This document shows, one piece after another, positions 1 to 54,816 of a stretch of 54,816 nucleotides of DNA. How positions within the stretch are numbered: the first letter of the stretch is position 1; every line of letters begins with the position of its first letter. The stretch is taken from positions 1 through 54,816 of the forward strand of contig JACQUD010000032.1 of the NCBI GenBank assembly GCA_016210485.1. Reading direction: 5' to 3'. The position numbers were made by a program, and so were the translations under genes. The notes below the pieces were generated by a model. It did no database searches and was not told the DNA's origin. It saw only the letters and a list, made by a program, of their open reading frames with translations. The stretch is from Chloroflexota bacterium. GTDB lineage: Bacteria; Chloroflexota; Dehalococcoidia; JACQUD01.

Positions 1-60
1 GTTTAGCGCGCAGCGTTCGGGACGCTGAGGTCGGTGGTTCAAATCCACTCGCCCCGACCA
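1..60 (+). tRNA. tRNA-Pro(CGG), 5' end cut by window edge
   Basis: Anticodon arm CAGCG-TTCGGGA-CGCTG (anticodon CGG), T-arm GGTGG-TTCAAAT-CCACT, encoded CCA at 58-60. Confidence 0.95.
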
Positions 61-1039
61 TCCTCTTGGCCGGCTCTCGGCAGTCCTACAGGCCGTCAGA
101 TCCTGTGCCATCAAATACGATTTAGTCCTTTTGTTCTGACCTCTGGGAGAGGTGTTCGTATCTGTAGTAACGTCTTGTCCTAGGGCGTGCTAAAGAGTTC
201 GTTAGCAGAATGTTAGCAAAACCTGGAAGCGGGGATTTGGGAATAAGTTAGCACTTTGAGATTCAGGCAGGGTTGCAAGGAAAACTACGTGGCACGTTCT
301 TGCCTCATCGTCTGATAGGCGACCGCATCAGCCTGCGCGGGAGAATGCGCGTTTGCAAGTCGGAGAAGGATAATGTACGCTGTAAGCATATTGGTGCACC
401 GCAGGGGAGTGATGATGAAACGAGTTTTCGGCGATACAGACCGGATCAAGAAGATGGTGCGTGTTCCCGCGAAGAACACGCCGGGCGCTCAAGCGCAGGC
501 TGGGGCACCCGCAGGGCTCGTAGAGGCTATAAGAGGCTCACTGGCTGATGGCTTCCTGCCCTGTGCGGCGGCGTTCGGAATCGCCAAGAAGCTCAAGATC
601 CCTCTAGTTGTGGTCGGCGATGCCGCCGATGACATAGGCGTCAGGGTGGTCAATTGCCAACTCGGTTGCTTCAAGGTTGACAAGAGCGTCCACGATCTCG
701 TTGGAAAGACCGTCAGACCGGAACTGGCCGCAGCTGTCGAGTCCCATATCGCTAACGGTTCACTGACCTGCGCCGACGTATTCGGTCTAGCCAGGCGTCT
801 CAAAGTGCGCCCCATAGAAATCGCCGACGCTGCCAACCAGAGTCACACCAAGATCCACCACTGCCAGCTCGGCTGTTTCTAGCCAATAATACTTTTTTTG
901 TAGGTTGAATTGAGCGCACCGTTCTCTACTCGTTTGTCAAACCCCACTGAGAGTGCAATGTTTCCTCCGCTCATCCCTTTCATCTTAGGCTCCTTGGGCG
1001 GTGTTCCCTGGGCCTGGGTGAGATGGCGCTCGCCCCGAC
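48..1039. mobile_element. Putative integrase-less mini-islet at the tRNA-Pro 3' end (attL 48-58, attR 1029-1039)
   Basis: CTCGCCCCGAC at 48-58 (tRNA 3' end) recurs at 1029-1039, each followed by a similar ATYYTCT; GTTAGCA direct repeats at 201, 212 and 247; one cargo ORF. Confidence 0.55.
412..882 (+). CDS. Hypothetical protein with tandem duplicated Cys-containing domain (LxC...CQLGCF twice)
   Basis: ORF 373..882; SD AGGGGAG at 403-409 favours ATG 412/415; two internal repeats each ending CQLGCF. Confidence 0.8.
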   Translation: MMKRVFGDTDRIKKMVRVPAKNTPGAQAQAGAPAGLVEAIRGSLADGFLPCAAAFGIAKKLKIPLVVVGDAADDIGVRVVNCQLGCFKVDKSVHDLVGKTVRPELAAAVESHIANGSLTCADVFGLARRLKVRPIEIADAANQSHTKIHHCQLGCF

Positions 1040-1097
1040 ATTTCTCTGACCGAAGTCATTGGGCAGTAGACAAGAGTTAGAGAGGGAGAGACCCTAT

Positions 1098-1235
1098 ATG
1101 AGAGCACTCAAAGCAGCGTTGGCGCTGGTCATCACGTTTCTAATAACGGGAGGTATCCTCCTGCTCATCCTGGCTCTATTGCTCTTGGCTAGGCTGACCG
1201 AGTTCTTGCCCCGGAGGAAACTGGGGGCTGCCTGA
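1098..1235 (+). CDS. Putative 45-aa single-pass membrane peptide (below ORF-track cutoff)
   Basis: AGAGGGAG SD at 1081-1088, ATG 1098, TGA 1233-1235; [45 protein letters not shown]; convergent overlap with the trmD tail. Confidence 0.45.
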
Positions 1236-2009
1236 GCCCCCCGTTCCCGGCTGCCTGGCTCTCTTCGCCTCCGCCTGCCACCGCTCGATGAGGCGCCGCT
1301 CGTTGGAAGTGAGCTGGGCGAGGGATAGGAGGTCGGGGCGGCGCTCCCAGGTCCGTCGCAAGGACTGGAGGCGGCGCCACTTGGCCACCTCTTCGTGGTT
1401 GCCGGAGAGGAGTTCCGACGGCACTTCCCATCCCTGAAATATAGTGGGCCGGGTATACTGAGGGTGCTCCAGGATGCCGGCGACGAAGGAATCCTCCCCT
1501 GCCGCCGCCCCCACCACCTCGGGAAGCAGCCTGACTACGGCATCCACCACCACCATGGCTGCCGGTTCCCCGCCGGTGAGCACGTAGTCGCCTATGCTGA
1601 GCTCGTCGGTGGCCAGATGCTGCCTCACCCGCTCGTCCACCCCTTCGTAGTGGCCGCAGAGGAGCAGGAAGCCCGGGAGATGAGACAGCTCCTGGGCCAC
1701 CCGGTGGCTGAAGGGGCGGCCCTGGGGAGTGAGCAGGATGACAGGGATACGGGCCTCAGCCCCCAACTCCTCCGACATCTCTTTGAGGGCAGCCTCCGCC
1801 GCCGAGAAAAGGGGCTCTGGCTTGAGGACCATCCCCGGGCCTCCGCCGTAGGGGTAGTCGTCCACCATCCGGTGCCGGCCCAGGCCGTGCTCCCGTAAAT
1901 TGTGCAGCACAATCTTGACCTGGCCCTGGGCAACCGCTCTGGCCAGGATACTCTCCCGGAAGACCCCGGCGAACATTCCGGGGAATAGAGTGATTATATC
2001 AATTCGCAT
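1176..2009 (-). CDS. trmD: tRNA (guanine37-N1)-methyltransferase
   Basis: [10 protein letters not shown] start, [52 protein letters not shown] motifs. Confidence 0.97.
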
Positions 2010-2511
2010 GGGGCTGGCTCGGCGGCGTCCCAGTGTGCTCCGTTACATCGCCTCGGAGGATCTCCAGCCCGTGGCCCAGGGCGGGGAGGATGGCCTCCAG
2101 GCTCTCCCTCACCCCTTTGGGGCTGCCCGGAAGATTCACGATGAGGGTCCGGCCCCGGACGCCGGCCACGCCCCGGCTGAGCATGGCCATGGGGGTCTTA
2201 CTCAGGCCCTGGGCGCGCATGGCCTCGGCCAAGCCCGGGACAGGCCTCTCGACGACCGACTGAGTGGCCTCGGGGGTGACATCCCGAGGCCCCAGGCCGG
2301 TGCCGCCGGTGGTCAGGATGAGGTCTAGCCCCTCCTTGGCCCAGCGCCGGAGGCGGCTGGCGATGGCGTCCCTCTCGTCGGGGACTACCTCGTAGCGGAC
2401 CTCCTGGAACCCCATGGGGAGGAGCATCTCCCGGATGACCTGGCCGCTGGTATCCTCCCGCTCCCCCCGGGAGCCTTTATCGCTGGCCGTCAGAATGCCC
2501 AGGGTGAACAT
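1999..2511 (-). CDS. MogA/MoaB-family molybdopterin adenylyltransferase
   Basis: [39 protein letters not shown] motifs; likely start MFTLGIL at 2511. Confidence 0.93.
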
Positions 2512-2622
2512 TATAGCCTCCGCTGGCTCCATCATAGCATAGCTGGCAGAGGGGATGAAGGCCAAAACACAAATTGTTCAGGGCGCTATATGCTATCTTA
2601 GAAGACTGAGAGTTAAGAAGAG

Positions 2623-3501
2623 ATGTCTCCAAGCCAGCTGACCCACATCCCTGTCCTCCTGAACGAGGTCCTGGCGGGTCTCCAGGTGCGCCCCGGGGGC
2701 CGCTACGTAGACGCCACGTTGGGGGCCGGGGGCCACGCCCAGGCCATCCTGGAGATCTGCTCGCCGGGGGGCAGGCTCCTAGGGCTGGACGCTGACCCCC
2801 AGGCCGTGGCCCTGGCTCAGGGGCGGCTGGAGAAGTTCGGCCCGGCGGCCACGCTGGTTTGCCGGAATTTTAGAGAACTGGCCGATGTCTGCCAGGAGCA
2901 TGGCTTCCACCCTGTGGATAGCATCCTCTTCGACCTGGGCCTCTCCTCCCTTCAACTGGAGGCCGAGGAGAGGGGTTTCAGCTTCCAGAGGGAAGGCCCC
3001 CTGGACATGCGCTTCGGCCCCGACCAGGAGCTCACTGCCGCCGACATCGTCAACACCTACTCTGAGCTGGAGCTGACCCGGCTCCTGGAAACCTACGGCG
3101 AGGAGCACCAGGCTCGCCTCATCGCCCGGCGCTTTGTCCGGTGCCGGCCCCTGAGGACCACCCTGGAGCTGGCGGAGGCCGTCGCTCAGGCCACAGGCGG
3201 TCGGCACGGGCGCATCCACCCTGCCACCAGGACCTTCCAGGCCCTGCGCATCGCCGTCAACAGCGAGCTGGAGAGCCTGGAGTTGGCTCTGAAGCAAGCG
3301 CCCGACTTGCTCAGAGAAGGGGGAAGGTTGGCCGTCATCGCTTACCACTCCCTGGAGGACCGTCCGGTGAAGCAGTTCCTGCGTCGGACGCACTCCCTGA
3401 GGCCCGTCAACAAAAAGGTGCTCCGGCCCTCTCGAGAGGAAGTGATGCGAAATCCTCGTAGTCGCAGCGCCCGGATGAGGGTGGCGGAGCGGGTTTTTTG
3501 A
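2623..3501 (+). CDS. rsmH: 16S rRNA m4C1402 methyltransferase
   Basis: [59 protein letters not shown]. Confidence 0.97.
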
Positions 3502-3528
3502 GTATTCGGCAATCCCTTGTTTGAAGTA

Positions 3529-3557
3529 TTGACACAGCCGAGTTTGTATGTTAGCGT
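3529..3557 (+). promoter_or_regulatory. Sigma70-type promoter of the blaI-like gene
   Basis: TTGACA (3529-3534), 17 nt spacer, TAGCGT (3552-3557), with TG extension at 3549-3550. Confidence 0.65.
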
Positions 3558-3558
3558 T

Positions 3559-3574
3559 CTACTACACATGGTAG
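3559..3574. promoter_or_regulatory. BlaI/CopY-type operator, copy 1
   Basis: CTACTACACATGGTAG (CTAC-N5-GTAG inverted repeat) overlapping the predicted +1 of the repressor gene. Confidence 0.65.
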
Positions 3575-3605
3575 GAATCAGCAGGCAGAAGGGATCTTCG
3601 CCCAG

Positions 3606-4031
3606 GTGAGGCCCAGATTTCGATTCCGACCGCAGGCTAAGGGTTTGGCCACGGTGCTGGGTGGCCGGGAGGCTGAGATCATGGAGGCCCTGTGGCGGGA
3701 GTCGCCGGCCTCGGTGTCCCAGATGCATCAGGCGCTCAGCCGGCGTCAGAAGGTGGCCTATACCACTATCATGACCATCATGTCCCGGATGGCGCAAAAA
3801 GGGCTTCTGGCCCGCACCCGCTCGGGGAACGCCTACCTTTACTCGCCCGCTATCTCCAAAGAGGATTTCCAGCGCCAGGTGGTGGAGGGGGTGGTGGACA
3901 GCCTCATGGAAGGGTTCACCCAGCCGGCCATGTCCTACTTCATGGAGCGCCTGTCGCGCCAGGATGAGACCATCCTTGAGGAGTTGGAGCGCCTCATCCA
4001 AATGAGGCGGCCGCCAAAACAGGAGCCCTGA
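3606..4031 (+). CDS. BlaI/MecI/CopY-family transcriptional repressor
   Basis: LGGREAEIMEALW, VAYTTIMTIMSRMAQKGLL, R-x-G-x-AYLY winged-helix motifs. Confidence 0.93.
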   Translation: MRPRFRFRPQAKGLATVLGGREAEIMEALWRESPASVSQMHQALSRRQKVAYTTIMTIMSRMAQKGLLARTRSGNAYLYSPAISKEDFQRQVVEGVVDSLMEGFTQPAMSYFMERLSRQDETILEELERLIQMRRPPKQEP

Positions 4032-4033
4032 GA

Positions 4034-5014
4034 ATGTTCCACGCGGGGTCATGGCTGGAGTCGCTAAACATCTACATAGTGGAGAATATCGTCCACTCCG
4101 CTGTGGCCCTGGGGTTGGTCTGGTTGATCCTGGCCCTTTTCAAAATCAAGGAGCCGGCTCTAAGAATTAAGTTCCTCCTGCTACCCCTGGCGCTCCCCAT
4201 TTTCACCCCCATCCTGTTCTACCTGCTTTTCCCTCAGCGCCAGGGCATGTCGGTGCTCCCTGTAGATAAAATGCTAAACCTGAGAGCTGCCTTCCCTGAC
4301 CCGGCGCTCTGGAAAGCGGTTAGCTCCCTCCTGACCGCGGCCCTCCTGGTTGTAGCTGCCTTCCTCCTCCTGAAGGGGGCCCTCAGCCTTTTCTCTTTGC
4401 TGTGGCTGCCCAGGCGGTTCCGCCAGATAAAAAAGGGAGAGAATAGCCAGCTAGATGCCATCCTGGAGACCGATGGTGCCCGTGCCGGCAACAGAAGGCC
4501 GAAAGTCTTGCTCTCCCCCTCCTCGGAAGTGCTCTGCTGCTCTTTCGGGCTGGTCAAGCCCTATCTACTCATATCTTACGGCCTGCTCCTGCGCCTGAAC
4601 GACTCCCAGATAGAAGCGGTCGTGGCCCACGAGGTGGGACATATCCGGCGACGGGACGGGTGGCTGGGCTTCGCCCTGGTTACTCTGCGACACATCCTTT
4701 TCTTCAATCCGGTGGTCCACCTGGTCAGCCGACGCCTTCGACTGGAGTCGGAGATGGCCGCCGACGATGCGGCCCTGGGCCGCGGCCTGGACCGCTCAAC
4801 CTACGCTCAAACTCTGGTAGCGGTGTGCCGGCTCGCCGCCGCGCCCCAGGCCGCTCACCTTGGCTGGAGCGCCTTCTCCGCTGGAGCCTGGGCACTGAGG
4901 AGGCGAGTGGAACATGTCCTGGAGCCTGGCTCTATCTCCGGGTCGAGCTATCAGCGCTGGCTGCCCGTGCCCATGGCGGTCGGGCTTCTGGTCATCCTCT
5001 TCTTCCTGTGCTGA
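4034..5014 (+). CDS. BlaR1/M56-family membrane zinc metallopeptidase without a penicillin-binding sensor domain
   Basis: N-terminal TM helices, AVVAHEVGHIRRRD (HExxH), FFNPVV, EMAADD; directly follows the repressor. Confidence 0.9.
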   Translation: MFHAGSWLESLNIYIVENIVHSAVALGLVWLILALFKIKEPALRIKFLLLPLALPIFTPILFYLLFPQRQGMSVLPVDKMLNLRAAFPDPALWKAVSSLLTAALLVVAAFLLLKGALSLFSLLWLPRRFRQIKKGENSQLDAILETDGARAGNRRPKVLLSPSSEVLCCSFGLVKPYLLISYGLLLRLNDSQIEAVVAHEVGHIRRRDGWLGFALVTLRHILFFNPVVHLVSRRLRLESEMAADDAALGRGLDRSTYAQTLVAVCRLAAAPQAAHLGWSAFSAGAWALRRRVEHVLEPGSISGSSYQRWLPVPMAVGLLVILFFLC

Positions 5015-5030
5015 AATTTTTTGCCTCAAA

Positions 5031-5046
5031 CTACTACATAGCGTAG
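5031..5046. promoter_or_regulatory. BlaI/CopY-type operator, copy 2
   Basis: CTACTACATAGCGTAG, 13/16 identical to 3559-3574, upstream of the cytochrome c gene. Confidence 0.6.
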
Positions 5047-5160
5047 CAAATTCGCTGGAAGAAAAAAGGAAAGGGAACAGAAACGAGGTGAAGAAAGATG
5101 GGCCCTTGACTTAAGTTAAGACAAACTTTCCCAGCACCAAAATATTTTATGAGGTGACAG

Positions 5161-6045
5161 ATGAGTAAGAAAGGATACCTATTGGCTGTTCTTGGAGTTC
5201 TGGTCCTGGTGGCAGGGGTGCTCATTTTGGGGGCATGCACCGGGGCCCAAGGTACTCAGGGACCCCAGGGAGAGCGCGGGCCTCAGGGTGAGCGGGGACT
5301 CCAGGGGTCTCCAGGGACTACCCCTTCCCAGGCAGAGCTCAAAGCCCTCATCGCTGAGGTCTTGAGAGGAACACCCTCAACGGTGGCCGCCATCGCCAGG
5401 GGAGGCCGGCTCTACGATAACTGGGTGGAGGAGACCAAGGCTACTGCCCCGGCGAGCAATCAGCCCCTGTGGGCGCTCCAGACCACTAATGCCAGGACCG
5501 GCATAGACACCTGGCGATGCAAGGAATGCCACGGCTGGGACTACAAAGGAAAGGGAGGCGCTTATAGCAAAGGCTCCCATTACACCGGGTTTGTCGGCGT
5601 CTACGATGCCGGCACCTCCAAGTCACAAGAGCAGCTCTTGGGCATTCTGAAGGGGGCTACCAACGCCCGGCATGACTTCTCCCAAGTGCTCGACGAGCAA
5701 TCCCTCAACGAGTTGGCTGCCTTCCTTAGCCAGGGCCTGATAAACGAGACGGCGTATATAGATTACGCCACCAAGAAGCCTATCGGGGGGACCGCCACTA
5801 ATGGTGCTCAGCTTTATAGCGGTGTCTGCGCTGCCTGCCACGGCGCCGATGGCAAGCAGATAAACTTCGGCAGCGCCGAGGAGCCAGAATACGTGGGCAC
5901 CGTTGCCGCAGATAACCCCTGGGAGTTCCTGAACAAGGTGCGCTATGGCCAGCCAGGCACTACCATGCCATCTGGTTTGGTAAGTGGCTGGAATCTACAG
6001 AACGTTATGGATGTGCTGGCCTACGCTCAAACGCTATCCCAATAG
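5161..6045 (+). CDS. Di-haem c-type cytochrome lipoprotein with collagen-like linker
   Basis: Lipobox ILGAC, about 8 Gly-X-Y triplets, CKECH and CAACH haem-binding motifs, C-terminal MP candidate axial Met; SD GAGGTG. Confidence 0.9.
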   Translation: MSKKGYLLAVLGVLVLVAGVLILGACTGAQGTQGPQGERGPQGERGLQGSPGTTPSQAELKALIAEVLRGTPSTVAAIARGGRLYDNWVEETKATAPASNQPLWALQTTNARTGIDTWRCKECHGWDYKGKGGAYSKGSHYTGFVGVYDAGTSKSQEQLLGILKGATNARHDFSQVLDEQSLNELAAFLSQGLINETAYIDYATKKPIGGTATNGAQLYSGVCAACHGADGKQINFGSAEEPEYVGTVAADNPWEFLNKVRYGQPGTTMPSGLVSGWNLQNVMDVLAYAQTLSQ

Positions 6046-6072
6046 TAAGAACGCCTCTTAGTGGCGTAATCC

Positions 6073-6110
6073 GAGAGGCCTGGCCAATAGGCCAGGCCTC
6101 TCACTTTCTT
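6073..6110 (+). terminator. Intrinsic terminator after the cytochrome c gene
   Basis: GAGAGGCCTGGCC-AATA-GGCCAGGCCTCTC perfect 13-bp stem followed by ACTTTCTT. Confidence 0.85.
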
Positions 6111-6195
6111 CCAGAGGCGGTGTTGCCTTGACCCAGCGCCCATGCTAATATACATTCAATTCCACTAAAACATCGGATTGGCATCGAGGCGTAAG

Positions 6196-6564
6196 ATGAA
6201 GTGCCGAGGCATTCGTGGGGCCACTACGGTGGAAAGCAACACCAAAGAAGCCCTGGCCGCCGCCACCAAGGAGTTGCTGGGAAAGCTGGAGGAGGCCAAT
6301 CAGGTCCGTAGAGAGGACGTGGCCTTCATCTACTTCACCACTACCCATGACCTGAACGCCTCTTTCCCGGCGGCCACTGCCCGGGAGATGGGCTGGACCG
6401 ATGTCGCCCTCCTCTGTGGCCACGAAATGAATGTACCAGGCAGTCTGGCCCGATGCCTACGCATTTTGCTTCTGGTCAATACCGAGAAGCGACCGGAGGA
6501 ACTGGTGCACATTTATATCCGGGGGGCGAAGAACCTCAGAAGCTGGGAGCGCCCCCCAGGATAG
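6196..6564 (+). CDS. aroH: AroH-type chorismate mutase
   Basis: [46 protein letters not shown]. Confidence 0.93.
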
Positions 6565-6587
6565 CGAGGGCAGAACGGAGAAAGAGA

Positions 6588-7646
6588 ATGATTGTCGTCA
6601 TGAAAGTAGGCCACACCACGGAGGAGCTGGACGGGGTGGTGGCTCGGATAACCGAAGCCGGCTTCAGAAGCAACCTTTCTCGCGGTGTTGAGCACACCGT
6701 GGTGGGCGTGGTGGGCCAGCCCCCTCCGGACCTCAAGGATGACCTGGAGGTCCTGGCCGGGGTGGAGGACGTCATCCCCATCACCAAGCCCTATAAGCTA
6801 GCCAGCCGCGACTTCCAACCTGTGGACACCCTAATCCAGATGAAAGATGTGGTCATCGGCGGACCGGAGTTAGTGGTCATGGCCGGGCCCTGCGCCGTGG
6901 AGACGGAGGAGCAGGTGATGGCCACAGCCAAGGCAGTGAAGGCCGCCGGGGCCCACATCCTCAGAGGTGGCGCCTACAAGCCCCGCACCTCACCCTACCA
7001 GTTCCGGGGCCTGGGGGAGGCGGGCCTCAGAATCCTGGCCCTGGCCCGCCAGGAGACGGGTCTGCCCATCATCACCGAGGTGATGGCTCCCGAGGACGTG
7101 GAACTGGTGAGCCGCTACACCGACATCCTCCAGGTCGGGGCGCGCAATATCCAGAATTTCCCTCTGCTGGACGAGGTGGGCAAGGCCCATAAGCCGGTGA
7201 TGCTCAAGAGGGGCATGTCCACCACCTATCAGGAGTGGCTCCTCTCCGCGGAATACATCCTGGCCCAGGGCAACAAGCAGGTCATGCTCTGCGAACGAGG
7301 CATCCGCACCTTCGAGACCTACACCCGGAACACCCTGGATGTCAATGCCATCCCCGTCATCCAGAAGCTCTCCCACCTGCCGGTCATCGCCGACCCCTCC
7401 CACGGGACGGGGAAATGGTATCTGGTAACGCCGGCAGCCCTGGCGGCGGTGGCCGCGGGGGCCGACGGCCTGCTCATCGAGGTCCACCCCTCCCCGGACC
7501 ACGCCCTGGCCGACGGCGCCCAGTCCCTTACCTTTGAGAACTTCCAAGCCTTGATGGAGAAAGTGGCCCAGGTGGCCCAAGCAGTAGGCAAACCCCTGGC
7601 CAAAACCTCGGCCAACGCAATCCAATCCCAGAGAAAGCGTGCCTGA
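6588..7646 (+). CDS. aroF: DAHP synthase (type I-beta) with N-terminal regulatory domain
   Basis: MIVVMK start, [43 protein letters not shown]. Confidence 0.95.
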
Positions 7647-8487
7647 GACCGGCGGCCTCCTCTTCGGCCCGGCCGGCATCCCTCTGAGCGCCAAAGGGGG
7701 CACCACCCAGGACGGGATAGAGCGGGTGGCCGAGCTGGGCCTGGGCTGCCTGGAGATAGAGTTCGTCCAGGGGGTGCGAATGGGCACCCAGACAGCTAAA
7801 GAGGTGGGCCAGGCGGCCCAGGAACATGGAGTGGCATTGAGCGCCCACGCCCCCTACTACATCAACCTCAACGCCCATGAGCCGGAGAAGCTCCTGGCCT
7901 CCCAGGAACGCATCCTCCAGACAGCCCGCATCGGCGCCCTCTGCGGAGCCGGGAACATCACCTTCCACCCCGCTTTCTACCTGGGCGACCCTCCATCCAT
8001 GGTCTTAGATAAGGTGAAAGTGGCCCTGGCCGAGGTAGTGGCCGCCCTCCGCGCCGAAGGAAATAAGGTGCGCCTCCGCCCCGAGGTCATGGGCAAGCCC
8101 TCCCAGTTCGGCACCATAGACGAGCTCCTGGAGCTCTCCGCAGGGCTGGATGGGGTGGAGCCGACCTACGATGTCTCCCACTGGCACGCCCGCACCGGGG
8201 CCTTCAACACCTATGGAGAGTTCCTGGCCTTCTTCCGAAAGGTGGAAGATAAGCTGGGCCGCAAGGCGGCCCTGGAGCATGTGCTCCTCCATGTGTCAGG
8301 CATAGACTACGGCATGAAAGGGGAGCGCAAACACCTGGTGCTGGCCAACGCCGACTTCAACTATCGAGACCTGCTCCGGGCGCTCAGGGATCTAAGAGTA
8401 CAGGGCCTCATCATCTGTGAGAGCCCCAACCTGGAGGAGGATGCCTTGCTGCTGAAGCAGACATACCAAGAGATGGGGCTGACCTAG
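7639..8487 (+). CDS. nfo: Endonuclease IV-family TIM-barrel protein (archaeal/Chloroflexota type)
   Basis: [50 protein letters not shown]. Confidence 0.85.
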
Positions 8488-8577
8488 AATTATCGGATAT
8501 TATGAAGAGGACTTAGTAGAACCTTATTTTACCCACCCACTTTTAGAAGATCGGCTCCTATAAGCCCTGGGGGCTCG

Positions 8578-8630
8578 GGGGCACTGCCCCAGAACGTAAC
8601 TTGGGCGGGTGGGTGGGAAAGGAAAACATC
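8578..8630 (+). repeat. Hairpin + G-quadruplex dispersed element, copy 1
   Basis: GGGGC-ACT-GCCCC, 12 nt, GGGCGGGTGGGTGGG (8603-8617), AAAGGAAAACATC. Confidence 0.75.
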
Positions 8631-8656
8631 GCTTCAAAGCTTTTAAGGAGAGCAGC

Positions 8657-9595
8657 TTGGCCCTGGACCTCTCGGTGAATCTGGCCCCCAGGCATCCCCG
8701 GGGACTGCCTCTGAGGAACCCGGTGATGACCGCCTCGGGCACCTGCGGCTACGGCCTGGAGCTGGCCGAGGCCATGGATGTCCAGAGGCTAGGGGCTATT
8801 GTCTCCAAGGGAACTACGCTTCACCCCCGCTCTGGCAACCCTCAGCCACGCCTGGCCGAGACAGCCTCCGGCCTCCTCAACTCCATCGGGCTGGAAAACA
8901 TCGGGGTGGAGGCCGTAGTCCGGGACAAAGCCCCGGCCTGGGCCAAGTGGCAAGTTCCTGTAATAGTGAACATCGCCGGGGAGACGGTGGCGGAGTATGC
9001 GGCCATAGCCCGCCGCCTGGAGGGCGTGGCGGGGGTGGCCGCCCTGGAGGTCAACGTAAGCTGCCCCAACGTGGAGACGGGAGGCCTGGAATTCGGCACC
9101 AGCCCCAGCGCGTCGGCCCAGGTCACTGAGGCCGTGCGCCGGGCCACCACCCTTCCCATCATCGTCAAGCTCACCCCCAACGTAACGGACATCCTGGAGG
9201 TGGCCCGGGCGGCGGAGGAGGCCGGCGCCGACGCCCTCACCCTCGTCAACACCCTGCGCGGCATGGCCATAGACAGGGCCAATCGGCGGCCTTTCCTGGG
9301 GGCCATCACCGGGGGCCTCTCCGGCCCGGCCATAAAGCCCGTGGCACTCTACATGGTCTACCGGGTGGCCGGGGCGCTGGATATACCCGTCATCGGCTGC
9401 GGTGGCATCGCCTCCGCCGAGGACGCCCTGGAGTTCTTTATGGCCGGCGCTCGGGCCATCCAGGTGGGGACGGCCACCCTGATTAACCCCGGAGCGCCCC
9501 TGGAAGTGCTGGAGGGCATCGAGCATCTCCTGGAGGCCCAGGGTCTCTCCAGCCTCTCTGAAATCACAGGAGCTGCCCTGCCCAAGAGAGGCTGA
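8657..9595 (+). CDS. pyrD: Dihydroorotate dehydrogenase class 1 catalytic subunit
   Basis: NPVMTASGT, KGTT, GNPQPR, NVSCPNV, VKLTPN, GGLSGPAIKP; TTG start at 8657 after AAGGAG. Confidence 0.95.
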   Translation: MALDLSVNLAPRHPRGLPLRNPVMTASGTCGYGLELAEAMDVQRLGAIVSKGTTLHPRSGNPQPRLAETASGLLNSIGLENIGVEAVVRDKAPAWAKWQVPVIVNIAGETVAEYAAIARRLEGVAGVAALEVNVSCPNVETGGLEFGTSPSASAQVTEAVRRATTLPIIVKLTPNVTDILEVARAAEEAGADALTLVNTLRGMAIDRANRRPFLGAITGGLSGPAIKPVALYMVYRVAGALDIPVIGCGGIASAEDALEFFMAGARAIQVGTATLINPGAPLEVLEGIEHLLEAQGLSSLSEITGAALPKRG

Positions 9596-9598
9596 CCA

Positions 9599-10972
9599 AT
9601 GAAACTCAATCCAAGCTTGCTCAGGCAATGGGATTGGGGCCTGTACTTGCTGATATTCCTGTACATGGGCCTACCCCAAATTTATCGTTCTTACAGCGTT
9701 TATTTGATAGGCAATGCCATCCCTGATACCAATGCCCTCGCAACCGTCGCTCAGTGGCAGTTCATGGAACTCCTGCTAGAGGTCGTCCAGGAGACCTTTG
9801 TGCTGGCAATATTTTTCTTTGTCGGGAGGTCTCTCCAGAACAGTATGAGCCCTGGGTATCCAATTAGAACCGCTTACACCATTATCTTCCTCTTTTCAAC
9901 ATTTATCGCAGCGATCATCTTCGCCCTATCCGGCAGCTTCGTGGACATTATCGGAACGCCGAAGACGATACAAGAAACTACCTCGCTATTTCTGAAGATA
10001 AAGTCTGCTGGCATTCCCATCGTGCTGTTAAGCACAGCCTCTGTGATCATGATCGAGACGATTAACCGGAAGAAGCTGATTCTGGCCACGGCTGTACTGA
10101 GTGTGCTGTACCGTGCGATTCTGGATAGCCTCTTCTACGGTGGCTATCCCTTCTCGCTGAATCTCGGGGTTTTAGGCGTTGCTTGGTCGGACACTATCGC
10201 CGCCCTAGCCTTACTCATAACTATATTCTTTCTAGTCCGGCCCATGATCAGGGAGACAATGGTAAGGTGGAGCGACTTCTTCTCATTCAAAGACTGGAAG
10301 ACCTATGTGAAAGTGGGTTTTGGATCAGGTCTGGATAGTCTGGTGAGAAACTTTGCCTACTTTTTCATGATCGTTCGGCTTCTTAATCTGCTGGGAGAGA
10401 ACGCTATTGGTGGCTACTACCTTGCGATGCACATTTTTTGGAGTTTCCTGCTTGTGCCTATCCTTGCCCTTTCTGAAAGCGCCAAGGTTTTGATAGCTAA
10501 TCACTGCGCAGATTTACACAAAGTGCGAACCCTGTGGGCTGCCTCAATGCTCATTGGAGTCATAATCGTTGTCGCCTGGTTAGTCCTTGTGCCCTTCTGG
10601 CGAGACTTCGCAGAGTTTCTGAATCCCAACGATGAATTTGTCAACTATTCTGTGCGGGCGATGCTAATTCTGCTCATTCCCTATGTCTTGCTTGCATTCA
10701 ACCTTATCACTGACAGCATCTTCTACGGCGTCGGAAGAACCAAGTACATGGCATACCAATCCATAATCACTAATGGAACGGTCTATGTCGCAGCATTCTC
10801 TGCCTACATAGCGGGAGTATGGACGCCAACTTTCAACTCCATCTTATGGCTATTCAGTATGGGAATCCTGGTTGACTCGGCTTTGACCTTGTACTTGGCC
10901 TTTCATGTCCTGTTCCCTAGAGATCAACTAAGAGGCGCAAAGAGAATCCCCGATTTGGCAACACTACCCTAG
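9599..10972 (+). CDS. MATE/MOP-like multi-pass membrane transporter, low-GC gene
   Basis: 457 aa with about 12 hydrophobic segments in two halves; markedly more AT-rich codons than the flanks. Confidence 0.7.
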   Translation: MKLNPSLLRQWDWGLYLLIFLYMGLPQIYRSYSVYLIGNAIPDTNALATVAQWQFMELLLEVVQETFVLAIFFFVGRSLQNSMSPGYPIRTAYTIIFLFSTFIAAIIFALSGSFVDIIGTPKTIQETTSLFLKIKSAGIPIVLLSTASVIMIETINRKKLILATAVLSVLYRAILDSLFYGGYPFSLNLGVLGVAWSDTIAALALLITIFFLVRPMIRETMVRWSDFFSFKDWKTYVKVGFGSGLDSLVRNFAYFFMIVRLLNLLGENAIGGYYLAMHIFWSFLLVPILALSESAKVLIANHCADLHKVRTLWAASMLIGVIIVVAWLVLVPFWRDFAEFLNPNDEFVNYSVRAMLILLIPYVLLAFNLITDSIFYGVGRTKYMAYQSIITNGTVYVAAFSAYIAGVWTPTFNSILWLFSMGILVDSALTLYLAFHVLFPRDQLRGAKRIPDLATLP

Positions 10973-11119
10973 AGTCAACATTTGCCGGGCCTAGTGAGAC
11001 GCCAACCAGAGCCCAGAGAAGGCCGGTGCATAAGGGATGACCTCACCCTACTCACCTTGATTTATGCTGCCTCCTATGATAGCCTTACCGATAAGTGCTC
11101 GAATAAGGTTTCAATGTAA

Positions 11120-12358
11120 ATGCGCATCATCGTCCTAGGGGCGGGCTTCGGCGGGCTGATGGCAGCCCTGGAGTTGGAGAGGCGGCTGCGTCGCGAGCCC
11201 GAGATTGAGGTGGCCCTCATAGACCGTCACCCCTATCACCTGTTCACCCCCATGCTCTTCCAGGTGGTGGCTGGGGAGGTAGAGCCAGGGCACATCGCCT
11301 ATCCCCTGCGCTGGCTGATGCGGGGCAAGAAGCTGAAGTTTTACGAGCGTGAGATACGCCACATAGACTTGGCCAACAAGAAAGTGCTCCTGGATGACGC
11401 CGAGCTGGACTATGATTACCTGGTCATGGGACTGGGAAGCATCACCAATTTCTTCGGCGTGCCCAAGGCAGAAAGCAACGCCTTCCCGGTAAAAAGCCTC
11501 CGAGAGGCCATGGCCATCAAGCACCGCATCATTGACGCCTTCGGCCAGGCCGAGGCCGAGCCCCGTCCCGAGGTCCGTCGCAGGCTACTCAGCTTCAGCG
11601 TAGTGGGCGGGGGAGCCACCGGTGTAGAGTTGGTGGCATCATTGCACGATCTGTTTCATCAGGTCCTGTCCCGAGATTACCCCCGCATCAACCCCAACGA
11701 GGTGTCCCTCTTCCTGGCCGAGGCCTCCTTCTCTCTCCTGGCGGGGATGGACCCTGGCATGGGCCAAATAACTTTGAAGAAGCTCCGGGTCAAGGGCGTG
11801 GACATCCACATGGGATGCCGCATCGTGGGCATTGATGAGGGCGGCATACACACCGCGGACGCCGCTTTCTTCCCCTGCCACACAGTCATCTGGGCCACGG
11901 GCATCAGACCCAACCCCCTCACGGAGCCCCTCCCCGTGCTCAAGGCCAAGGACGGACGGATCATAGTCCAGGACACCCTGGAGGCCCCCCAATGGCCCGG
12001 GGTCTACATTGTAGGAGACATCGCCTGTTTCCTGAACAAGGCCACAGAGACCCCCCTCCCTTGCAAAGCGGCGGTGGCGGCCCAAGAAGGGAGGGCCGCA
12101 GCCCAAAACATACTGCGCTCCCTCCGTGGACTGGACACTCTACCTTTCCATTACCGATACGAGGGCGACCTGGTGGCTCTGGGTCGTAACGCCTCGGTGG
12201 CCAGGGTCGCCAGGAGGTGCTTCGATGGTTTCCCAGCCTGGTTCCTGTGGCGCATCGTCCACCTTCAGAAGCTGCCCGGGTTCCGCAACCGAGTGAGCGT
12301 GGCCCTGGACTGGACCTTCGATTATCTCCTCCGCCGAGACACCATGAGGCTTGAGTAG
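11120..12358 (+). CDS. ndh: Type II NADH:quinone oxidoreductase family flavoprotein
   Basis: GAGFGG, HLFTPML, YDYLVMGLGS, VVGGGATGVE, VIWATG, GDIA, AAQEG. Confidence 0.9.
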   Translation: MRIIVLGAGFGGLMAALELERRLRREPEIEVALIDRHPYHLFTPMLFQVVAGEVEPGHIAYPLRWLMRGKKLKFYEREIRHIDLANKKVLLDDAELDYDYLVMGLGSITNFFGVPKAESNAFPVKSLREAMAIKHRIIDAFGQAEAEPRPEVRRRLLSFSVVGGGATGVELVASLHDLFHQVLSRDYPRINPNEVSLFLAEASFSLLAGMDPGMGQITLKKLRVKGVDIHMGCRIVGIDEGGIHTADAAFFPCHTVIWATGIRPNPLTEPLPVLKAKDGRIIVQDTLEAPQWPGVYIVGDIACFLNKATETPLPCKAAVAAQEGRAAAQNILRSLRGLDTLPFHYRYEGDLVALGRNASVARVARRCFDGFPAWFLWRIVHLQKLPGFRNRVSVALDWTFDYLLRRDTMRLE

Positions 12359-12385
12359 CCGGCCTAGATGCCCCAGCCTGGGGTC

Positions 12386-12414
12386 TTGACGAGAGCCCGA
12401 GAAAGATGTATAAA
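12386..12414 (+). promoter_or_regulatory. Sigma70-type promoter of groESL
   Basis: TTGACG (12386-12391), 17 nt spacer, TATAAA (12409-12414), with TG extension. Confidence 0.8.
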
Positions 12415-12419
12415 TTAGG

Positions 12420-12446
12420 TTAGCACTCTCAGGGACGGAGTGCTAA
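12420..12446. promoter_or_regulatory. CIRCE element (HrcA operator)
   Basis: Perfect TTAGCACTC-N9-GAGTGCTAA upstream of groES. Confidence 0.97.
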
Positions 12447-12477
12447 CCAAGTTGAATTCCGAGGGAGGAGGTGTTAT

Positions 12478-12771
12478 ATGGCTATCAATCTGGAGCCATT
12501 GGCCGACCGGGTGGTGGTGCGGCCCCTGAAGAAAGAAGAGGTAACCAAAGGGGGCATCCTCATCCCTGACACAGCCAAAGAGAGGCCCCAAGAGGGCGAG
12601 GTCATCGCCGTGGGCCCGGGCCGGCTGGACGACAAGGGCAAACGCATCACCCTGGAGGTGAAGGCGGGCGACAAAATCCTCTTCGCCAAGTTCGCCGGAA
12701 CAGAGTTCAAAGCCGACGAAGACGAGCTAATCGTCCTCAGGGAGAGCGACATCCTGGCTCGGATAACCTAG
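12478..12771 (+). CDS. groES: Co-chaperonin GroES
   Basis: LEPLADRVVV, TKGGILIPDTAKERP, AVGPG, ESDILA. Confidence 0.98.
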   Translation: MAINLEPLADRVVVRPLKKEEVTKGGILIPDTAKERPQEGEVIAVGPGRLDDKGKRITLEVKAGDKILFAKFAGTEFKADEDELIVLRESDILARIT

Positions 12772-12810
12772 CCGGGACAGAACTGATAGAGATAATAGAG
12801 ATAGTAGTAG

Positions 12811-14445
<1,635 letters not shown>

Positions 14446-14463
14446 GCCGTAACCTCGTAGCAA

Positions 14464-14501
14464 AAGAAGAGGGGCCTCCCCTTCGGGGAGGCCCTCTTCT
14501 T
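14464..14501. terminator. Intrinsic (probably bidirectional) terminator after groEL
   Basis: AAGAAGAGGGGCCTCCCC-TTCG-GGGAGGCCCTCTTCTT hairpin. Confidence 0.85.
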
Positions 14502-14523
14502 AACTATCTCTCCCAGGCATCCC

Positions 14524-14667
14524 TTAGGGGGATTGCTGACCCTGTTGCCGCTGTCCCCCGTAGGAGCCCCCACCGAAGAAACCAGCCCCCTCAGACATGA
14601 TGAGGATAGACCTGGCTATAACGGCGCCGTCCTCACCACGTTGGCCAACCACCGTTGCCCTCAGGCC
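14524..14667 (-). pseudogene. 3' remnant of a DUF5666-like gene
   Basis: Startless frame GLRATVVGQRGEDGAVIARSILIMSEGAGFFGGGSYGGQRQQGQQSP*; resembles the V-x-G-x4-DG-x3-A-x2-I motif plus Gly/Gln tail. Confidence 0.45.
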
Positions 14668-14706
14668 TCAGGATACCTACCTACAATCCTCAAAGAAAGA
14701 GGATTG

Positions 14707-15489
14707 CTACCGCTGGAAATGAGGAGGACGCCCCTCCAGGACGGACTGGACACCCTCCCGGGCATCCTGAGAAGTGAGAGCCTGGGCCAGGAGACGGCTT
14801 TCCAGAGCCAGCCCCGCCTCCAGGCTCAAGTCCAACCCCCGCACCACCGCCGCCTTGGCCAGCCGCACCGCCACGGGGCTCAGGGACAGGATTCTGCTAG
14901 CCATCTCCTGAGCTGTCGGCAGGAGCCGGGGGCGGGGAACCACCCGATTCACCAGCCCAAGGCGCAGCGCCTCTCCAGCACCGATGCGATCCCCCAAGAG
15001 GACCATCTCCATGGCCTTGCCCAAGGGTATGTGGCGGGGCAGAGTCTGAGTGCCTCCGGCGGTGGGCACCATCCCCAACCCCACCTCGGGCAGGCCGAAC
15101 TGGGCCTCCTCCGAAGCCACCCTGAGGTCGCAGCACAGGGCCATCTCTACCCCCGCCCCCAGGGCGTAGCCATGAATGGCAGCGATGAGGGGTTTCTCCT
15201 GAGCCAGGAACAACCCCCATAGATCCCGCTGCCAGCGCACCCGGCGGGCGATGGCCCGAGAGGGGGCAGTGCCAAACTCAGATATATCGGCGCCAGCACA
15301 GAAGGCGCGCTCCCCAACCCCCTGGAGTATGACGGCCTGGACATCAGGGTCCTCAGCCACGGACCCCAAGACCGCGTAAAGCTCGTCCCGCATTTGGATG
15401 CTGACGGCATTCAGTGCCTGGGGCCGATTCAAAGTTATATAAGCAAGGGGTCCTTCCTTGGAGTAGAGGATAGTCTGAAAAGGAGGCAT
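14707..15489 (-). CDS. Enoyl-CoA hydratase/isomerase (crotonase) family protein
   Basis: TLNRPQALNA, AFCAGADISE, GAGVEMAL, GLPEVGLG (both catalytic Glu positions present). Confidence 0.93.
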   Translation of the reverse strand: MPPFQTILYSKEGPLAYITLNRPQALNAVSIQMRDELYAVLGSVAEDPDVQAVILQGVGERAFCAGADISEFGTAPSRAIARRVRWQRDLWGLFLAQEKPLIAAIHGYALGAGVEMALCCDLRVASEEAQFGLPEVGLGMVPTAGGTQTLPRHIPLGKAMEMVLLGDRIGAGEALRLGLVNRVVPRPRLLPTAQEMASRILSLSPVAVRLAKAAVVRGLDLSLEAGLALESRLLAQALTSQDAREGVQSVLEGRPPHFQR

Positions 15490-15493
15490 GGCC

Positions 15494-16051
15494 TTAGGGG
15501 TCTACGGCCCGATCCATGAGCTCTCGCAAAGATACGACGTTATGCCTGGAACCTATCCTGTTAAGCGCATGGGCATCGCTATTGGTCAGCATGAGCAGCC
15601 CTTTCTCCCGGGCATACTCGCGGGCCTTCTCTTTAGCTATCTCGTACCCGTGGAGGGCGTTATCCACCTCAATGCCCTGCACCTCCCCCACCTCGTGGAA
15701 AGAGCGCTCTACCAGTTCCCTGGGGTGAACCCAGAACCGAAAGACTTTGTTATTGGGCAAATAGAGCTCCACCTGCTCCTCCCTCACACCCCTGGCCCAC
15801 TCCCTGCCAGGGAGGATAAGGATATCATCATCGAAATGGGCCTTGGCCATCTCCATGAAACGGTAGCCATACTCCCGGTCCCAGTGCTCGGTGTCGGCGA
15901 TGCCGTCCAGGCCTGCCTCTTTGATGCGGTCCAGTACCTTCCGCACCACATCTGGGCTGGGCTGATAGTATCCCAGACACTCATAGACGTGGCAGTGCAA
16001 ATCCAACTTCAGCTTCTTATCCAAGTTCTCCGGAGCAAAGAAATCTTTCAC
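15494..16051 (-). CDS. PHP-domain metallophosphoesterase
   Basis: DLHCH, GIADTEH, GRE, VHP, NSDAH metal-ligand motifs. Confidence 0.85.
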   Translation of the reverse strand: MKDFFAPENLDKKLKLDLHCHVYECLGYYQPSPDVVRKVLDRIKEAGLDGIADTEHWDREYGYRFMEMAKAHFDDDILILPGREWARGVREEQVELYLPNNKVFRFWVHPRELVERSFHEVGEVQGIEVDNALHGYEIAKEKAREYAREKGLLMLTNSDAHALNRIGSRHNVVSLRELMDRAVDP

Positions 16052-16060
16052 TGCTGAGAC

Positions 16061-16843
16061 TCATCCCCCCTTGAAACGCGGAGACCTTTTCTCTAGAAAG
16101 GCGCGGATGCCCTCATCCCGGTCGGCAGTGGTCTGAAGTATAATAGAGAGGTCTGCCTCCAGGCGCAGCCCTTGATCCAGAGGGGCATCCATCCCCTTAG
16201 CCACTGATTCTTTGGCGTAAGTTACAGCGATGGGGGCCCGCTCCAGTATGCGCCTGGCCATCTCCTCGGCCCCTGCCAGGGCGTCACCACGGGGAGTCAA
16301 ACGGTTGACCAATCCCAAGCTCAAGGCTTGGGCGGCATCCAGGGTCTCAGCGATGAGCAACATCTCCAGGGCTTTGCCCCGTCCCACCAGTCGAGGCAGG
16401 CGTTGGGTGCCGCCTCCCGCAGGGATGAGGCCCATGGCTACCTGGGGGAGAGAGAAGCGAGCCTCCTGAGAGGCCACCCTCAGATCGCAACACAGAGCCA
16501 GCTCCAAGCCAGCGCCTATAGCATCCCCCTCTATGGCAGCGATGATGGGCAGCCGCAGGCCGGCCAGCGCAACAGTAGCCTGCCGGGCCGGCGGCCATCG
16601 CCGCTGCTCCATAGCCCCCCCCCAACCACGCCGATACTCCTCCAGGTCCTCTCCACAGCAGAAGATTCCCCCCGCTCCAGCCAGCAAAACGAGGCGCGCC
16701 TCATCGTCATCGGTTATCTGCTGACAGGCCTCGGCTATCTCCTCAGCCATTGCCATATCCAGGAGATTGCCTCGCTGAGGGCGGTTCAGGATAAGATAGC
16801 AAACTGCATCTCGTTTCTCTACGAGAATAGCCTGATAACGCAA
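16061..16843 (-). CDS. Enoyl-CoA hydratase/isomerase family protein
   Basis: LNRP, FCCGEDL, GAGLELAL, LPQVAMG; TTG start at 16843 after GGAG. Confidence 0.9.
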   Translation of the reverse strand: MRYQAILVEKRDAVCYLILNRPQRGNLLDMAMAEEIAEACQQITDDDEARLVLLAGAGGIFCCGEDLEEYRRGWGGAMEQRRWPPARQATVALAGLRLPIIAAIEGDAIGAGLELALCCDLRVASQEARFSLPQVAMGLIPAGGGTQRLPRLVGRGKALEMLLIAETLDAAQALSLGLVNRLTPRGDALAGAEEMARRILERAPIAVTYAKESVAKGMDAPLDQGLRLEADLSIILQTTADRDEGIRAFLEKRSPRFKGG

Positions 16844-17035
16844 TCCGCTCCTAAAACTTGAGTTGGAAGATTTGCTCCCATGATAAGGCGAGATAGCTTT
16901 AAGTGTCAAGGGAGATAGGTTGTTTCCCCCAGTTGACTTCCTGATTGCCTTAACTTACTATCTAGCTATCCACATAAAGCAGGAATGGGTCCGCGTAAAG
17001 CAGGCTCTTTTGTTTAAAGACTTACCTCTACGCAA

Positions 17036-18307
17036 GTGAAAACAAGCACTGAGACCCTCCCCAGGGTCAAAATCTTCTACGGTTGGTGGGTAGTCTTGGC
17101 GTGCTCTCTCCTCATGTTCTATAACGCGGGCACCTTCTTCTACGCCTTCAGTGCTTTCTTCAATCCTATCAGGGCGTCCCTGACTCTTTCCGCCACCGCA
17201 GTAGCAGCGGCTTTCTCTATGAGGAGCCTGGAGGGGGGCATAATGTCGCCGGCTGTCGGTTTCGTGGTGGACAGGGCCGGACCCCGAAAGATGATACTAT
17301 TCGGCTCACTGATTGCGGGCTTGAGCATGATGTGGCTCAGCCGTGCTGACTCTTTGCTCACCTTCTATACCCCTTTTATACTACTCTCGTTAGGCACCAG
17401 CTTCAGCTCCGGCATCGTAGGAATGGCCACTATATCCAGGTGGTTCGTGCGCCGACGGGGCCTGGCCCTGGGCGTTTATGCCTCTGGGGCGGGGTTAGGG
17501 GGCCTCTTGGTACCAGTGATGATCTGGCTCATCGACCGCTACGACTGGCGGAATACCTTGATAATAACCGGAGTAGGATTCTGTATCTTGGGTGTCCTGG
17601 TGGCCTTGGTGGTACGACAACGACCCGAGCAGATGGGCCTGCTGCCCGATGGGGACCATTCGGGGGAGGGTATCTCATCGACAAAGGCCCAAGGGACTGA
17701 AGAGGTCAATTTCAGCGTGTCCCAAGCCTTAAGGACGCGCACCTTCTGGCTTCTATCCATATCCATAATGGCGGCGGCCATGGCTCCCCAAGCCCTAGCC
17801 ACTGTTCAAATCCCCTATCTGGAAAGTGTAAAAATAGACGAGACTCTAGCAGGGTTCGTAATCTCGGCGATGACTGTTATCAGCGTCTTGGGAAGGATGG
17901 CCTTCGGCTGGCTAGCAGACTTCAAGGATAAAAGCTATATCATGGCGGTAGCCTTGGGCCTTGAGGCCTTGGGGCTATTCCTCCTGGCTAGCATCGTAGC
18001 GCCGTGGATGCTCTTTCTCTTCTTAGCGACCTACGCCCCGGCCTATGGGGGCGTCATCTCCATGAGGCCGGCCATCGTGGCCGATTACTACGGGAGAAAG
18101 GCTGTGGGTTCCATCCAGGGCACTTTGTGGAGCATCATGACGGTAGGGGGTGTGGTAAGTCCTCTCCTTGTAGCTTGGATATTCGAGAATTGGGGCAGCT
18201 ACCGGCCCGCCTTCTATATCCTGGCTATTCTGACTGCCCTGGCCACGCCGCTTATGTTCCTCGCCCGGCGGCCACCCCGACCCAGCTCCAGAGTTGCTTC
18301 AGCATAG
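17036..18307 (+). CDS. MFS transporter (OFA/MCT-like)
   Basis: FYGWWVV, DRAGPR, RWFVRRRGLALG, GWLAD, 12 TM pattern. Confidence 0.9.
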   Translation: MKTSTETLPRVKIFYGWWVVLACSLLMFYNAGTFFYAFSAFFNPIRASLTLSATAVAAAFSMRSLEGGIMSPAVGFVVDRAGPRKMILFGSLIAGLSMMWLSRADSLLTFYTPFILLSLGTSFSSGIVGMATISRWFVRRRGLALGVYASGAGLGGLLVPVMIWLIDRYDWRNTLIITGVGFCILGVLVALVVRQRPEQMGLLPDGDHSGEGISSTKAQGTEEVNFSVSQALRTRTFWLLSISIMAAAMAPQALATVQIPYLESVKIDETLAGFVISAMTVISVLGRMAFGWLADFKDKSYIMAVALGLEALGLFLLASIVAPWMLFLFLATYAPAYGGVISMRPAIVADYYGRKAVGSIQGTLWSIMTVGGVVSPLLVAWIFENWGSYRPAFYILAILTALATPLMFLARRPPRPSSRVASA

Positions 18308-18333
18308 GCTGCTAAACACTGGAACCTCGGAGT

Positions 18334-19245
18334 TTAGAGCCAGTCGATCTTTCTGAAAATGATGATGCCGAGCCCGACAAGCACGACCTGGAACAAAATA
18401 ACCGCCGGGTAGGCCCACGCGAACTTCAACTCTGGCATATCTCTGAAGTTCATGCCGAAGTGGCTAGCTATCAGCGTGGGTATCATAAGGATGACAGTGA
18501 TGGCGGTGAGCTTCTTCATCACATCGGTCAGCTTCTCAATTCTCAGGTTGAGTTGGGTGGACATCTGTAGCTCCCGGTTCCGCGCCATCTCCCGAAGCGC
18601 GTCCAGCCGCCGACGGATGCGGCCCCCAAGGCTTTCGCCCTCGGCTGTGAGGACGCTATAGTCAAAGGAGATGAACTCGGCGTCCACCTGCTTTATTCCC
18701 CTCTCCTGGAGCTTGAGCAGCAGGTCACTGAACTCCTCCAATCGATCATCCAAGCGCTCCAGCTCCAGGGAGAGTTCCCTGTGTTGCTGAGGGTCGAAGC
18801 TCTGCTCCATCTCCCTGGCCTGGCTGATGATGGTCTCGAACTTGGCCCGATAGCTATCCAGCACCTTGTGAAGGGTCAGAAAGGTAAGGACGGTGCTCAG
18901 GCCATAGGGTCGGGCCAGCAGAGCCCGGAAGGGTTCGAAGGCATCGGCCTCGGGAGGTTCCCTGGAAAAGAGGAAGGCCTTTTGCTCGGTCAGGAAGAGC
19001 AGGTTGTCCGGGTTGCCGTTCTCCTCCTTGACGTTGAGGATCAGGTGCTGGGCCGAGCGTTCCAAAAAGTTACTTTGCAAGTTTATGACGGACTCGAAGT
19101 CAAAAACAATCCCCGTCTCCGCTTCCACAGCTTGGGAAAAGGCTGGCAGGTCATCGAACAGTTGAAGGCTCCCTCTTTGCAGAAAAGCCTTGATGGAGCT
19201 ATCGCCAGCAGGTGGGTAGCGCCGGGTTACATGGATATGACTCAC
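18334..19245 (-). CDS. CorA-family divalent cation transporter
   Basis: C-terminal MKKLT...IPTLIASHFGMNF..MPEL..W.YP two-TM signature (GMN motif). Confidence 0.9.
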   Translation of the reverse strand: MSHIHVTRRYPPAGDSSIKAFLQRGSLQLFDDLPAFSQAVEAETGIVFDFESVINLQSNFLERSAQHLILNVKEENGNPDNLLFLTEQKAFLFSREPPEADAFEPFRALLARPYGLSTVLTFLTLHKVLDSYRAKFETIISQAREMEQSFDPQQHRELSLELERLDDRLEEFSDLLLKLQERGIKQVDAEFISFDYSVLTAEGESLGGRIRRRLDALREMARNRELQMSTQLNLRIEKLTDVMKKLTAITVILMIPTLIASHFGMNFRDMPELKFAWAYPAVILFQVVLVGLGIIIFRKIDWL

Positions 19246-19402
19246 AGCAATCTCCCAACATAGCTGCTTCCATTATATACTTCCTCACTAAAAGAGTCCG
19301 CCGAGCCAAATTAGGCATAGCTAGAGAAATAGAGCCAAAAGCGGCTCAGCTTTTCTTCCTAATGATCAGGGCTCCTTTCAAGACAGGGAATCAGGGAAAG
19401 CG

Positions 19403-20197
19403 TCACCGACCTTGAAAGATGGGGGGGCGTTTCTGAAAGAGGGCCCGCACCCCTTCAGCGTGATCCCGAGTCTGAAAGAGGCCTTGGATAGCCAGGGCCT
19501 CCGCCTCCACTTGTGAGGGGAGATCAGCGTAGAGGCCTTGATGCATGAGGCGCTTGATGATGGGAAGGGACAGGGGTGGCCCGGCAGCGATAGTGCGAGC
19601 CAGCTCGTAGGTGGCGGCATGGAGCCTGTCGTTAGGCACCACCGAGTTCACTAGCCCGATGCGTTCCGCCTCCCGGGCATCCCAGCTCCGGCCAGTGAGG
19701 GTCAGTTCTAATGCCCGGGACAGCCCGATTAGGCGGGGAAGGATGTAAGTAGAGCCACATTCTGAGCTGAGCCCAAGGCGGAGATGCCCGGTGCCGAATC
19801 TGGTATCCTCGGCGGCGATGCGCAGATCGCAGTTCAGGGCGATGCTGAAGCCCAGGCCCATGACAGCGCCGTGAAGAGAGGCAATAACGGGCTGAGGCAT
19901 GCCCCGCAAGATAAAAGGCACGCGCCGGCGAAAGTCAGGATGGAACACCCCAGCCTCACCCCTCTCTCGGGCCTCCACTAGGGCCATGAAGCCATCCAGG
20001 TCGCCCCCGGAGCAGAAAGCCTTCCCTGCCCCCCCCACCACTACCACCCTTACCTCCGAGTCGTGGCCCAGGGTCTCCATAGCCTCCATAAATTCGTGGC
20101 CCATGGCCTCGTGGACGGCGTTGAGCTTATCGGGCCGGTTCAAGGTAAGGGTAGCTATCCCAGCCTCTTTCTCCATCAGGATATACTCGTATTTCAA
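19403..20197 (-). CDS. Crotonase-family protein, PaaG-like isomerase type
   Basis: TLNRPDKLNA, AFCSGGDL; the two hydratase Glu positions read GLGFS and TGHL, with an acidic residue in GLSSECG. Confidence 0.88.
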   Translation of the reverse strand: MKYEYILMEKEAGIATLTLNRPDKLNAVHEAMGHEFMEAMETLGHDSEVRVVVVGGAGKAFCSGGDLDGFMALVEARERGEAGVFHPDFRRRVPFILRGMPQPVIASLHGAVMGLGFSIALNCDLRIAAEDTRFGTGHLRLGLSSECGSTYILPRLIGLSRALELTLTGRSWDAREAERIGLVNSVVPNDRLHAATYELARTIAAGPPLSLPIIKRLMHQGLYADLPSQVEAEALAIQGLFQTRDHAEGVRALFQKRPPIFQGR

Positions 20198-20392
20198 AGC
20201 AGCCTCCTTTTTTAACCTACTTTGGGCTCAAGCTTATTTAGCCGACCAAGAACTGGACGTTTAATTAACGGCTCTTGAAGAGCGTGTCCGATCCTTCATA
20301 TTGGGGCATTCTCACAATACAGATGGGTTCAGAATAGTAATATCTCTTTGAGCATGTAAAGTTCTCAGCGCAAGGACCTCTCTCGGTTCCCC

Positions 20393-20421
20393 ATTATAGG
20401 CTACTACCAACTTCTTATCAA
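20393..20421 (-). promoter_or_regulatory. Sigma70 promoter of the 19403-20197 gene, implying a ~190-nt leader
   Basis: TTGATA (20421-20416), 17 nt spacer, TATAAT (20398-20393) on the minus strand. Confidence 0.7.
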
Positions 20422-20476
20422 TCCAGGCTTTGCTTTTGCCCACACTTGTTAGAAAGAGGGCCCTAACGAACCACAT

Positions 20477-23400
20477 TCAAGTGGTCAGCCTGCGATAGAG
20501 AGCGGGCAAGCGCTTGGGCAGAGTATGGATGTCGTCCACAATCTCGTAGCCCATATCGCTACACATGGTCTTCAGATAGTCGTGCCCCGCTCGGTCCACG
20601 GTGAGACAGAAGGGGACAATACCTTTCCTTCGGGCCTCCACCAGGGCCATGCGGGTGTCATGGACGGCATAGTCTTTCTCCACTCCATCCCGGCTGTAGC
20701 CGTGGTCCTGAGGGCGACCATCGCTGAGAAGGAAGAGAATCTTGGTCTTAGCTTCCTGGACATCCAGCTTGGCGGTGGCATGGCGGATAGCGGGGCCCAT
20801 GCGAGTGGCCTGGAGGGGAGCGATTTTATCCAAGCGGCGTTTCACCTGCTCAGAGAAAGGCTCCCCCAGGTCCTTGATTATATAGAATTCTACATTCTCC
20901 CGGCTGTAGCCGGAGAAGCCATATATGCTGTAGGTATCTCCAATAGTCTCCAGGGCCTGGATGAACAGGACGGCGCTTTCCTTCTCCACATCGATGATGC
21001 GCTTGTCGATGGGCCGGCTCCCCGGGAGGGCGTGGTAGAGCGGGGGCTCGGCCCGGGATAGCCATTGGCTGGAGTAGATATCCATCTCACTCACAGCCTC
21101 AGCGGTAGAGGCGCTCATATCCAGTAGGAAGGCCACAGCCACATCCCGCTCTATCTTGTTGCGCCGCCAATATATCTTTTCGGAAGGGGTCTGGCCAGCG
21201 CGCCGGTCCACCATGGCCTCGATGACTGCGTCCAACTCATATTCCTCCCCATCAGGCAGCTTCTTCATCTTCCGCTGAAACTCAGGGTTTATGAGTTCAA
21301 ATTGTTTCTTCACCTGGATGGCCAGATGGTGATATTCCCTCAACGTCCTCTCGAAGAAATCCGCCGAGCCCTCCTCCATGACCTTCTGCTCCACCCGGCA
21401 CCATCGAGGCTTGAAATCGCCGGCCCGGAAGTCCCACTCGTCATATAGGAAGCTCAGGACATCGTCGCGTTCCAGGGATTCCTGGCTGGGATCCAGCCCA
21501 TTCCGCTTTTGGGAGCTGGAGGCTCTCTCGCGGCGAGCGGCCTCTTTCACCAAATTGGAGATTAGCTGATCCCGAGGACGTTCCAGGTCTTTATCCTTTA
21601 ACTGGGGCTCGGTGCTATTATCCATAGCCTCCTGAAGAGCCGGCGCTGATATTTGTGTTCGCTCCCGTTCCAGGCGGCTCAGGATCTGCACCAACTCCGG
21701 CTTGAGCTCTCCCCGGAATTCCACCGTTTGGGGCGGCGTGAATTCCAGGGCATGCGCTTCCCTGTCCAAAGGCGGTTCAGCAGGATTCTGGTCCCCCATA
21801 TCCTCCAGGGTTTCGGCATCCAGCAAGGCATCCAGGTCCATGTCTTGCCATGCCTCCGAGGGCGCGACTATGTTGGGTATGGAGACCAGCAGTCGATAGA
21901 GGCGGATGGTGGCCTCGGCAGAGTCCTCCACAGTAGCGCCTGGAGACCTGGATTGGGCCTGGAGATGGACGGCTCGTTTCATAATGGACTGGAGTCCGTT
22001 GGACACCGCCAGGCCTCGGGTCTGACCCAGGCTTATCCTGACCAGATTCTCCAGGATCGCCTCTCTGAGAGGAAGGGTGATGATATCGGGGCGGGCCTCC
22101 AAGGAGTCCCTCTGGATACCTTCGTATAGAGGCTTTATCCCTTTGTATTCCTCCTTGACCTGATGATCGATGCGGCTATCCTCCACCACGGTAAAGGTTT
22201 CGGAGGCCAACTTGCGTTCTGGGAAAAAGTTAAAGAAGCGCTGGAAATCGGTGATAGACTTCTCCCCCGCGGCCTCCTTGGGCTCCAGGCTTGGGCGAAG
22301 GTCGGGGAAATGGTGGGCAGGTCGATCGAAGCTGAAGTCGAAGGTGCCCAGCTCGATATGGCCAGTCTGATGGGTGGCCGCCACCTTGGCCCAGCGGAAG
22401 TTCTCATCCTTATGAGGATATCTGTTGATTACGGGCGGCAGGAAAATGGCGTTACCTTCTGTGGTAGGACTGTCGGGAGAGGCCCAGCCCAGGTTCTTCT
22501 CGGTGAGCTTCATAGTGGGCAGAATGAGGATGGAGCGCCCAGTGAGGGCACAGCAATACATCTGGAGCACATCGGAGACTCGACTCAGCTCCATGCTGGA
22601 GGCCAGGCGCTCTATGACCTCCAGGGAGCGTCTGGCCTCCAGGCGGAAGTAGTCCACGCCTGCCTCCGGGCTATCCCTCAGCAGGATCTGCCCCTCTCGA
22701 AGCCAGGGCTCCAGATCACTAGAGCGAACGCGCGCCAGCACCGCCGGGCAGTTCTTGAGAAACTCCAGGCCAGCCAGAGGGGAGTCCACCACCAGCTCTT
22801 CCGCCAAGGACAGAAGCTTGGGGTGAAGTGCCCAGTCCAGGGTGCCCAGGGAGCGTGCTCCCTCATGGAAGAATAAGAAGGGGATAGATTCCTGAGCCCC
22901 AGACTGGGCGACCAGGGCCACTAGGGACAGGAAGTGGCGCCGCTCGTCGCGACAGATGCGATTTAAGGCCTTGGGGGCAACCTCGAAGCAGAGTTTGGCA
23001 TCTCGAGGGGTGATCTCCGCCAGGAGGCAAGCCAGTTCGTAGAGGGCATCTCTATCCCCCTTCTCCAGCTCGGCCAGGACGCCGGGGGCCAGATTCAGAG
23101 CCTCCAGGGCCAAGTCATAGGATCGGTTGGCCAGGCGGTCCAAAAAGAGGGATAGCTTCTTCATCTCGTCTAAACTGACCTGAATCAAAAGCTGGGGGCT
23201 TAAATCAAAGAGGCGACAGGCCAGGGAACTGGAGCGCCAGGTACCTTTGTAGAGGGACCGCCCCAGGAGAGCCCAATCGACAAGGCGGTCAGGCGAGAGA
23301 TGGTGTAGGGTCTCGGCGCTAGCACGAAAGAAGGCGCAGGCCAAAGCCGAGGACTCCTGGGCCAGGGCCTTGCCTCCCTGAGTCCAGGGAGACAAGTGAG

Positions 23401-23632
23401 AGAAATCCAGCTGGCGCAGTACCACCAGGGTAGCTCGGAAGTATTCCACCGTAGCCTCCCAGGAGCGGAAGGAGTGCTCGGCCAGCGCGATGCCTTCCTT
23501 TCCCCAAAGGTAAAAGTCTGCGCTGCTCAGCCGGCGCTGCACCGCCGGGGCTGTGCTGCGGAACTCCTGGAGGACAGCCGGGGGGAACTTCTGAAGGCCC
23601 GCTTCTATATTTTCAATGCTGTCATAAAGCAT
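20477..23632 (-). CDS. CbbO/NorD-type VWA protein with long N-terminal helical-repeat region
   Basis: YDEWDF, DGEEYELDAVIE, MIDAS LLDMSAST, TRMGPAIRHA, LSDGRP; HQTGH and VEDSRID mid-domain motifs. Confidence 0.9.
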   Translation of the reverse strand: MLYDSIENIEAGLQKFPPAVLQEFRSTAPAVQRRLSSADFYLWGKEGIALAEHSFRSWEATVEYFRATLVVLRQLDFSHLSPWTQGGKALAQESSALACAFFRASAETLHHLSPDRLVDWALLGRSLYKGTWRSSSLACRLFDLSPQLLIQVSLDEMKKLSLFLDRLANRSYDLALEALNLAPGVLAELEKGDRDALYELACLLAEITPRDAKLCFEVAPKALNRICRDERRHFLSLVALVAQSGAQESIPFLFFHEGARSLGTLDWALHPKLLSLAEELVVDSPLAGLEFLKNCPAVLARVRSSDLEPWLREGQILLRDSPEAGVDYFRLEARRSLEVIERLASSMELSRVSDVLQMYCCALTGRSILILPTMKLTEKNLGWASPDSPTTEGNAIFLPPVINRYPHKDENFRWAKVAATHQTGHIELGTFDFSFDRPAHHFPDLRPSLEPKEAAGEKSITDFQRFFNFFPERKLASETFTVVEDSRIDHQVKEEYKGIKPLYEGIQRDSLEARPDIITLPLREAILENLVRISLGQTRGLAVSNGLQSIMKRAVHLQAQSRSPGATVEDSAEATIRLYRLLVSIPNIVAPSEAWQDMDLDALLDAETLEDMGDQNPAEPPLDREAHALEFTPPQTVEFRGELKPELVQILSRLERERTQISAPALQEAMDNSTEPQLKDKDLERPRDQLISNLVKEAARRERASSSQKRNGLDPSQESLERDDVLSFLYDEWDFRAGDFKPRWCRVEQKVMEEGSADFFERTLREYHHLAIQVKKQFELINPEFQRKMKKLPDGEEYELDAVIEAMVDRRAGQTPSEKIYWRRNKIERDVAVAFLLDMSASTAEAVSEMDIYSSQWLSRAEPPLYHALPGSRPIDKRIIDVEKESAVLFIQALETIGDTYSIYGFSGYSRENVEFYIIKDLGEPFSEQVKRRLDKIAPLQATRMGPAIRHATAKLDVQEAKTKILFLLSDGRPQDHGYSRDGVEKDYAVHDTRMALVEARRKGIVPFCLTVDRAGHDYLKTMCSDMGYEIVDDIHTLPKRLPALYRRLTT

Positions 23633-23668
23633 GGGACGCCTCGACCAATCGGAGGACTCGGCCTTCTT

Positions 23669-24565
23669 TTAGGGAAAGATAGCGGAGACAACTTCCTCCA
23701 CGCTTTTCTGAACCTCTGAGTCGTCGGTGAGAGCCCAGACCACAGCCACCTCGCAGGCCCTCCTGGGAGCTATGCCTTGCCGGATGAGCTCGCCGGCGTA
23801 GATGAGGAGGCGGGTGCTCACCCCTTCCTGGAGGCCATGTTCCTTGAGATGGCGCACCTTCTCCCCCAGCTTGGCTAGCTCCATGGCAGTGGCCTCATCC
23901 ACTCCGCTCTCATGCTGGATGATAGCCTTCTCCACATCCCGGGGAGGGTAGCCGAACTCCATAGCGATGAAGCGCTGCCGGGTAGAGTGCTTGAGGTCCT
24001 TCAGAGCGCTCTGGTAGCCGGGGTTATAAGAGATAACCAGAAGGAAACCGTCGCTGGCCTCCAGAACCTGTCCTTTCTTCTCTACTGGCAGGATGCGACG
24101 GTGGTCGGTAAGGGGATGGATGAGGACAGTAGTATCTTTACGGGCCTCTACGATTTCGTCTAAGTAGCAGATGGCCCCTGCCTTGACCGCCCGGGTCAAG
24201 GGGCCATCTATCCACCGGGTGGACTCCCCCTCCAGGAGGTAGCGCCCTACCAGGTCCGAGGCAGTGAGATCCTCGTGGCAGGCCACGGTGACCAGGGGCA
24301 GGCCCTGATGCTCTGACCCCTTATCCTTGCCCTTGATGACAGTGAGGGGCCTCCCGAGCTTCCATGCCATGTATTGAACAAAGCGGGTCTTGCCGCACCC
24401 GGTGGGCCCTTTGAGGAGGACCGGGATCTTCTGAGTGTAGGCCGCGGTGAAGATCTCTTCCTCGTCGTGCACTGGGATATAGAAAGGCTCCTCCACCGAG
24501 GCATATTCCTCGATCATGTGTTCCTTGTATAAGGTTCTAATCCCTTCCGCACACATTGCTATCAC
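23669..24565 (-). CDS. CbbQ/NirQ/NorQ-family MoxR AAA+ ATPase
   Basis: [52 protein letters not shown]; alternative start at 24517. Confidence 0.95.
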
Positions 24566-25215
24566 CGCCTATTTTTTCGAGGAGAGGGGGCCAGGCTCAG
24601 AGCTTTAGGGGTCCCTGGATGGTCTGCGTCAAGCCTCTGCCACGGCTCGTCAACCCTTGCCCTGACCTCCTCCAGGGAGCAATCAGTATTGATCACCACA
24701 TCGGCATATCGGATTCGCTCTTCGTTGGAGACCTGGGAGCGGAGGCGCGCCCTGGCCTGTTCCTCAGTGAAGCCTCCCCGGAAACGAACTCGCTGAAGCA
24801 CCGCCTCTTCAGAGGCCACCACAACCCATATTTGATTCACCATCTCCCACCACGGGATATCCAAAAGAACTGCTGCCTCAACCACGGCCACCCGAGTCCC
24901 CTTTTGGCGCAGGTCCACCAACCTGTCCATTATGGCCTGGAATATGCGAGGATACATGATCTCATTGAGCTTCTTCAGGGCCTCAGGGTTGCTGAAGACA
25001 ATAGCCCCCAGTTTTTTGCGATCGACCTCGCCGCTCTCTTGCAAAATGTCGCTGCCCCAGGTAGCCACCACCTCTTCCCAAGCGGGCATGCCAGGCACGT
25101 AAACCTGGTGCCCCACTTTGTCGGCATCGATGATGACTGCCCCTTTCTCCTGAAGCATCTGGCTGACAGTCGTCTTGCCGGAAAGAATACCCCCAGTAAG
25201 ACCAATAACTATCAC
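24562..25215 (-). CDS. coaE: Dephospho-CoA kinase
   Basis: [34 protein letters not shown]. Confidence 0.93.
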
Positions 25216-25338
25216 AATCCTCTGCCACCTGTTGATAGCTTCATTCTAACAACTTGCTTCACAATACGTCAAGGCGTAGCGCTTGTTTGCTACATATGAA
25301 GCGGGCCCTGGACTATCTCTGGGGCGCTCGTAATCGAG

Positions 25339-25367
25339 TTGACAAAGGAATTGGGCAATGCTATACA
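25339..25367 (+). promoter_or_regulatory. Sigma70 promoter of the DUF4389 gene
   Basis: TTGACA, 17 nt spacer, TATACA, with TG extension. Confidence 0.65.
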
Positions 25368-25397
25368 AGTGTTGGCACTAGCTTCGGAGGTGCACTG

Positions 25398-26033
25398 ATG
25401 GCCCAACAACAAGAGGCTTATCCCGTCCAGTTCTCCGTTGACTACCCTGACCGGCCCCTCGACCGACTCTCTACCTTCTTTCGGCTTATTGCTATCATTC
25501 CTATCGCTATCATACTTATACTAGTGAGTTCAGGTTCCTTGAACACAAGAGCTGGGGACACAGAGGTAACAGGGGGACTTGTAGGGGGTGCGGTATTTCT
25601 CGCCCCTGTGCTTATGCTCCTCTTTCGTCACAAGTACCCCAAGTGGTGGTTCGACTGGAACCTGGGGCTCATGAAGTTCGGCGCGCGCGTAGCCGCCTAC
25701 CTTTTCCTTCTGAGAGATGAGTACCCCTCGACGGACGAAGAGCAAGCCGTCCATCTGGAGGTGCCGTATCCTGAGGTGAAGAGAGACCTGAGCCGCTGGC
25801 TTCCCTTGCTGAAGTGGCTGTTGGCCATACCGCACTACATCGTCCTGGCGGTGCTAATTGTCCTCACGATAGCAGCCGCCATTATTGCCTGGTTTAGCAT
25901 TCTCTTCAGCGGTCGTTATCCTCGGTCCCTCTTCAACTTTGTGGTGGGCACACTCCGTTGGACCAACAGGGTCACAGCCTACGCCTTTCTTTTAGCTACT
26001 GATAAATATCCACCATTTGGGCTCAACCCCTAG
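25398..26033 (+). CDS. DUF4389-family membrane protein (two repeats)
   Basis: YPV...LSR/LDR..FR..LAIP, GRYPR.LF.F, RV.AY..L..D.YPPF repeated twice; SD GGAGG before ATG 25398. Confidence 0.85.
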   Translation: MAQQQEAYPVQFSVDYPDRPLDRLSTFFRLIAIIPIAIILILVSSGSLNTRAGDTEVTGGLVGGAVFLAPVLMLLFRHKYPKWWFDWNLGLMKFGARVAAYLFLLRDEYPSTDEEQAVHLEVPYPEVKRDLSRWLPLLKWLLAIPHYIVLAVLIVLTIAAAIIAWFSILFSGRYPRSLFNFVVGTLRWTNRVTAYAFLLATDKYPPFGLNP

Positions 26034-26203
26034 CTGAGCAAGGTCTAAACTTCGTATTCCAGGGGTTCGGGCGCGAATCCCCCGCGGGATGCCGGGGGCT
26101 GGATGAGAACATTCCTTTGACACCAGAAAGGGGGAGCCTAGATTTGGTCGCTGGGGGGGACGACGAGGAGGAGGCATGATAAATCTCGAGAAGGAGGCAC
26201 GCC

Positions 26204-27316
26204 GTGCTCCTGCTTAACAACGAAGATGTGAAGAGGCTTCTGACCATGGAGGTAACCCTGGAGGCCCTGGAGGAAGCCTACCAGCAACTGGCCCGAGGCG
26301 AGGCCGTTTGCCGCCCTCGGATGGACATACAAATCCCCACCAAGGACCCCAACAAAGTTTATGTATGGGGGACTATGGATGGCGGGTCGAGTGTCTCCGG
26401 CTACTGCGCCATCAGAATGAAGTCCGACATCGTGTATGAGCAGGAATATGCGGGGGTCAGGACCCGTGAGAAGTACTGTGTAAAGCCGGGGCTTTTCTGT
26501 GGCCTAATTCTGCTCCTGGCGGTGGAGAACGGAGAGCCCCTGGCCCTCCTCAACGATGGCTACCTTCAACACATGCGCGTGGGGGGCGACGCCGGCATTG
26601 GCGTTAAATACATGGCCCGGGAGGACTCCAGGGTAATCGGGATGTTCGGCTCCGGAGGCATGGCTCGAACCTATGCCGAGGCCATCTGCCTGGTAAGGAA
26701 GATCGAAAGGATCCAGGTCTTCAGCCCCACCCAAGCCCACCGAGAGGAGTATTCCCGAGAGATGTCCCATAAGCTAGGCTTGGAGGTCGTCCCTGTAGAC
26801 CATCCGGAAGAGGTCTATGCCGGGGCTGACCTCATCGCTGGATGCACCGATTCCAACCTCCCGCTCATCCAGGGGAAATGGCTCCGACCAGGCATGCACA
26901 TCGTCTATGTGGGTGGAGGCCTGGACGAAGCGGGCCTGAGGAGGGTAGACGTATCTCTCAAGCTAGGCACCGCCCAGGCCCCAGCGGGACACCCGGAGCT
27001 CCGGCTGCCGGACCTATCCCTGGCTTATGTCGCCCTCCCCCAGAGCGAACCCAGGAGGCACCAGCGCTCCCTCCAGCAAAGTAGAGAGCGAAACCACGGG
27101 GTCATCGCCGAGGATAGAGTGGTCTATTTGGAGGATCTGCTGGCCGGCCGGGCCCAGGGAAGGAGATCCCCTCGGGACATCACATACTCCGCTCGGGGGA
27201 ATATCCAAGGAGCCCAGTTCTTCTCAGTGGCAGGGAAGGTCTATGAGCTAGCCAAAGCACAAGGTCTGGGCAGGGAGATCCCCACCGAGTGGTTTCTCCA
27301 GGATATAAGGGACTGA
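26204..27316 (+). CDS. Ornithine cyclodeaminase/mu-crystallin family protein
   Basis: LLLNNEDV start, GEPLALL..GYLQHMRVG, GMFGSGGMA, CTDS, GAQF. Confidence 0.88.
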   Translation: MLLLNNEDVKRLLTMEVTLEALEEAYQQLARGEAVCRPRMDIQIPTKDPNKVYVWGTMDGGSSVSGYCAIRMKSDIVYEQEYAGVRTREKYCVKPGLFCGLILLLAVENGEPLALLNDGYLQHMRVGGDAGIGVKYMAREDSRVIGMFGSGGMARTYAEAICLVRKIERIQVFSPTQAHREEYSREMSHKLGLEVVPVDHPEEVYAGADLIAGCTDSNLPLIQGKWLRPGMHIVYVGGGLDEAGLRRVDVSLKLGTAQAPAGHPELRLPDLSLAYVALPQSEPRRHQRSLQQSRERNHGVIAEDRVVYLEDLLAGRAQGRRSPRDITYSARGNIQGAQFFSVAGKVYELAKAQGLGREIPTEWFLQDIRD

Positions 27317-27658
27317 ACCCCTCCCGGCGGGCGGGCTTGGCCCCAGGGCTCTCCTCCCCAACAAGAAAAACAGCGAGGGTGCCGAAAAGGAGAGTTAAGG
27401 CCTCCAAGTTAAAGGCCCGGTAGTAGCTCACGCTTACATCTTCGATGTCAGCCCGGCAGGTAAGTCCTCAGAGAAGACCTTAGGCGGATCGAGGCTAATA
27501 GTTCAAGGAATAGCCTCCAGAGCAGGGGAGAGGGGGAATAAAACGGTAGTAAAGGCTTGTCAGAAAAACCTTGAGGTATAGCCTCGGTTCTGCTATACTA
27601 GGCTGGGTGGCCTAAGGGCCGCCCTTCTTGATGTCGGTGCCCTTGAGAAAAGCCACGC

Positions 27659-28882
27659 ATGAAAGAACTTACTAGCAGCCCTTATCGCTTCGTCATCCTG
27701 GGCTTGATTCTCTTGGCCCAAGGCGCTTTCGCCATCAACTTTATGTCCGCCCCGCCACTTTTTCCCATTATCATGGAGGACTATGGCCTGGCCCGTGCCT
27801 CGGCCAGCCTGATGGTGAGCATGCCGGTCCTCATGATGAGTCTGTTCAGCATCCCCGTAGGTCTCCTGGCCTCCCATATCGGCCTGAAGCGCACCTACGC
27901 CCTGGGAGCTTTCCTGGCCTCCGCTGGGACACTAACGCCTCTTGTCCCTGCCTTCCCTGTGCTCCTAGCACTGAGGGTATCGCTGGGGATGGGGATGATC
28001 ACGATACTTTCTCTCAGCGGGGCTATCATCATGGCCTGGTTCCGTGCCGAGCGGTTCCCTTTGATCAATACCTTCACCTCGGCGTGGCAGAGCCTGGCTT
28101 TTACACTGGCCTTCTTTCTATCTGTGCCCTTGGCCCAGGCCCTGGGCTGGCAGAACGCCCTGGGAGTTTTCGGCGCTGTGGCTCTGTTGGGAGCTGTGGC
28201 GTGGCTCTTTCTGGGCAAGGTGAGGCCATCCCCGAGGGCGACCACGGCAATGTCCCTCAGGGAGATGGTAACAGTGGCCCGGGACCGGAACGCTCTGCTC
28301 CTGGGCCTGGGCCTGGCCGGTGCCTTCAGCTTCAATACCGCCATGACATCCTGGCTCCCCACTTACTTCAGCGAGGTTCGAGGGATGAGCCAGGAACAGG
28401 CGAGCCGTATCACAGCTCTCCTACCCTTTATCGGCATCGTGGGCACCTTCGTCGGCGGAGCCCTGGCTTTGCGGGTAGGGAAGCACCGACCTTTCCTCAT
28501 GGTGGCCGGGGTGGCCATGCTGGTTACAGGCGTGGTCAACTACCTGGCCGGGATGCCTTGGCTCTATCTTACGGTGACCCTCATGGGGTTCTTCTCCTGG
28601 GTATACCTGCCCTCAGCCTTCACCATCCCTATGGAGCTGCCGGGGATGACCCCGGAAAAGCTGGGAGTGACCATGGCTACAGCCCTGGCCATAGGCAATT
28701 TGGCCAACTTTTTCTCTCCCCTGATGGTAGGAGCCATCACCGATGCTACAGGGTCTTACGCTCCGGGCTTCGTCATCATCTCCGTTATGGCCCTATCTTT
28801 AACCCTGGCTGGCTATCTCCTGCCGGAGACGGGGTCTAAGGCCAAGGAAACAGCACCCCAAGAAGTCCTCGCTCCGAAGTAG
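27659..28882 (+). CDS. MFS transporter (CynX/NimT-like)
   Basis: 12 TM pattern, APPLFP, AWF..ER, WLPTY, GAITDATGSY. Confidence 0.88.
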   Translation: MKELTSSPYRFVILGLILLAQGAFAINFMSAPPLFPIIMEDYGLARASASLMVSMPVLMMSLFSIPVGLLASHIGLKRTYALGAFLASAGTLTPLVPAFPVLLALRVSLGMGMITILSLSGAIIMAWFRAERFPLINTFTSAWQSLAFTLAFFLSVPLAQALGWQNALGVFGAVALLGAVAWLFLGKVRPSPRATTAMSLREMVTVARDRNALLLGLGLAGAFSFNTAMTSWLPTYFSEVRGMSQEQASRITALLPFIGIVGTFVGGALALRVGKHRPFLMVAGVAMLVTGVVNYLAGMPWLYLTVTLMGFFSWVYLPSAFTIPMELPGMTPEKLGVTMATALAIGNLANFFSPLMVGAITDATGSYAPGFVIISVMALSLTLAGYLLPETGSKAKETAPQEVLAPK

Positions 28883-28918
28883 GCTGCCTCCTCGACGCTG
28901 GCAACCTGGCGGACGCTT

Positions 28919-29299
28919 TCAGGGGTTGCCTTTCTCTTCAGCCACTATGTCCGTTATATCGAAGCTCATCTTGCCCAGGCCCTGCACCACGAAGCCGATG
29001 CCAACTTTATGGGGGCCGGAGGCCAGCTTCATGCCCTTCGCAAGAAGTGTGGAGGTCTTGTTCATGGCCAGGGTGAAGGGCGCCTCTTTGCTCACGGCAG
29101 TGAAAGGGACCTCCTTGTCGTCCTGGAGGAAGAAGGAGCCCTCCAGGGGTAGCTCCTGGCCATCCACGGAGAGAGGGAGCATCTCCCGAGCGTAGCCTGA
29201 GCCCAGGGTGTTCTTGAGCTGGAGCTGGAAGCCCCCCTGGTTATTCCTGAGGCTCCCCTTGACGTAAAGCCTCCTGAGGATGAAGGAGGGGACTAGCAC
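28919..29299 (-). CDS. Hypothetical beta-rich protein (VPSFILRRLYVKGSLRN family)
   Basis: GTG at 29299 after SD GGAGGTG; last gene of the kinase operon. Confidence 0.75.
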   Translation of the reverse strand: MLVPSFILRRLYVKGSLRNNQGGFQLQLKNTLGSGYAREMLPLSVDGQELPLEGSFFLQDDKEVPFTAVSKEAPFTLAMNKTSTLLAKGMKLASGPHKVGIGFVVQGLGKMSFDITDIVAEEKGNP

Positions 29300-29320
29300 C
29301 TTACACCTCCCACAGTTTAG

Positions 29321-29371
29321 GATGTTTTTCGTACCCACCCGCCCGCCCAGTATGCTTGGAGGGCTTTGCCC
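29321..29371 (-). repeat. Hairpin + G-quadruplex dispersed element, copy 2
   Basis: Minus strand GGGC-AAA-GCCC, 12 nt, GGGCGGGCGGGTGGG (29348-29334), TACGAAAAACATC. Confidence 0.75.
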
Positions 29372-29389
29372 ACAGCTCAGCGTTCTGTC

Positions 29390-30052
29390 TCATTCCTGCT
29401 CCTGGAGCATCCGGAAGAAGGCCTGCCCCACCTCCACGATATCCGGAGGCAGGAGGTTCACCTGGCCCAGGGAGGCGGCCATGACATAGACCTGGGACGC
29501 CTTCTCCAGGAGCTCGGCGGCGGTGAGGGCCCGCCGCAGATCCCGGCCCACAGCCACGGCCCCATGATTGGCCAGGATGACGGCGTTGTGCCCTCCCAGA
29601 GCCGAGACCACGTTAGTCGAGAGCTCCTCGGAGGCAGGGAGACCGTAGGGAGCTACCGAGATGCCGCCCCCCAGGAACACCACCTGGTCATCCAGAATAG
29701 CGGGAAGCTCCCTCCCGGCCACAGCCAGGGCGCTGGCATAGACGGAGTGAGTATGGAACACAGCTCCTACGTCAGTTCGGGCGCGGTAGATGGCAGCATG
29801 GAGCAGGGTCTCCGCAGAAGGAACCAGGTCCCCCTCCACCGGCTCCGCCTCAAAGTCCACCACCACAATGTCCTCGGCAGACAGGGTGTCGTAGTAGCGG
29901 CGAGAGGGGGTGATGGCCATGAGGTCGCGGCCTTCGGCGGCGGACAGGCGACGGCTGACGTTGCCCGAGGTGCCCACCACCAGCCCCTTCTTTTCCATGA
30001 GGAGGCTAGCCTCCAGCACCTGCTGCCGCTCCTCCAACCAGCGAGTCATCAT
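29390..30052 (-). CDS. Class II aldolase/adducin family (FucA-like)
   Basis: GTSGNVS, AITPS, PSAETLLH, VFHTHS, LANHG zinc-ligand motifs. Confidence 0.92.
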   Translation of the reverse strand: MMTRWLEERQQVLEASLLMEKKGLVVGTSGNVSRRLSAAEGRDLMAITPSRRYYDTLSAEDIVVVDFEAEPVEGDLVPSAETLLHAAIYRARTDVGAVFHTHSVYASALAVAGRELPAILDDQVVFLGGGISVAPYGLPASEELSTNVVSALGGHNAVILANHGAVAVGRDLRRALTAAELLEKASQVYVMAASLGQVNLLPPDIVEVGQAFFRMLQEQE

Positions 30053-31563
30053 AGCACCTCCGGGCCCAATTGCTCCAGGCCCTGGGCCAGCTTTTGCCAA
30101 CGGCCGTAGCACTCCTGGTACTCGGCAGCTATGAGCGCCTCCGGCTCGTATGTTTGGAATGGGGGGAGCATGGCCTGGCAGGCCTCCTCCAGGCTGGAGT
30201 AGACGGTGGCTGCGCCAGCGGCCATGGCTGCTCCCAGGGTGGAGACGTGGGGCTGGGCCGACACCTTCACCGGCCGGTAGAGGACGTGGGCCAAGATGTG
30301 GCCCAGGAGGTGGCTGCGTGAAAGCCCCCCACCCACGTGCATACCCGATACCTCTATCCCAGAGATAGCCTCCAGCTGTGCACAGTTGGCCCTGAGGGCG
30401 AAGGCCAGGTTCTCCAGAAAGGCCCGGGCCAGATGGCCTCGGCTCACCGCGCCCAGGGAGCGAGGGACGGGAAAGAGGAAGCCACCCAGTCGCAACCCCA
30501 GGCGGCCCATATCCATGAGTTGGGGCCCCAGGAGAGCCAGGGTGCCCTCGGCCCCCAAGGGCGACGCCTGGGCCGCCGCCTCCAGAGAAACGTAGCCCTC
30601 AGACCCGTCGCCGGGGAACAGGATGTCCTTGAGCCAGCGATAGACGCTGCCAACCTCCCCGGCGTTGCCCTCCACCACCCAGCGTCCGGGGAAGGCATGG
30701 CAGCCCGTCCAGATGCGAGACTCCTTATCTATCAGAGGTCTCTCCAGGGGAAGCTGGAGGCTGGCGCTCCAGCCTGCCACTATCCCCCCCTGGCCCTCAG
30801 CGTAGACGCCCATACCCAGGAGACCACACTGGGTGTCAGCCCCACCCAGGGCCACCGGGGTGCCGGGGGCCAGGCCCGTCTCCTGAGCGGCGCGAGGCGT
30901 CACCACGCCCACCCGCGCTCCCGCCGAACCCAGGGGCGGGTAGATCCCCGAGGGCAGGTCCAGGAGCTTCCTGAGGCGCTCCGACCAGTCCCCCTGGCTT
31001 ATGTCTAGGAGGCCCACCTCCCCGACGCTGGAGACGGCGACTGCGGCCTCCCCGCACAGCCTATAAGTTACCCAGCCATCTAAGGGCAGCGCGCAGGCGA
31101 TTCTCTCGAAGTCCTTCGGCCTCTGGCTACAGAACCAGCGCAGCTTGGCCGGGGCGAAGAGGAAGGAGGGGCGGTGCCCGGTGATGGCGTATATCTCCTG
31201 TCCGAACTCCTCGTCCAGAGCCATGCCCTCCATGAAGGCGCGCAGGTCTACGTTGGGGCCGGCATATATCTCCTGCCCCTGGGCGTCCAGGAAGACCAGA
31301 CCCTCCCTCTGGCTGGTGGCGCTCACCGCCAGGATGTCTTTAGGAGAGGCCCCGCTGGCGGCCAGAGCATCCTGAATGGTCTGGGCTATAGCCCGCCAGA
31401 AGGTCCTGGGATCGAACTCGCGGCCCAGGGGAGCCAGGTCTCCGGGGGTCTCGTAGCTCCAGGAACGAGAGGCGAAGGCCACGGCCTGGCCTTGAAGGTC
31501 GACGATGAGACAGCGGCAACCTTCGGAGCCGGCGTCCAGGCCCATGAGGTATTTAGTGGCCAT
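30049..31563 (-). CDS. FGGY-family carbohydrate kinase, LsrK (AI-2 kinase)-like
   Basis: YLMGLDAGS, EFD, VSATSQREG, NVDLRA, GGADTQ, GGGLSRS. Confidence 0.88.
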   Translation of the reverse strand: MATKYLMGLDAGSEGCRCLIVDLQGQAVAFASRSWSYETPGDLAPLGREFDPRTFWRAIAQTIQDALAASGASPKDILAVSATSQREGLVFLDAQGQEIYAGPNVDLRAFMEGMALDEEFGQEIYAITGHRPSFLFAPAKLRWFCSQRPKDFERIACALPLDGWVTYRLCGEAAVAVSSVGEVGLLDISQGDWSERLRKLLDLPSGIYPPLGSAGARVGVVTPRAAQETGLAPGTPVALGGADTQCGLLGMGVYAEGQGGIVAGWSASLQLPLERPLIDKESRIWTGCHAFPGRWVVEGNAGEVGSVYRWLKDILFPGDGSEGYVSLEAAAQASPLGAEGTLALLGPQLMDMGRLGLRLGGFLFPVPRSLGAVSRGHLARAFLENLAFALRANCAQLEAISGIEVSGMHVGGGLSRSHLLGHILAHVLYRPVKVSAQPHVSTLGAAMAAGAATVYSSLEEACQAMLPPFQTYEPEALIAAEYQECYGRWQKLAQGLEQLGPEVL

Positions 31564-32551
31564 GCTGCCCCCAGGCCTGGGGATTGAGGAGATGCGCAGG
31601 TCGCTCTCCGCGCAAGAAGTGCAGGATGTCCTCAGCTATCATCTCCGAGTGCCGGGCGATGGTCTCTTGGGTAGCGCCGCCGATGTGTGGGGTGAGCACC
31701 ACGTTGTCCAAGCCCAGCAGGGGATTGTCCGGGGCCACGGGGTGGCTGGGGAATACGTCCAGGCCGGCCCCGGCCAGCCGTCCTTTTTTCAAGAAATCGG
31801 CCAGAGCCTCTTCATCGATAAGGGCGGCATCGGCGGTGTTTATGAGGTAAGCCGAAGGCTTCATCAAGGCCAGGCGCTCCTTATCGATGAGCCCCCGGGT
31901 GACATCAGTGGCCGGGCAATGGAGGCTGAGGAAGTCGGACTGGCGGAGCAGGGTCTCCATGTCCACCAAGGCAACCCCTGTGCCTTGGGCCTGAGCTGGC
32001 TGGACATAAGGATCGTGGGCCAGAACCTTCATGCCCAGGGCCGAGGCACGGCGGGCCAGCTCAGCGCCGATGGCCCCCAGTCCCACCAACCCCAGGGTCT
32101 TGCCCCCTAGCTCCAGCCCCCGCAAGGAGATGTAAGGTTCGGTAGGGTCTTCCCAGGCCCCCGAGGCCACCATCTGGTGGGCGGGAGGGATACGGCGGGC
32201 CAGACACAGCATGAGGGCCAGGGCCATCTCGGCCACGGCGGGAGCATTGCGCCCCGGGGTGTGCGCCACAAGGACGCCGTGCCGGGTGGCGGCATCCACG
32301 TCCACATTATTGGGGTTGCCTCGGCAGACTCCTAAAAATTTGAGACGGGGCGCTTGCTCGAAAGTCTCCTCGAAGACGAAATCGGCCTCCACTACCAGGA
32401 TAGCTATGTCCTCGCCGCTCAATCTCTCCGCCAGTTCCTCAGGAGAGTATAATCTCCGGCTATCCAGCCAGCTTTCGTAGGCGACTTCCAACTCGGCCCG
32501 GAGCTTTTCCAGAGCCGGGGAGGAGAAGGGGGCCAGGATAAGGGCTTTCAT
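31553..32551 (-). CDS. D-isomer-specific 2-hydroxyacid dehydrogenase family protein with atypical active site
   Basis: TPGRNA, GLVGLGAIG, SLHCP, TPHIGG; INTADA and DVFPSHP replace INxARG and DVFxxEP. Confidence 0.88.
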   Translation of the reverse strand: MKALILAPFSSPALEKLRAELEVAYESWLDSRRLYSPEELAERLSGEDIAILVVEADFVFEETFEQAPRLKFLGVCRGNPNNVDVDAATRHGVLVAHTPGRNAPAVAEMALALMLCLARRIPPAHQMVASGAWEDPTEPYISLRGLELGGKTLGLVGLGAIGAELARRASALGMKVLAHDPYVQPAQAQGTGVALVDMETLLRQSDFLSLHCPATDVTRGLIDKERLALMKPSAYLINTADAALIDEEALADFLKKGRLAGAGLDVFPSHPVAPDNPLLGLDNVVLTPHIGGATQETIARHSEMIAEDILHFLRGERPAHLLNPQAWGQHGH

Positions 32552-32681
32552 AGTCGAACCTTGGCATATGATACCACAAAGCTGGCCTGCTCTAAAATTA
32601 AGATTGAGAGCGGCCAGCCATGCTCGGCGCTCCCGGCGCTGGGTTCGACAGGCTCGGGGTGAGCGGCCCAGATCGGTTCGG

Positions 32682-33170
32682 CTATCGGATGAGGAAGTCC
32701 GCCACCTTCCGAAAGTTCTCCGGCACCAGACGGAGGACAAAGGGGAAGTAGTCCAGGAGCCGGGAGGCCAGGGCCGAGTCTTTCAGCGTTGGCTCCAGAT
32801 CGATGTAGTGGGAGGCCAGGAGGATGAGCACCAGGCTGACCAACGTCCCCAGGACCAGCCCGATAGCACCTCCGGCCAGACGGTTCAGCCATCCCAGCAT
32901 TATAAGAGAGAGGGCCTTACTGATGAGAGAAGCGATAATGGCCGAGGCCACCAGCGCCGCCACCAGGATTATGGCGAAGGCAGCGAACCGGGCCAGGCTA
33001 CTCTCCGAGGAGAGGACGTTGCTAGCCAGGGGCTGGTAGTAGCGCATGGCCGCCACCACCCCCACGGCCGTCCCTACGAGGGGCAGGACCAGCTTCACCG
33101 CCCCCATGAGCAACCCCGTTACTCCCAGGGCTATGGCAGCGACCAGGACAAACATATCTAGCCAGTTCAT
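32682..33170 (-). CDS. CvpA-family membrane protein
   Basis: MNWLD start, 4 TM segments, LGWLNRLAGGAIG, C-terminal S.LA. Confidence 0.85.
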   Translation of the reverse strand: MNWLDMFVLVAAIALGVTGLLMGAVKLVLPLVGTAVGVVAAMRYYQPLASNVLSSESSLARFAAFAIILVAALVASAIIASLISKALSLIMLGWLNRLAGGAIGLVLGTLVSLVLILLASHYIDLEPTLKDSALASRLLDYFPFVLRLVPENFRKVADFLIR

Positions 33171-33215
33171 GACATCTCCCTATATCTAGTGTTATTCAGT
33201 ATATCAGATATTATA

Positions 33216-33650
33216 TTACTTCGGCATCAGATTGATGGTGCGCAGCACCTCTTGAGCATCCACTTCGGTGTCGATACAGCCGTCCTTGTGGAGAGGGATA
33301 ATGATAATGGCAGGGTCCAGCCCTTCCTGGCTCATCTGCTTCACCCCCTCCACCCCCAGAGCCAGTTCCTGAGCACAGGCCACGGCCACGATGCCCCGGG
33401 GCTGATGCTGCTTCACAAAGCGGAGAGCCATGGCCCCGCCAGCGGCGACGCAGACCCCGGCGTAGCCCAGGCGCAAGGCCTCCTGGCGGAAACGGTGGAT
33501 GACGCACTTCTCCAAGCAGTCCTCGGGGCACTGAAGACCTTCTTTGGTGTATTTGCCGAGGCAAGTCTCGCTGGGGCGGAGACAATGGGGAAGGAGGAGA
33601 ACCCTCCGATTAGGAGCCACCTGGGTCAAGTCCTGACCTACAGCTTCCAT
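33216..33650 (-). CDS. DUF116-family Cys-rich protein
   Basis: LLLPHCLR..C, CxxxCxxxC, VAAGG, IVAVAC..EL, GCIDT. Confidence 0.85.
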   Translation of the reverse strand: MEAVGQDLTQVAPNRRVLLLPHCLRPSETCLGKYTKEGLQCPEDCLEKCVIHRFRQEALRLGYAGVCVAAGGAMALRFVKQHQPRGIVAVACAQELALGVEGVKQMSQEGLDPAIIIIPLHKDGCIDTEVDAQEVLRTINLMPK

Positions 33651-33672
33651 CTGTTACCTCCTATCCTCTAAT

Positions 33673-35586
33673 CTAAGGTAAGGCCCTCTGGAACTGGCCC
33701 AGGGCCATCAGGGGGAAATAGTTTCGATACAGATGATAGTTGATCATGAAGTCGCCAGGGAAGCCAGTGCCGGTGAAGTAGGGTTCCTCCCAGGTGCCGT
33801 CCTCCCTTTGGGTATCCATAAGATATCGGATGCCGCGGAGCACCTCAGGGCTGGGCCCTTCGGCAGCCAGGAGACCCATGATGGCCCAGGCCGTCTGGGA
33901 GGCGGTGGAGGGGCCTTGGCCACGAAGGGAGGGATTCTTATAGGAGTCGCAGGACTCCCCCCAGCCCCCATCCGGGTTATGGCGAGCCTTGAGCCAGGCG
34001 GCAGCCCGCCGAATGTATTCCTGCCCCATATCCTCCCCAGCAGCCTTGAGGGCCAGCATAGCCGACCAGGTGCCGTAGATATAGTTTACCCCCCAGCGCC
34101 CGAACCAAGCGCCATCGGCCTCCTGTTCCTTCTTCAGATAGGACAGGCCCCGGGCCGATGGACGATAGGTGAGGGGGTAGCCCAGCCGCCCCAGCATCTC
34201 CAACATGTGGGCAGTGACATCGGCGGAGGGAGGGTCCAGGAACTCGCCGAAGTCGGCGAAGGGGATCTGGGCCAGAGGCCCCTTGTTGTTGTCCATGTCG
34301 AAAGCGCCCCAACCCCCGTTGCGGCTCTGCATGCTCACCGACCAGACGACGCCCCTCTCTATGGCCTCTTCCAGGGCTTCTCTTTCAGGCAAGGAGACCT
34401 TCTTCAGGGCTATCACTACCTCGGCCACGTCGTCCACGTCGGGATAGAGGTCGTTCTCGAACTCGAAGGCCCAACCCCCGGGGGGCGTCCTGGGGTTCTT
34501 CACCTGCCAGTCGCCCCCGGCCATTATCTGCTCCTGGAGAAGCCAGCGGGCCGACCTCTGGAGGGCGGGGTGGTCGGGAGAGAGGCCGGAGTCAGCCAGG
34601 GCAATGACAGCCAGAGCAGTGTCCCACACCGGGGAGACGCAGGACTGGTGGTGCCAGGAGTCCCCCTCATCTATGGCGAAGGCCTCGAACCCTTGAAGCC
34701 CTTTGACCATTACTGGATGGTCCATAGGATAGCCCCGGAGCTTGAGGGCCAGGAGGGAGTAGACCCAGGGGGGCTGGATGCCACCCCAGGAGCCATCGGC
34801 CTCCTGGTGCTCCACGATCCAGCCCTCGGCCCGGCGCAGGGCGGCGCTCCGGCCCGGCTTCCAGGGAAGCTTATCGTAGGCCCGGAAGGCCCGGTCCAGG
34901 GCCAGGAAGAAGGACTTCCAGCTCGCCCAGCGCTGTCTCCGAGGCATGGCAAAGGCATCATGAGGTAGAGGCTGGGGGTAAAGCTCCTGGATGTCCATGG
35001 GCAGGGTGCAGCGAGGCTTCTTGTGGAGGATGACGAGCATGGGGACTACGGTTCCCCGTGCCCAGCAGGCGAACTCGTAGATATTTAGATAAAACCAGTT
35101 GGGCAATAGCACGACCTCCGGAGGCATGGCCGGCACTCCCTTCCAGGGGAACTGACCGAATAGGGCCAGCCATATCTTGGTGAAGACCCTGGCCCTGGGG
35201 ATGCCCCCCCTGGCCAGGATGAACTCTCGGGCCTTCCTCATGAAATCGGCCTCGGGAGAGATGCCCGCCACCTTGAGAGCGAGGTAGGCCTCGATGGTGG
35301 TGCTCAGGTCGCCGGGGCCACCATACCATATGGCCCAGGTGCCATCGGGGCGCTGGTGGCTCCGGATGTAGTTGGCTATCTGCCTCTCCCGCTCGGGCAG
35401 GGGGACGCCCAGGAAGCGACGCAGTAGGAGGTATTCCGCGGTTATGGTCACGTTGGACTCCAGCTCCCCGGCCCAGTAGCCCTGGGGGGCCTGAGTGCGC
35501 ATGAAGTAGCCCTGGGAGCGCTGGAGGGCCAAGGACAGGCGCTCCTGGAGTCCCCTATCTTTAGTCAGCGTTTCAATCTCCATCAC
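33673..35586 (-). CDS. shc: Squalene-hopene cyclase
   Basis: YPDVDD (DxDD), multiple QW repeats, SPVWDT, GRWGVNYIYG, GTGFP. Confidence 0.97.
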   Translation of the reverse strand: MMEIETLTKDRGLQERLSLALQRSQGYFMRTQAPQGYWAGELESNVTITAEYLLLRRFLGVPLPERERQIANYIRSHQRPDGTWAIWYGGPGDLSTTIEAYLALKVAGISPEADFMRKAREFILARGGIPRARVFTKIWLALFGQFPWKGVPAMPPEVVLLPNWFYLNIYEFACWARGTVVPMLVILHKKPRCTLPMDIQELYPQPLPHDAFAMPRRQRWASWKSFFLALDRAFRAYDKLPWKPGRSAALRRAEGWIVEHQEADGSWGGIQPPWVYSLLALKLRGYPMDHPVMVKGLQGFEAFAIDEGDSWHHQSCVSPVWDTALAVIALADSGLSPDHPALQRSARWLLQEQIMAGGDWQVKNPRTPPGGWAFEFENDLYPDVDDVAEVVIALKKVSLPEREALEEAIERGVVWSVSMQSRNGGWGAFDMDNNKGPLAQIPFADFGEFLDPPSADVTAHMLEMLGRLGYPLTYRPSARGLSYLKKEQEADGAWFGRWGVNYIYGTWSAMLALKAAGEDMGQEYIRRAAAWLKARHNPDGGWGESCDSYKNPSLRGQGPSTASQTAWAIMGLLAAEGPSPEVLRGIRYLMDTQREDGTWEEPYFTGTGFPGDFMINYHLYRNYFPLMALGQFQRALP

Positions 35587-35598
35587 CTAATTCGCCCT

Positions 35599-36642
35599 TC
35601 ACCCAGGGCCTGCCTGTCCCCCCGCTTTCAGGGGCGTCGAGCGGGCCTGGGGAGTCTTCTTCACGTATCCGTGGTCCAGAAACCAGCGGGCGGCGTCCAC
35701 CAGAGCATGCCCAATGGGAGTCTGGGGGAGGCCCAGCTCCCGGACGGCCTTGGAGGCATCGTAATACATGGGCTTGCGGGCCATCCTCACCCCCTCCAGA
35801 GGGATGCGCGGCTCCCTCCGGAGAAGCTTGCCCTCGATAGCATAGTCGATGTAGCCCAAGGCCAGGGCCAGCCCCCAGGGGAGGCGATGCCGGGGGGCTG
35901 GCAGCCCCGTCACCTCAGCCAGCTTCTGAAGGAGGTCCTTCATAGTCAAATTCAAGTGGCCCAGGATGTAGCGACAGCCAGTTTTTCCCCTCTCCAGGGC
36001 CAGAATGTGTCCCCGGGCCACATCCCGGACATGGACGACGTTGAGGCCGGTGTCGATATAGGCCGGCATGCGGCCGTTGAGGAAGTCCAGCACTATGCGC
36101 CCGGTAGGGGTGGGCTTGGCATCCCAAGGGCCGATAGGGGTGGAGGGGTTGACAATGACCACGGGCAGGCCCTCGGCGGCGAATCTCAGGGCCACCTTCT
36201 CCGCCAGATATTTGGACCTCTTGTAGTGGCCCACCAGGCCCCGGGAGTCCAGTAGCGTATCCTCGGTGCCGGAGCCGTGGGGGAGCCGACCCACAGCGGC
36301 GACGCTGCTGGTGTAAACAACCTTCTCTATCCCTATTTTCTGGGCTGCGGCCAGGATATTCTCGGTGCCCTGGACGTTAGCCCGATATATGGCCTGGGGA
36401 TGGCGATGCCAGAGGGTGTAGGCGGCGGCGGCGTGGAAGAGGGCCTGGCAACCCTCCAGGGCCAGACCCAGGGAGGCTGTCTCCGTTATGTCCCCCTGGG
36501 CCAGCTCCACATCCAGCCCCTTCAGGCTAGCGGTGTTGCTGGTAGGGCGAACCAAGGCTCTCACCTGGTAGCCAGAGGCCAGGAGCTCTCGCACCAGGTT
36601 AGCCCCGATGAAGCCGGTGGCGCCGGTGACCAGGACTCTCAT
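35599..36642 (-). CDS. hpnA: Hopanoid-associated NAD-dependent epimerase/dehydratase
   Basis: VTGATGFIG, YTSS, HYKRSK, NPSTPIGPWDAKPTPTG; located between hpnG and shc. Confidence 0.9.
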   Translation of the reverse strand: MRVLVTGATGFIGANLVRELLASGYQVRALVRPTSNTASLKGLDVELAQGDITETASLGLALEGCQALFHAAAAYTLWHRHPQAIYRANVQGTENILAAAQKIGIEKVVYTSSVAAVGRLPHGSGTEDTLLDSRGLVGHYKRSKYLAEKVALRFAAEGLPVVIVNPSTPIGPWDAKPTPTGRIVLDFLNGRMPAYIDTGLNVVHVRDVARGHILALERGKTGCRYILGHLNLTMKDLLQKLAEVTGLPAPRHRLPWGLALALGYIDYAIEGKLLRREPRIPLEGVRMARKPMYYDASKAVRELGLPQTPIGHALVDAARWFLDHGYVKKTPQARSTPLKAGGQAGPG

Positions 36643-37445
36643 ATGTCTCCCTGCCCCGCTTTGAAGACGTTCTCTCTTCCCACCCGCCCACCCAGAGGCG
36701 GGGCTGCACCCCCTGCCCAGTCCACTCCAGTAAAATGGCTTTCCTCCTGGTAAGCGGACGAGCGGATAAGCTCCCGGGTGAAAGCGATGGCCCAGGCCCC
36801 CAGGGCACGCGAGGCCCGACGGGAGCGGAGGCCCAGGCAAAGGAATCCATGCCAATGCTGGGGTCTCAGGACAAAATATCTTATGGCTTTTCCAGCCAGC
36901 AAACGCCCGTCGGCATTGATGAAAGGGTTGAGGTCGGGCACGAACTCCTCCTGGGGGTCAAGGACGGCCCGAACTGAGAGGAAGGGGAGGCCCTTTTCTT
37001 GGGCGGCCCACCCCACCCAGAAGCTCTCCATATCCACCACCTGCACCCCTAGGCCCCGGCCCAGAGCCTCCTTTTCCTTAGGGGAGGTAGCCACGCAGTT
37101 TTGGGTAAGGCCCTCGCCTTCCCTCCAAGGGAAAGATGTAGCCTCGATGGCCCGCCGGGCGACCTCCAGGAGGGCAGGATGACACACCACGCTCCTCGGC
37201 TCTTCTTTCTCTCCATGCCAGTGCACCCGACGGCATAGCACCAACTCCCCCGGCCTCAGACCAGGCTGAGTCCCCCCGGAGAAGCCCAGGGAGACCAGGG
37301 CGCAGTGGGGATGGGCCGCCAGCGCTTTAGCGACCCCCACCTCCGTAGCCCACCGCCCCATCCCTGTGGCCAGGGCCAGGGCGTCTGTTCCCAGGCCTCG
37401 AATCCTCGCTATCTCCTGGGGCATGGCGCTGAGAAAGACTATCAT
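36639..37445 (-). CDS. hpnG: Adenosylhopane nucleosidase/phosphorylase
   Basis: AMPQE, TGMG, SLGFSGG, VVDMES, SVRAVLD; translationally coupled to hpnH; C-terminal tail runs through a repeat element. Confidence 0.82.
   Translation of the reverse strand: MIVFLSAMPQEIARIRGLGTDALALATGMGRWATEVGVAKALAAHPHCALVSLGFSGGTQPGLRPGELVLCRRVHWHGEKEEPRSVVCHPALLEVARRAIEATSFPWREGEGLTQNCVATSPKEKEALGRGLGVQVVDMESFWVGWAAQEKGLPFLSVRAVLDPQEEFVPDLNPFINADGRLLAGKAIRYFVLRPQHWHGFLCLGLRSRRASRALGAWAIAFTRELIRSSAYQEESHFTGVDWAGGAAPPLGGRVGRENVFKAGQGDI
36666..36712 (-). repeat. Hairpin + G-quadruplex dispersed element, copy 3
   Basis: Minus strand GGGGT-GCA-GCCCC, 6 nt, GGGTGGGCGGGTGGG (36693-36679), AAGAGAGAACGTC. Confidence 0.72.
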
Positions 37446-38479
37446 CCCGGCCTCCGCCCGTTGATGGAGCCGGCCCTGGGGGCAGTGAGGTTCCACTTCA
37501 GCATCTGCCACATCGCCCTGGGGCTGCGGGTGGCCAGAAGCACCGCCGAGGCCTCGAAGCCGGAGTGCACCATGCAGTTCTGGCAGCGAGGGTCCCGCCC
37601 AGTGCCGTAGTTCTCCCAGGGCGTCTCCTTCATGAGCTGGGCAAAAGATGTAGCGTGTCCATCGGTGATGAGATAGCAGGGCCGCTTCCATCCCTTGACA
37701 TTCCGGGTTGGGTTACCCCACGGGGTGCAAGAAAGCTGCCGCTGTCCGGCCAGGAACTGAAGGTATAGGGGCGAGTTATAGAAAGACACCCATCCCTTCA
37801 TCCCATAGATGGTCTGAAACAGGCCATGGACATCCTTCCGGGTGAGGAAGAGATCATCCCGCACCTCCTGATAGCTGAAGGCGGGGGAGACCATGACCCC
37901 GTCCACCCCCACCCTGCCCAGCATTCGAAACAGCTCTTCTATCTCTCGGAGGTCGGTCCCCTTGTAGATGGTAGTGTTGGTGTAAACCCTGAAACCGGCT
38001 GACTTGGCCGCCTCGATGCTCTCCAGAGCCTTGCCAAAGACCCCGGGGCGGCAGGCGATGGCATCGTGGGTGGCCTCCAGGCCATCCAGGTGGATGCCGA
38101 AGCTCAGATATGGGCTGGGCTGGAACTTGTGCAGCGACTGCTTCACCAGTAGCCCGTTGCTGCACAGTATTACGAAGCGCCGCCGCTGGATTATCTCAGC
38201 CACTATTCGGTCCATATCCGGCAGGACAAGAGGTTCCCCACCGGTGATGGCCACCACCGGTGCTCCAGACTCCTCCACCGCCTCCAGACACTCCTCCCGA
38301 GAGAGGCGCTGTCCCAGGGTATCGGCATATTCCCGGATGCGGCCACAGCCGGCGCAGCTCAGGTTGCACTGGAAAGTGGGCTCCAGCATGAGAACCAGGG
38401 GGAAACGACGGCTGAGAGTCAGACGCCGCCCCAGCAAGTAGCGGGCCAGGCTCAAGCTCAGCCTTAGGGGATAAGCCAT
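37442..38479 (-). CDS. hpnH: Radical SAM adenosylhopane synthase
   Basis: RFPLVLMLEP..CNLSCAGCG, CTPWGNPTRN..GW..PCYL, YGTGRDPRCQNCMVHSGFE. Confidence 0.95.
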   Translation of the reverse strand: MAYPLRLSLSLARYLLGRRLTLSRRFPLVLMLEPTFQCNLSCAGCGRIREYADTLGQRLSREECLEAVEESGAPVVAITGGEPLVLPDMDRIVAEIIQRRRFVILCSNGLLVKQSLHKFQPSPYLSFGIHLDGLEATHDAIACRPGVFGKALESIEAAKSAGFRVYTNTTIYKGTDLREIEELFRMLGRVGVDGVMVSPAFSYQEVRDDLFLTRKDVHGLFQTIYGMKGWVSFYNSPLYLQFLAGQRQLSCTPWGNPTRNVKGWKRPCYLITDGHATSFAQLMKETPWENYGTGRDPRCQNCMVHSGFEASAVLLATRSPRAMWQMLKWNLTAPRAGSINGRRPG

Positions 38480-38491
38480 GATTTCCTCAAA

Positions 38492-39523
38492 CTAATAATC
38501 CCGCTCCACCAGGAAGGTGGCCATATCCTGGAGCTCGGCATCCCAGGGTGGGCAGAGCTGGCCTCCCAGGGCAATCAGCGCCTCTTCTTTCAGCGCCCTG
38601 GCTTTGTCCTGGGCCTGCTCCCTGACTCTCAATTCCTCCAGCAATTGAAGGACACAGCCTATCTCCGTCTCCTCCAGGGGGCTGCCACTGGCATAGAGAG
38701 AGAGGAGCTCGTCCCGGGCCGTGCCTGTGGCCTTCTCCAGGGCCAGGACTACAGGGTAGGACTTCTTGCGGCGACGGAGATCGCCGCCCAGAGGCTTGCC
38801 TGTAGACTCCTCCCGACCCCATATGCCCAGGATGTCGTCTCTGATCTGGAAGGCCAGACCCAGCTTTCGCCCGGCGTTGCAGAAGGCCTCCGCGGTGGTC
38901 CCATCCCCGCCACCAAGGAGTGCCCCAAGGTGCAGGGAGCAGCCGATGAGGGCCGCCGTCTTCCTCTCCACCATCTCCAAATAGGCCTGAGTGGCTATAT
39001 CCAGGCGGCTCTCATAGCTGAGGTCCAAGTATTGCCCCTCTATCATCTCAAGAATGCTCCGGTCCAGGAGACGAGAGGCCTGGAGCCTTTTCGGGATAGG
39101 CACTCCCTGGCCTTCCAAACGCTCCAGGGCTCGGCCCGCCAGGATGCGCAGGGCGTTGCCGGCGTTGAGGGCTTGAGCTTTGCCCCAAAGATACCACAGG
39201 GTGGGGCGATGGCGGCGCTGGCTGTCCCCGTCCTGGATGTCGTCGTGAACCAGGGAGAAGTTATGCGCCAGCTCCAGGGCGGCGGCAGCGGGCAGGGCCT
39301 GTTCCATATCTCCCCCCACGGCCTGGCAGGCCAGAAGGCAGAGGGTGGGGCGCAGGGCCTTTCCCCCGAATCCAGGGCCGGGGTTCCCATGCTCATCCAT
39401 CCAGCCCAGGTGGTAATGGAGGAGCTGTCGGCAGGGGATATCCTCCGGGGCCAGGATTTCCCTCAGCTCCCTCTCGATGCAGGAGCGATAGCGTAAGAAA
39501 GCCATAGGTAGCTCCATAGACAT
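38492..39523 (-). CDS. Short-chain polyprenyl diphosphate synthase (FPP/GGPP, type I-like)
   Basis: GKALRP, HNFSLVHDDIQD..RR (FARM with Phe at -5), GQYLD, KT, FQIRDDIL. Confidence 0.93.
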   Translation of the reverse strand: MSMELPMAFLRYRSCIERELREILAPEDIPCRQLLHYHLGWMDEHGNPGPGFGGKALRPTLCLLACQAVGGDMEQALPAAAALELAHNFSLVHDDIQDGDSQRRHRPTLWYLWGKAQALNAGNALRILAGRALERLEGQGVPIPKRLQASRLLDRSILEMIEGQYLDLSYESRLDIATQAYLEMVERKTAALIGCSLHLGALLGGGDGTTAEAFCNAGRKLGLAFQIRDDILGIWGREESTGKPLGGDLRRRKKSYPVVLALEKATGTARDELLSLYASGSPLEETEIGCVLQLLEELRVREQAQDKARALKEEALIALGGQLCPPWDAELQDMATFLVERDY

Positions 39524-39530
39524 CTCCTCT

Positions 39531-41417
39531 TCAGGCTCGTAGAGAAGAGGCCTGAGCGATCTCCGGGAAGCTGGCCAGAGCCTGGTGGGCGATGCCGGAG
39601 GCGTCGATGCCGTAGAGGGAGCGCAGGAGGGTTTGGGGGCCATGCTCGATGAAGTCATCAGGAAGGGCCAGGGTTAACAAGCGAGCCTGGCTCTGGGCCG
39701 TAGCCAGAAGATGGGCCACCTGGCTGCCGAAACCCCCGCTCAGGGTGTTCTCCTCCACCGTCACCAACCGACTCGTCTCTTCGGCGGCCTGGAGGATGAG
39801 GTCTCTGTCCAGGGGCTTGGCGAAGCGGGCGTTGATGACCCGGGCCGAGACGCCTTGCTTCTCCAGCATCTGTGCCGCCTCGAGGGCCGGGTGGACGGAG
39901 TTGCCCAGGGCTATCAGGGTCAGGTTCCGGCCCTCGCGGAGCACTTCGCCTTTGCCTATGGGCAGCTCATTCAAAGATGGAGATAGGGGCACTCCCAGGC
40001 CACCCCCCCGAGGATAGCGCACCGCCATGGGCTGTCCACAGCGCAAAGCTGTGTAAAGCAGGTGGCGCAGCTCGTCCTCATCCTTAGGAGCAGCCACTAT
40101 CATATTGGGCACAGCGCAAAGATAAGAGATGTCGAAGGTGCCCTGGTGGGTCTTGCCGTCATCGCCTACTATGCCAGCTCGATCTATAGCGAAGGTGACG
40201 GGGAGGTTCTGGATGCAGACGTCATGGATGATCTGGTCATAGGCCCTTTGCAGAAAGGTGGAATACACAGCGACGATGGGTGTGAAGCCCTGGGAGGCCA
40301 GACCCGCGGCCATGGTAACGGCGTGCTGCTCACAGATTCCCACATCGAAGACACGGTCGGGATAGTGCTCCTTGGCCAGGGCCAGGCCGGTGCCATCCAG
40401 CATGGCGGCGGAGATGGCCACTGCCTTGGGGTTGTCCTGAAGGAGCTGGCAGACCGTCTGGCCGAAGACGCTGCTGTAGGATGGGGTGGAGTCCTTGGAT
40501 TCCTTCGGGGGTACGCCGTGATAGGCCACGGCATCCTCCTCTGCCGGCGGGTATCCCTCGCCCTTTTGGGTCAGCACATGGACCAGGACTGGCCCTCGAC
40601 CCCGCTCTCGCGCCCAGAGGAGAGCCCTCTCCAGTTGCGCCAAATCGTGGCCAGGGATGGGACCCAGATACTCGAAGCCCATCTCCCTCCAGAAAGTAGT
40701 CGGGGCCATCAGACCGAGGATGAAGTTCTTAAGGCGTTCCCCCAAAGCCCATATTCGAGCGCCCAGGGGCAGACGGCGGACCACGATCCAAGCGTCTCTT
40801 TTGGCCCTCCGATAGCCGGGGCTGGCCCGGACACGGCTAAGACGTTTAGCCAAAGCGCCCACGCTGGGCGATATGGCCATCCCATTATCGTTGAGGACCA
40901 CGGTGAGGCGAGTTCCCAGGTGTCCAGCGTGGTTCAGAGCTTCGAAGGCCATACCCCCGCCCAGAGCTCCATCGCCTATAATGGCCACTACATGGTAAGA
41001 CTCCCCTGAGAGATCTCGGGCCAAGGCCATACCCGTGGCCGCGGAAATGGATGTGGAAGCGTGGCCGGCGCCGAAGGCGTCGTGGCAACTCTCCTCCGGG
41101 CTGGTGTAGCCGGATAGCCCGCCATACTGCCGCAAGCTGGTAAACTTGTCCCTCCGGCCCGTTATGAGCTTGTGAGGATAGCTCTGGTGCCCCACATCCC
41201 AGACTATTTTATCGTTGGGGCTGTGAAAGACCCGGTGCAAGGCCAGGGTGAGCTCCACCACCCCCAAATTGGAGGCCAAATGTCCCCCATTCAGGCTTAC
41301 GGTGGCGATGAGCCTCTCCCGAATCTCCCCGGCCAGTTCTTCCAATTGGGGAAGGCTAAGGGTCTGGAGCTGCCCCGGCTCGTCGATGGTGTTCAAGATG
41401 TCTAGCTTGGTGCCCAT
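39531..41417 (-). CDS. dxs: 1-deoxy-D-xylulose-5-phosphate synthase
   Basis: GGHLASNLG, WDVGHQSYPHK, GDGA..G...EALN, NDN, DRAGIVGDDG.THQG; start 41417 or 41453. Confidence 0.96.
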   Translation of the reverse strand: MGTKLDILNTIDEPGQLQTLSLPQLEELAGEIRERLIATVSLNGGHLASNLGVVELTLALHRVFHSPNDKIVWDVGHQSYPHKLITGRRDKFTSLRQYGGLSGYTSPEESCHDAFGAGHASTSISAATGMALARDLSGESYHVVAIIGDGALGGGMAFEALNHAGHLGTRLTVVLNDNGMAISPSVGALAKRLSRVRASPGYRRAKRDAWIVVRRLPLGARIWALGERLKNFILGLMAPTTFWREMGFEYLGPIPGHDLAQLERALLWARERGRGPVLVHVLTQKGEGYPPAEEDAVAYHGVPPKESKDSTPSYSSVFGQTVCQLLQDNPKAVAISAAMLDGTGLALAKEHYPDRVFDVGICEQHAVTMAAGLASQGFTPIVAVYSTFLQRAYDQIIHDVCIQNLPVTFAIDRAGIVGDDGKTHQGTFDISYLCAVPNMIVAAPKDEDELRHLLYTALRCGQPMAVRYPRGGGLGVPLSPSLNELPIGKGEVLREGRNLTLIALGNSVHPALEAAQMLEKQGVSARVINARFAKPLDRDLILQAAEETSRLVTVEENTLSGGFGSQVAHLLATAQSQARLLTLALPDDFIEHGPQTLLRSLYGIDASGIAHQALASFPEIAQASSLRA

Positions 41418-41711
41418 ATGGATACCTCGTATACCGATGCTCCATTTTACCAATCGGGCAGCCCCTTTGTCAACCGAGCGCTATGAGATCGTTTACTAAA
41501 AACTCATTATCCCCCCCGCTCAGGTTACCCCCTTTCGGGCTGAGCCCCAGAACAAAACTATGACAGGTCATCTCCCCAAAAAGCCCCTGGGCCGATGGAT
41601 TTAGGAGCTTGAAATGCACCTCTACGCAACCTGCGGCCAAAAGATTGCGGGATAATCTAGCTTCGTCATATAATTGGCACAGTGTCCCTTCAGCGTTAAG
41701 GAGGTTAACCT

Positions 41712-42947
41712 GTGGACAATGTGGACAAGAAGAAGGTCTGGCTCATCATAGCGCTCCCTATCCTGGCAGCCATCCTGCTGATTTTAGCCGCCTGTGGCGC
41801 GAAGACCACCCCTACCCCAGTGGTAAAGACCGTCACCGTCGGTTGCGTTGGCCCCTTCTCCGGCTCCGCCGCCGCCTGGGGGGAGGGCCTCAAGCGAGGC
41901 TTAACCCAGTTCGCCGATGAGGTCAACGCCCGTGGGGGGATTGAGGTTAGCGATGCCCTCTATACAATTGACATCGAATGCTTCAACGGTGAGTTCACGT
42001 CCCAGGGCGGCGTGGCTGCCGGGAACCGCCTCATCCTGGAGAAAGGCGTCCAGTGGGTGGTGGGGCCGATTACCTCTCCGGAGTGTCTGGGTTGGCAGCA
42101 GGTGGCTGAGCCCCTCAAGGCCATCTCCATCATCCCCGTAGGCTGCTGGGGCAATGGTATCATCTCTCCGGAGCACCCGGGCACCTTCCGCCTGGGCCTA
42201 TCCTTCCGGGAGCAAGGGCCAGTCCATGCCGCCTGGGTGCAGCAGAACTTGCCCCAGGTGCAGACAGTGGCCTATGTAGCCCCGGACAACGCCACGGGGC
42301 GGGACTCCACCGCTCAAATGCGCACAGCCTTCGAGGCCGCCGGGCTCCAGACCGTGGACGCCCAGTTCTATCGCCCTGACGCCGTGGACTTCTACCCCAT
42401 CCTGACCAGGATGCTGAGATTAAAGCCGGACCTCATCTACGCCATCGTCATGCCGGACGCCGACCAGGGCCTGCTCTGGAAACAGGCCTGGGAGCTGGAC
42501 TACCAGGGCGCCAAGATGGGCTCCCTGGTGAACTTGCCCGAGGGGTTGAAAGCTTCCGATGGCCCCCAGCCCTGGGAGGGTGTCTATGTGCTGGGGGGCG
42601 TCCCTTACTGCAACCCCGGGGCATCCCTGCCCAGCGAGCTGGCGCTCTGCCAAACACTGAAAGAAAAGTATGGCGAGGAGCCCTCAATATATGCCTTCAC
42701 CGGCTATGCGGCGATGGAGATCATATCTAAGATATGGCAGGCGGTGGGCTCCGTGGACGACCTGCAGGCCGCCATAGATTGGTGGGAGGCGAATCCGAAC
42801 ATAGAGACCATCAGCGGGCTTCAGCGGCTGGGTGGCATGAGCCGCTACAGCATCCAGCGCGTAACCTTCGGGGATATCGGGGCTGTGGTGATCCAAAATG
42901 GCGAGGTAGTGCCCTTCTTCCGTGGCCCGGCAGCCTACGAGCCTTAG
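41712..42947 (+). CDS. ABC substrate-binding lipoprotein, LivJ/LivK-like, no permease adjacent
   Basis: SD AAGGAGG, lipobox LAAC, GPFSGSAAAWG, EVNARGGI, DFYPILT. Confidence 0.88.
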   Translation: MDNVDKKKVWLIIALPILAAILLILAACGAKTTPTPVVKTVTVGCVGPFSGSAAAWGEGLKRGLTQFADEVNARGGIEVSDALYTIDIECFNGEFTSQGGVAAGNRLILEKGVQWVVGPITSPECLGWQQVAEPLKAISIIPVGCWGNGIISPEHPGTFRLGLSFREQGPVHAAWVQQNLPQVQTVAYVAPDNATGRDSTAQMRTAFEAAGLQTVDAQFYRPDAVDFYPILTRMLRLKPDLIYAIVMPDADQGLLWKQAWELDYQGAKMGSLVNLPEGLKASDGPQPWEGVYVLGGVPYCNPGASLPSELALCQTLKEKYGEEPSIYAFTGYAAMEIISKIWQAVGSVDDLQAAIDWWEANPNIETISGLQRLGGMSRYSIQRVTFGDIGAVVIQNGEVVPFFRGPAAYEP

Positions 42948-43035
42948 CTTATCCCAAATGTGCTGAGGAGGGGCACGCCCCTTTATGTCCCCTATCCTTG
43001 ACACCCTGGCGTGCAGGGTTTAACTTTCAATTGCC

Positions 43036-43416
43036 ATGTCAGCCCTGGGGGCTTTGAAGGGATGGCTGAGGCGCTACGGCGGGGCCGTGGCCCTGGCCCT
43101 TGTGGCCCTGGCCATCGTCGCCGGGGGGATTGCCTTTCTCACCCGATTCCCGGATAGCCACCTGATGGCGATAGTAAACCCCACCTCGCCCCAGGAATCC
43201 ACCCTTACCCCTTCCAAAGCTGGGGTCAACATCAACACCGCCTCGGCCCGAGAGCTGGAGACCCTGCCCGACATCGGCCCGGTGCTGGCAGGTCGCATCG
43301 TCCAGTACCGAGATGAGCACGGCCCCTTCCAGCGCATCGAGGACATATTAGATGTGCAGGGCATAGGCCCAGCCACCTTTAATAAGCTCAAGGACTCCAT
43401 CACGGTAGGCCCCTAA
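43036..43416 (+). CDS. comEA: Competence DNA-binding protein
   Basis: N-terminal TM, VNINTAS..ELETLPDIGP.LA.RIV.YR..HGPF, VQGIG helix-hairpin-helix. Confidence 0.93.
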   Translation: MSALGALKGWLRRYGGAVALALVALAIVAGGIAFLTRFPDSHLMAIVNPTSPQESTLTPSKAGVNINTASARELETLPDIGPVLAGRIVQYRDEHGPFQRIEDILDVQGIGPATFNKLKDSITVGP

Positions 43417-45879
43417 GTGCGTCTCATCTATCTCAGCGTCGCCTGGCTCCTGGGCCTCATCCTGGGACAGTGGCTCCGCCTGCCCTGGCCCATTCTCATA
43501 GGTATGGCCATCCCCCTGCTCCTGGTCGGTCTGCCCCTGAGCCGGAGGTGGAAGCCCGGCCTGGCCGGAATTTATCTAGCCGTCCTGCTCTTCGGCCTGC
43601 TCCGCTTCTCGGCCCATGTCTCCGCAGTGGGTGAGAGCTCCCTCCAGCTCTACAACGACTCCCTACCGGTGACGGTGCGGGGCATGGTGGCTGACGACCC
43701 GGACCCCCGGGGTTGGGCCACCTACCTCCGCCTGGAAGCGAGGGAGATAAAAACGGGCAATGAGTGGCGAAAAGTAGAGGGCCAGGCCCTGGTCTACGCC
43801 CCGCCCTATCCGGCCTTCGAGATAAAACGGGATTACCCTTACTACCGCTACGGCGACCTCCTGGAGATGGAAGGGGAACTGGAGACCCCTCCCACCTTCC
43901 CCGATTTCGACTATCGAGACTACCTGGCCCGCCAGGGCATCGGCTTTCTCATCCGCCAGCCTCAGAGCGTAGTGCTTTTGCAAACGGGGCAGGGTCTCAA
44001 ACCCCTGGAATGGGTTTATTCCATGAGGCAGGCCCTGTCCCGCTCCCTGGCCCAGGCCCTCCCCGAGCCCCAGGCCGCCTTGGCCCAGGGCATCCTCCTG
44101 GGGCAGAGGAGCTCCATTCCGGACGCCACCTACAAAGATTTCATCCGGACCGGCACCATCCATATCGTGGCCATCTCGGGGCAGAACCTGACCATCGTCC
44201 TGGCGCTCCTGGCAGGAGCCATGGTCTGGGCATTGGGGAGGCATCGACCTTATTATTTCTTCCTGGCCCTGGCAGTGGTCTGGGGCTACAGCCTCCTGGT
44301 GGGGATGCCGCCCTCGGTGGTGCGCGCCGCCATCATGGGCAGCCTCTGGCTCCTGGCCGGTTTTTTGGGCAGGCCCGGCGCTGCGGGGACAGCCCTGGCC
44401 TTCTCCGCCGCCGTCATGGCTGGCCTCAACCCCTCCATCCTTAGAGATGCCTCCTTTCAGCTCAGCTTCGCCGCCATGGCCGGGATTGTTTACCTCTGTC
44501 CCCCAATTCAGACTGTTGGGGAACGGCTCTGGAAAGGGGAAGGCTCTCGTTGGAAGCCCTTGGTCCTCAACACATTTGCCGTAACCCTGGCCGCCACCCT
44601 GGCCACGGCCCCCATCATAGCCTATAGCTTCCATCGGGTCTCCCTGGTGGGGTTGCCCGCCACCTTCCTGGCCTTGCCCGCCCTACCGGGAATCATAATA
44701 ACGACGGCCCTCACCGCCGGGCTGGGGCTGGCCTCCCCCTGGGCCGGCCACCTGGCTAGCTGGGTAGCCTGGTTCTATCTCACCTGGCTGATCAAAGTGG
44801 CTGAGACATTCTCAGCGGTGCCTGGAGCATCCCTGGGCCTCTGGGTATCCCTCCCCGGCGTAGCCCTCTACTACGCTGCCCTGAGCGGCCTCACCTGGCT
44901 GGCGGGCAAGAGGCGTCTTCCCCACCTCGGCACGCTCTCTTGGGAATGGCTCACCCGGCTGCCCCTGGGCAGGATAGCCATAGCCCTCCTGCCCCTAGCT
45001 GCTCTGACCTGGATAGCCGTCTTCTCCCTGCCCGATGGCAAGACCCACGTCTACTTCCTGGACGTGGGCCAGGGGGATGCCGCCCTGGTTACCACGCCCT
45101 CTGGCCAGAACATCCTCATAGACGGAGGCCCCCGGGACAGCGGGCTGATGGAGGGTCTGGGGAAGCGGCTCCCCTTCTGGCGGCGCGACCTGGACCTGGT
45201 GGTGATAACTCACTATCATGAGGACCACGCCGGAGGCCTGGCGGAGGTGTTGCGTCGGTATCGGGTGGGCCAGGTCCTGGACGTGGGCTGGAGCGAGGCA
45301 GAAACCAGCTCCAGCTACTCCGAGGTTCTGAGCCTGGCCAAGGAGAAGGGCATCGCTCTCATACAGGCCCAGGCTGGGCAAGCGGTGGAGCTGGGGGATG
45401 GCCTGAGGCTGGAGGTGCTCCATCCCCCCGAGCCCCGGCTCAAAATCACCAACAGCTATGTGGACGATAACTCCACCGTCCTGCGCCTGGTGGCAGGAGA
45501 GGTGAGCTTTCTCTTCACCGGAGACCTGCAACAGGAAGGGGAGGCCTATCTGTTAGAAAAAGGCGTGAACCTGAGGAGCACTGTCCTCAAGGTGGCCCGC
45601 CACGGGTCTCGGACCTCCACCACACCAGCCTTTCTTCAGGCCGTGTCCCCTCAGGTGGCAGTCATCTCAGTGGGAGCCAACAACCCCTTCGGCCACCCCA
45701 GCCCCGAGGTGGTGGACAGGCTGAACGCCACAGTGATCGAGGGCAAGCTCTACCTCACGTGTCAGCAGGGAACGGTGGAGCTGATAACCGATGGCCAGAG
45801 GCTATGGGTCAAAACGGAGCGCCAGGCGTCATTTGCCTCTCCTTGTCCCGCAAAGCCCATTGCCGTCCCAGGGTTTTGA
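43417..45879 (+). CDS. comEC: DNA uptake channel ComEC/Rec2
   Basis: TGTIHIVAISGQN, PSVVRAAIM, FQLSF, DVGQGD, THYHEDH metallo-beta-lactamase domain. Confidence 0.95.
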   Translation: MRLIYLSVAWLLGLILGQWLRLPWPILIGMAIPLLLVGLPLSRRWKPGLAGIYLAVLLFGLLRFSAHVSAVGESSLQLYNDSLPVTVRGMVADDPDPRGWATYLRLEAREIKTGNEWRKVEGQALVYAPPYPAFEIKRDYPYYRYGDLLEMEGELETPPTFPDFDYRDYLARQGIGFLIRQPQSVVLLQTGQGLKPLEWVYSMRQALSRSLAQALPEPQAALAQGILLGQRSSIPDATYKDFIRTGTIHIVAISGQNLTIVLALLAGAMVWALGRHRPYYFFLALAVVWGYSLLVGMPPSVVRAAIMGSLWLLAGFLGRPGAAGTALAFSAAVMAGLNPSILRDASFQLSFAAMAGIVYLCPPIQTVGERLWKGEGSRWKPLVLNTFAVTLAATLATAPIIAYSFHRVSLVGLPATFLALPALPGIIITTALTAGLGLASPWAGHLASWVAWFYLTWLIKVAETFSAVPGASLGLWVSLPGVALYYAALSGLTWLAGKRRLPHLGTLSWEWLTRLPLGRIAIALLPLAALTWIAVFSLPDGKTHVYFLDVGQGDAALVTTPSGQNILIDGGPRDSGLMEGLGKRLPFWRRDLDLVVITHYHEDHAGGLAEVLRRYRVGQVLDVGWSEAETSSSYSEVLSLAKEKGIALIQAQAGQAVELGDGLRLEVLHPPEPRLKITNSYVDDNSTVLRLVAGEVSFLFTGDLQQEGEAYLLEKGVNLRSTVLKVARHGSRTSTTPAFLQAVSPQVAVISVGANNPFGHPSPEVVDRLNATVIEGKLYLTCQQGTVELITDGQRLWVKTERQASFASPCPAKPIAVPGF

Positions 45880-45897
45880 TGCTATACTGCCCAAGAT

Positions 45898-46644
45898 ATG
45901 TCGAGACGAAATGATGTGAGGCGCATCGACGGCCGGGCCCACAATGAGCTGAGGCCGGTGCGCATCGTCCCCGGCTACCAGACCTATCCGGAGGGCTCGG
46001 CCTTGATTGAGATGGGCCAGACCAGGGTACTCTGCGCCGCCAGCCTGGAGGAGCGGGTGCCCCCCTTCCTGAAGGGCCAGGGCACCGGGTGGGTGACCGC
46101 CGAATACTCCATGCTGCCTCGGTCCACCCTCACCCGCCACCCCCGAGAGGGCCGCGCCGGGCTAGGCGAGGGCCGGAGCCAGGAGATACAGCGTCTCATC
46201 GGGCGCTCCCTGCGCGCTGTGGTAGACCTATCTTCTCTGGGGGAGCGCACCGTCATCCTGGACTGCGATGTCCTTCAGGCCGATGGGGGAACCCGCACCG
46301 CGGCCATCACCGGGGCCTACGTAGCCCTGGCCCTAGCCCTGCGCACCTTGGAATCTCGGGGGGTGATCCGGGGCTCCCCCTTGAGAAGCGCAGTGGCCGC
46401 CGTGAGCACGGGCATCGTGGCCGGCCACTGCCTCCTGGACTTATGCTACGAAGAGGATTTCCGGGCCGCCGTGGATTTCAATGTGGTGATGACTCGGGAG
46501 GGCCAGTTCGTGGAGGTGCAGGGCACCGCCGAGGGCAGGCCTTTCACTAAGCAGACCCTGGACAACATCCTTGCCCTGGGAGAGAAGGGCATCCGAGAGC
46601 TGTTTGAGACTCAGGATGAGGCCCTGGCCAGCCTCAGGACGTAA
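45898..46644 (+). CDS. rph: Ribonuclease PH
   Basis: [45 protein letters not shown]. Confidence 0.96.
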
Positions 46645-46651
46645 AGCCAGC

Positions 46652-47290
46652 TTAAAGCGCTTGCTCCGAGACCTCGGTGCGCAGCTTCCCCAGGTGGCAG
46701 GTATCGTTGAGGAGCAGCAGGCGGGGGGCTGTGGAGCCAAACTCCATCAGGCTCACCGAGGCGTTGTCCATCCTCACCTTCCAGAAGCCATCCAGGGACA
46801 TCCCCAGGGCGTCGGCCAGGAGCACCTTGAGCACAGCATCGTGGGTGCAGAGAAGGAGGGTATCCTGAGGATGAGCCTCCAGGAGACGCTTCAGCGCTGC
46901 GTCGCTCCGGAGGCGCACATCCTCCAGACTCTCGCCCCCGGGCATCTTCACCTGGGACGGGCTCTCCAGCCATAGCTGCAGCATAGGCCCGTAGCGCTTC
47001 TCCACCTCATCTTTGAGGAGGCCACTCCAGGCCCCGTGGTCGATCTCGATGAGGTCTGGCTCCACTTTGACATCCTGGCCCTGGGCCAGGGCGATGGCCA
47101 GGGCAGTGTGAAAGGCCCGGCGCAGCGGACTGGAGTATATGGCCGCCAGGGGCATCGCAGAGAACCGCTGGGCCACCAGGCCAGCCTGGCGTTCCCCCAT
47201 ATCGGAGAGCTCGGTGTCTATGCGTCCTTGATAGCGCCCGGTGGAGTTCCAGGTGCTCTCGGCATGGCGCACCAGGAAGAGGCGAGTCAC
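46652..47290 (-). CDS. pspA: Metal-independent phosphoserine phosphatase (histidine phosphatase family, PspA-like)
   Basis: LVRHAES.WN..GRYQG, EIDHG.WSG, LNDTCHL; directly downstream of serA. Confidence 0.82.
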   Translation of the reverse strand: MTRLFLVRHAESTWNSTGRYQGRIDTELSDMGERQAGLVAQRFSAMPLAAIYSSPLRRAFHTALAIALAQGQDVKVEPDLIEIDHGAWSGLLKDEVEKRYGPMLQLWLESPSQVKMPGGESLEDVRLRSDAALKRLLEAHPQDTLLLCTHDAVLKVLLADALGMSLDGFWKVRMDNASVSLMEFGSTAPRLLLLNDTCHLGKLRTEVSEQAL

Positions 47291-47301
47291 GACAAGTCTC
47301 C

Positions 47302-48882
47302 TTAGAGCTTGACTAGCCTGACGGCGTAGACGTCTGGGATGGCCAGGAGCTGCTTACGATGTTCTTCGCGAATAGGCCCGTCCAGACCCAGAACCATCAG
47401 GGCTCGGCCTCGGGGCTGGAGTCGCCCCACCTGCATAGAGCTGATATTGATATCGGCCTGGCCCAGTATATTTCCCACAGAGCCGATGAGCCCTGGCCGG
47501 TCCCGATGGTCGATGAACAGGAAGTAGCCTCCCGTAGGGACCACATCCATCCAGTAGTCGTTGAGCCGGACGATGTGAGTCTCTCCCCGCATCAAGGTGG
47601 CGGCAGCCAGGGACTTCCCCCGGCTGGCCTTCACCTCGGCGGTGAGGAGGGAGCTATAGTTTTCACAGGTGAGGTTGTGTTGTTCTGTAATTTTTAGCCC
47701 TCGGTGCGCCACCACGTGGTCAACATTGACCACATTCACTCGCTCATCGGTAACTGCCTCCAGGAGGCCGCTCAGAAGGGCAGCCTTGAGGGGGCGACTA
47801 TCGTGATTGGCTATCTCCCCCTCGTAAAGGATGGTAACCGCCTCCAGTTGCCCCTCCAGGAGCTGGTTGAGAAGGCGGCCTAGGTTAGCTGCTGCAGCGA
47901 TGTAAGGAAATAGCTGGGCATAGGCCTCGGGGGCGACCAGGGGCGCGTTCACCGCGTATCTGACGGGCTGTCCTCGGAGCACTGCCAGGACCTGTTCAGC
48001 GGTATCTACAGCCACGTTGGTCTGGGCCTCGGCGGTGGAGGCGCCCAGATGAGGGGTGACGATGATTTTGTCGCTGCCGAAGAGGGGGTTCTCGGTGGCC
48101 GGCTCCTGGGTGAAGACGTCAACTGCCGCCCCGGCCAGTCGTCCCTGGTCCACTGCCTGGCGCAGGGCCGCCTCGTCCACGATGCCACCTCGGGCGGCGT
48201 TGATGATATAGGCCGTAGGCTTGGCCAGGGACAGCTCCCGTGCCCCGATGAGGCCGTGGGTGGTAGAAGTGAGGGTAGTGTGGATGGTGATAAAATCGGA
48301 ACGTCTCACGAGGTCCTCCAGCGAGACCACCTCTGCCCCCAGGCGGGATGCCTGCTCCGCTGAGACGTATGGGTCGTAGACCAGGAGCTTCATCTCCATC
48401 CCCCGGGCCCTCTTGGCCACTTCGGAGCCTACTCGGCCCAACCCCACAATGCCCAGCACCTTCCCCCTCACCTCCACACCCATGTGCTCCTGACGCCGCC
48501 ATATCCCTTTCTGGAGCTGTTGATAGGCTTGGGGGATATGCCGGGCCACGGCTAGGAGGAGAGCCAAGGCGTGCTCGGCGGCGGAGATAGTGTTGCCCTC
48601 CGGGGCGTTGACCACGATGATGCCCCGGCGCGAGGCCGCCTCCACGTCGATATTGTCCACCCCCACCCCCGCCCTGCCTATGACCTGGAGCCTCTGTCCG
48701 GCCTCGATAACCTCCGCCGTCACCTTGGTCTCACTGCGCACCACCAGGGCATCGTAATCGCCGAGGCTGGCTATCAGCTTATCTTTAGGCAGCCCGAGAC
48801 GAACATCCACCTCGGCTCCGCCTTTCAGAATATCGATGCCCTCCTGGGCTATGGGATCGGTGACAAGAACTCTGAATGTCAT
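47302..48882 (-). CDS. serA: D-3-phosphoglycerate dehydrogenase with ASB and ACT domains
   Basis: RAGVGVDN, NTISAAEH, INAARGG, DVFTQEP, TPHLGAST.EAQ, DRPGLIG..G.ILG...INI. Confidence 0.96.
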   Translation of the reverse strand: MTFRVLVTDPIAQEGIDILKGGAEVDVRLGLPKDKLIASLGDYDALVVRSETKVTAEVIEAGQRLQVIGRAGVGVDNIDVEAASRRGIIVVNAPEGNTISAAEHALALLLAVARHIPQAYQQLQKGIWRRQEHMGVEVRGKVLGIVGLGRVGSEVAKRARGMEMKLLVYDPYVSAEQASRLGAEVVSLEDLVRRSDFITIHTTLTSTTHGLIGARELSLAKPTAYIINAARGGIVDEAALRQAVDQGRLAGAAVDVFTQEPATENPLFGSDKIIVTPHLGASTAEAQTNVAVDTAEQVLAVLRGQPVRYAVNAPLVAPEAYAQLFPYIAAAANLGRLLNQLLEGQLEAVTILYEGEIANHDSRPLKAALLSGLLEAVTDERVNVVNVDHVVAHRGLKITEQHNLTCENYSSLLTAEVKASRGKSLAAATLMRGETHIVRLNDYWMDVVPTGGYFLFIDHRDRPGLIGSVGNILGQADINISSMQVGRLQPRGRALMVLGLDGPIREEHRKQLLAIPDVYAVRLVKL

Positions 48883-48897
48883 AGGAGAATATCTATC

Positions 48898-49998
48898 TCA
48901 TCGCAGGCCCTGGGGGATGGCATAGCCAGCCCGGGGCAAAGCTTTGGCTATGGCCTTCAGGGTGAGGTCGATGTCGGCCTCGGTAACGTATCCCAGGTGT
49001 CCGATGCGGAATATCTTGCCCGAGAGCTTGCCCTGGCCTCCGGCCAGATCGGTGTCATATTCTTCCAGCAAGATTTTGACCAGGCGGGCTACATCCAGCC
49101 CTTCGGGGGCCCGGATGGCAGTAACGGTATTGGAGGCCACCGGCTCCGGCGGCAGCGGAGACAGCCCCAAGGCCTTGGCCCCCTCCCTGGCCCTCTGCCC
49201 CACCCGGCGGTGGCGCTCCCAGATGTTCTCCAGTCCCTCTCGAGCCATCAACTCCAGCCCCACCTCCAAGGCAAAGAAGGTGGACACAGCGGGAGTCCAG
49301 GAGGTCTGGCCCCGAGCCAGGTATTGCTTGGCGGTGCGGAAGTCCCAGTAGTGGCGGGGCATCTTGGCCTGCTCCACGGCCTTCCAGCCTCGCGAGCTGA
49401 TGCCCACCATGGCCAGGCCCGGCGGGGCCATCCATCCCTTCTGGGAGCAGGTCACCACTACGTCCAGCCCCCAGGCGTCCATGCAGCAGGGCAGAGAGCC
49501 CAGGCTGCTGACGGCGTCCACCAGGAAAAGCTTGTCATGCTCTCGGACGATTTCGGCGATGCCTTTCAGGTCGTTGGTGACGCCGGTGGAGGTCTCGTTG
49601 TGCACCAGCAGGACTGCCTTGTAGTTCGGATTCTTCTTCAAGGCCTGGCGCACCTCCCCAGGGTCGACCGGCTCGCCCCAGGGGAAATCCAGGCGGGTTA
49701 TCTTGGCCCCGAAGTCCTGGGCGATGGCAGCCAGGCGCTCTCCAAAGTAGCCGTTGGTCAGGCCCAGCACCTCGTCCCCCGGCGATAGGGTGTTGACCAC
49801 CATAGCCTCCAGCCCCCCCGTCCCCGAGCCGGTGAGCACCAGGACCTCACTCTGGGTCAGGAAAAGCTCCTTGAGCCGGGCGGTGACCTTCTCTATGATA
49901 CGGGCGAAGGCGGGGCCACGATGGTTTATCATCTCCCGGGACATGGCCTGGAGCACCTCGGGCGGGCAGGGGGTGGGGCCAGGGATGCGCAAGTTCAT
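48898..49998 (-). CDS. Class V PLP aminotransferase (AGT/serine-pyruvate type, probable SerC substitute)
   Basis: MNLRIPGPT, INHRG, GSGTG, HNETSTG, VDAVSS, SQKG...PPG, FRIGHLG; SD AGGAG. Confidence 0.92.
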   Translation of the reverse strand: MNLRIPGPTPCPPEVLQAMSREMINHRGPAFARIIEKVTARLKELFLTQSEVLVLTGSGTGGLEAMVVNTLSPGDEVLGLTNGYFGERLAAIAQDFGAKITRLDFPWGEPVDPGEVRQALKKNPNYKAVLLVHNETSTGVTNDLKGIAEIVREHDKLFLVDAVSSLGSLPCCMDAWGLDVVVTCSQKGWMAPPGLAMVGISSRGWKAVEQAKMPRHYWDFRTAKQYLARGQTSWTPAVSTFFALEVGLELMAREGLENIWERHRRVGQRAREGAKALGLSPLPPEPVASNTVTAIRAPEGLDVARLVKILLEEYDTDLAGGQGKLSGKIFRIGHLGYVTEADIDLTLKAIAKALPRAGYAIPQGLR

Positions 49999-50102
49999 GG
50001 AGGACTCCTTCCTTCCAACGAGGTTATTGTCCTTGAAATATAGCCGATGGACAGGCCCAGAGTCAACTGGTAAAAATAGCCTTTGGGGATAGCCCATGGC
50101 GA

Positions 50103-50111
50103 TGATATAAT
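50103..50111 (+). promoter_or_regulatory. Extended -10 promoter in front of the tRNA-like sequence
   Basis: TG-A-TATAAT at 50103-50111. Confidence 0.55.
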
Positions 50112-50117
50112 TCCTGC

Positions 50118-50193
50118 GGAGGCCGAGGGTTGGCCTGGTAGAGGGCATCCCCGGGACGGAGGAGGTTAGGGGTTCGAATTCCCCTTCCCCCAA
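50118..50193 (+). pseudogene. Degenerate tRNA / tRNA-like element
   Basis: D-loop-like CTGGTAGAG, anticodon arm CATCC-CCGGGAC-GGAGG (one mismatch, C at U33), variable loop AGGTT, T-arm AGGGG-TTCGAATT-CCCCT; acceptor stem does not pair and there is no CCA. Confidence 0.7.
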
Positions 50194-50239
50194 TAGGTAT
50201 AATCATGCTACAGATAGTCACGTTACCAAAGGTTAGACC

Positions 50240-51583
50240 TTGATTCTCACAGCAGAACAATACTCTAGAGGCTTTATAGACTTTGATGCAGTCTTAGCAA
50301 AGGGTTGCGTGGTTGAACTTTGGACGAGAACCGCTGACCGGCCTGAAGACGACACCGAGTGGACCGGTCCATACTCGACTCCGGAAGGCACCATAGTTCT
50401 TTCCCCGCCAAAACCATATATGCAGTTACGTGTAGAGCTAAAACGCGGTAGCGACCCAACGAAGACGCCAATCCTCACAAAAGTGCGATGGGAACGTGAC
50501 GGTAAAGCCTTCATCTGGCCAGGCCCTGTAGGTTTCAACGGGCCTCCGGGCCCACTGAGCTTGGGTAGAGATTATGGTGTTTCTTACCGCCTAGCGTTTC
50601 AACCCAAGAGAGCTGGCTGGGCTGAACCTTTTGTGGTTATTGGCCACAGGGCACGGATTAGGTTCTGGAAGAGCGGCATCAAAGGATACAACATATCTGG
50701 TTTTCGTGATGCAGAACCTACTCCTGAAGGCAACTTTTCAGTTGGAGGCAACATTGAGGAAGTTGAGGCGGATGGAGATGTAGTGGAGGTACTGGTAACT
50801 GTTTCGGGAAACAACGAGGAGCAGGTGAAGGAGGCAGCCAAGACTCAAGTTGAGTCCACTGTTGGACTGCTCGCTCTTTGTTTTGGTGAACAGATTTTAG
50901 GTAAACCTATTTTCGCTGATTACTATTTCAGCGACGCCAAAGGCGAGCAGGGACAAATCCATGTTCCTGTTAAACATCTTCCCGAGTTGTCTGTTGGTAT
51001 GAACTTTGTTCCTTTCGTTGATGAGGCGTTAGTTAGGCTAGACGAGTCACCAATTGGTGCCTCAGTTGGAATGGCACTGCGTTGGTACGTCGCAGGCCTA
51101 AATAGCGAATCGCCGATTGATGCATTTATCGCCTATTTCGTTGGCCTTGAGGCTCTTTCCGTTGGATACTTTGTCGGTATTCATCCCAAGCCCATTAGGA
51201 AAGAGTATGCGCAACTTGAAAAATACTTTGGAAGAGCGCAGCCGACTGTTGACAAGAGATTGAAAGATATAGTTCTGGACCGATTAGCAGACTTTCCTCT
51301 GAGCATGAAGTTCGAGAGATATTGGAGAGGTAAGTTTAACTATGAGACTCGCGAAAGTAAGGAATTCCCTGGCTTAAACCGCCTTAGGAATAACCTTTTC
51401 CATGGAAGCATACGAACTATCACCTCTCAGCAAGTAGATACCGCTAAAACTCTTCTCGAGAAGCTACTGGCAAAAGAGTGCGGGATCGAGAAACTTGTGA
51501 ATCGCCGCCAAGCTGGCCCAAAGCTTTTAGAATTTGCGTTAACTTACGCTACAATGCCTTCCAACAAAAGACCCCAACCATGA
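50240..51583 (+). CDS. Low-GC hypothetical protein with C-terminal HEPN-like RNase motif
   Basis: ALRWY..G, DAFIAYFVGLEAL helix and LRNNLFHG (R-x4-H); start codon uncertain. Confidence 0.72.
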   Translation: MILTAEQYSRGFIDFDAVLAKGCVVELWTRTADRPEDDTEWTGPYSTPEGTIVLSPPKPYMQLRVELKRGSDPTKTPILTKVRWERDGKAFIWPGPVGFNGPPGPLSLGRDYGVSYRLAFQPKRAGWAEPFVVIGHRARIRFWKSGIKGYNISGFRDAEPTPEGNFSVGGNIEEVEADGDVVEVLVTVSGNNEEQVKEAAKTQVESTVGLLALCFGEQILGKPIFADYYFSDAKGEQGQIHVPVKHLPELSVGMNFVPFVDEALVRLDESPIGASVGMALRWYVAGLNSESPIDAFIAYFVGLEALSVGYFVGIHPKPIRKEYAQLEKYFGRAQPTVDKRLKDIVLDRLADFPLSMKFERYWRGKFNYETRESKEFPGLNRLRNNLFHGSIRTITSQQVDTAKTLLEKLLAKECGIEKLVNRRQAGPKLLEFALTYATMPSNKRPQP

Positions 51584-51699
51584 TCAAAGCCGTCTTCTTC
51601 GACTGGTATAACACTCTGGCTCGCTTCTACCCGCCCCGGGAGGAGCAGCAGGTCGCGGCCTGCCGGCAGCTCGGGGTGGAGACCTCGCCCCAGGCCCTG
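51580..51699 (+). pseudogene. Truncated duplicate of the first 40 codons of the HAD hydrolase gene
   Basis: 111/120 nt identical to 52948-53067; ATG overlaps the stop of the HEPN gene (ATGA). Confidence 0.9.
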
Positions 51700-51715
51700 A
51701 TATTCGATTTAAGAT

Positions 51716-51760
51716 TCTCCCCCTCTCCTGAAAAGAGACGGGGAGGCCAGGGAGTGAGGT
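51716..51760. repeat. REP-like palindromic unit
   Basis: CTCCCCCTCTCC-TGAAAA-GAGACGGGGAG-GCCAGGGAGTGAGG, resembling the widespread CCCCTCTCC...GGAGAGGGG..GGGTGAGG repeats. Confidence 0.5.
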
Positions 51761-51902
51761 GATGAGTTAATAAACACCCTCAAGGAAGCAGTTGACGGAG
51801 GAGAGTTAAGATTATAATCTACTCTTGTCCTTCGGGCTGGCGATGGCCGGCCTTTTCGAGCGCCTTTTCCAAAAGAGCTTACAAGAGGAGGTCCCAAATA
51901 AT

Positions 51903-52874
51903 ATGATGACAGAAGCCGTAAGCAGGTGGCCCATCCACCTGGAACCCAAGAACCCTACAATGGACAAGAAGTTGGCTATTACGGTTTGTCCCAACGGGGC
52001 CCTCATCACCCGAAATCAGAACCCCAAGCAACCGTATACTCCTAAAGAGGTTGCCCAACAAGCGATAGAGGCATATAGGGAGGGAGCGGTTGAACTTCAT
52101 TTTCATGCCCGGGATGAGCTCGGCTACTCCCTTAACGACCCGAACCCCTACATCGAAACCATCGAACTGGTTCTAATGGAATGTCCCAACATGATCATGA
52201 GCCCTTCCCTCTCAGTTCCTCCCCAAAAGGCCGGGGGAGGCTTATACGAAGTTGAGACTACTCAAGACATGATCGAAGGGCTGCTGAAACGGGGCAAGAA
52301 CTATATGGAAACGTCGCTGCTTACTCCGGTGAGCTATGTCAGCACCAGAGCGCTCCGTCCCGGACAGTTCGAGGCACCCATCAACACAATCACGCCGGAA
52401 AGGCTCAGGGCTGAGGCCAAGTTCCTCCAGAGCAAGGGAATCAAACCCCATTTTCTGGCTCACGACTTCGAGGCTATTGACAACGTGCGGGAATATCTCA
52501 TAGAGCCGGGCGTTCTGCAGAAACCCTACCTTATCTGCCTGGGACCGGGCATGCATAAACCCAGCACCAAGACCTATCCCGACCCGTGGGGGATGATCAA
52601 CTTTATCAACATGATGGCTGTTCTGCCCAAGGATACAGTGGTTGGAGCCAGCATAGGAGGGCACAACTGGCTGTCGATCACTGTATTGGCTATTATGCTC
52701 GGGGTTGACTACATCCGGGTTGGAATGGAAGATGCCATGCACCTTTACCCCCACAAAGATAAGCTAATAGATTCATGCGCTCAGGTGACCAGAAAGATAG
52801 TTGCCATAGCCCGAGAGCTGGGTCGAGAAATAGCGACACCGGATGAGACACGGGCGATTTTTGGCATACAGTAA
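51903..52874 (+). CDS. Beta-keto acid cleavage enzyme (BKACE/DUF849, Kce-like)
   Basis: ITVCPNG, QPYTP.E, LHFHARD (HxH), IRVGMED, ARELGREIATPDE.R; SD GAGGAGG before ATG 51903. Confidence 0.9.
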   Translation: MMTEAVSRWPIHLEPKNPTMDKKLAITVCPNGALITRNQNPKQPYTPKEVAQQAIEAYREGAVELHFHARDELGYSLNDPNPYIETIELVLMECPNMIMSPSLSVPPQKAGGGLYEVETTQDMIEGLLKRGKNYMETSLLTPVSYVSTRALRPGQFEAPINTITPERLRAEAKFLQSKGIKPHFLAHDFEAIDNVREYLIEPGVLQKPYLICLGPGMHKPSTKTYPDPWGMINFINMMAVLPKDTVVGASIGGHNWLSITVLAIMLGVDYIRVGMEDAMHLYPHKDKLIDSCAQVTRKIVAIARELGREIATPDETRAIFGIQ

Positions 52875-52947
52875 CAAAAGCAACAAATAGGAATAGGTGG
52901 TAAAGCCGAGACAACTACTTTGGTGGAGCTGCGTAGATGGTGTAAAT

Positions 52948-53643
52948 ATGATTAAGGCCGTCTTCTTCGACTGGTATAACACCATCGCCCGCTTCTACCC
53001 GCCCCGGGAGGAGCAGCAGGTCGCGGCCTGCCGCCAGCTCGGGGTGGAGGTCTCGCCCCAGGCCCTGCGCCGGGCCTACCCCGCCGCCGACGACTTCATG
53101 ACGCGGGAGAACGCCTTTTTCGCCCTCAGGGAACGGCCCGAATTGGAACAGCAGCGCTTCTGGGCGGAGTACGAGCGGATGCTCCTGCGGGAGGCTGGGG
53201 TAGAGGTCTCGGCGGAGCTGGCCTTGCAGATAATTCAGGAAGTCCGGCTCCATCCCTCGGAGTTCGCCCTCTTCGAGGATGCCCTGCCCACCTTGCAGGA
53301 GGTCAAGGCCCGGGGCCTGGTTCTGGGGCTGCTCTCCAATCTGAGGCGGGAGCTGGATGAGCTGTGCCAGCGCCTAGGGCTTACCCCCTATTTGGATTTC
53401 ACCCTGACCTCGGCGGAGGTGGGCTTCGAGAAACCCCACCCCGCCATCTTCTTCGAGGCTCTGAAGCGGGCCAATGTGAAGCCGGCGCAGGCCCTCCACG
53501 TGGGCGACCAGTATCACTCCGATATCCTGGGCGCCCGAGGGGTGGGCATCCGGCCCCTCCTTCTGGACAGGGACGGCTCCTGGGAGGAGGTCAAGGACTG
53601 CCCCCGCATCAAGACCCTGGCCGAGGTTCTGAACTATCTGTAG
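52948..53643 (+). CDS. HAD-superfamily hydrolase, subfamily IA
   Basis: VFFDWYNT, LLSN, EKPHPAIF, HVGDQYHSDILGA. Confidence 0.92.
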   Translation: MIKAVFFDWYNTIARFYPPREEQQVAACRQLGVEVSPQALRRAYPAADDFMTRENAFFALRERPELEQQRFWAEYERMLLREAGVEVSAELALQIIQEVRLHPSEFALFEDALPTLQEVKARGLVLGLLSNLRRELDELCQRLGLTPYLDFTLTSAEVGFEKPHPAIFFEALKRANVKPAQALHVGDQYHSDILGARGVGIRPLLLDRDGSWEEVKDCPRIKTLAEVLNYL

Positions 53644-53723
53644 CCGTGGCCAGGGCCGCTCGCGTTCATAAGCCGGGCTTCCAGTCCCTTACTCTCTCTA
53701 TGTTGGCCCGCCTGGGATGGCGA

Positions 53724-54149
53724 CTAGGCAGGCCAGGACTCGCCCTCGGCTTGCTCTGCCGCAGGGAAGGAGAAATGCGCCTGGGCCAGGAGCCACCGAG
53801 CGGCGCGCTGCTCCAGCACTGCGGTAGCTCGCAGCGGCAGGCTCATCTCCTGACCATCCACCTTGATCCGCGCGTCGCCCTCCGCCGCCAGCCAGGCCAC
53901 CGAGCCGGCCCGAGAGATGGAGCGCCATTCCCAGCGAAATGATGCCGCCTCGGATTGGGACCAGTCGCGTTCGACCTGCATCTTAATCTCATCCTGTCCA
54001 ATGCGCCTTTCGTCGGCTCCGGTGCCGATAACGACCGTATCCGGCAGGAAGAGAGCCAGGAGACCTGTCATATCCCGCCTGGCATAAGCTTCGTTGAACT
54101 TGTTCCACACGGACATGACCTCAGCTTCCGTCTTCTTATCGGCAGTCAT
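53724..54149 (-). CDS. SnoaL/NTF2-like domain protein
   Basis: AYARRD, IGTGADE, R.TAVLE...W...HFS; ATG 54149 after GGAGG. Confidence 0.85.
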   Translation of the reverse strand: MTADKKTEAEVMSVWNKFNEAYARRDMTGLLALFLPDTVVIGTGADERRIGQDEIKMQVERDWSQSEAASFRWEWRSISRAGSVAWLAAEGDARIKVDGQEMSLPLRATAVLEQRAARWLLAQAHFSFPAAEQAEGESWPA

Positions 54150-54261
54150 AGGATTTCCCTCCTTTCGGTAAGCTCCGCTTACCATCACCTTTGAAGGAAG
54201 GGGCCATCATCGGTGGCCCGTCTTCCTAATATCTCTGTGATACCGCGTCTGGGACGCCCTG

Positions 54262-54633
54262 CTACTTTTTCAAGGCGGCCATGTTCCGCTCTACCACCTC
54301 CATGGTCTTCTTCAGGAGGTCTGCCGGGCTGAACTCTACGTACTCGGTGCCGGCCTCGACTATGGTGGTGTGGCCCGGAGGTGCGTAGTAGGCATCTCCG
54401 GCGCTGATGATCTCTTCCCGGCTACCGAACTTGAAGCGGATCCTGCCCTTGAAGACGTATCCCCAGTGGGGGCACTGATCCTGGTTGCCGGGCAAGCCCT
54501 TGAGCAGAGGAGTTATGTCGAACCTCTCCTTGAAGGCGCCCAGTTCCACATTCATGCCGCCCCACTCGGTCTCGTGGAGGGTGGCCCCTCCCGCCTCCAT
54601 CGCCACCGGTATATCCTTTATTGAGCCGCGCAT
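54262..54633 (-). CDS. Cupin-domain protein
   Basis: CPHWGYV.KG, GDAYYAPPGH, VEFSP; ATG 54633 after GGAGG. Confidence 0.85.
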   Translation of the reverse strand: MRGSIKDIPVAMEAGGATLHETEWGGMNVELGAFKERFDITPLLKGLPGNQDQCPHWGYVFKGRIRFKFGSREEIISAGDAYYAPPGHTTIVEAGTEYVEFSPADLLKKTMEVVERNMAALKK

Positions 54634-54816
54634 GTCATGCCTCCTTTTTTGTTCTCTAGCCTTCTCCCTCAAGGCTGTCTCTAAAATACGCAAATAACAC
54701 CTATTTGCGTCAACATAGATTAACAAATTTTCCAGCCGAAGTCAAGGCCGTTTGAAGACCTCGCCCCGTGGTTACTGGTGGCCCTCCGAGACCCAGATCC
54801 CAGCGGGCTTCCCTCA

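Follow-up and report, generated by a model that had tools for sequence, protein, structure and literature searches.

The window, a 54,816-nt stretch of a 1.24-Mb Dehalococcoidia MAG (genome G000, 69% complete), contains three exact GGGYGGGYGGGTGGG boxes, each with an upstream GC hairpin and an A-rich/AACRTC tail. The genes downstream of the boxes were assigned by Pfam as DHO_dh (pyrD), a small HMG-CoA_red_N protein (28919-29299) and an hpnA-like epimerase, confirming that, as originally predicted, the three are unrelated. The features of the three copies are as follows.

8531..8540, + strand: copy 1, partial C-rich box ACCCACCCAC, inverted partner of the copy-1 G-box and left arm of the inverted-pair form
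8552-8577 and 8578-8590, + strand: copy 1, two GC hairpins (ViennaRNA fold)
8603..8617, + strand: copy 1, G-box GGGCGGGTGGGTGGG, a (G3N1)3G3 motif (pattern match)
8618..8640, + strand: copy 1, tail of 7 A-rich nt, AACATC at 8625-8630, then GCTTCAAAGC
8633-8640, + strand: copy 1, TTCAAAGC; downstream TTG start at 8657
29361..29371, - strand: copy 2, hairpin GGGCAAAGCCC (sequence and ViennaRNA fold)
29321..29348, - strand: copy 2, G-box at 29348-29334 and tail to AACATC at 29326-29321; GTG start at 29299
36700..36713, - strand: copy 3, hairpin GGGGGTGCAGCCCC (sequence and ViennaRNA fold)
36658..36693, - strand: copy 3, G-box at 36693-36679, AACGTC at 36671-36666 and TTCAAAGC at 36665-36658; ATG start at 36642
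36639..36735, - strand: ~31 extra, element-encoded codons at the 3' end of the hpnG-like ORF (translation)

Direct reading placed the hairpin, box and AACRTC of all three copies where the original prediction had put them. The predicted box-to-start distances (39 nt for copy 1, 34 nt for copy 2 and 36 nt for copy 3) were reproduced, as were the constant AACRTC end 13 nt past the last G in 3/3 copies and the shared TTCAAAGC of copies 1 and 3. With up to one mismatch allowed in the box pattern, the window gave three matches versus 0.16 expected, and none of 100 shuffles gave three. Similarity between the copies stops ~25 nt 3' of the box; a tail like that of copy 1, AAAGAAGAACGTTGGTTCAAGCC, follows the box in L309, a genome of another family. 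Weak nhmmer matches lying within genes (window positions 32189 and 43138; contigs C8, C50 and C76) were judged to be chance.

The earlier description of the element as intercistronic has to be qualified at copy 3, as the upstream PNP_UDP_1 (hpnG-like) ORF reads through this copy without a stop and ends in a stop codon that overlaps the hpnA start as ATGA. In eight of the ten relatives read, the hpnG stop lies anywhere from a 4-nt overlap to 36 nt before hpnA and the element is absent, and 0/80 metagenome loci carried it before hpnA. No close relative of G000 for an empty-site comparison was found in the collections searched, where the best hpnA identity was 58%. Judged by sequence comparison, copy 3 is an insertion into the 3' end of hpnG that is missing in the relatives examined.

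The predicted dispersal extends well beyond the window. A genome-wide search found about 22 copies in G000 (12 nhmmer matches at E<1 and ~10 weaker ones accepted by context) and further members of the family in other Dehalococcoidia. G000 has nine exact (G3N1)3G3 motifs, eight of which occur in the T...A-rich/ACGY context. All copies lie outside called genes except for one ORF tail, in a genome with ~12% intergenic DNA. Their flanking genes are functionally unrelated by Pfam. One copy of the family separates a T-box leader from trpS. Copies were found solo, in arrays and as inverted pairs; there are three inverted box pairs, and the C-box, hairpins and G-box layout of copy 1 recurs at C57:12380/12490 and C11:213/313. 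Contig ends were located in copies, marking assembly breaks, and when reads of four DNA runs from one study were aligned, the contigs ended at or beside elements and no join bypassing an element appeared, which was uninformative on presence or absence. Comparison with Rfam 15 gave no family match: the window at the gathering threshold yielded a tRNA fragment only, and 30 loci at E<=1 yielded only T-box, tRNA-Sec and sub-threshold chance matches.

Across the class, the box stands 3' of two hairpins whose pairing is preserved by compensatory changes. In 20 copies, the 45-nt stretch directly 5' of the box was more structured than random intergenic 45-mers. For covariation, 40 copies were placed in an unfitted alignment and the two hairpins were counted directly: 80.4% of cells were paired versus 69.2% in shuffled alignments, double changes occurred in 15/18 hairpin pairs, and the covariation score was 0.303 versus 0.155, with 0/500 shuffles as high. 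An RNAalifold consensus of the same alignment joined the box to the C-rich arms of the hairpins, at -1.3 kcal/mol and without covariation, and was discarded. The box itself is a canonical G4 motif of four G3 tracts and 1-nt loops; the loop base is C, T or A, while the G tracts are kept. When G4 formation was allowed in ViennaRNA, a quadruplex was part of the minimum-energy RNA fold predicted by the energy model for copy 1. Directly 5' of hairpin 1, a GGAGT(G/C) block is conserved in the class-wide A2 consensus and was not seen in the G000 copies. A GAAC-N4-GTTC palindrome 3' of the box in one G152 copy was absent from other copies and was set aside as coincidence.

Box-bearing genomes are few and patchily distributed, with 29/401 sampled genomes of the class carrying 1 to 69 copies each (reversed-pattern control near 0) and often only one genus within a family. 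In an all-species scan, Chloroflexota accounted for 44/121 loci among the matches listed. Individual genomes are dominated by their own box variant, as in G105 (23/25 copies), G185 (17/20) and G121 (56/69). The G121 unit is 215 bp long with 16-bp inverted ends, both of which are present at 24/30 loci; such ends were not seen in the G033 or G015 consensus or in the G000 form, and no target-site duplication was shared in the flanks of the 24 complete G121 units. Site comparison within one genus revealed gain and loss, which agrees with the mobile behavior originally proposed: one site was common to three species and one to two, and two sites were single-species, the sisters' spacers there being empty and 37-88 nt long. 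At one orthologous site (ribD-ribE, three species), 18/18 box columns were invariant while the coding flanks were 83-88% identical; at a second (two species), the box was identical. The hairpins decay at these retained sites. An invariant box beside decaying hairpins suggests selection for function or gene conversion rather than a neutral parasite.

Orientation follows the DNA strand in genomes with strong skew. The box strand was C-rich at 19/20 loci in G033 (mean skew -0.19), 6/6 in G185 and 5/6 in G256, and in G033 this polarity held at 27/29 Pfam-verified genes, on whichever strand the gene lay, with 11/29 verified flanking genes running opposite to the box. That the box keeps to the C-rich strand irrespective of which way the genes run points to a DNA-level, replication-linked polarity. 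Polarity was not seen in G000, G121, G391, G282 or genus g53, where skew is weak and polarity is not visible for that reason. Adjacent copies shared an orientation more often than they differed (46 to 25).

With a probability of about 55%, we consider the element to be an undescribed REP/BIME- or MITE-like dispersed non-coding repeat with a G4-motif core, found mainly in Dehalococcoidia. Its scatter between genes, in this and other Dehalococcoidia genomes, gives it the look of a REP/MITE-type repeat rather than of a regulator of adjacent genes; the initial suggestion of a mobile, REP/MITE-like unit with a G4 at its centre is supported by the copies, their gain and loss, the arrays and inverted pairs and the lack of an Rfam match. 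The unit consists of one or two GC hairpins, a short spacer, the invariant (G3N1)3G3 box and the A-rich/ACGY tail. It multiplies and is lost within lineages, settles almost only between genes as solo copies, direct arrays or inverted pairs, and has its own sequence variant in each genome. Its polarity is fixed at the DNA level, with the G-box on the C-rich strand of strongly skewed genomes; this would come about either through strand-specific insertion via single-stranded DNA or through purging of copies whose quadruplex lies on the wrong template for replication. Several copies in this compact genome came to lie in narrow spacers within operons or at a gene 3' end, which necessarily puts them ~35-45 nt upstream of the following start codon. 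Such copies would be transcribed, carrying the hairpin and G4 motif into the mRNA, and an RNA-level role is possible. The data show the membership of the family, its distribution, the covariation of its hairpins, its gain and loss and its strand polarity; how it moves, whether the G4 folds and any effect on expression are inferred. Several observations weigh against the repeat reading: no transposase is tied to the family, no target-site duplication was seen, inverted ends occur only in the G121 form, the polarity is not visible in weakly skewed genomes and its leading/lagging assignment comes from one G033 contig, and the invariant box at orthologous sites suggests function or gene conversion.

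REP/BIME elements are short imperfect palindromes, extragenic, present in many copies and clustered in direct and inverted orientation; they go with RAYT (Y1 HUH) transposases and have a conserved tetranucleotide (GTAG-type) 5' of the hairpin foot. The present family resembles them in being made of short structured extragenic repeats that number in the tens and stand alone, follow one another in direct arrays or form inverted pairs, with compensatory hairpin changes, genome-specific variants and strand-specific polarity. It differs in that its core is the (G3N1)3G3 box 3' of the hairpins instead of a tetranucleotide on the 5' side of the hairpin foot, and in its apparent lack of an enzyme. The RAYT or IS200 TnpA flanked by the element that the original prediction envisaged was not found, as Y1_Tnp (RAYT, PF01797) searches were negative in six carriers, G000 (69% complete), G121, G033, G015, G152 and G082. 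The Y1 genes in G343 and G185 are flanked by other, different palindromic repeats, and G343 provides a canonical RAYT/REP example. Five carrier genomes gave no TnpB or IS110 match. No autonomous partner turned up for the G121 unit either; a 2.2-kb pair of ends in G121 holds ordinary genes.

MITEs, such as the Correia elements of Neisseria, are marked by terminal inverted repeats, target-site duplication and an autonomous relative. Shared with them are the non-autonomous nature, a length of 50-220 bp, the intergenic location, presence or absence between close relatives, possible co-transcription and, in the G121 form, the 16-bp inverted ends; unlike MITEs, the family showed no target-site duplication and no autonomous relative was found, and the G000, G033 and G015 forms are without inverted ends. 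IS200/IS605 ends carry subterminal hairpins with a nearby conserved single-strand motif, generate no duplications and are oriented by replication strand. These ends and their ORF-less derivatives match the element in hairpins plus a single-strand motif, in the lack of duplications and in replication-strand orientation, but most carriers gave no TnpA (Y1_Tnp) or TnpB match and no left-end/right-end pair was recognised.

A host-selected cis-RNA is the other possibility that the original prediction raised. Once transcribed in operons, the hairpins, an RNA G4 and the A-rich linker would together serve as an intercistronic stabiliser, exonuclease barrier, processing site or translation insulator, and the repeat would spread but be retained owing to this role; we regard this reading as unlikely. 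The boxes that are invariant at orthologous intercistronic sites, the covarying hairpins and the G4 in the predicted minimum-energy RNA fold argue for it. So does a sense excess in Pfam-verified tandem contexts (sense:antisense 10:5 in G000, 4:2 in G033 and 5:0 in G015; 19:7 in total), which also counts against the repeat reading. For G033 and G015, these tallies are based on Pfam-verified genes in place of codon-score calls, which were Pfam-confirmed for 27/29 flanking calls in G000 and are unreliable in genomes of 64-69% GC. The predicted fixed distance to the start codon held for 7/13 G000 sense copies (34-46 nt), and 5/6 orientable perfect G000 boxes are sense; by orientation, perfect boxes make up 5/10 of sense and 1/5 of antisense copies, too few for any claim. 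The distance did not hold generally: other copies in G000 are 93-127 nt away from the gene downstream, and in other genomes the start codon follows at anything between 22 and several hundred nt, as judged from crude gene calls. Where spacers are short, the length of the element itself largely dictates the distance. An RNA role is further at odds with five antisense tandem copies in G000, including the perfect box at C1:39638, with copies in convergent and divergent regions, with the absence of the element before hpnA in the relatives examined, and with a polarity that tracks the DNA strand rather than the gene strand in skewed genomes.

That polarity could instead make the element a replication-linked DNA signal of the Chi or FtsK-orienting type, or a programmed pause site for forks or transcription formed by a G4 on one template strand. 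Although the strong strand polarity irrespective of gene direction, the regionally concordant orientation, the invariant box at retained sites and the lack of an associated transposase would fit such a signal, we think it quite improbable given the patchy occurrence, the range in copy number, the gain and loss of copies between sister species and the restriction of copies to intergenic DNA within longer repeat units. Known short polar motifs also occur inside genes. Of the features of Chi/KOPS-type signals, polarity was found in G033, G185 and G256, and copies inside genes and in relatives generally were not found.

A promoter or a sigma-factor or regulator site carried on a repeat, with the box and ACGY as two recognition blocks, is very improbable: the conserved core of ~30 bp does fall into two blocks, five G000 copies at 93-127 nt from the downstream gene have -10-like hexamers in between (for example, TGGTATAAT at C11 and C14) and one copy (C11:213) lies upstream of a TTGAAA-N18-TATAAT tRNA promoter, but in the window copies the start codon follows the box by 34-39 nt, too little for a -35, -10 and leader to fit in between, and this reading was rejected for these copies on spacing, and the antisense and convergent copies, the copy between T-box leader and trpS and the lack of shared function among flanking genes also speak against it.

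It is possible, though we hold the idea only tentatively, that the box is the working part, a perfect G4 motif kept intact by selection as the remainder of the element decays, with its orientation locked to the direction of replication, in a RAYT-less class-wide repeat. If so, the family would perhaps be the first G4-dependent single-stranded DNA mobile element, with an as-yet unrecognised enzyme family, or else a domesticated polar G4 signal for replication, transcription or mRNA decay in Dehalococcoidia, and look-alikes might occur in other phyla. Bacterial G-quadruplex biology has few natural, repeated and evolutionarily constrained examples, and this family supplies natural copies by the dozen per genome, pointing either way and in many contexts, with clear strand polarity and a box that stays invariant as the rest drifts. 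This opens two questions to direct test. One is if a quadruplex is tolerated, or put to use, on a given strand in replication or transcription; the other is how REP-like elements move in the absence of a RAYT. For the annotation of Dehalococcoidia MAGs, the family accounts for assembly breaks, hpnG-type C-terminal ORF extensions and conserved non-coding blocks.

Other bacterial repeats with G-rich non-B-DNA potential can be compared with the family. The G4-forming heptamer repeats of Xanthomonas and Nostoc (PMC4692102) are likewise quadruplex-prone and enriched in certain bacterial lineages; they are tandem simple-sequence repeats, in contrast to the single four-tract box in a structured dispersed unit seen here. 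TMECO of E. coli, according to its description (PMC4666352), is composed of a pyrimidine arm, a purine arm and a third, mirror-repeat purine strand, and NMR identified a triplex, not a G4. PMC4666352 also describes dispersed, strictly intergenic, highly conserved G-rich non-B-DNA motifs in ~20 copies, tied to local sequence variability and with no associated mobile-element gene, all of which recall the present family, whereas the order here is a G-rich arm, a C-rich arm and four G3 tracts with 1-nt loops, and TMECO is presented there as being without strand bias. An intrastrand triplex reading of the G-box element was rejected on strand order, and its stems are not homopurine. A second repeat family in G000 does resemble the TMECO triplex repeats.

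On re-reading the three window sites, the predicted architecture matched base for base: each copy runs from a GC hairpin through a 6–12-nt spacer with a terminal T into GGGYGGGYGGGTGGG, a (G3N1)3G3 potential G-quadruplex motif (the G-box, or box), followed by 7 bases and then AACRTC, whose end lies 13 nt past the last G. A downstream TTCAAAGC is common to copies 1 and 3. The box pattern occurred three times in the window against 0.16 expected, and 0 of 100 shuffles gave three. The box ends 39, 34 and 36 nt before the start codons of the genes downstream of copies 1, 2 and 3, identified by Pfam as DHO_dh (pyrD), a small HMG-CoA_red_N protein and an hpnA-like epimerase, respectively. Reads of the window DNA were found in groundwater metagenome runs.

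Features of the window
8578-8630 (+): copy 1
8531-8540 (+): partial inverted C-rich box of copy 1
29321-29371 (-): copy 2
36666-36712 (-): copy 3
16863-16881 (-): lone hairpin of the ATGGGAGC.AA.CT.CCA type, as in one sub-family of this genome, with neither box nor tail; may be a relic
1-57 (+): tRNA gene, 3' portion only, truncated at the window edge (Rfam, 33.6 bits)

The intercistronic position had to be amended for copy 3, where the hpnG-like (PNP_UDP_1) ORF has no stop before the element and runs ~31 codons through it, ending as an ATGA overlap with hpnA. The collections searched contain no close relatives of this genome (best hpnA identity 58%). Among the relatives, the hpnG–hpnA adjacency was kept and the element was absent from all eight with a readable junction (10 examined); in these eight, the hpnG stop ranged from a 4-nt overlap with hpnA to 36 nt before it. 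None of 80 metagenome hpnA loci had a G4 motif at the junction. From these absences, we infer that copy 3 is an insertion into the 3' end of hpnG.

The source genome, a 1.24-Mb MAG (76 contigs, 69% complete, 59.7% GC), contains nine exact (G3N1)3G3 motifs, eight in a common context (one truncated by a contig end) and the ninth within a gene on contig C4 without family context. A box-plus-tail profile search returned 12 matches at E<1; ~10 weaker matches were taken in with hairpin and tail present, and two additional copies retained hairpin and tail around a decayed box. Likeness to the consensus, CT-GGGYGGGYGGGTGGG-AAAGAAAAACGTTACTAAAC, stops ~25 nt past the box, and the 45 nt upstream averaged −14.4 kcal/mol versus −9.1 kcal/mol for random intergenic 45-mers (Mann–Whitney p = 2e-6). 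Sub-families are present: one hairpin sequence is common to 4 or 5 copies and another to six, all six with an imperfect box. Inverted box pairs surround central hairpins at three loci, and three copies touch contig ends.

Flanking gene calls (27 of 29 Pfam-confirmed) had no common function, including sdhC/D, fpg, thyX, an aminoacyl-tRNA synthetase, ABC permeases and ftsH, among others. Ten copies lay in tandem sense and five in tandem antisense contexts, the latter including a perfect box at C1:39638; a few were divergent or convergent. The fixed distance to start codons held in part: of 13 copies with a same-strand downstream gene, seven end 34–46 nt before the predicted start and five at 93–127 nt, the latter with −10-like hexamers between box and gene. 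Because in short operon spacers the 25-nt tail and a ribosome-binding site together leave this distance little freedom, it was not read as designed spacing.

Beyond this genome, the box flanked by T and A was patchy, occurring in 29 of 401 sampled Dehalococcoidia genomes, with a reversed-pattern control near zero. Copies per genome included 69 (genome G121), 34, 24, 20, 19 and 17, one box variant being dominant in each. Most Dehalococcoidia carriers have a longer unit (GGAGTG block, hairpin 1, CCGGGGG, hairpin 2, 8–15 nt, box, AA). Unit length varies among genomes, being ~90 nt in G015, ~135 nt in G033 and 215 bp in G121, where 16-bp inverted ends were both present at 24 of 30 loci; units also form direct arrays with a period of ~110–150 nt. 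In a MAFFT alignment of 40 copies, fitted to no structure, 80.4% of cells in the two hairpins were paired versus 69.2% when shuffled, and 15 of 18 hairpin pairs had compensatory double changes. The covariation score was 0.303 versus 0.155 shuffled (0 of 500 shuffles attained 0.303), falling to 0.05–0.14 when slid. The element had no match in Rfam 15, and no published description was found in the literature on quadruplexes or REP/MITE in Chloroflexi/Dehalococcoids; the nearest described analogue is an E. coli intrastrand-triplex repeat (PMC4666352).

These features fit a structured repeat, REP/BIME- or MITE-like, whose core is a predicted quadruplex, in line with the mobile unit of the original prediction. 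The RAYT or IS200 TnpA suggested to be flanked by the element did not emerge. Y1_Tnp was not found in the source genome, G121, G033, G015, G152 or G082; it was present in G391, G343, G185 and G105, and the Y1 genes of G343 and G185 are bordered by other repeats. The RAYT-type gene of G343 lies between inverted copies of a different ~28-nt palindromic repeat with a terminal GTAG-type motif, a canonical REP/RAYT system (REPtron) distinct from the G-box family. It lies in locus L379 (G343:C1:820827-824093), with repeats at 1321, 1385 (-) and 1897 (+) around Y1_Tnp, and also at L309:321-360; this repeat has over 25 matches across G343 and G057, at 93–100% identity. Searches of five carrier genomes for TnpB and IS110 domains found neither. 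Insertion sequences are often lost from MAGs, so transposase absence is weak evidence, although two transposase-negative genomes are single-contig assemblies.

Polarity was assessed in two ways. For gene orientation, a codon-score gene caller was discounted as unreliable in GC-rich genomes and Pfam-verified flanks were used instead, giving tandem counts of 4 sense to 2 antisense in G033 and 5 to 0 in G015; the other contexts were 3 divergent and 2 convergent in G033 and 1 convergent in G015. The second test, independent of gene calls, compared the box strand with the C-rich strand of the flanks, and gave the stronger signal.

Box strand and GC skew of the flanks
G033: box on C-rich strand at 19/20 loci; mean GC skew of box strand −0.19
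G185: 6/6 loci; −0.14
G256: 5/6 loci; −0.07
G015: 10/13 loci; −0.04
G105: 5/6 loci; −0.02

No association was seen in G121, G391, G282, genus g53 or the source genome, in all of which skew is weak. Sense-strand skew in G033 was −0.18 in genes co-oriented with the box and +0.20 in opposite genes, and box-strand skew was negative in 27 of 29 verified genes. Since the skew holds over genes of either strand, the asymmetry is of replication rather than transcriptional type. Across G033 loci L001-L020, mean |GC skew| was ~0.19 over 3-kb flanks and tracked DNA strand, not gene strand; skew of this size is unusually large among bacteria. On the only G033 contig with both boxes and the ribosomal-protein operon, the operon occupies the G-rich strand, opposite five boxes; by the usual rules, the box would then be a lagging-strand sequence, that is, leading-strand template. 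Adjacent copies had the same orientation in 46 cases and opposed orientation in 25. On the repeat reading, the polarity of the element would be set on DNA, and in the compact source genome, where it often sits in operon spacers, it would be co-transcribed.

An RNA-level or other host function stays alive as a rival to the repeat reading, and a sense-orientation excess in three genomes speaks for it, as does the invariance of the box at orthologous sites. In one genus with three species (two closed genomes and one MAG), the element was present at the ribD–ribE site in all three and at a second site in two; at two other sites it occurred in a single species, in one case as three or more units clustered over 640 nt, the sisters having empty spacers of 37–88 nt. 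At the sites common to species, 18 of 18 columns of the box and its neighbours were invariant, while hairpins had diverged or been partly deleted and coding flanks were 83–88% identical. This pattern points to selection acting on the box, or to gene conversion between copies. A promoter reading of the window copies fails on spacing.

A second repeat family in the source genome (C7:39609, C28:1597, C36:243-330, C42:14042, C51:33412, C62:22083 and C66:49889) shares hairpins 1 and 2 (GGGGGTGTCCCCC type) with the class-wide form but has no G-box after them. Its head is a polypyrimidine–loop–polypurine hairpin (CCCTCTCC...GGAGAGGG) followed by further G-rich sequence, resembling the E. coli TMECO triplex motif; a single scaffold of hairpins thus apparently bears a G4 head in some copies and a triplex-type head in others.

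An all-species scan gave at least 121 loci, at least 44 of them in Chloroflexota; among the matches listed, many of the others were in Streptomyces-type contexts and apparently unrelated. A hairpin followed by ~10 nt, this box and an A-rich tail recurs in a few non-Chloroflexota MAGs (L078, L117 and L138, Gammaproteobacteria MAG; L118, Faecalibacterium MAG; L120, L174, L087 and L188), one with three copies sharing downstream sequence; these could reflect convergence, transfer or mis-binning. In locus L019 (G033:C56), a full unit lies between a T-box leader (Rfam, 97 bits) and trpS (1082-1343, 1430-1535), its box ending 32 nt before the trpS ATG. A tRNA-Sec gene (Rfam, 65 bits) at 1650-1741 (+) of L045 (G121:C4) directly adjoins a 215-bp unit. 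A cluster unit at ~1653-1700 of L311 (G343) has a split box (GGGCGGG, ~26 nt as a small hairpin, TGGG), explained by a long-loop variant or else by a nested insertion.

Follow-up and report, generated by a model that had tools for sequence, protein, structure and literature searches.

In the hopanoid operon analyzed here, the squalene synthase slot is occupied by the gene of a small, uncharacterised DUF116 protein. Since this occupation coincides with a one-or-other distribution of DUF116 and squalene synthases among genomes, the DUF116 protein is, judged from genomic data, a strong candidate for a third, unrelated squalene route. With a probability of roughly 0.6, it would be an iron-sulfur enzyme joining two farnesyl diphosphates (FPP) reductively into squalene, as suggested by its distribution, operon slot and fusions. 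An undescribed route via DUF116 had been proposed in a preliminary description of the window (the whole stretch of 54,816 nt from a Chloroflexota bacterium), and the present data favor it as the best genomic inference. In the literature, no paper was found that describes DUF116 in place of a squalene synthase.

One compact minus-strand operon comprises dxs, polyprenyl synthase (pps), hpnH, hpnG-like, hpnA, shc, DUF116 and cvpA, as previously claimed, and all eight genes were confirmed by profile scores. The successive intergenic distances from dxs to cvpA are 7, 12, −4, −4, 12, 22 and 45 nt, and the next gene lies 130 nt further on. Seven of the genes lie within the span of 33216-41417 originally assigned to the operon, whereas cvpA lies outside its start at 33216.

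All features described in the following lie on the minus strand. The first gene, dxs (39531-41417), encodes 1-deoxy-D-xylulose-5-phosphate synthase (TIGR00204, 763 bits, cut-off 466); its ATG start and frame were checked. Upstream of dxs, a consensus scan identified a sigma-70-like promoter at 41444-41473 (TTGACA, an 18-nt spacer and TAAAAT; 11 of 12 positions, TG-extended), which is a pattern match only. The second gene (38492-39523) encodes a short-chain trans-polyprenyl diphosphate synthase, the presumed FPP supplier, with 206 bits for PF00348 and all best NCBIfam models below their cut-offs. The side-chain extension genes comprise hpnH and hpnA, both over their cut-offs, and hpnG, which is under its own. 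The radical SAM adenosylhopane synthase HpnH (37442-38479) scored 442 bits for TIGR03470 (cut-off 225) and contains Radical_SAM and DUF3463 domains. HpnA (35599-36642), a member of the hopanoid-associated NAD-dependent epimerase/dehydratase family, scored 460 bits for TIGR03466 (cut-off 368); the hpnA start and the hpnG stop share 4 nt. For the hpnG-like nucleosidase/phosphorylase (36639-37445), whose gene shares its first 4 nt with the hpnH stop, the earlier assignment has matches to PF01048 (44 bits) and TIGR03468, but it is weak because the latter score (97 bits) is below the cut-off of 187.

The squalene-hopene cyclase gene shc (33673-35586) reached 810 bits for TIGR01507 (cut-off 431). 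The DxDD motif expected of squalene-hopene cyclases (SHC) was read in its sequence as the protonation motif DVDD at residue 383. The DUF116 gene (33216-33650) starts 22 nt after shc, with a GGAGG 6-7 nt before the ATG. It encodes a protein of 144 aa that belongs to the Pfam family DUF116 (PF01976; COG1852 / arCOG02078), with 104.8 bits against a gathering threshold of 25. The final gene of the tight block encodes a cvpA-family membrane protein (32682-33170; PF02674, 74 bits). It was not found at the same position in syntenic relatives, where tblastn over the related loci matched the window only, and is therefore probably outside the pathway.

The downstream module (29390-32551) consists of a 2-hydroxyacid dehydrogenase (31553-32551), an FGGY kinase (30049-31563), both assigned by Pfam, and a third ORF (29390-30112), whose counterpart in G039 and G400 belongs to the class II aldolase family. 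This module is conserved behind the squalene synthase slot in the class of the source organism. Operons of the DUF116, Sqs and HpnCD types all show the order slot, 2-hydroxyacid dehydrogenase, FGGY kinase (and aldolase).

The backbone of the class was found to be (dxs)-pps-(idi2)-hpnH-hpnG-hpnA-shc-[X]-2-hydroxyacid dehydrogenase-FGGY kinase. Slot X contains DUF116 in G000, G039, G043 and others, HpnC plus HpnD in G106, G158, G065 and G359, and a single Sqs in the close relatives G400 and G084, where it is located directly after shc in the position of DUF116. In the Bipolaricaulota, shc is followed by ispH, UPF0047 and slot X, which holds DUF116 in G432 and the genes SQS_PSY-SQS_PSY-amine oxidase (HpnCDE) in G488. 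Among the 80 best DUF116 loci, which derive from several phyla, shc was identified in the flank of 58, the proportion being 50 of 64 when only loci with upstream sequence of 2.5 kb or more are counted; an SQS homologue was found in none of the 80 flanks. A special role of HpnA, which had also been considered, is not supported, since hpnA is common to all three operon types.

In the source genome, neither the window nor the rest of the assembly (1.24 Mb in 76 contigs, 69% complete) contains SQS_PSY, HpnC, HpnD or Sqs (PF00494 matches: 0), and the best HpnE-like match reached 80 bits against a cut-off of 283. This agrees with the preliminary description, which had noted their absence from the operon. 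A tblastn search for HpnC/HpnD/Sqs gave no match, and a custom profile derived from the HpnC/HpnD/Sqs proteins of class relatives (31 sequences), applied to all six frames with filters off, gave a best E-value of 2.5 in this genome. Because the assembly is 69% complete, this absence alone would prove little, and the weight lies on the relatives. PF00494 likewise gave no match in five other class members that carry this operon and are 69-97% complete. Of the six genomes of the class that thus carry shc-DUF116, four reach a completeness of 92-97%, one of these being a single 2.3-Mb contig (G343). That the synthase is merely encoded outside the window, as had been conceded before, is therefore very unlikely.

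For the distribution analysis, 401 evenly sampled genomes of the source's class were scored for SQS_PSY (PF00494) and DUF116 (PF01976). SHC was identified in 121 genomes, which contained PF00494 only in 113 cases, PF01976 only in six, both in none and neither in two. Over the whole sample, PF00494 was detected in 0 of 14 PF01976-positive genomes, compared to 173 of 401 overall. In a second even sample of 141 Bipolaricaulota genomes, 89 were SHC-positive (PF00494 only, 53; PF01976 only, 34; both, 0; neither, 2), so that none of the 34 with SHC and DUF116 has PF00494. Pooling both phylum-level samples, the 210 SHC-positive genomes include 166 with SQS_PSY only, 40 with DUF116 only and none with both, which confirms the anticorrelation that the preliminary description had put forward as a check. 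Where SHC occurs without DUF116 (170 genomes), SQS_PSY was present in 166 cases.

Exceptions were observed. Among 72 further genomes with a close DUF116 homologue, three have any PF00494 match, two of these being CrtB-like. G404 combines shc-DUF116 with Sqs-like and HpnC-like genes on other contigs, and G034 (95% complete) has SHC with neither DUF116 nor SQS_PSY. The close DUF116 type occurs without any SHC in about a quarter of the genomes (4/10 in the class sample, 15/15 further genomes checked). Most genomes examined are metagenome bins. Among 14 control genomes, PF01976 matched only Methanocaldococcus jannaschii and Methanosarcina acetivorans, and PF00494 was found in neither.

Related genomes are not independent, and only about four evolutionarily independent switches are seen. 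On the SHC tree, the DUF116 label requires at least five changes, Sqs-type SHCs are nested within a DUF116-type clade, and by this topology the DUF116/Sqs swap took place several times. The phylogenetically independent contrasts number only four, all of them concordant (sign test p = 0.125).

These data bear on the explanation that a normal Sqs or HpnCDE was missed, being unassembled or too divergent, or that squalene is taken up from neighbors, with DUF116 as an unrelated passenger. The incomplete source genome would allow for a missed synthase, and uptake was given by Santana-Molina (2020) as one explanation for SHC-bearing anaerobes without these enzymes. Against a missed synthase stand the PF00494-free relatives in both phyla, compared to the near-universal SQS_PSY of SHC-positive genomes without DUF116, and the result of the class-specific profile. 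The operon's own precursor genes (dxs, pps and often idi2) argue against squalene scavenging, and a passenger gene would not give slot identity in two phyla or SHC fusions. This explanation is regarded as highly improbable.

The DUF116 protein was described as Cys-rich with about seven cysteines; it is indeed Cys-rich, but the number is exactly eight. Cys 23, 30, 41, 45, 49, 67, 92 and 125 are invariant in an alignment of 40 DUF116 homologues; the first five are spaced as C-x6-C-x10-C-x3-C-x3-C, and the other three lie at strand ends. An acidic run of invariant or near-invariant residues (D123, D127, E129, D131) and R16/R25 adjoin the cysteines. The AlphaFold2 model (pLDDT 83, pTM 0.82) shows strand-helix alternation and places four cysteines at the C-terminal beta-strand ends and the other four within an insert. 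The cysteines are candidate ligands of one or two Fe-S clusters; zinc or disulfide chemistry may be alternatives.

The model suggests a flavodoxin-like alpha/beta domain of a generic kind. Its best structural matches (Z 6.3-7.8) are to many unrelated alpha/beta domains, Foldseek gave no match at E <= 0.001, and no likeness of the model to any prenyl-diphosphate-converting enzyme was found. A head-to-head synthase of the SQS_PSY / trans-IPPS type was rejected for DUF116, as Pfam and NCBIfam give PF01976 alone and the model is a three-layer alpha/beta structure rather than an all-helical isoprenoid synthase.

DUF116 occurs in several natural fusions. One joins a full-length SHC to DUF116 (P0145), and two truncated SHC-DUF116 forms have different linkers. 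The presumed link to the prenyl synthase is corroborated by natural DUF116-polyprenyl synthase fusions (P0132, P0255), the fusion of this domain family with polyprenyl synthase having been described by Makarova (2015, section 3.6; PMC5898192). The DUF116 domain of P0132 is part of a fusion and has diverged (36% identity), whereas that of the window is a separate protein encoded in a true hopanoid operon, so that the likely product can be named. Further fusions include a 4Fe-4S ferredoxin domain (P0243) and a Pyr_redox domain of the flavoprotein reductase type (P0156). Distant DUF116 domains occur in unrelated contexts, such as LplA-like and PEP-utilizer fusions and, in methanogens, sulfite-reductase neighborhoods (Makarova 2015, PMC5898192), for which reason a general role in electron transfer is conceivable for the family.

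DUF116 might accordingly be an electron carrier only, e.g., a dedicated reductant of HpnH or IspG/IspH, while squalene is made by another unrecognised protein encoded elsewhere. Electron transfer was indeed proposed as its role (Makarova 2015, PMC5898192), and the cysteine-rich, flavodoxin-like predicted fold and the ferredoxin and Pyr_redox fusions are consistent with it. In addition, hpnH is found in most DUF116 loci, including those without SHC (dxs-pps-idi2-hpnH-like-DUF116), and ispH and ispG adjoin DUF116 in Bipolaricaulota. However, hpnH, ispG and ispH occur just as much in operons of the HpnCD and Sqs types, but DUF116 was found in 0 of the 166 genomes with SHC and SQS_PSY, and several DUF116 loci with pps, idi2 or dxs have no hpnH. 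The occupation of the exact squalene synthase slot and the fusions to SHC and polyprenyl synthase would be left unexplained, and a second, unrecognised enzyme would be required. A carrier role alone is therefore considered unlikely.

Classical hpn clusters, as in Streptomyces, Zymomonas and Burkholderia, carry hpnCDE. They have shc, hpnH, hpnG, hpnA, dxs and polyprenyl synthase in common with the operon described here, which has DUF116 instead; the Burkholderia hopanoid scheme is given in PMC13459092. The net role proposed for DUF116 would be the same as that of Sqs (farnesyl-diphosphate farnesyltransferase; SQS_PSY, class I isoprenoid-synthase fold), i.e., the conversion of 2 FPP and two reducing equivalents to squalene for SHC. 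The two proteins are nevertheless unrelated in sequence and fold, DUF116 having no DxxxD pair. Sqs uses NADPH bound by the synthase, whereas the reductant of DUF116 would come from an Fe-S or flavoprotein chain. The HpnC/HpnD/HpnE route, which runs via presqualene diphosphate and hydroxysqualene according to Pan et al. (2015) as cited in PMC7306690 and PMC13459092, shares with DUF116 the slot in both phyla and the complementary distribution. It consists of three genes (two SQS_PSY and an FAD amine oxidase), compared to one small DUF116 gene.

The [4Fe-4S] MEP enzymes IspH and IspG, fed by ferredoxin or flavodoxin, catalyze a two-electron reduction that cleaves an allylic C-O bond of a prenyl diphosphate. 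The analogy to DUF116 is limited to the way of working and involves no homology (Pfam LYTB and GcpE vs DUF116), and IspH forms no C-C bonds. We know of no precedent for an Fe-S-dependent 1-1' prenyl coupling.

In the preferred reading, with DUF116 as squalene-forming enzyme, Dxs and the polyprenyl synthase would provide FPP from the operon's own precursors, and the DUF116 protein, rather than an enzyme of the squalene/phytoene synthase family, would convert it to squalene. DUF116 would be an oxygen-sensitive iron-sulfur enzyme, probably a homo-oligomer, receiving electrons from a ferredoxin or flavoprotein. Two farnesyl diphosphates would be coupled C1 to C1' (net 2 FPP + 2 e- -> squalene + 2 PPi). 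Squalene would then pass from DUF116 to SHC and yield diploptene, which HpnH/HpnG/HpnA would extend to side-chain-bearing hopanoids. We infer both this coupling chemistry and that DUF116 is the catalyst itself, not one subunit of another enzyme.

Alternatively, DUF116 and the polyprenyl synthase could supply SHC with a substrate other than squalene, e.g., a regular head-to-tail polyprene formed by reductive loss of the diphosphate, leading to non-hopane cyclic isoprenoids. The Firmicute SqhC acts on a substrate that is not squalene (PMC7306690, section 12), and the occurrence of close DUF116 proteins without SHC would fit. The SHCs concerned, however, reach 700-880 bits with the equivalog model for hopene cyclases, the nesting of Sqs-type SHCs among them speaks against a changed substrate, and the diploptene-modifying side-chain genes hpnH, hpnG and hpnA are retained. 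The operon polyprenyl synthase is the same orthologue in DUF116-, Sqs- and HpnCD-type operons, with no discriminating alignment column (36 vs 11 sequences). Such a substrate thus appears rather improbable.

Tentatively, and with less confidence than for the operon protein, the whole DUF116 family might represent an ancient oxygen-sensitive Fe-S class that reductively couples or dephosphorylates prenyl diphosphates. If this is true, the family would be the squalene source of strictly anaerobic hopanoid producers for which no Sqs or HpnCD has been found, such as anammox planctomycetes, Desulfuromonadales and Desulfurobacterales (PMC7306690, section 12). In the PVC group, the orphan 'SHC-like' cyclases would then receive their substrates from this family. 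Methanogens contain squalene as well, and the family would likewise be the source of their squalene-type hydrocarbons.

The hopanoid genes of the window form a single tightly packed block on the minus strand, which runs from dxs to cvpA. It comprises dxs (39531-41417), a short-chain polyprenyl diphosphate synthase gene (pps; 38492-39523), hpnH (37442-38479), an hpnG-like phosphorylase gene (36639-37445; below the NCBIfam cut-off), hpnA (35599-36642), shc (33673-35586), a gene for a DUF116 protein (PF01976) of 144 amino acids (33216-33650) and cvpA (32682-33170). The gaps between successive genes were 7, 12, -4, -4, 12, 22 and 45 nt, and a strong promoter-like match was found directly upstream of dxs. 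The squalene-hopene cyclase (SHC) scored 810 bits on the hopene-cyclase model and contains the DVDD motif. The gene calls and gaps agree with the gene content and packing given in a preliminary description made from the sequence alone; the operon stood, but cvpA lies outside the range assigned to it and the DUF116 protein has eight cysteines, not about seven.

Downstream of cvpA, a gap of 130 nt is followed by genes for a 2-hydroxyacid dehydrogenase and an FGGY kinase and by a third ORF (29390-30112), whose counterparts in relatives are class II aldolases. The position of cvpA between DUF116 and the dehydrogenase gene was found in the window's own genome (G000) only, since tblastn detected no cvpA there in the related loci examined. 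The module itself (29390-32551, minus strand), which combines the dehydrogenase with the FGGY sugar kinase and includes a class II aldolase in G039 and G400, is situated 3′ of the squalene-synthase slot and was also found at loci L030, L041, L129, L130, L136 and L141. In the class it occurs with any synthase type, and it might be part of hopanoid side-chain (ribose) metabolism. The G+C content of positions 50001-52000 is 0.50, compared to 0.56-0.66 in the rest of the window.

The preliminary description proposed that the operon lacks a squalene synthase and that DUF116, together with the prenyl synthase and/or HpnA, takes over the missing step. A squalene synthase could simply be encoded elsewhere, and the G000 assembly (1.24 Mb, 76 contigs, 69% complete) was therefore searched as a whole. 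No match to PF00494 (SQS_PSY; the family of Sqs, HpnC and HpnD) was found in it, and the search for HpnE gave weak FAD-fold matches only. A custom profile was built from the HpnC, HpnD and Sqs proteins of relatives in the class (31 sequences); with filters off and in all six frames it reached a best E-value of 2.5, and tblastn gave no match. Given the incomplete genome, this absence counts for little by itself, and it is the relatives that decide whether the synthase lies elsewhere. A second polyprenyl synthase gene with 49% identity to the operon copy is located on a 2.3-kb contig (G000:C64:41-976).

By their names, the closest homologues indicate Chloroflexota/Dehalococcoidia. In an even sample of 401 genomes of this class, G000 included, SHC was identified in 121 (E <= 1e-50; 115 of these over the cut-off), PF00494 in 173 and PF01976 in 14. 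The last group consists of 10 short stand-alone proteins and 4 weak C-terminal domains of LplA-like proteins. Among the 121 SHC-positive genomes, 113 carry PF00494 only, 6 carry PF01976 only, none carries both and 2 carry neither; these sets were re-checked by script. The six with PF01976 only (G000, G039, G043, G057, G328 and G343) are 69, 93, 69, 97, 96 and 92% complete, respectively, G343 being a single contig, and in all six DUF116 is found directly downstream of shc. As for the two with neither gene, the contig of G245 stops exactly at the 3′ end of shc, and G034 (95% complete) is a true exception. At its locus (L039), pps and shc are directly followed by the FGGY kinase and 2-hydroxyacid dehydrogenase genes, and neither SQS_PSY nor DUF116 was found anywhere in the genome.

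The LplA-like proteins belong to a different subfamily and context. In G007 (L028, 352-1929) and G022 (L029, 1342-3087), proteins of 525-581 amino acids, lipoate-protein-ligase-like by sequence only, carry at their C-terminus a DUF116-like Cys-rich domain that is matched weakly by PF01976 (about 40 bits), and each gene adjoins an ORF resembling a geranylgeranyl-reductase-type FAD protein.

The phylum of G417, which goes under Bipolaricaulota or Acetothermia in its records, provided a second even sample of 141 genomes. SHC was found in 89 of them, PF00494 in 59, PF01976 in 37, and the latter two never together. The 89 SHC-positive genomes divide into 53 with PF00494 only, 34 with PF01976 only and 2 with neither; in these two (G565 and G571) SHC is present as a fragment or at the edge of its contig. 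The anticorrelation that the preliminary description would lead one to expect was thus observed in both samples, with both genes present in 0 of 121 and 0 of 89 SHC-positive genomes. For the four SHC-positive genomes with neither gene, a search with the DUF116 alignment at E <= 1 gave nothing real. SHC matches with one in-frame TGA were noted in G417, G425, G426, G473 and G474 of Bipolaricaulota, which may be an N-terminal alignment overhang because the SHC ORF of locus L063 is itself open.

The two gene types occupy the same place in the operon. The operons of the class share the backbone (dxs)-pps-(idi2)-hpnH-hpnG-hpnA-shc-[X]-2-hydroxyacid dehydrogenase-FGGY kinase. The slot X is filled by DUF116 in G000, G039, G043 and a dozen named loci, by one Sqs-like gene in both G400 and G084 (squal_synth as best model, 121-125 bits), or by HpnC and HpnD in G106, G158, G065 and G359. 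Between G039 and G400, the exchange of DUF116 for Sqs is the sole difference in this stretch. The Bipolaricaulota order is pps-hpnH-hpnG-(ispG)-shc-ispH-UPF0047-[X], with DUF116 in the slot in G432 and, in G488, HpnCDE (two SQS_PSY genes and one for an amine oxidase). Thus, in two different operon architectures, one gene of 150 codons takes the place of one to three squalene-synthesis genes. A special role of HpnA as partner of DUF116 is not supported, as hpnA is common to all operon types, with or without DUF116.

Naive Fisher tests gave extreme values (1e-22 and 7e-9), which exaggerate the association, as kinship links genomes that the tests count as independent. In an SHC tree of 79 rows, at least 5 changes are needed for the DUF116 label. 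Two Sqs-type SHCs are nested within a large DUF116-type clade, the SHC of the window pairs with that of G245 among HpnCD-type sequences, and an HpnCD-type sequence is sister to the Bipolaricaulota DUF116 clade. Only 4 independent contrasts are available; on average, 3.8 of these show loss of SQS_PSY together with DUF116, and none shows the reverse (p = 0.125, not significant because there are only four pairs).

For the wider neighbourhood of DUF116, a pattern scan of 185,579 species genomes yielded 291 relatives, of which the best 80 loci were kept. These are labelled Chloroflexota (Dehalococcoidia, Anaerolineae), Bipolaricaulota, Actinomycetota, Thermotogota, Fidelibacterota and one "delta proteobacterium". 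DUF116 is flanked by shc in 58 of the best 80 loci, and in 50 of the 64 with at least 2.5 kb of upstream sequence. The distance between the two genes is below 150 nt in 29 of these 58 loci, 1.0-1.6 kb in 26 and different in 3. No SQS homologue was found in the flanks of the best 80 loci. The whole-genome PF00494 search covered 73 of the 80 loci (72 distinct genomes; the other 7 were omitted as duplicates of genomes already searched) and gave a match in 3 of the 72, two being CrtB-like and in genomes without SHC; in the third, G404, contigs other than that of DUF116 carry one Sqs-like and one HpnC-like gene.

The cyclase is absent in about a quarter of the DUF116 carriers. Among the 22 of the best 80 loci without shc, 12 retain at least one of pps, idi2, dxs and an hpnH-like gene next to DUF116, and no SHC was found anywhere in the 15 genomes of such loci that were checked. 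Because these loci keep prenyl-supply genes, DUF116 appears to be tied first to prenyl diphosphate supply. In this it resembles the canonical squalene synthases, which are also often found without SHC (60 of the 173 PF00494-positive class genomes). G011 (L036) and G052 (L037; 90% and 73% complete, respectively), two species that share a genus, have the order dxs-pps-idi2-hpnH-like-DUF116 and no SHC in their genomes, so that an HpnH homologue is present without hopene as substrate. Matches to PF01976 among 14 control genomes were confined to Methanocaldococcus jannaschii and Methanosarcina acetivorans, the two archaea in which PF00494 was silent; M. acetivorans has a weak SHC-family match.

A further candidate for the missing step was the operon polyprenyl synthase as a head-to-head enzyme in disguise. 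Its identity to the window protein is 41-57% in DUF116-type loci versus 42-53% in Sqs/HpnCD-type loci. No alignment column separates 36 DUF116-type from 11 Sqs/HpnCD-type operon polyprenyl synthases, DUF116- and Sqs-type operons do not differ in best models or their scores, and both DUF116-type and Sqs/HpnCD-type genomes have 2-3 such genes. This candidate was ruled out, as there is no discriminating column and the gene number is equal; judged from the sequences, the variable part of the operon is not the polyprenyl synthase.

The eight cysteines of the DUF116 protein (23, 30, 41, 45, 49, 67, 92 and 125 in the window protein) are invariant in 40 homologues, which also share R25, Y63, GG at 71-72 and a near-invariant acidic run D123-G-C-V-D-T-E-V-D131. 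In the AlphaFold2 model (pLDDT 83, pTM 0.82) strands and helices alternate; C23, C67, C92 and C125 follow strands and C30, C41, C45 and C49 lie in an insert with a small hairpin, a layout that suggests two metal sites. Foldseek of the model against the PDB gave no match at E <= 0.001, VIA-align against 48,161 chains gave generic alpha/beta matches only (best Z 7.8), and a profile search of PDB sequences found nothing below E 0.47 and no solved relative. In the ESM Atlas, the matches were DUF116 clusters, apart from one unnamed cluster at 0.77. The predicted fold is not that of a terpene synthase.

A profile was run against 1.84 billion representative proteins and detected 984 with DUF116 at E <= 0.001; of these, 394 reached E <= 1e-10 and 27, the close type, E <= 1e-30. 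The long ones were scanned with Pfam. P0145 (801 aa) combines a full-length SHC with a C-terminal DUF116, and P0143 and P0138 are truncated SHC-DUF116 proteins with differing linkers. Each of the three is a singleton on one contig, where single errors are possible, and their sequences differ. P0132 and P0255 are DUF116-polyprenyl synthase fusions, a type also noted for Pirellula staleyi by Makarova et al. (2015, PMC5898192). In P0243 DUF116 is joined to a 4Fe-4S ferredoxin domain and in P0156 to a Pyr_redox domain. The fusion partners of DUF116 thus include the enzymes on either side of the squalene step and two kinds of electron-input module. In P0122, P0139 and P0142 (loci L096 and L116; Anaerolineae or Anaerolineales according to their records), a closely related DUF116 domain (about 55% identity) is joined to PigC/RedH- or PEP-synthase-like proteins with a PEP-utilizers swivel domain, one with PPDK_N; shc is not adjacent.

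With four independent kinds of genomic evidence, DUF116 is a candidate non-homologous squalene synthase, and the undescribed squalene route suggested in the preliminary description holds on these genomic grounds. We put the probability that DUF116 functionally replaces squalene synthase at roughly 0.7; that the protein is itself the catalyst seems somewhat less sure, yet still fairly likely. In the proposed pathway, the operon polyprenyl synthase would supply FPP, which DUF116 would turn into squalene. Its putative Fe-S centre would join two FPP reductively 1-1′ (2 FPP + 2 e- -> squalene + 2 PPi), with electrons from ferredoxin or a flavoprotein, and SHC and then HpnH, HpnG and HpnA would follow as usual. 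The proposal is similar to IspH-type enzymes, which catalyze the reductive cleavage of an allylic C-O bond. An alternative would be a thiol- or sulfonium-based route through S-farnesyl cysteine, an idea from old model chemistry.

To our knowledge, there are only two squalene routes, Sqs and HpnCDE (two SQS_PSY proteins and the HpnE amine oxidase), both of which rest on one enzyme family. These are also the only routes given in the available text of a 2026 review (PMC13459092). SHC-bearing anammox bacteria, Desulfurobacterales and Desulfuromonadales without a trans-IPPS head-to-head enzyme are described in the available text of Santana-Molina et al. (2020, PMC7306690), where precursor pathways still to be found or squalene uptake are offered as explanation. 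For a Bipolaricaulota isolate, one cluster with DUF116, YjbQ, IspH, SHC, HpnH and polyprenyl synthase is listed in a preprint, with DUF116 uncommented in the figure legend (10.1101/2025.11.21.689855, Fig. S12). The accessible parts of McShea 2025 (PMC12414744) and of PMC12324291 (text and one supplementary file) contain no mention of DUF116. Neither a DUF116 function nor a third squalene route was found in the literature covered, which largely excludes subscription journals.

The locus gives the open question of the squalene source in SHC-bearing anaerobes a named single-gene candidate. If the proposal is true, it would add new C-C bond-forming Fe-S chemistry and a very small squalene-forming catalyst, usable for engineering. 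Screening for Sqs and HpnCDE would then under-call the hopanoid and squalene potential of Chloroflexota, Bipolaricaulota and some Actinomycetota, and strict anaerobes now scored as incapable of making the precursor could contribute to sedimentary hopane records.
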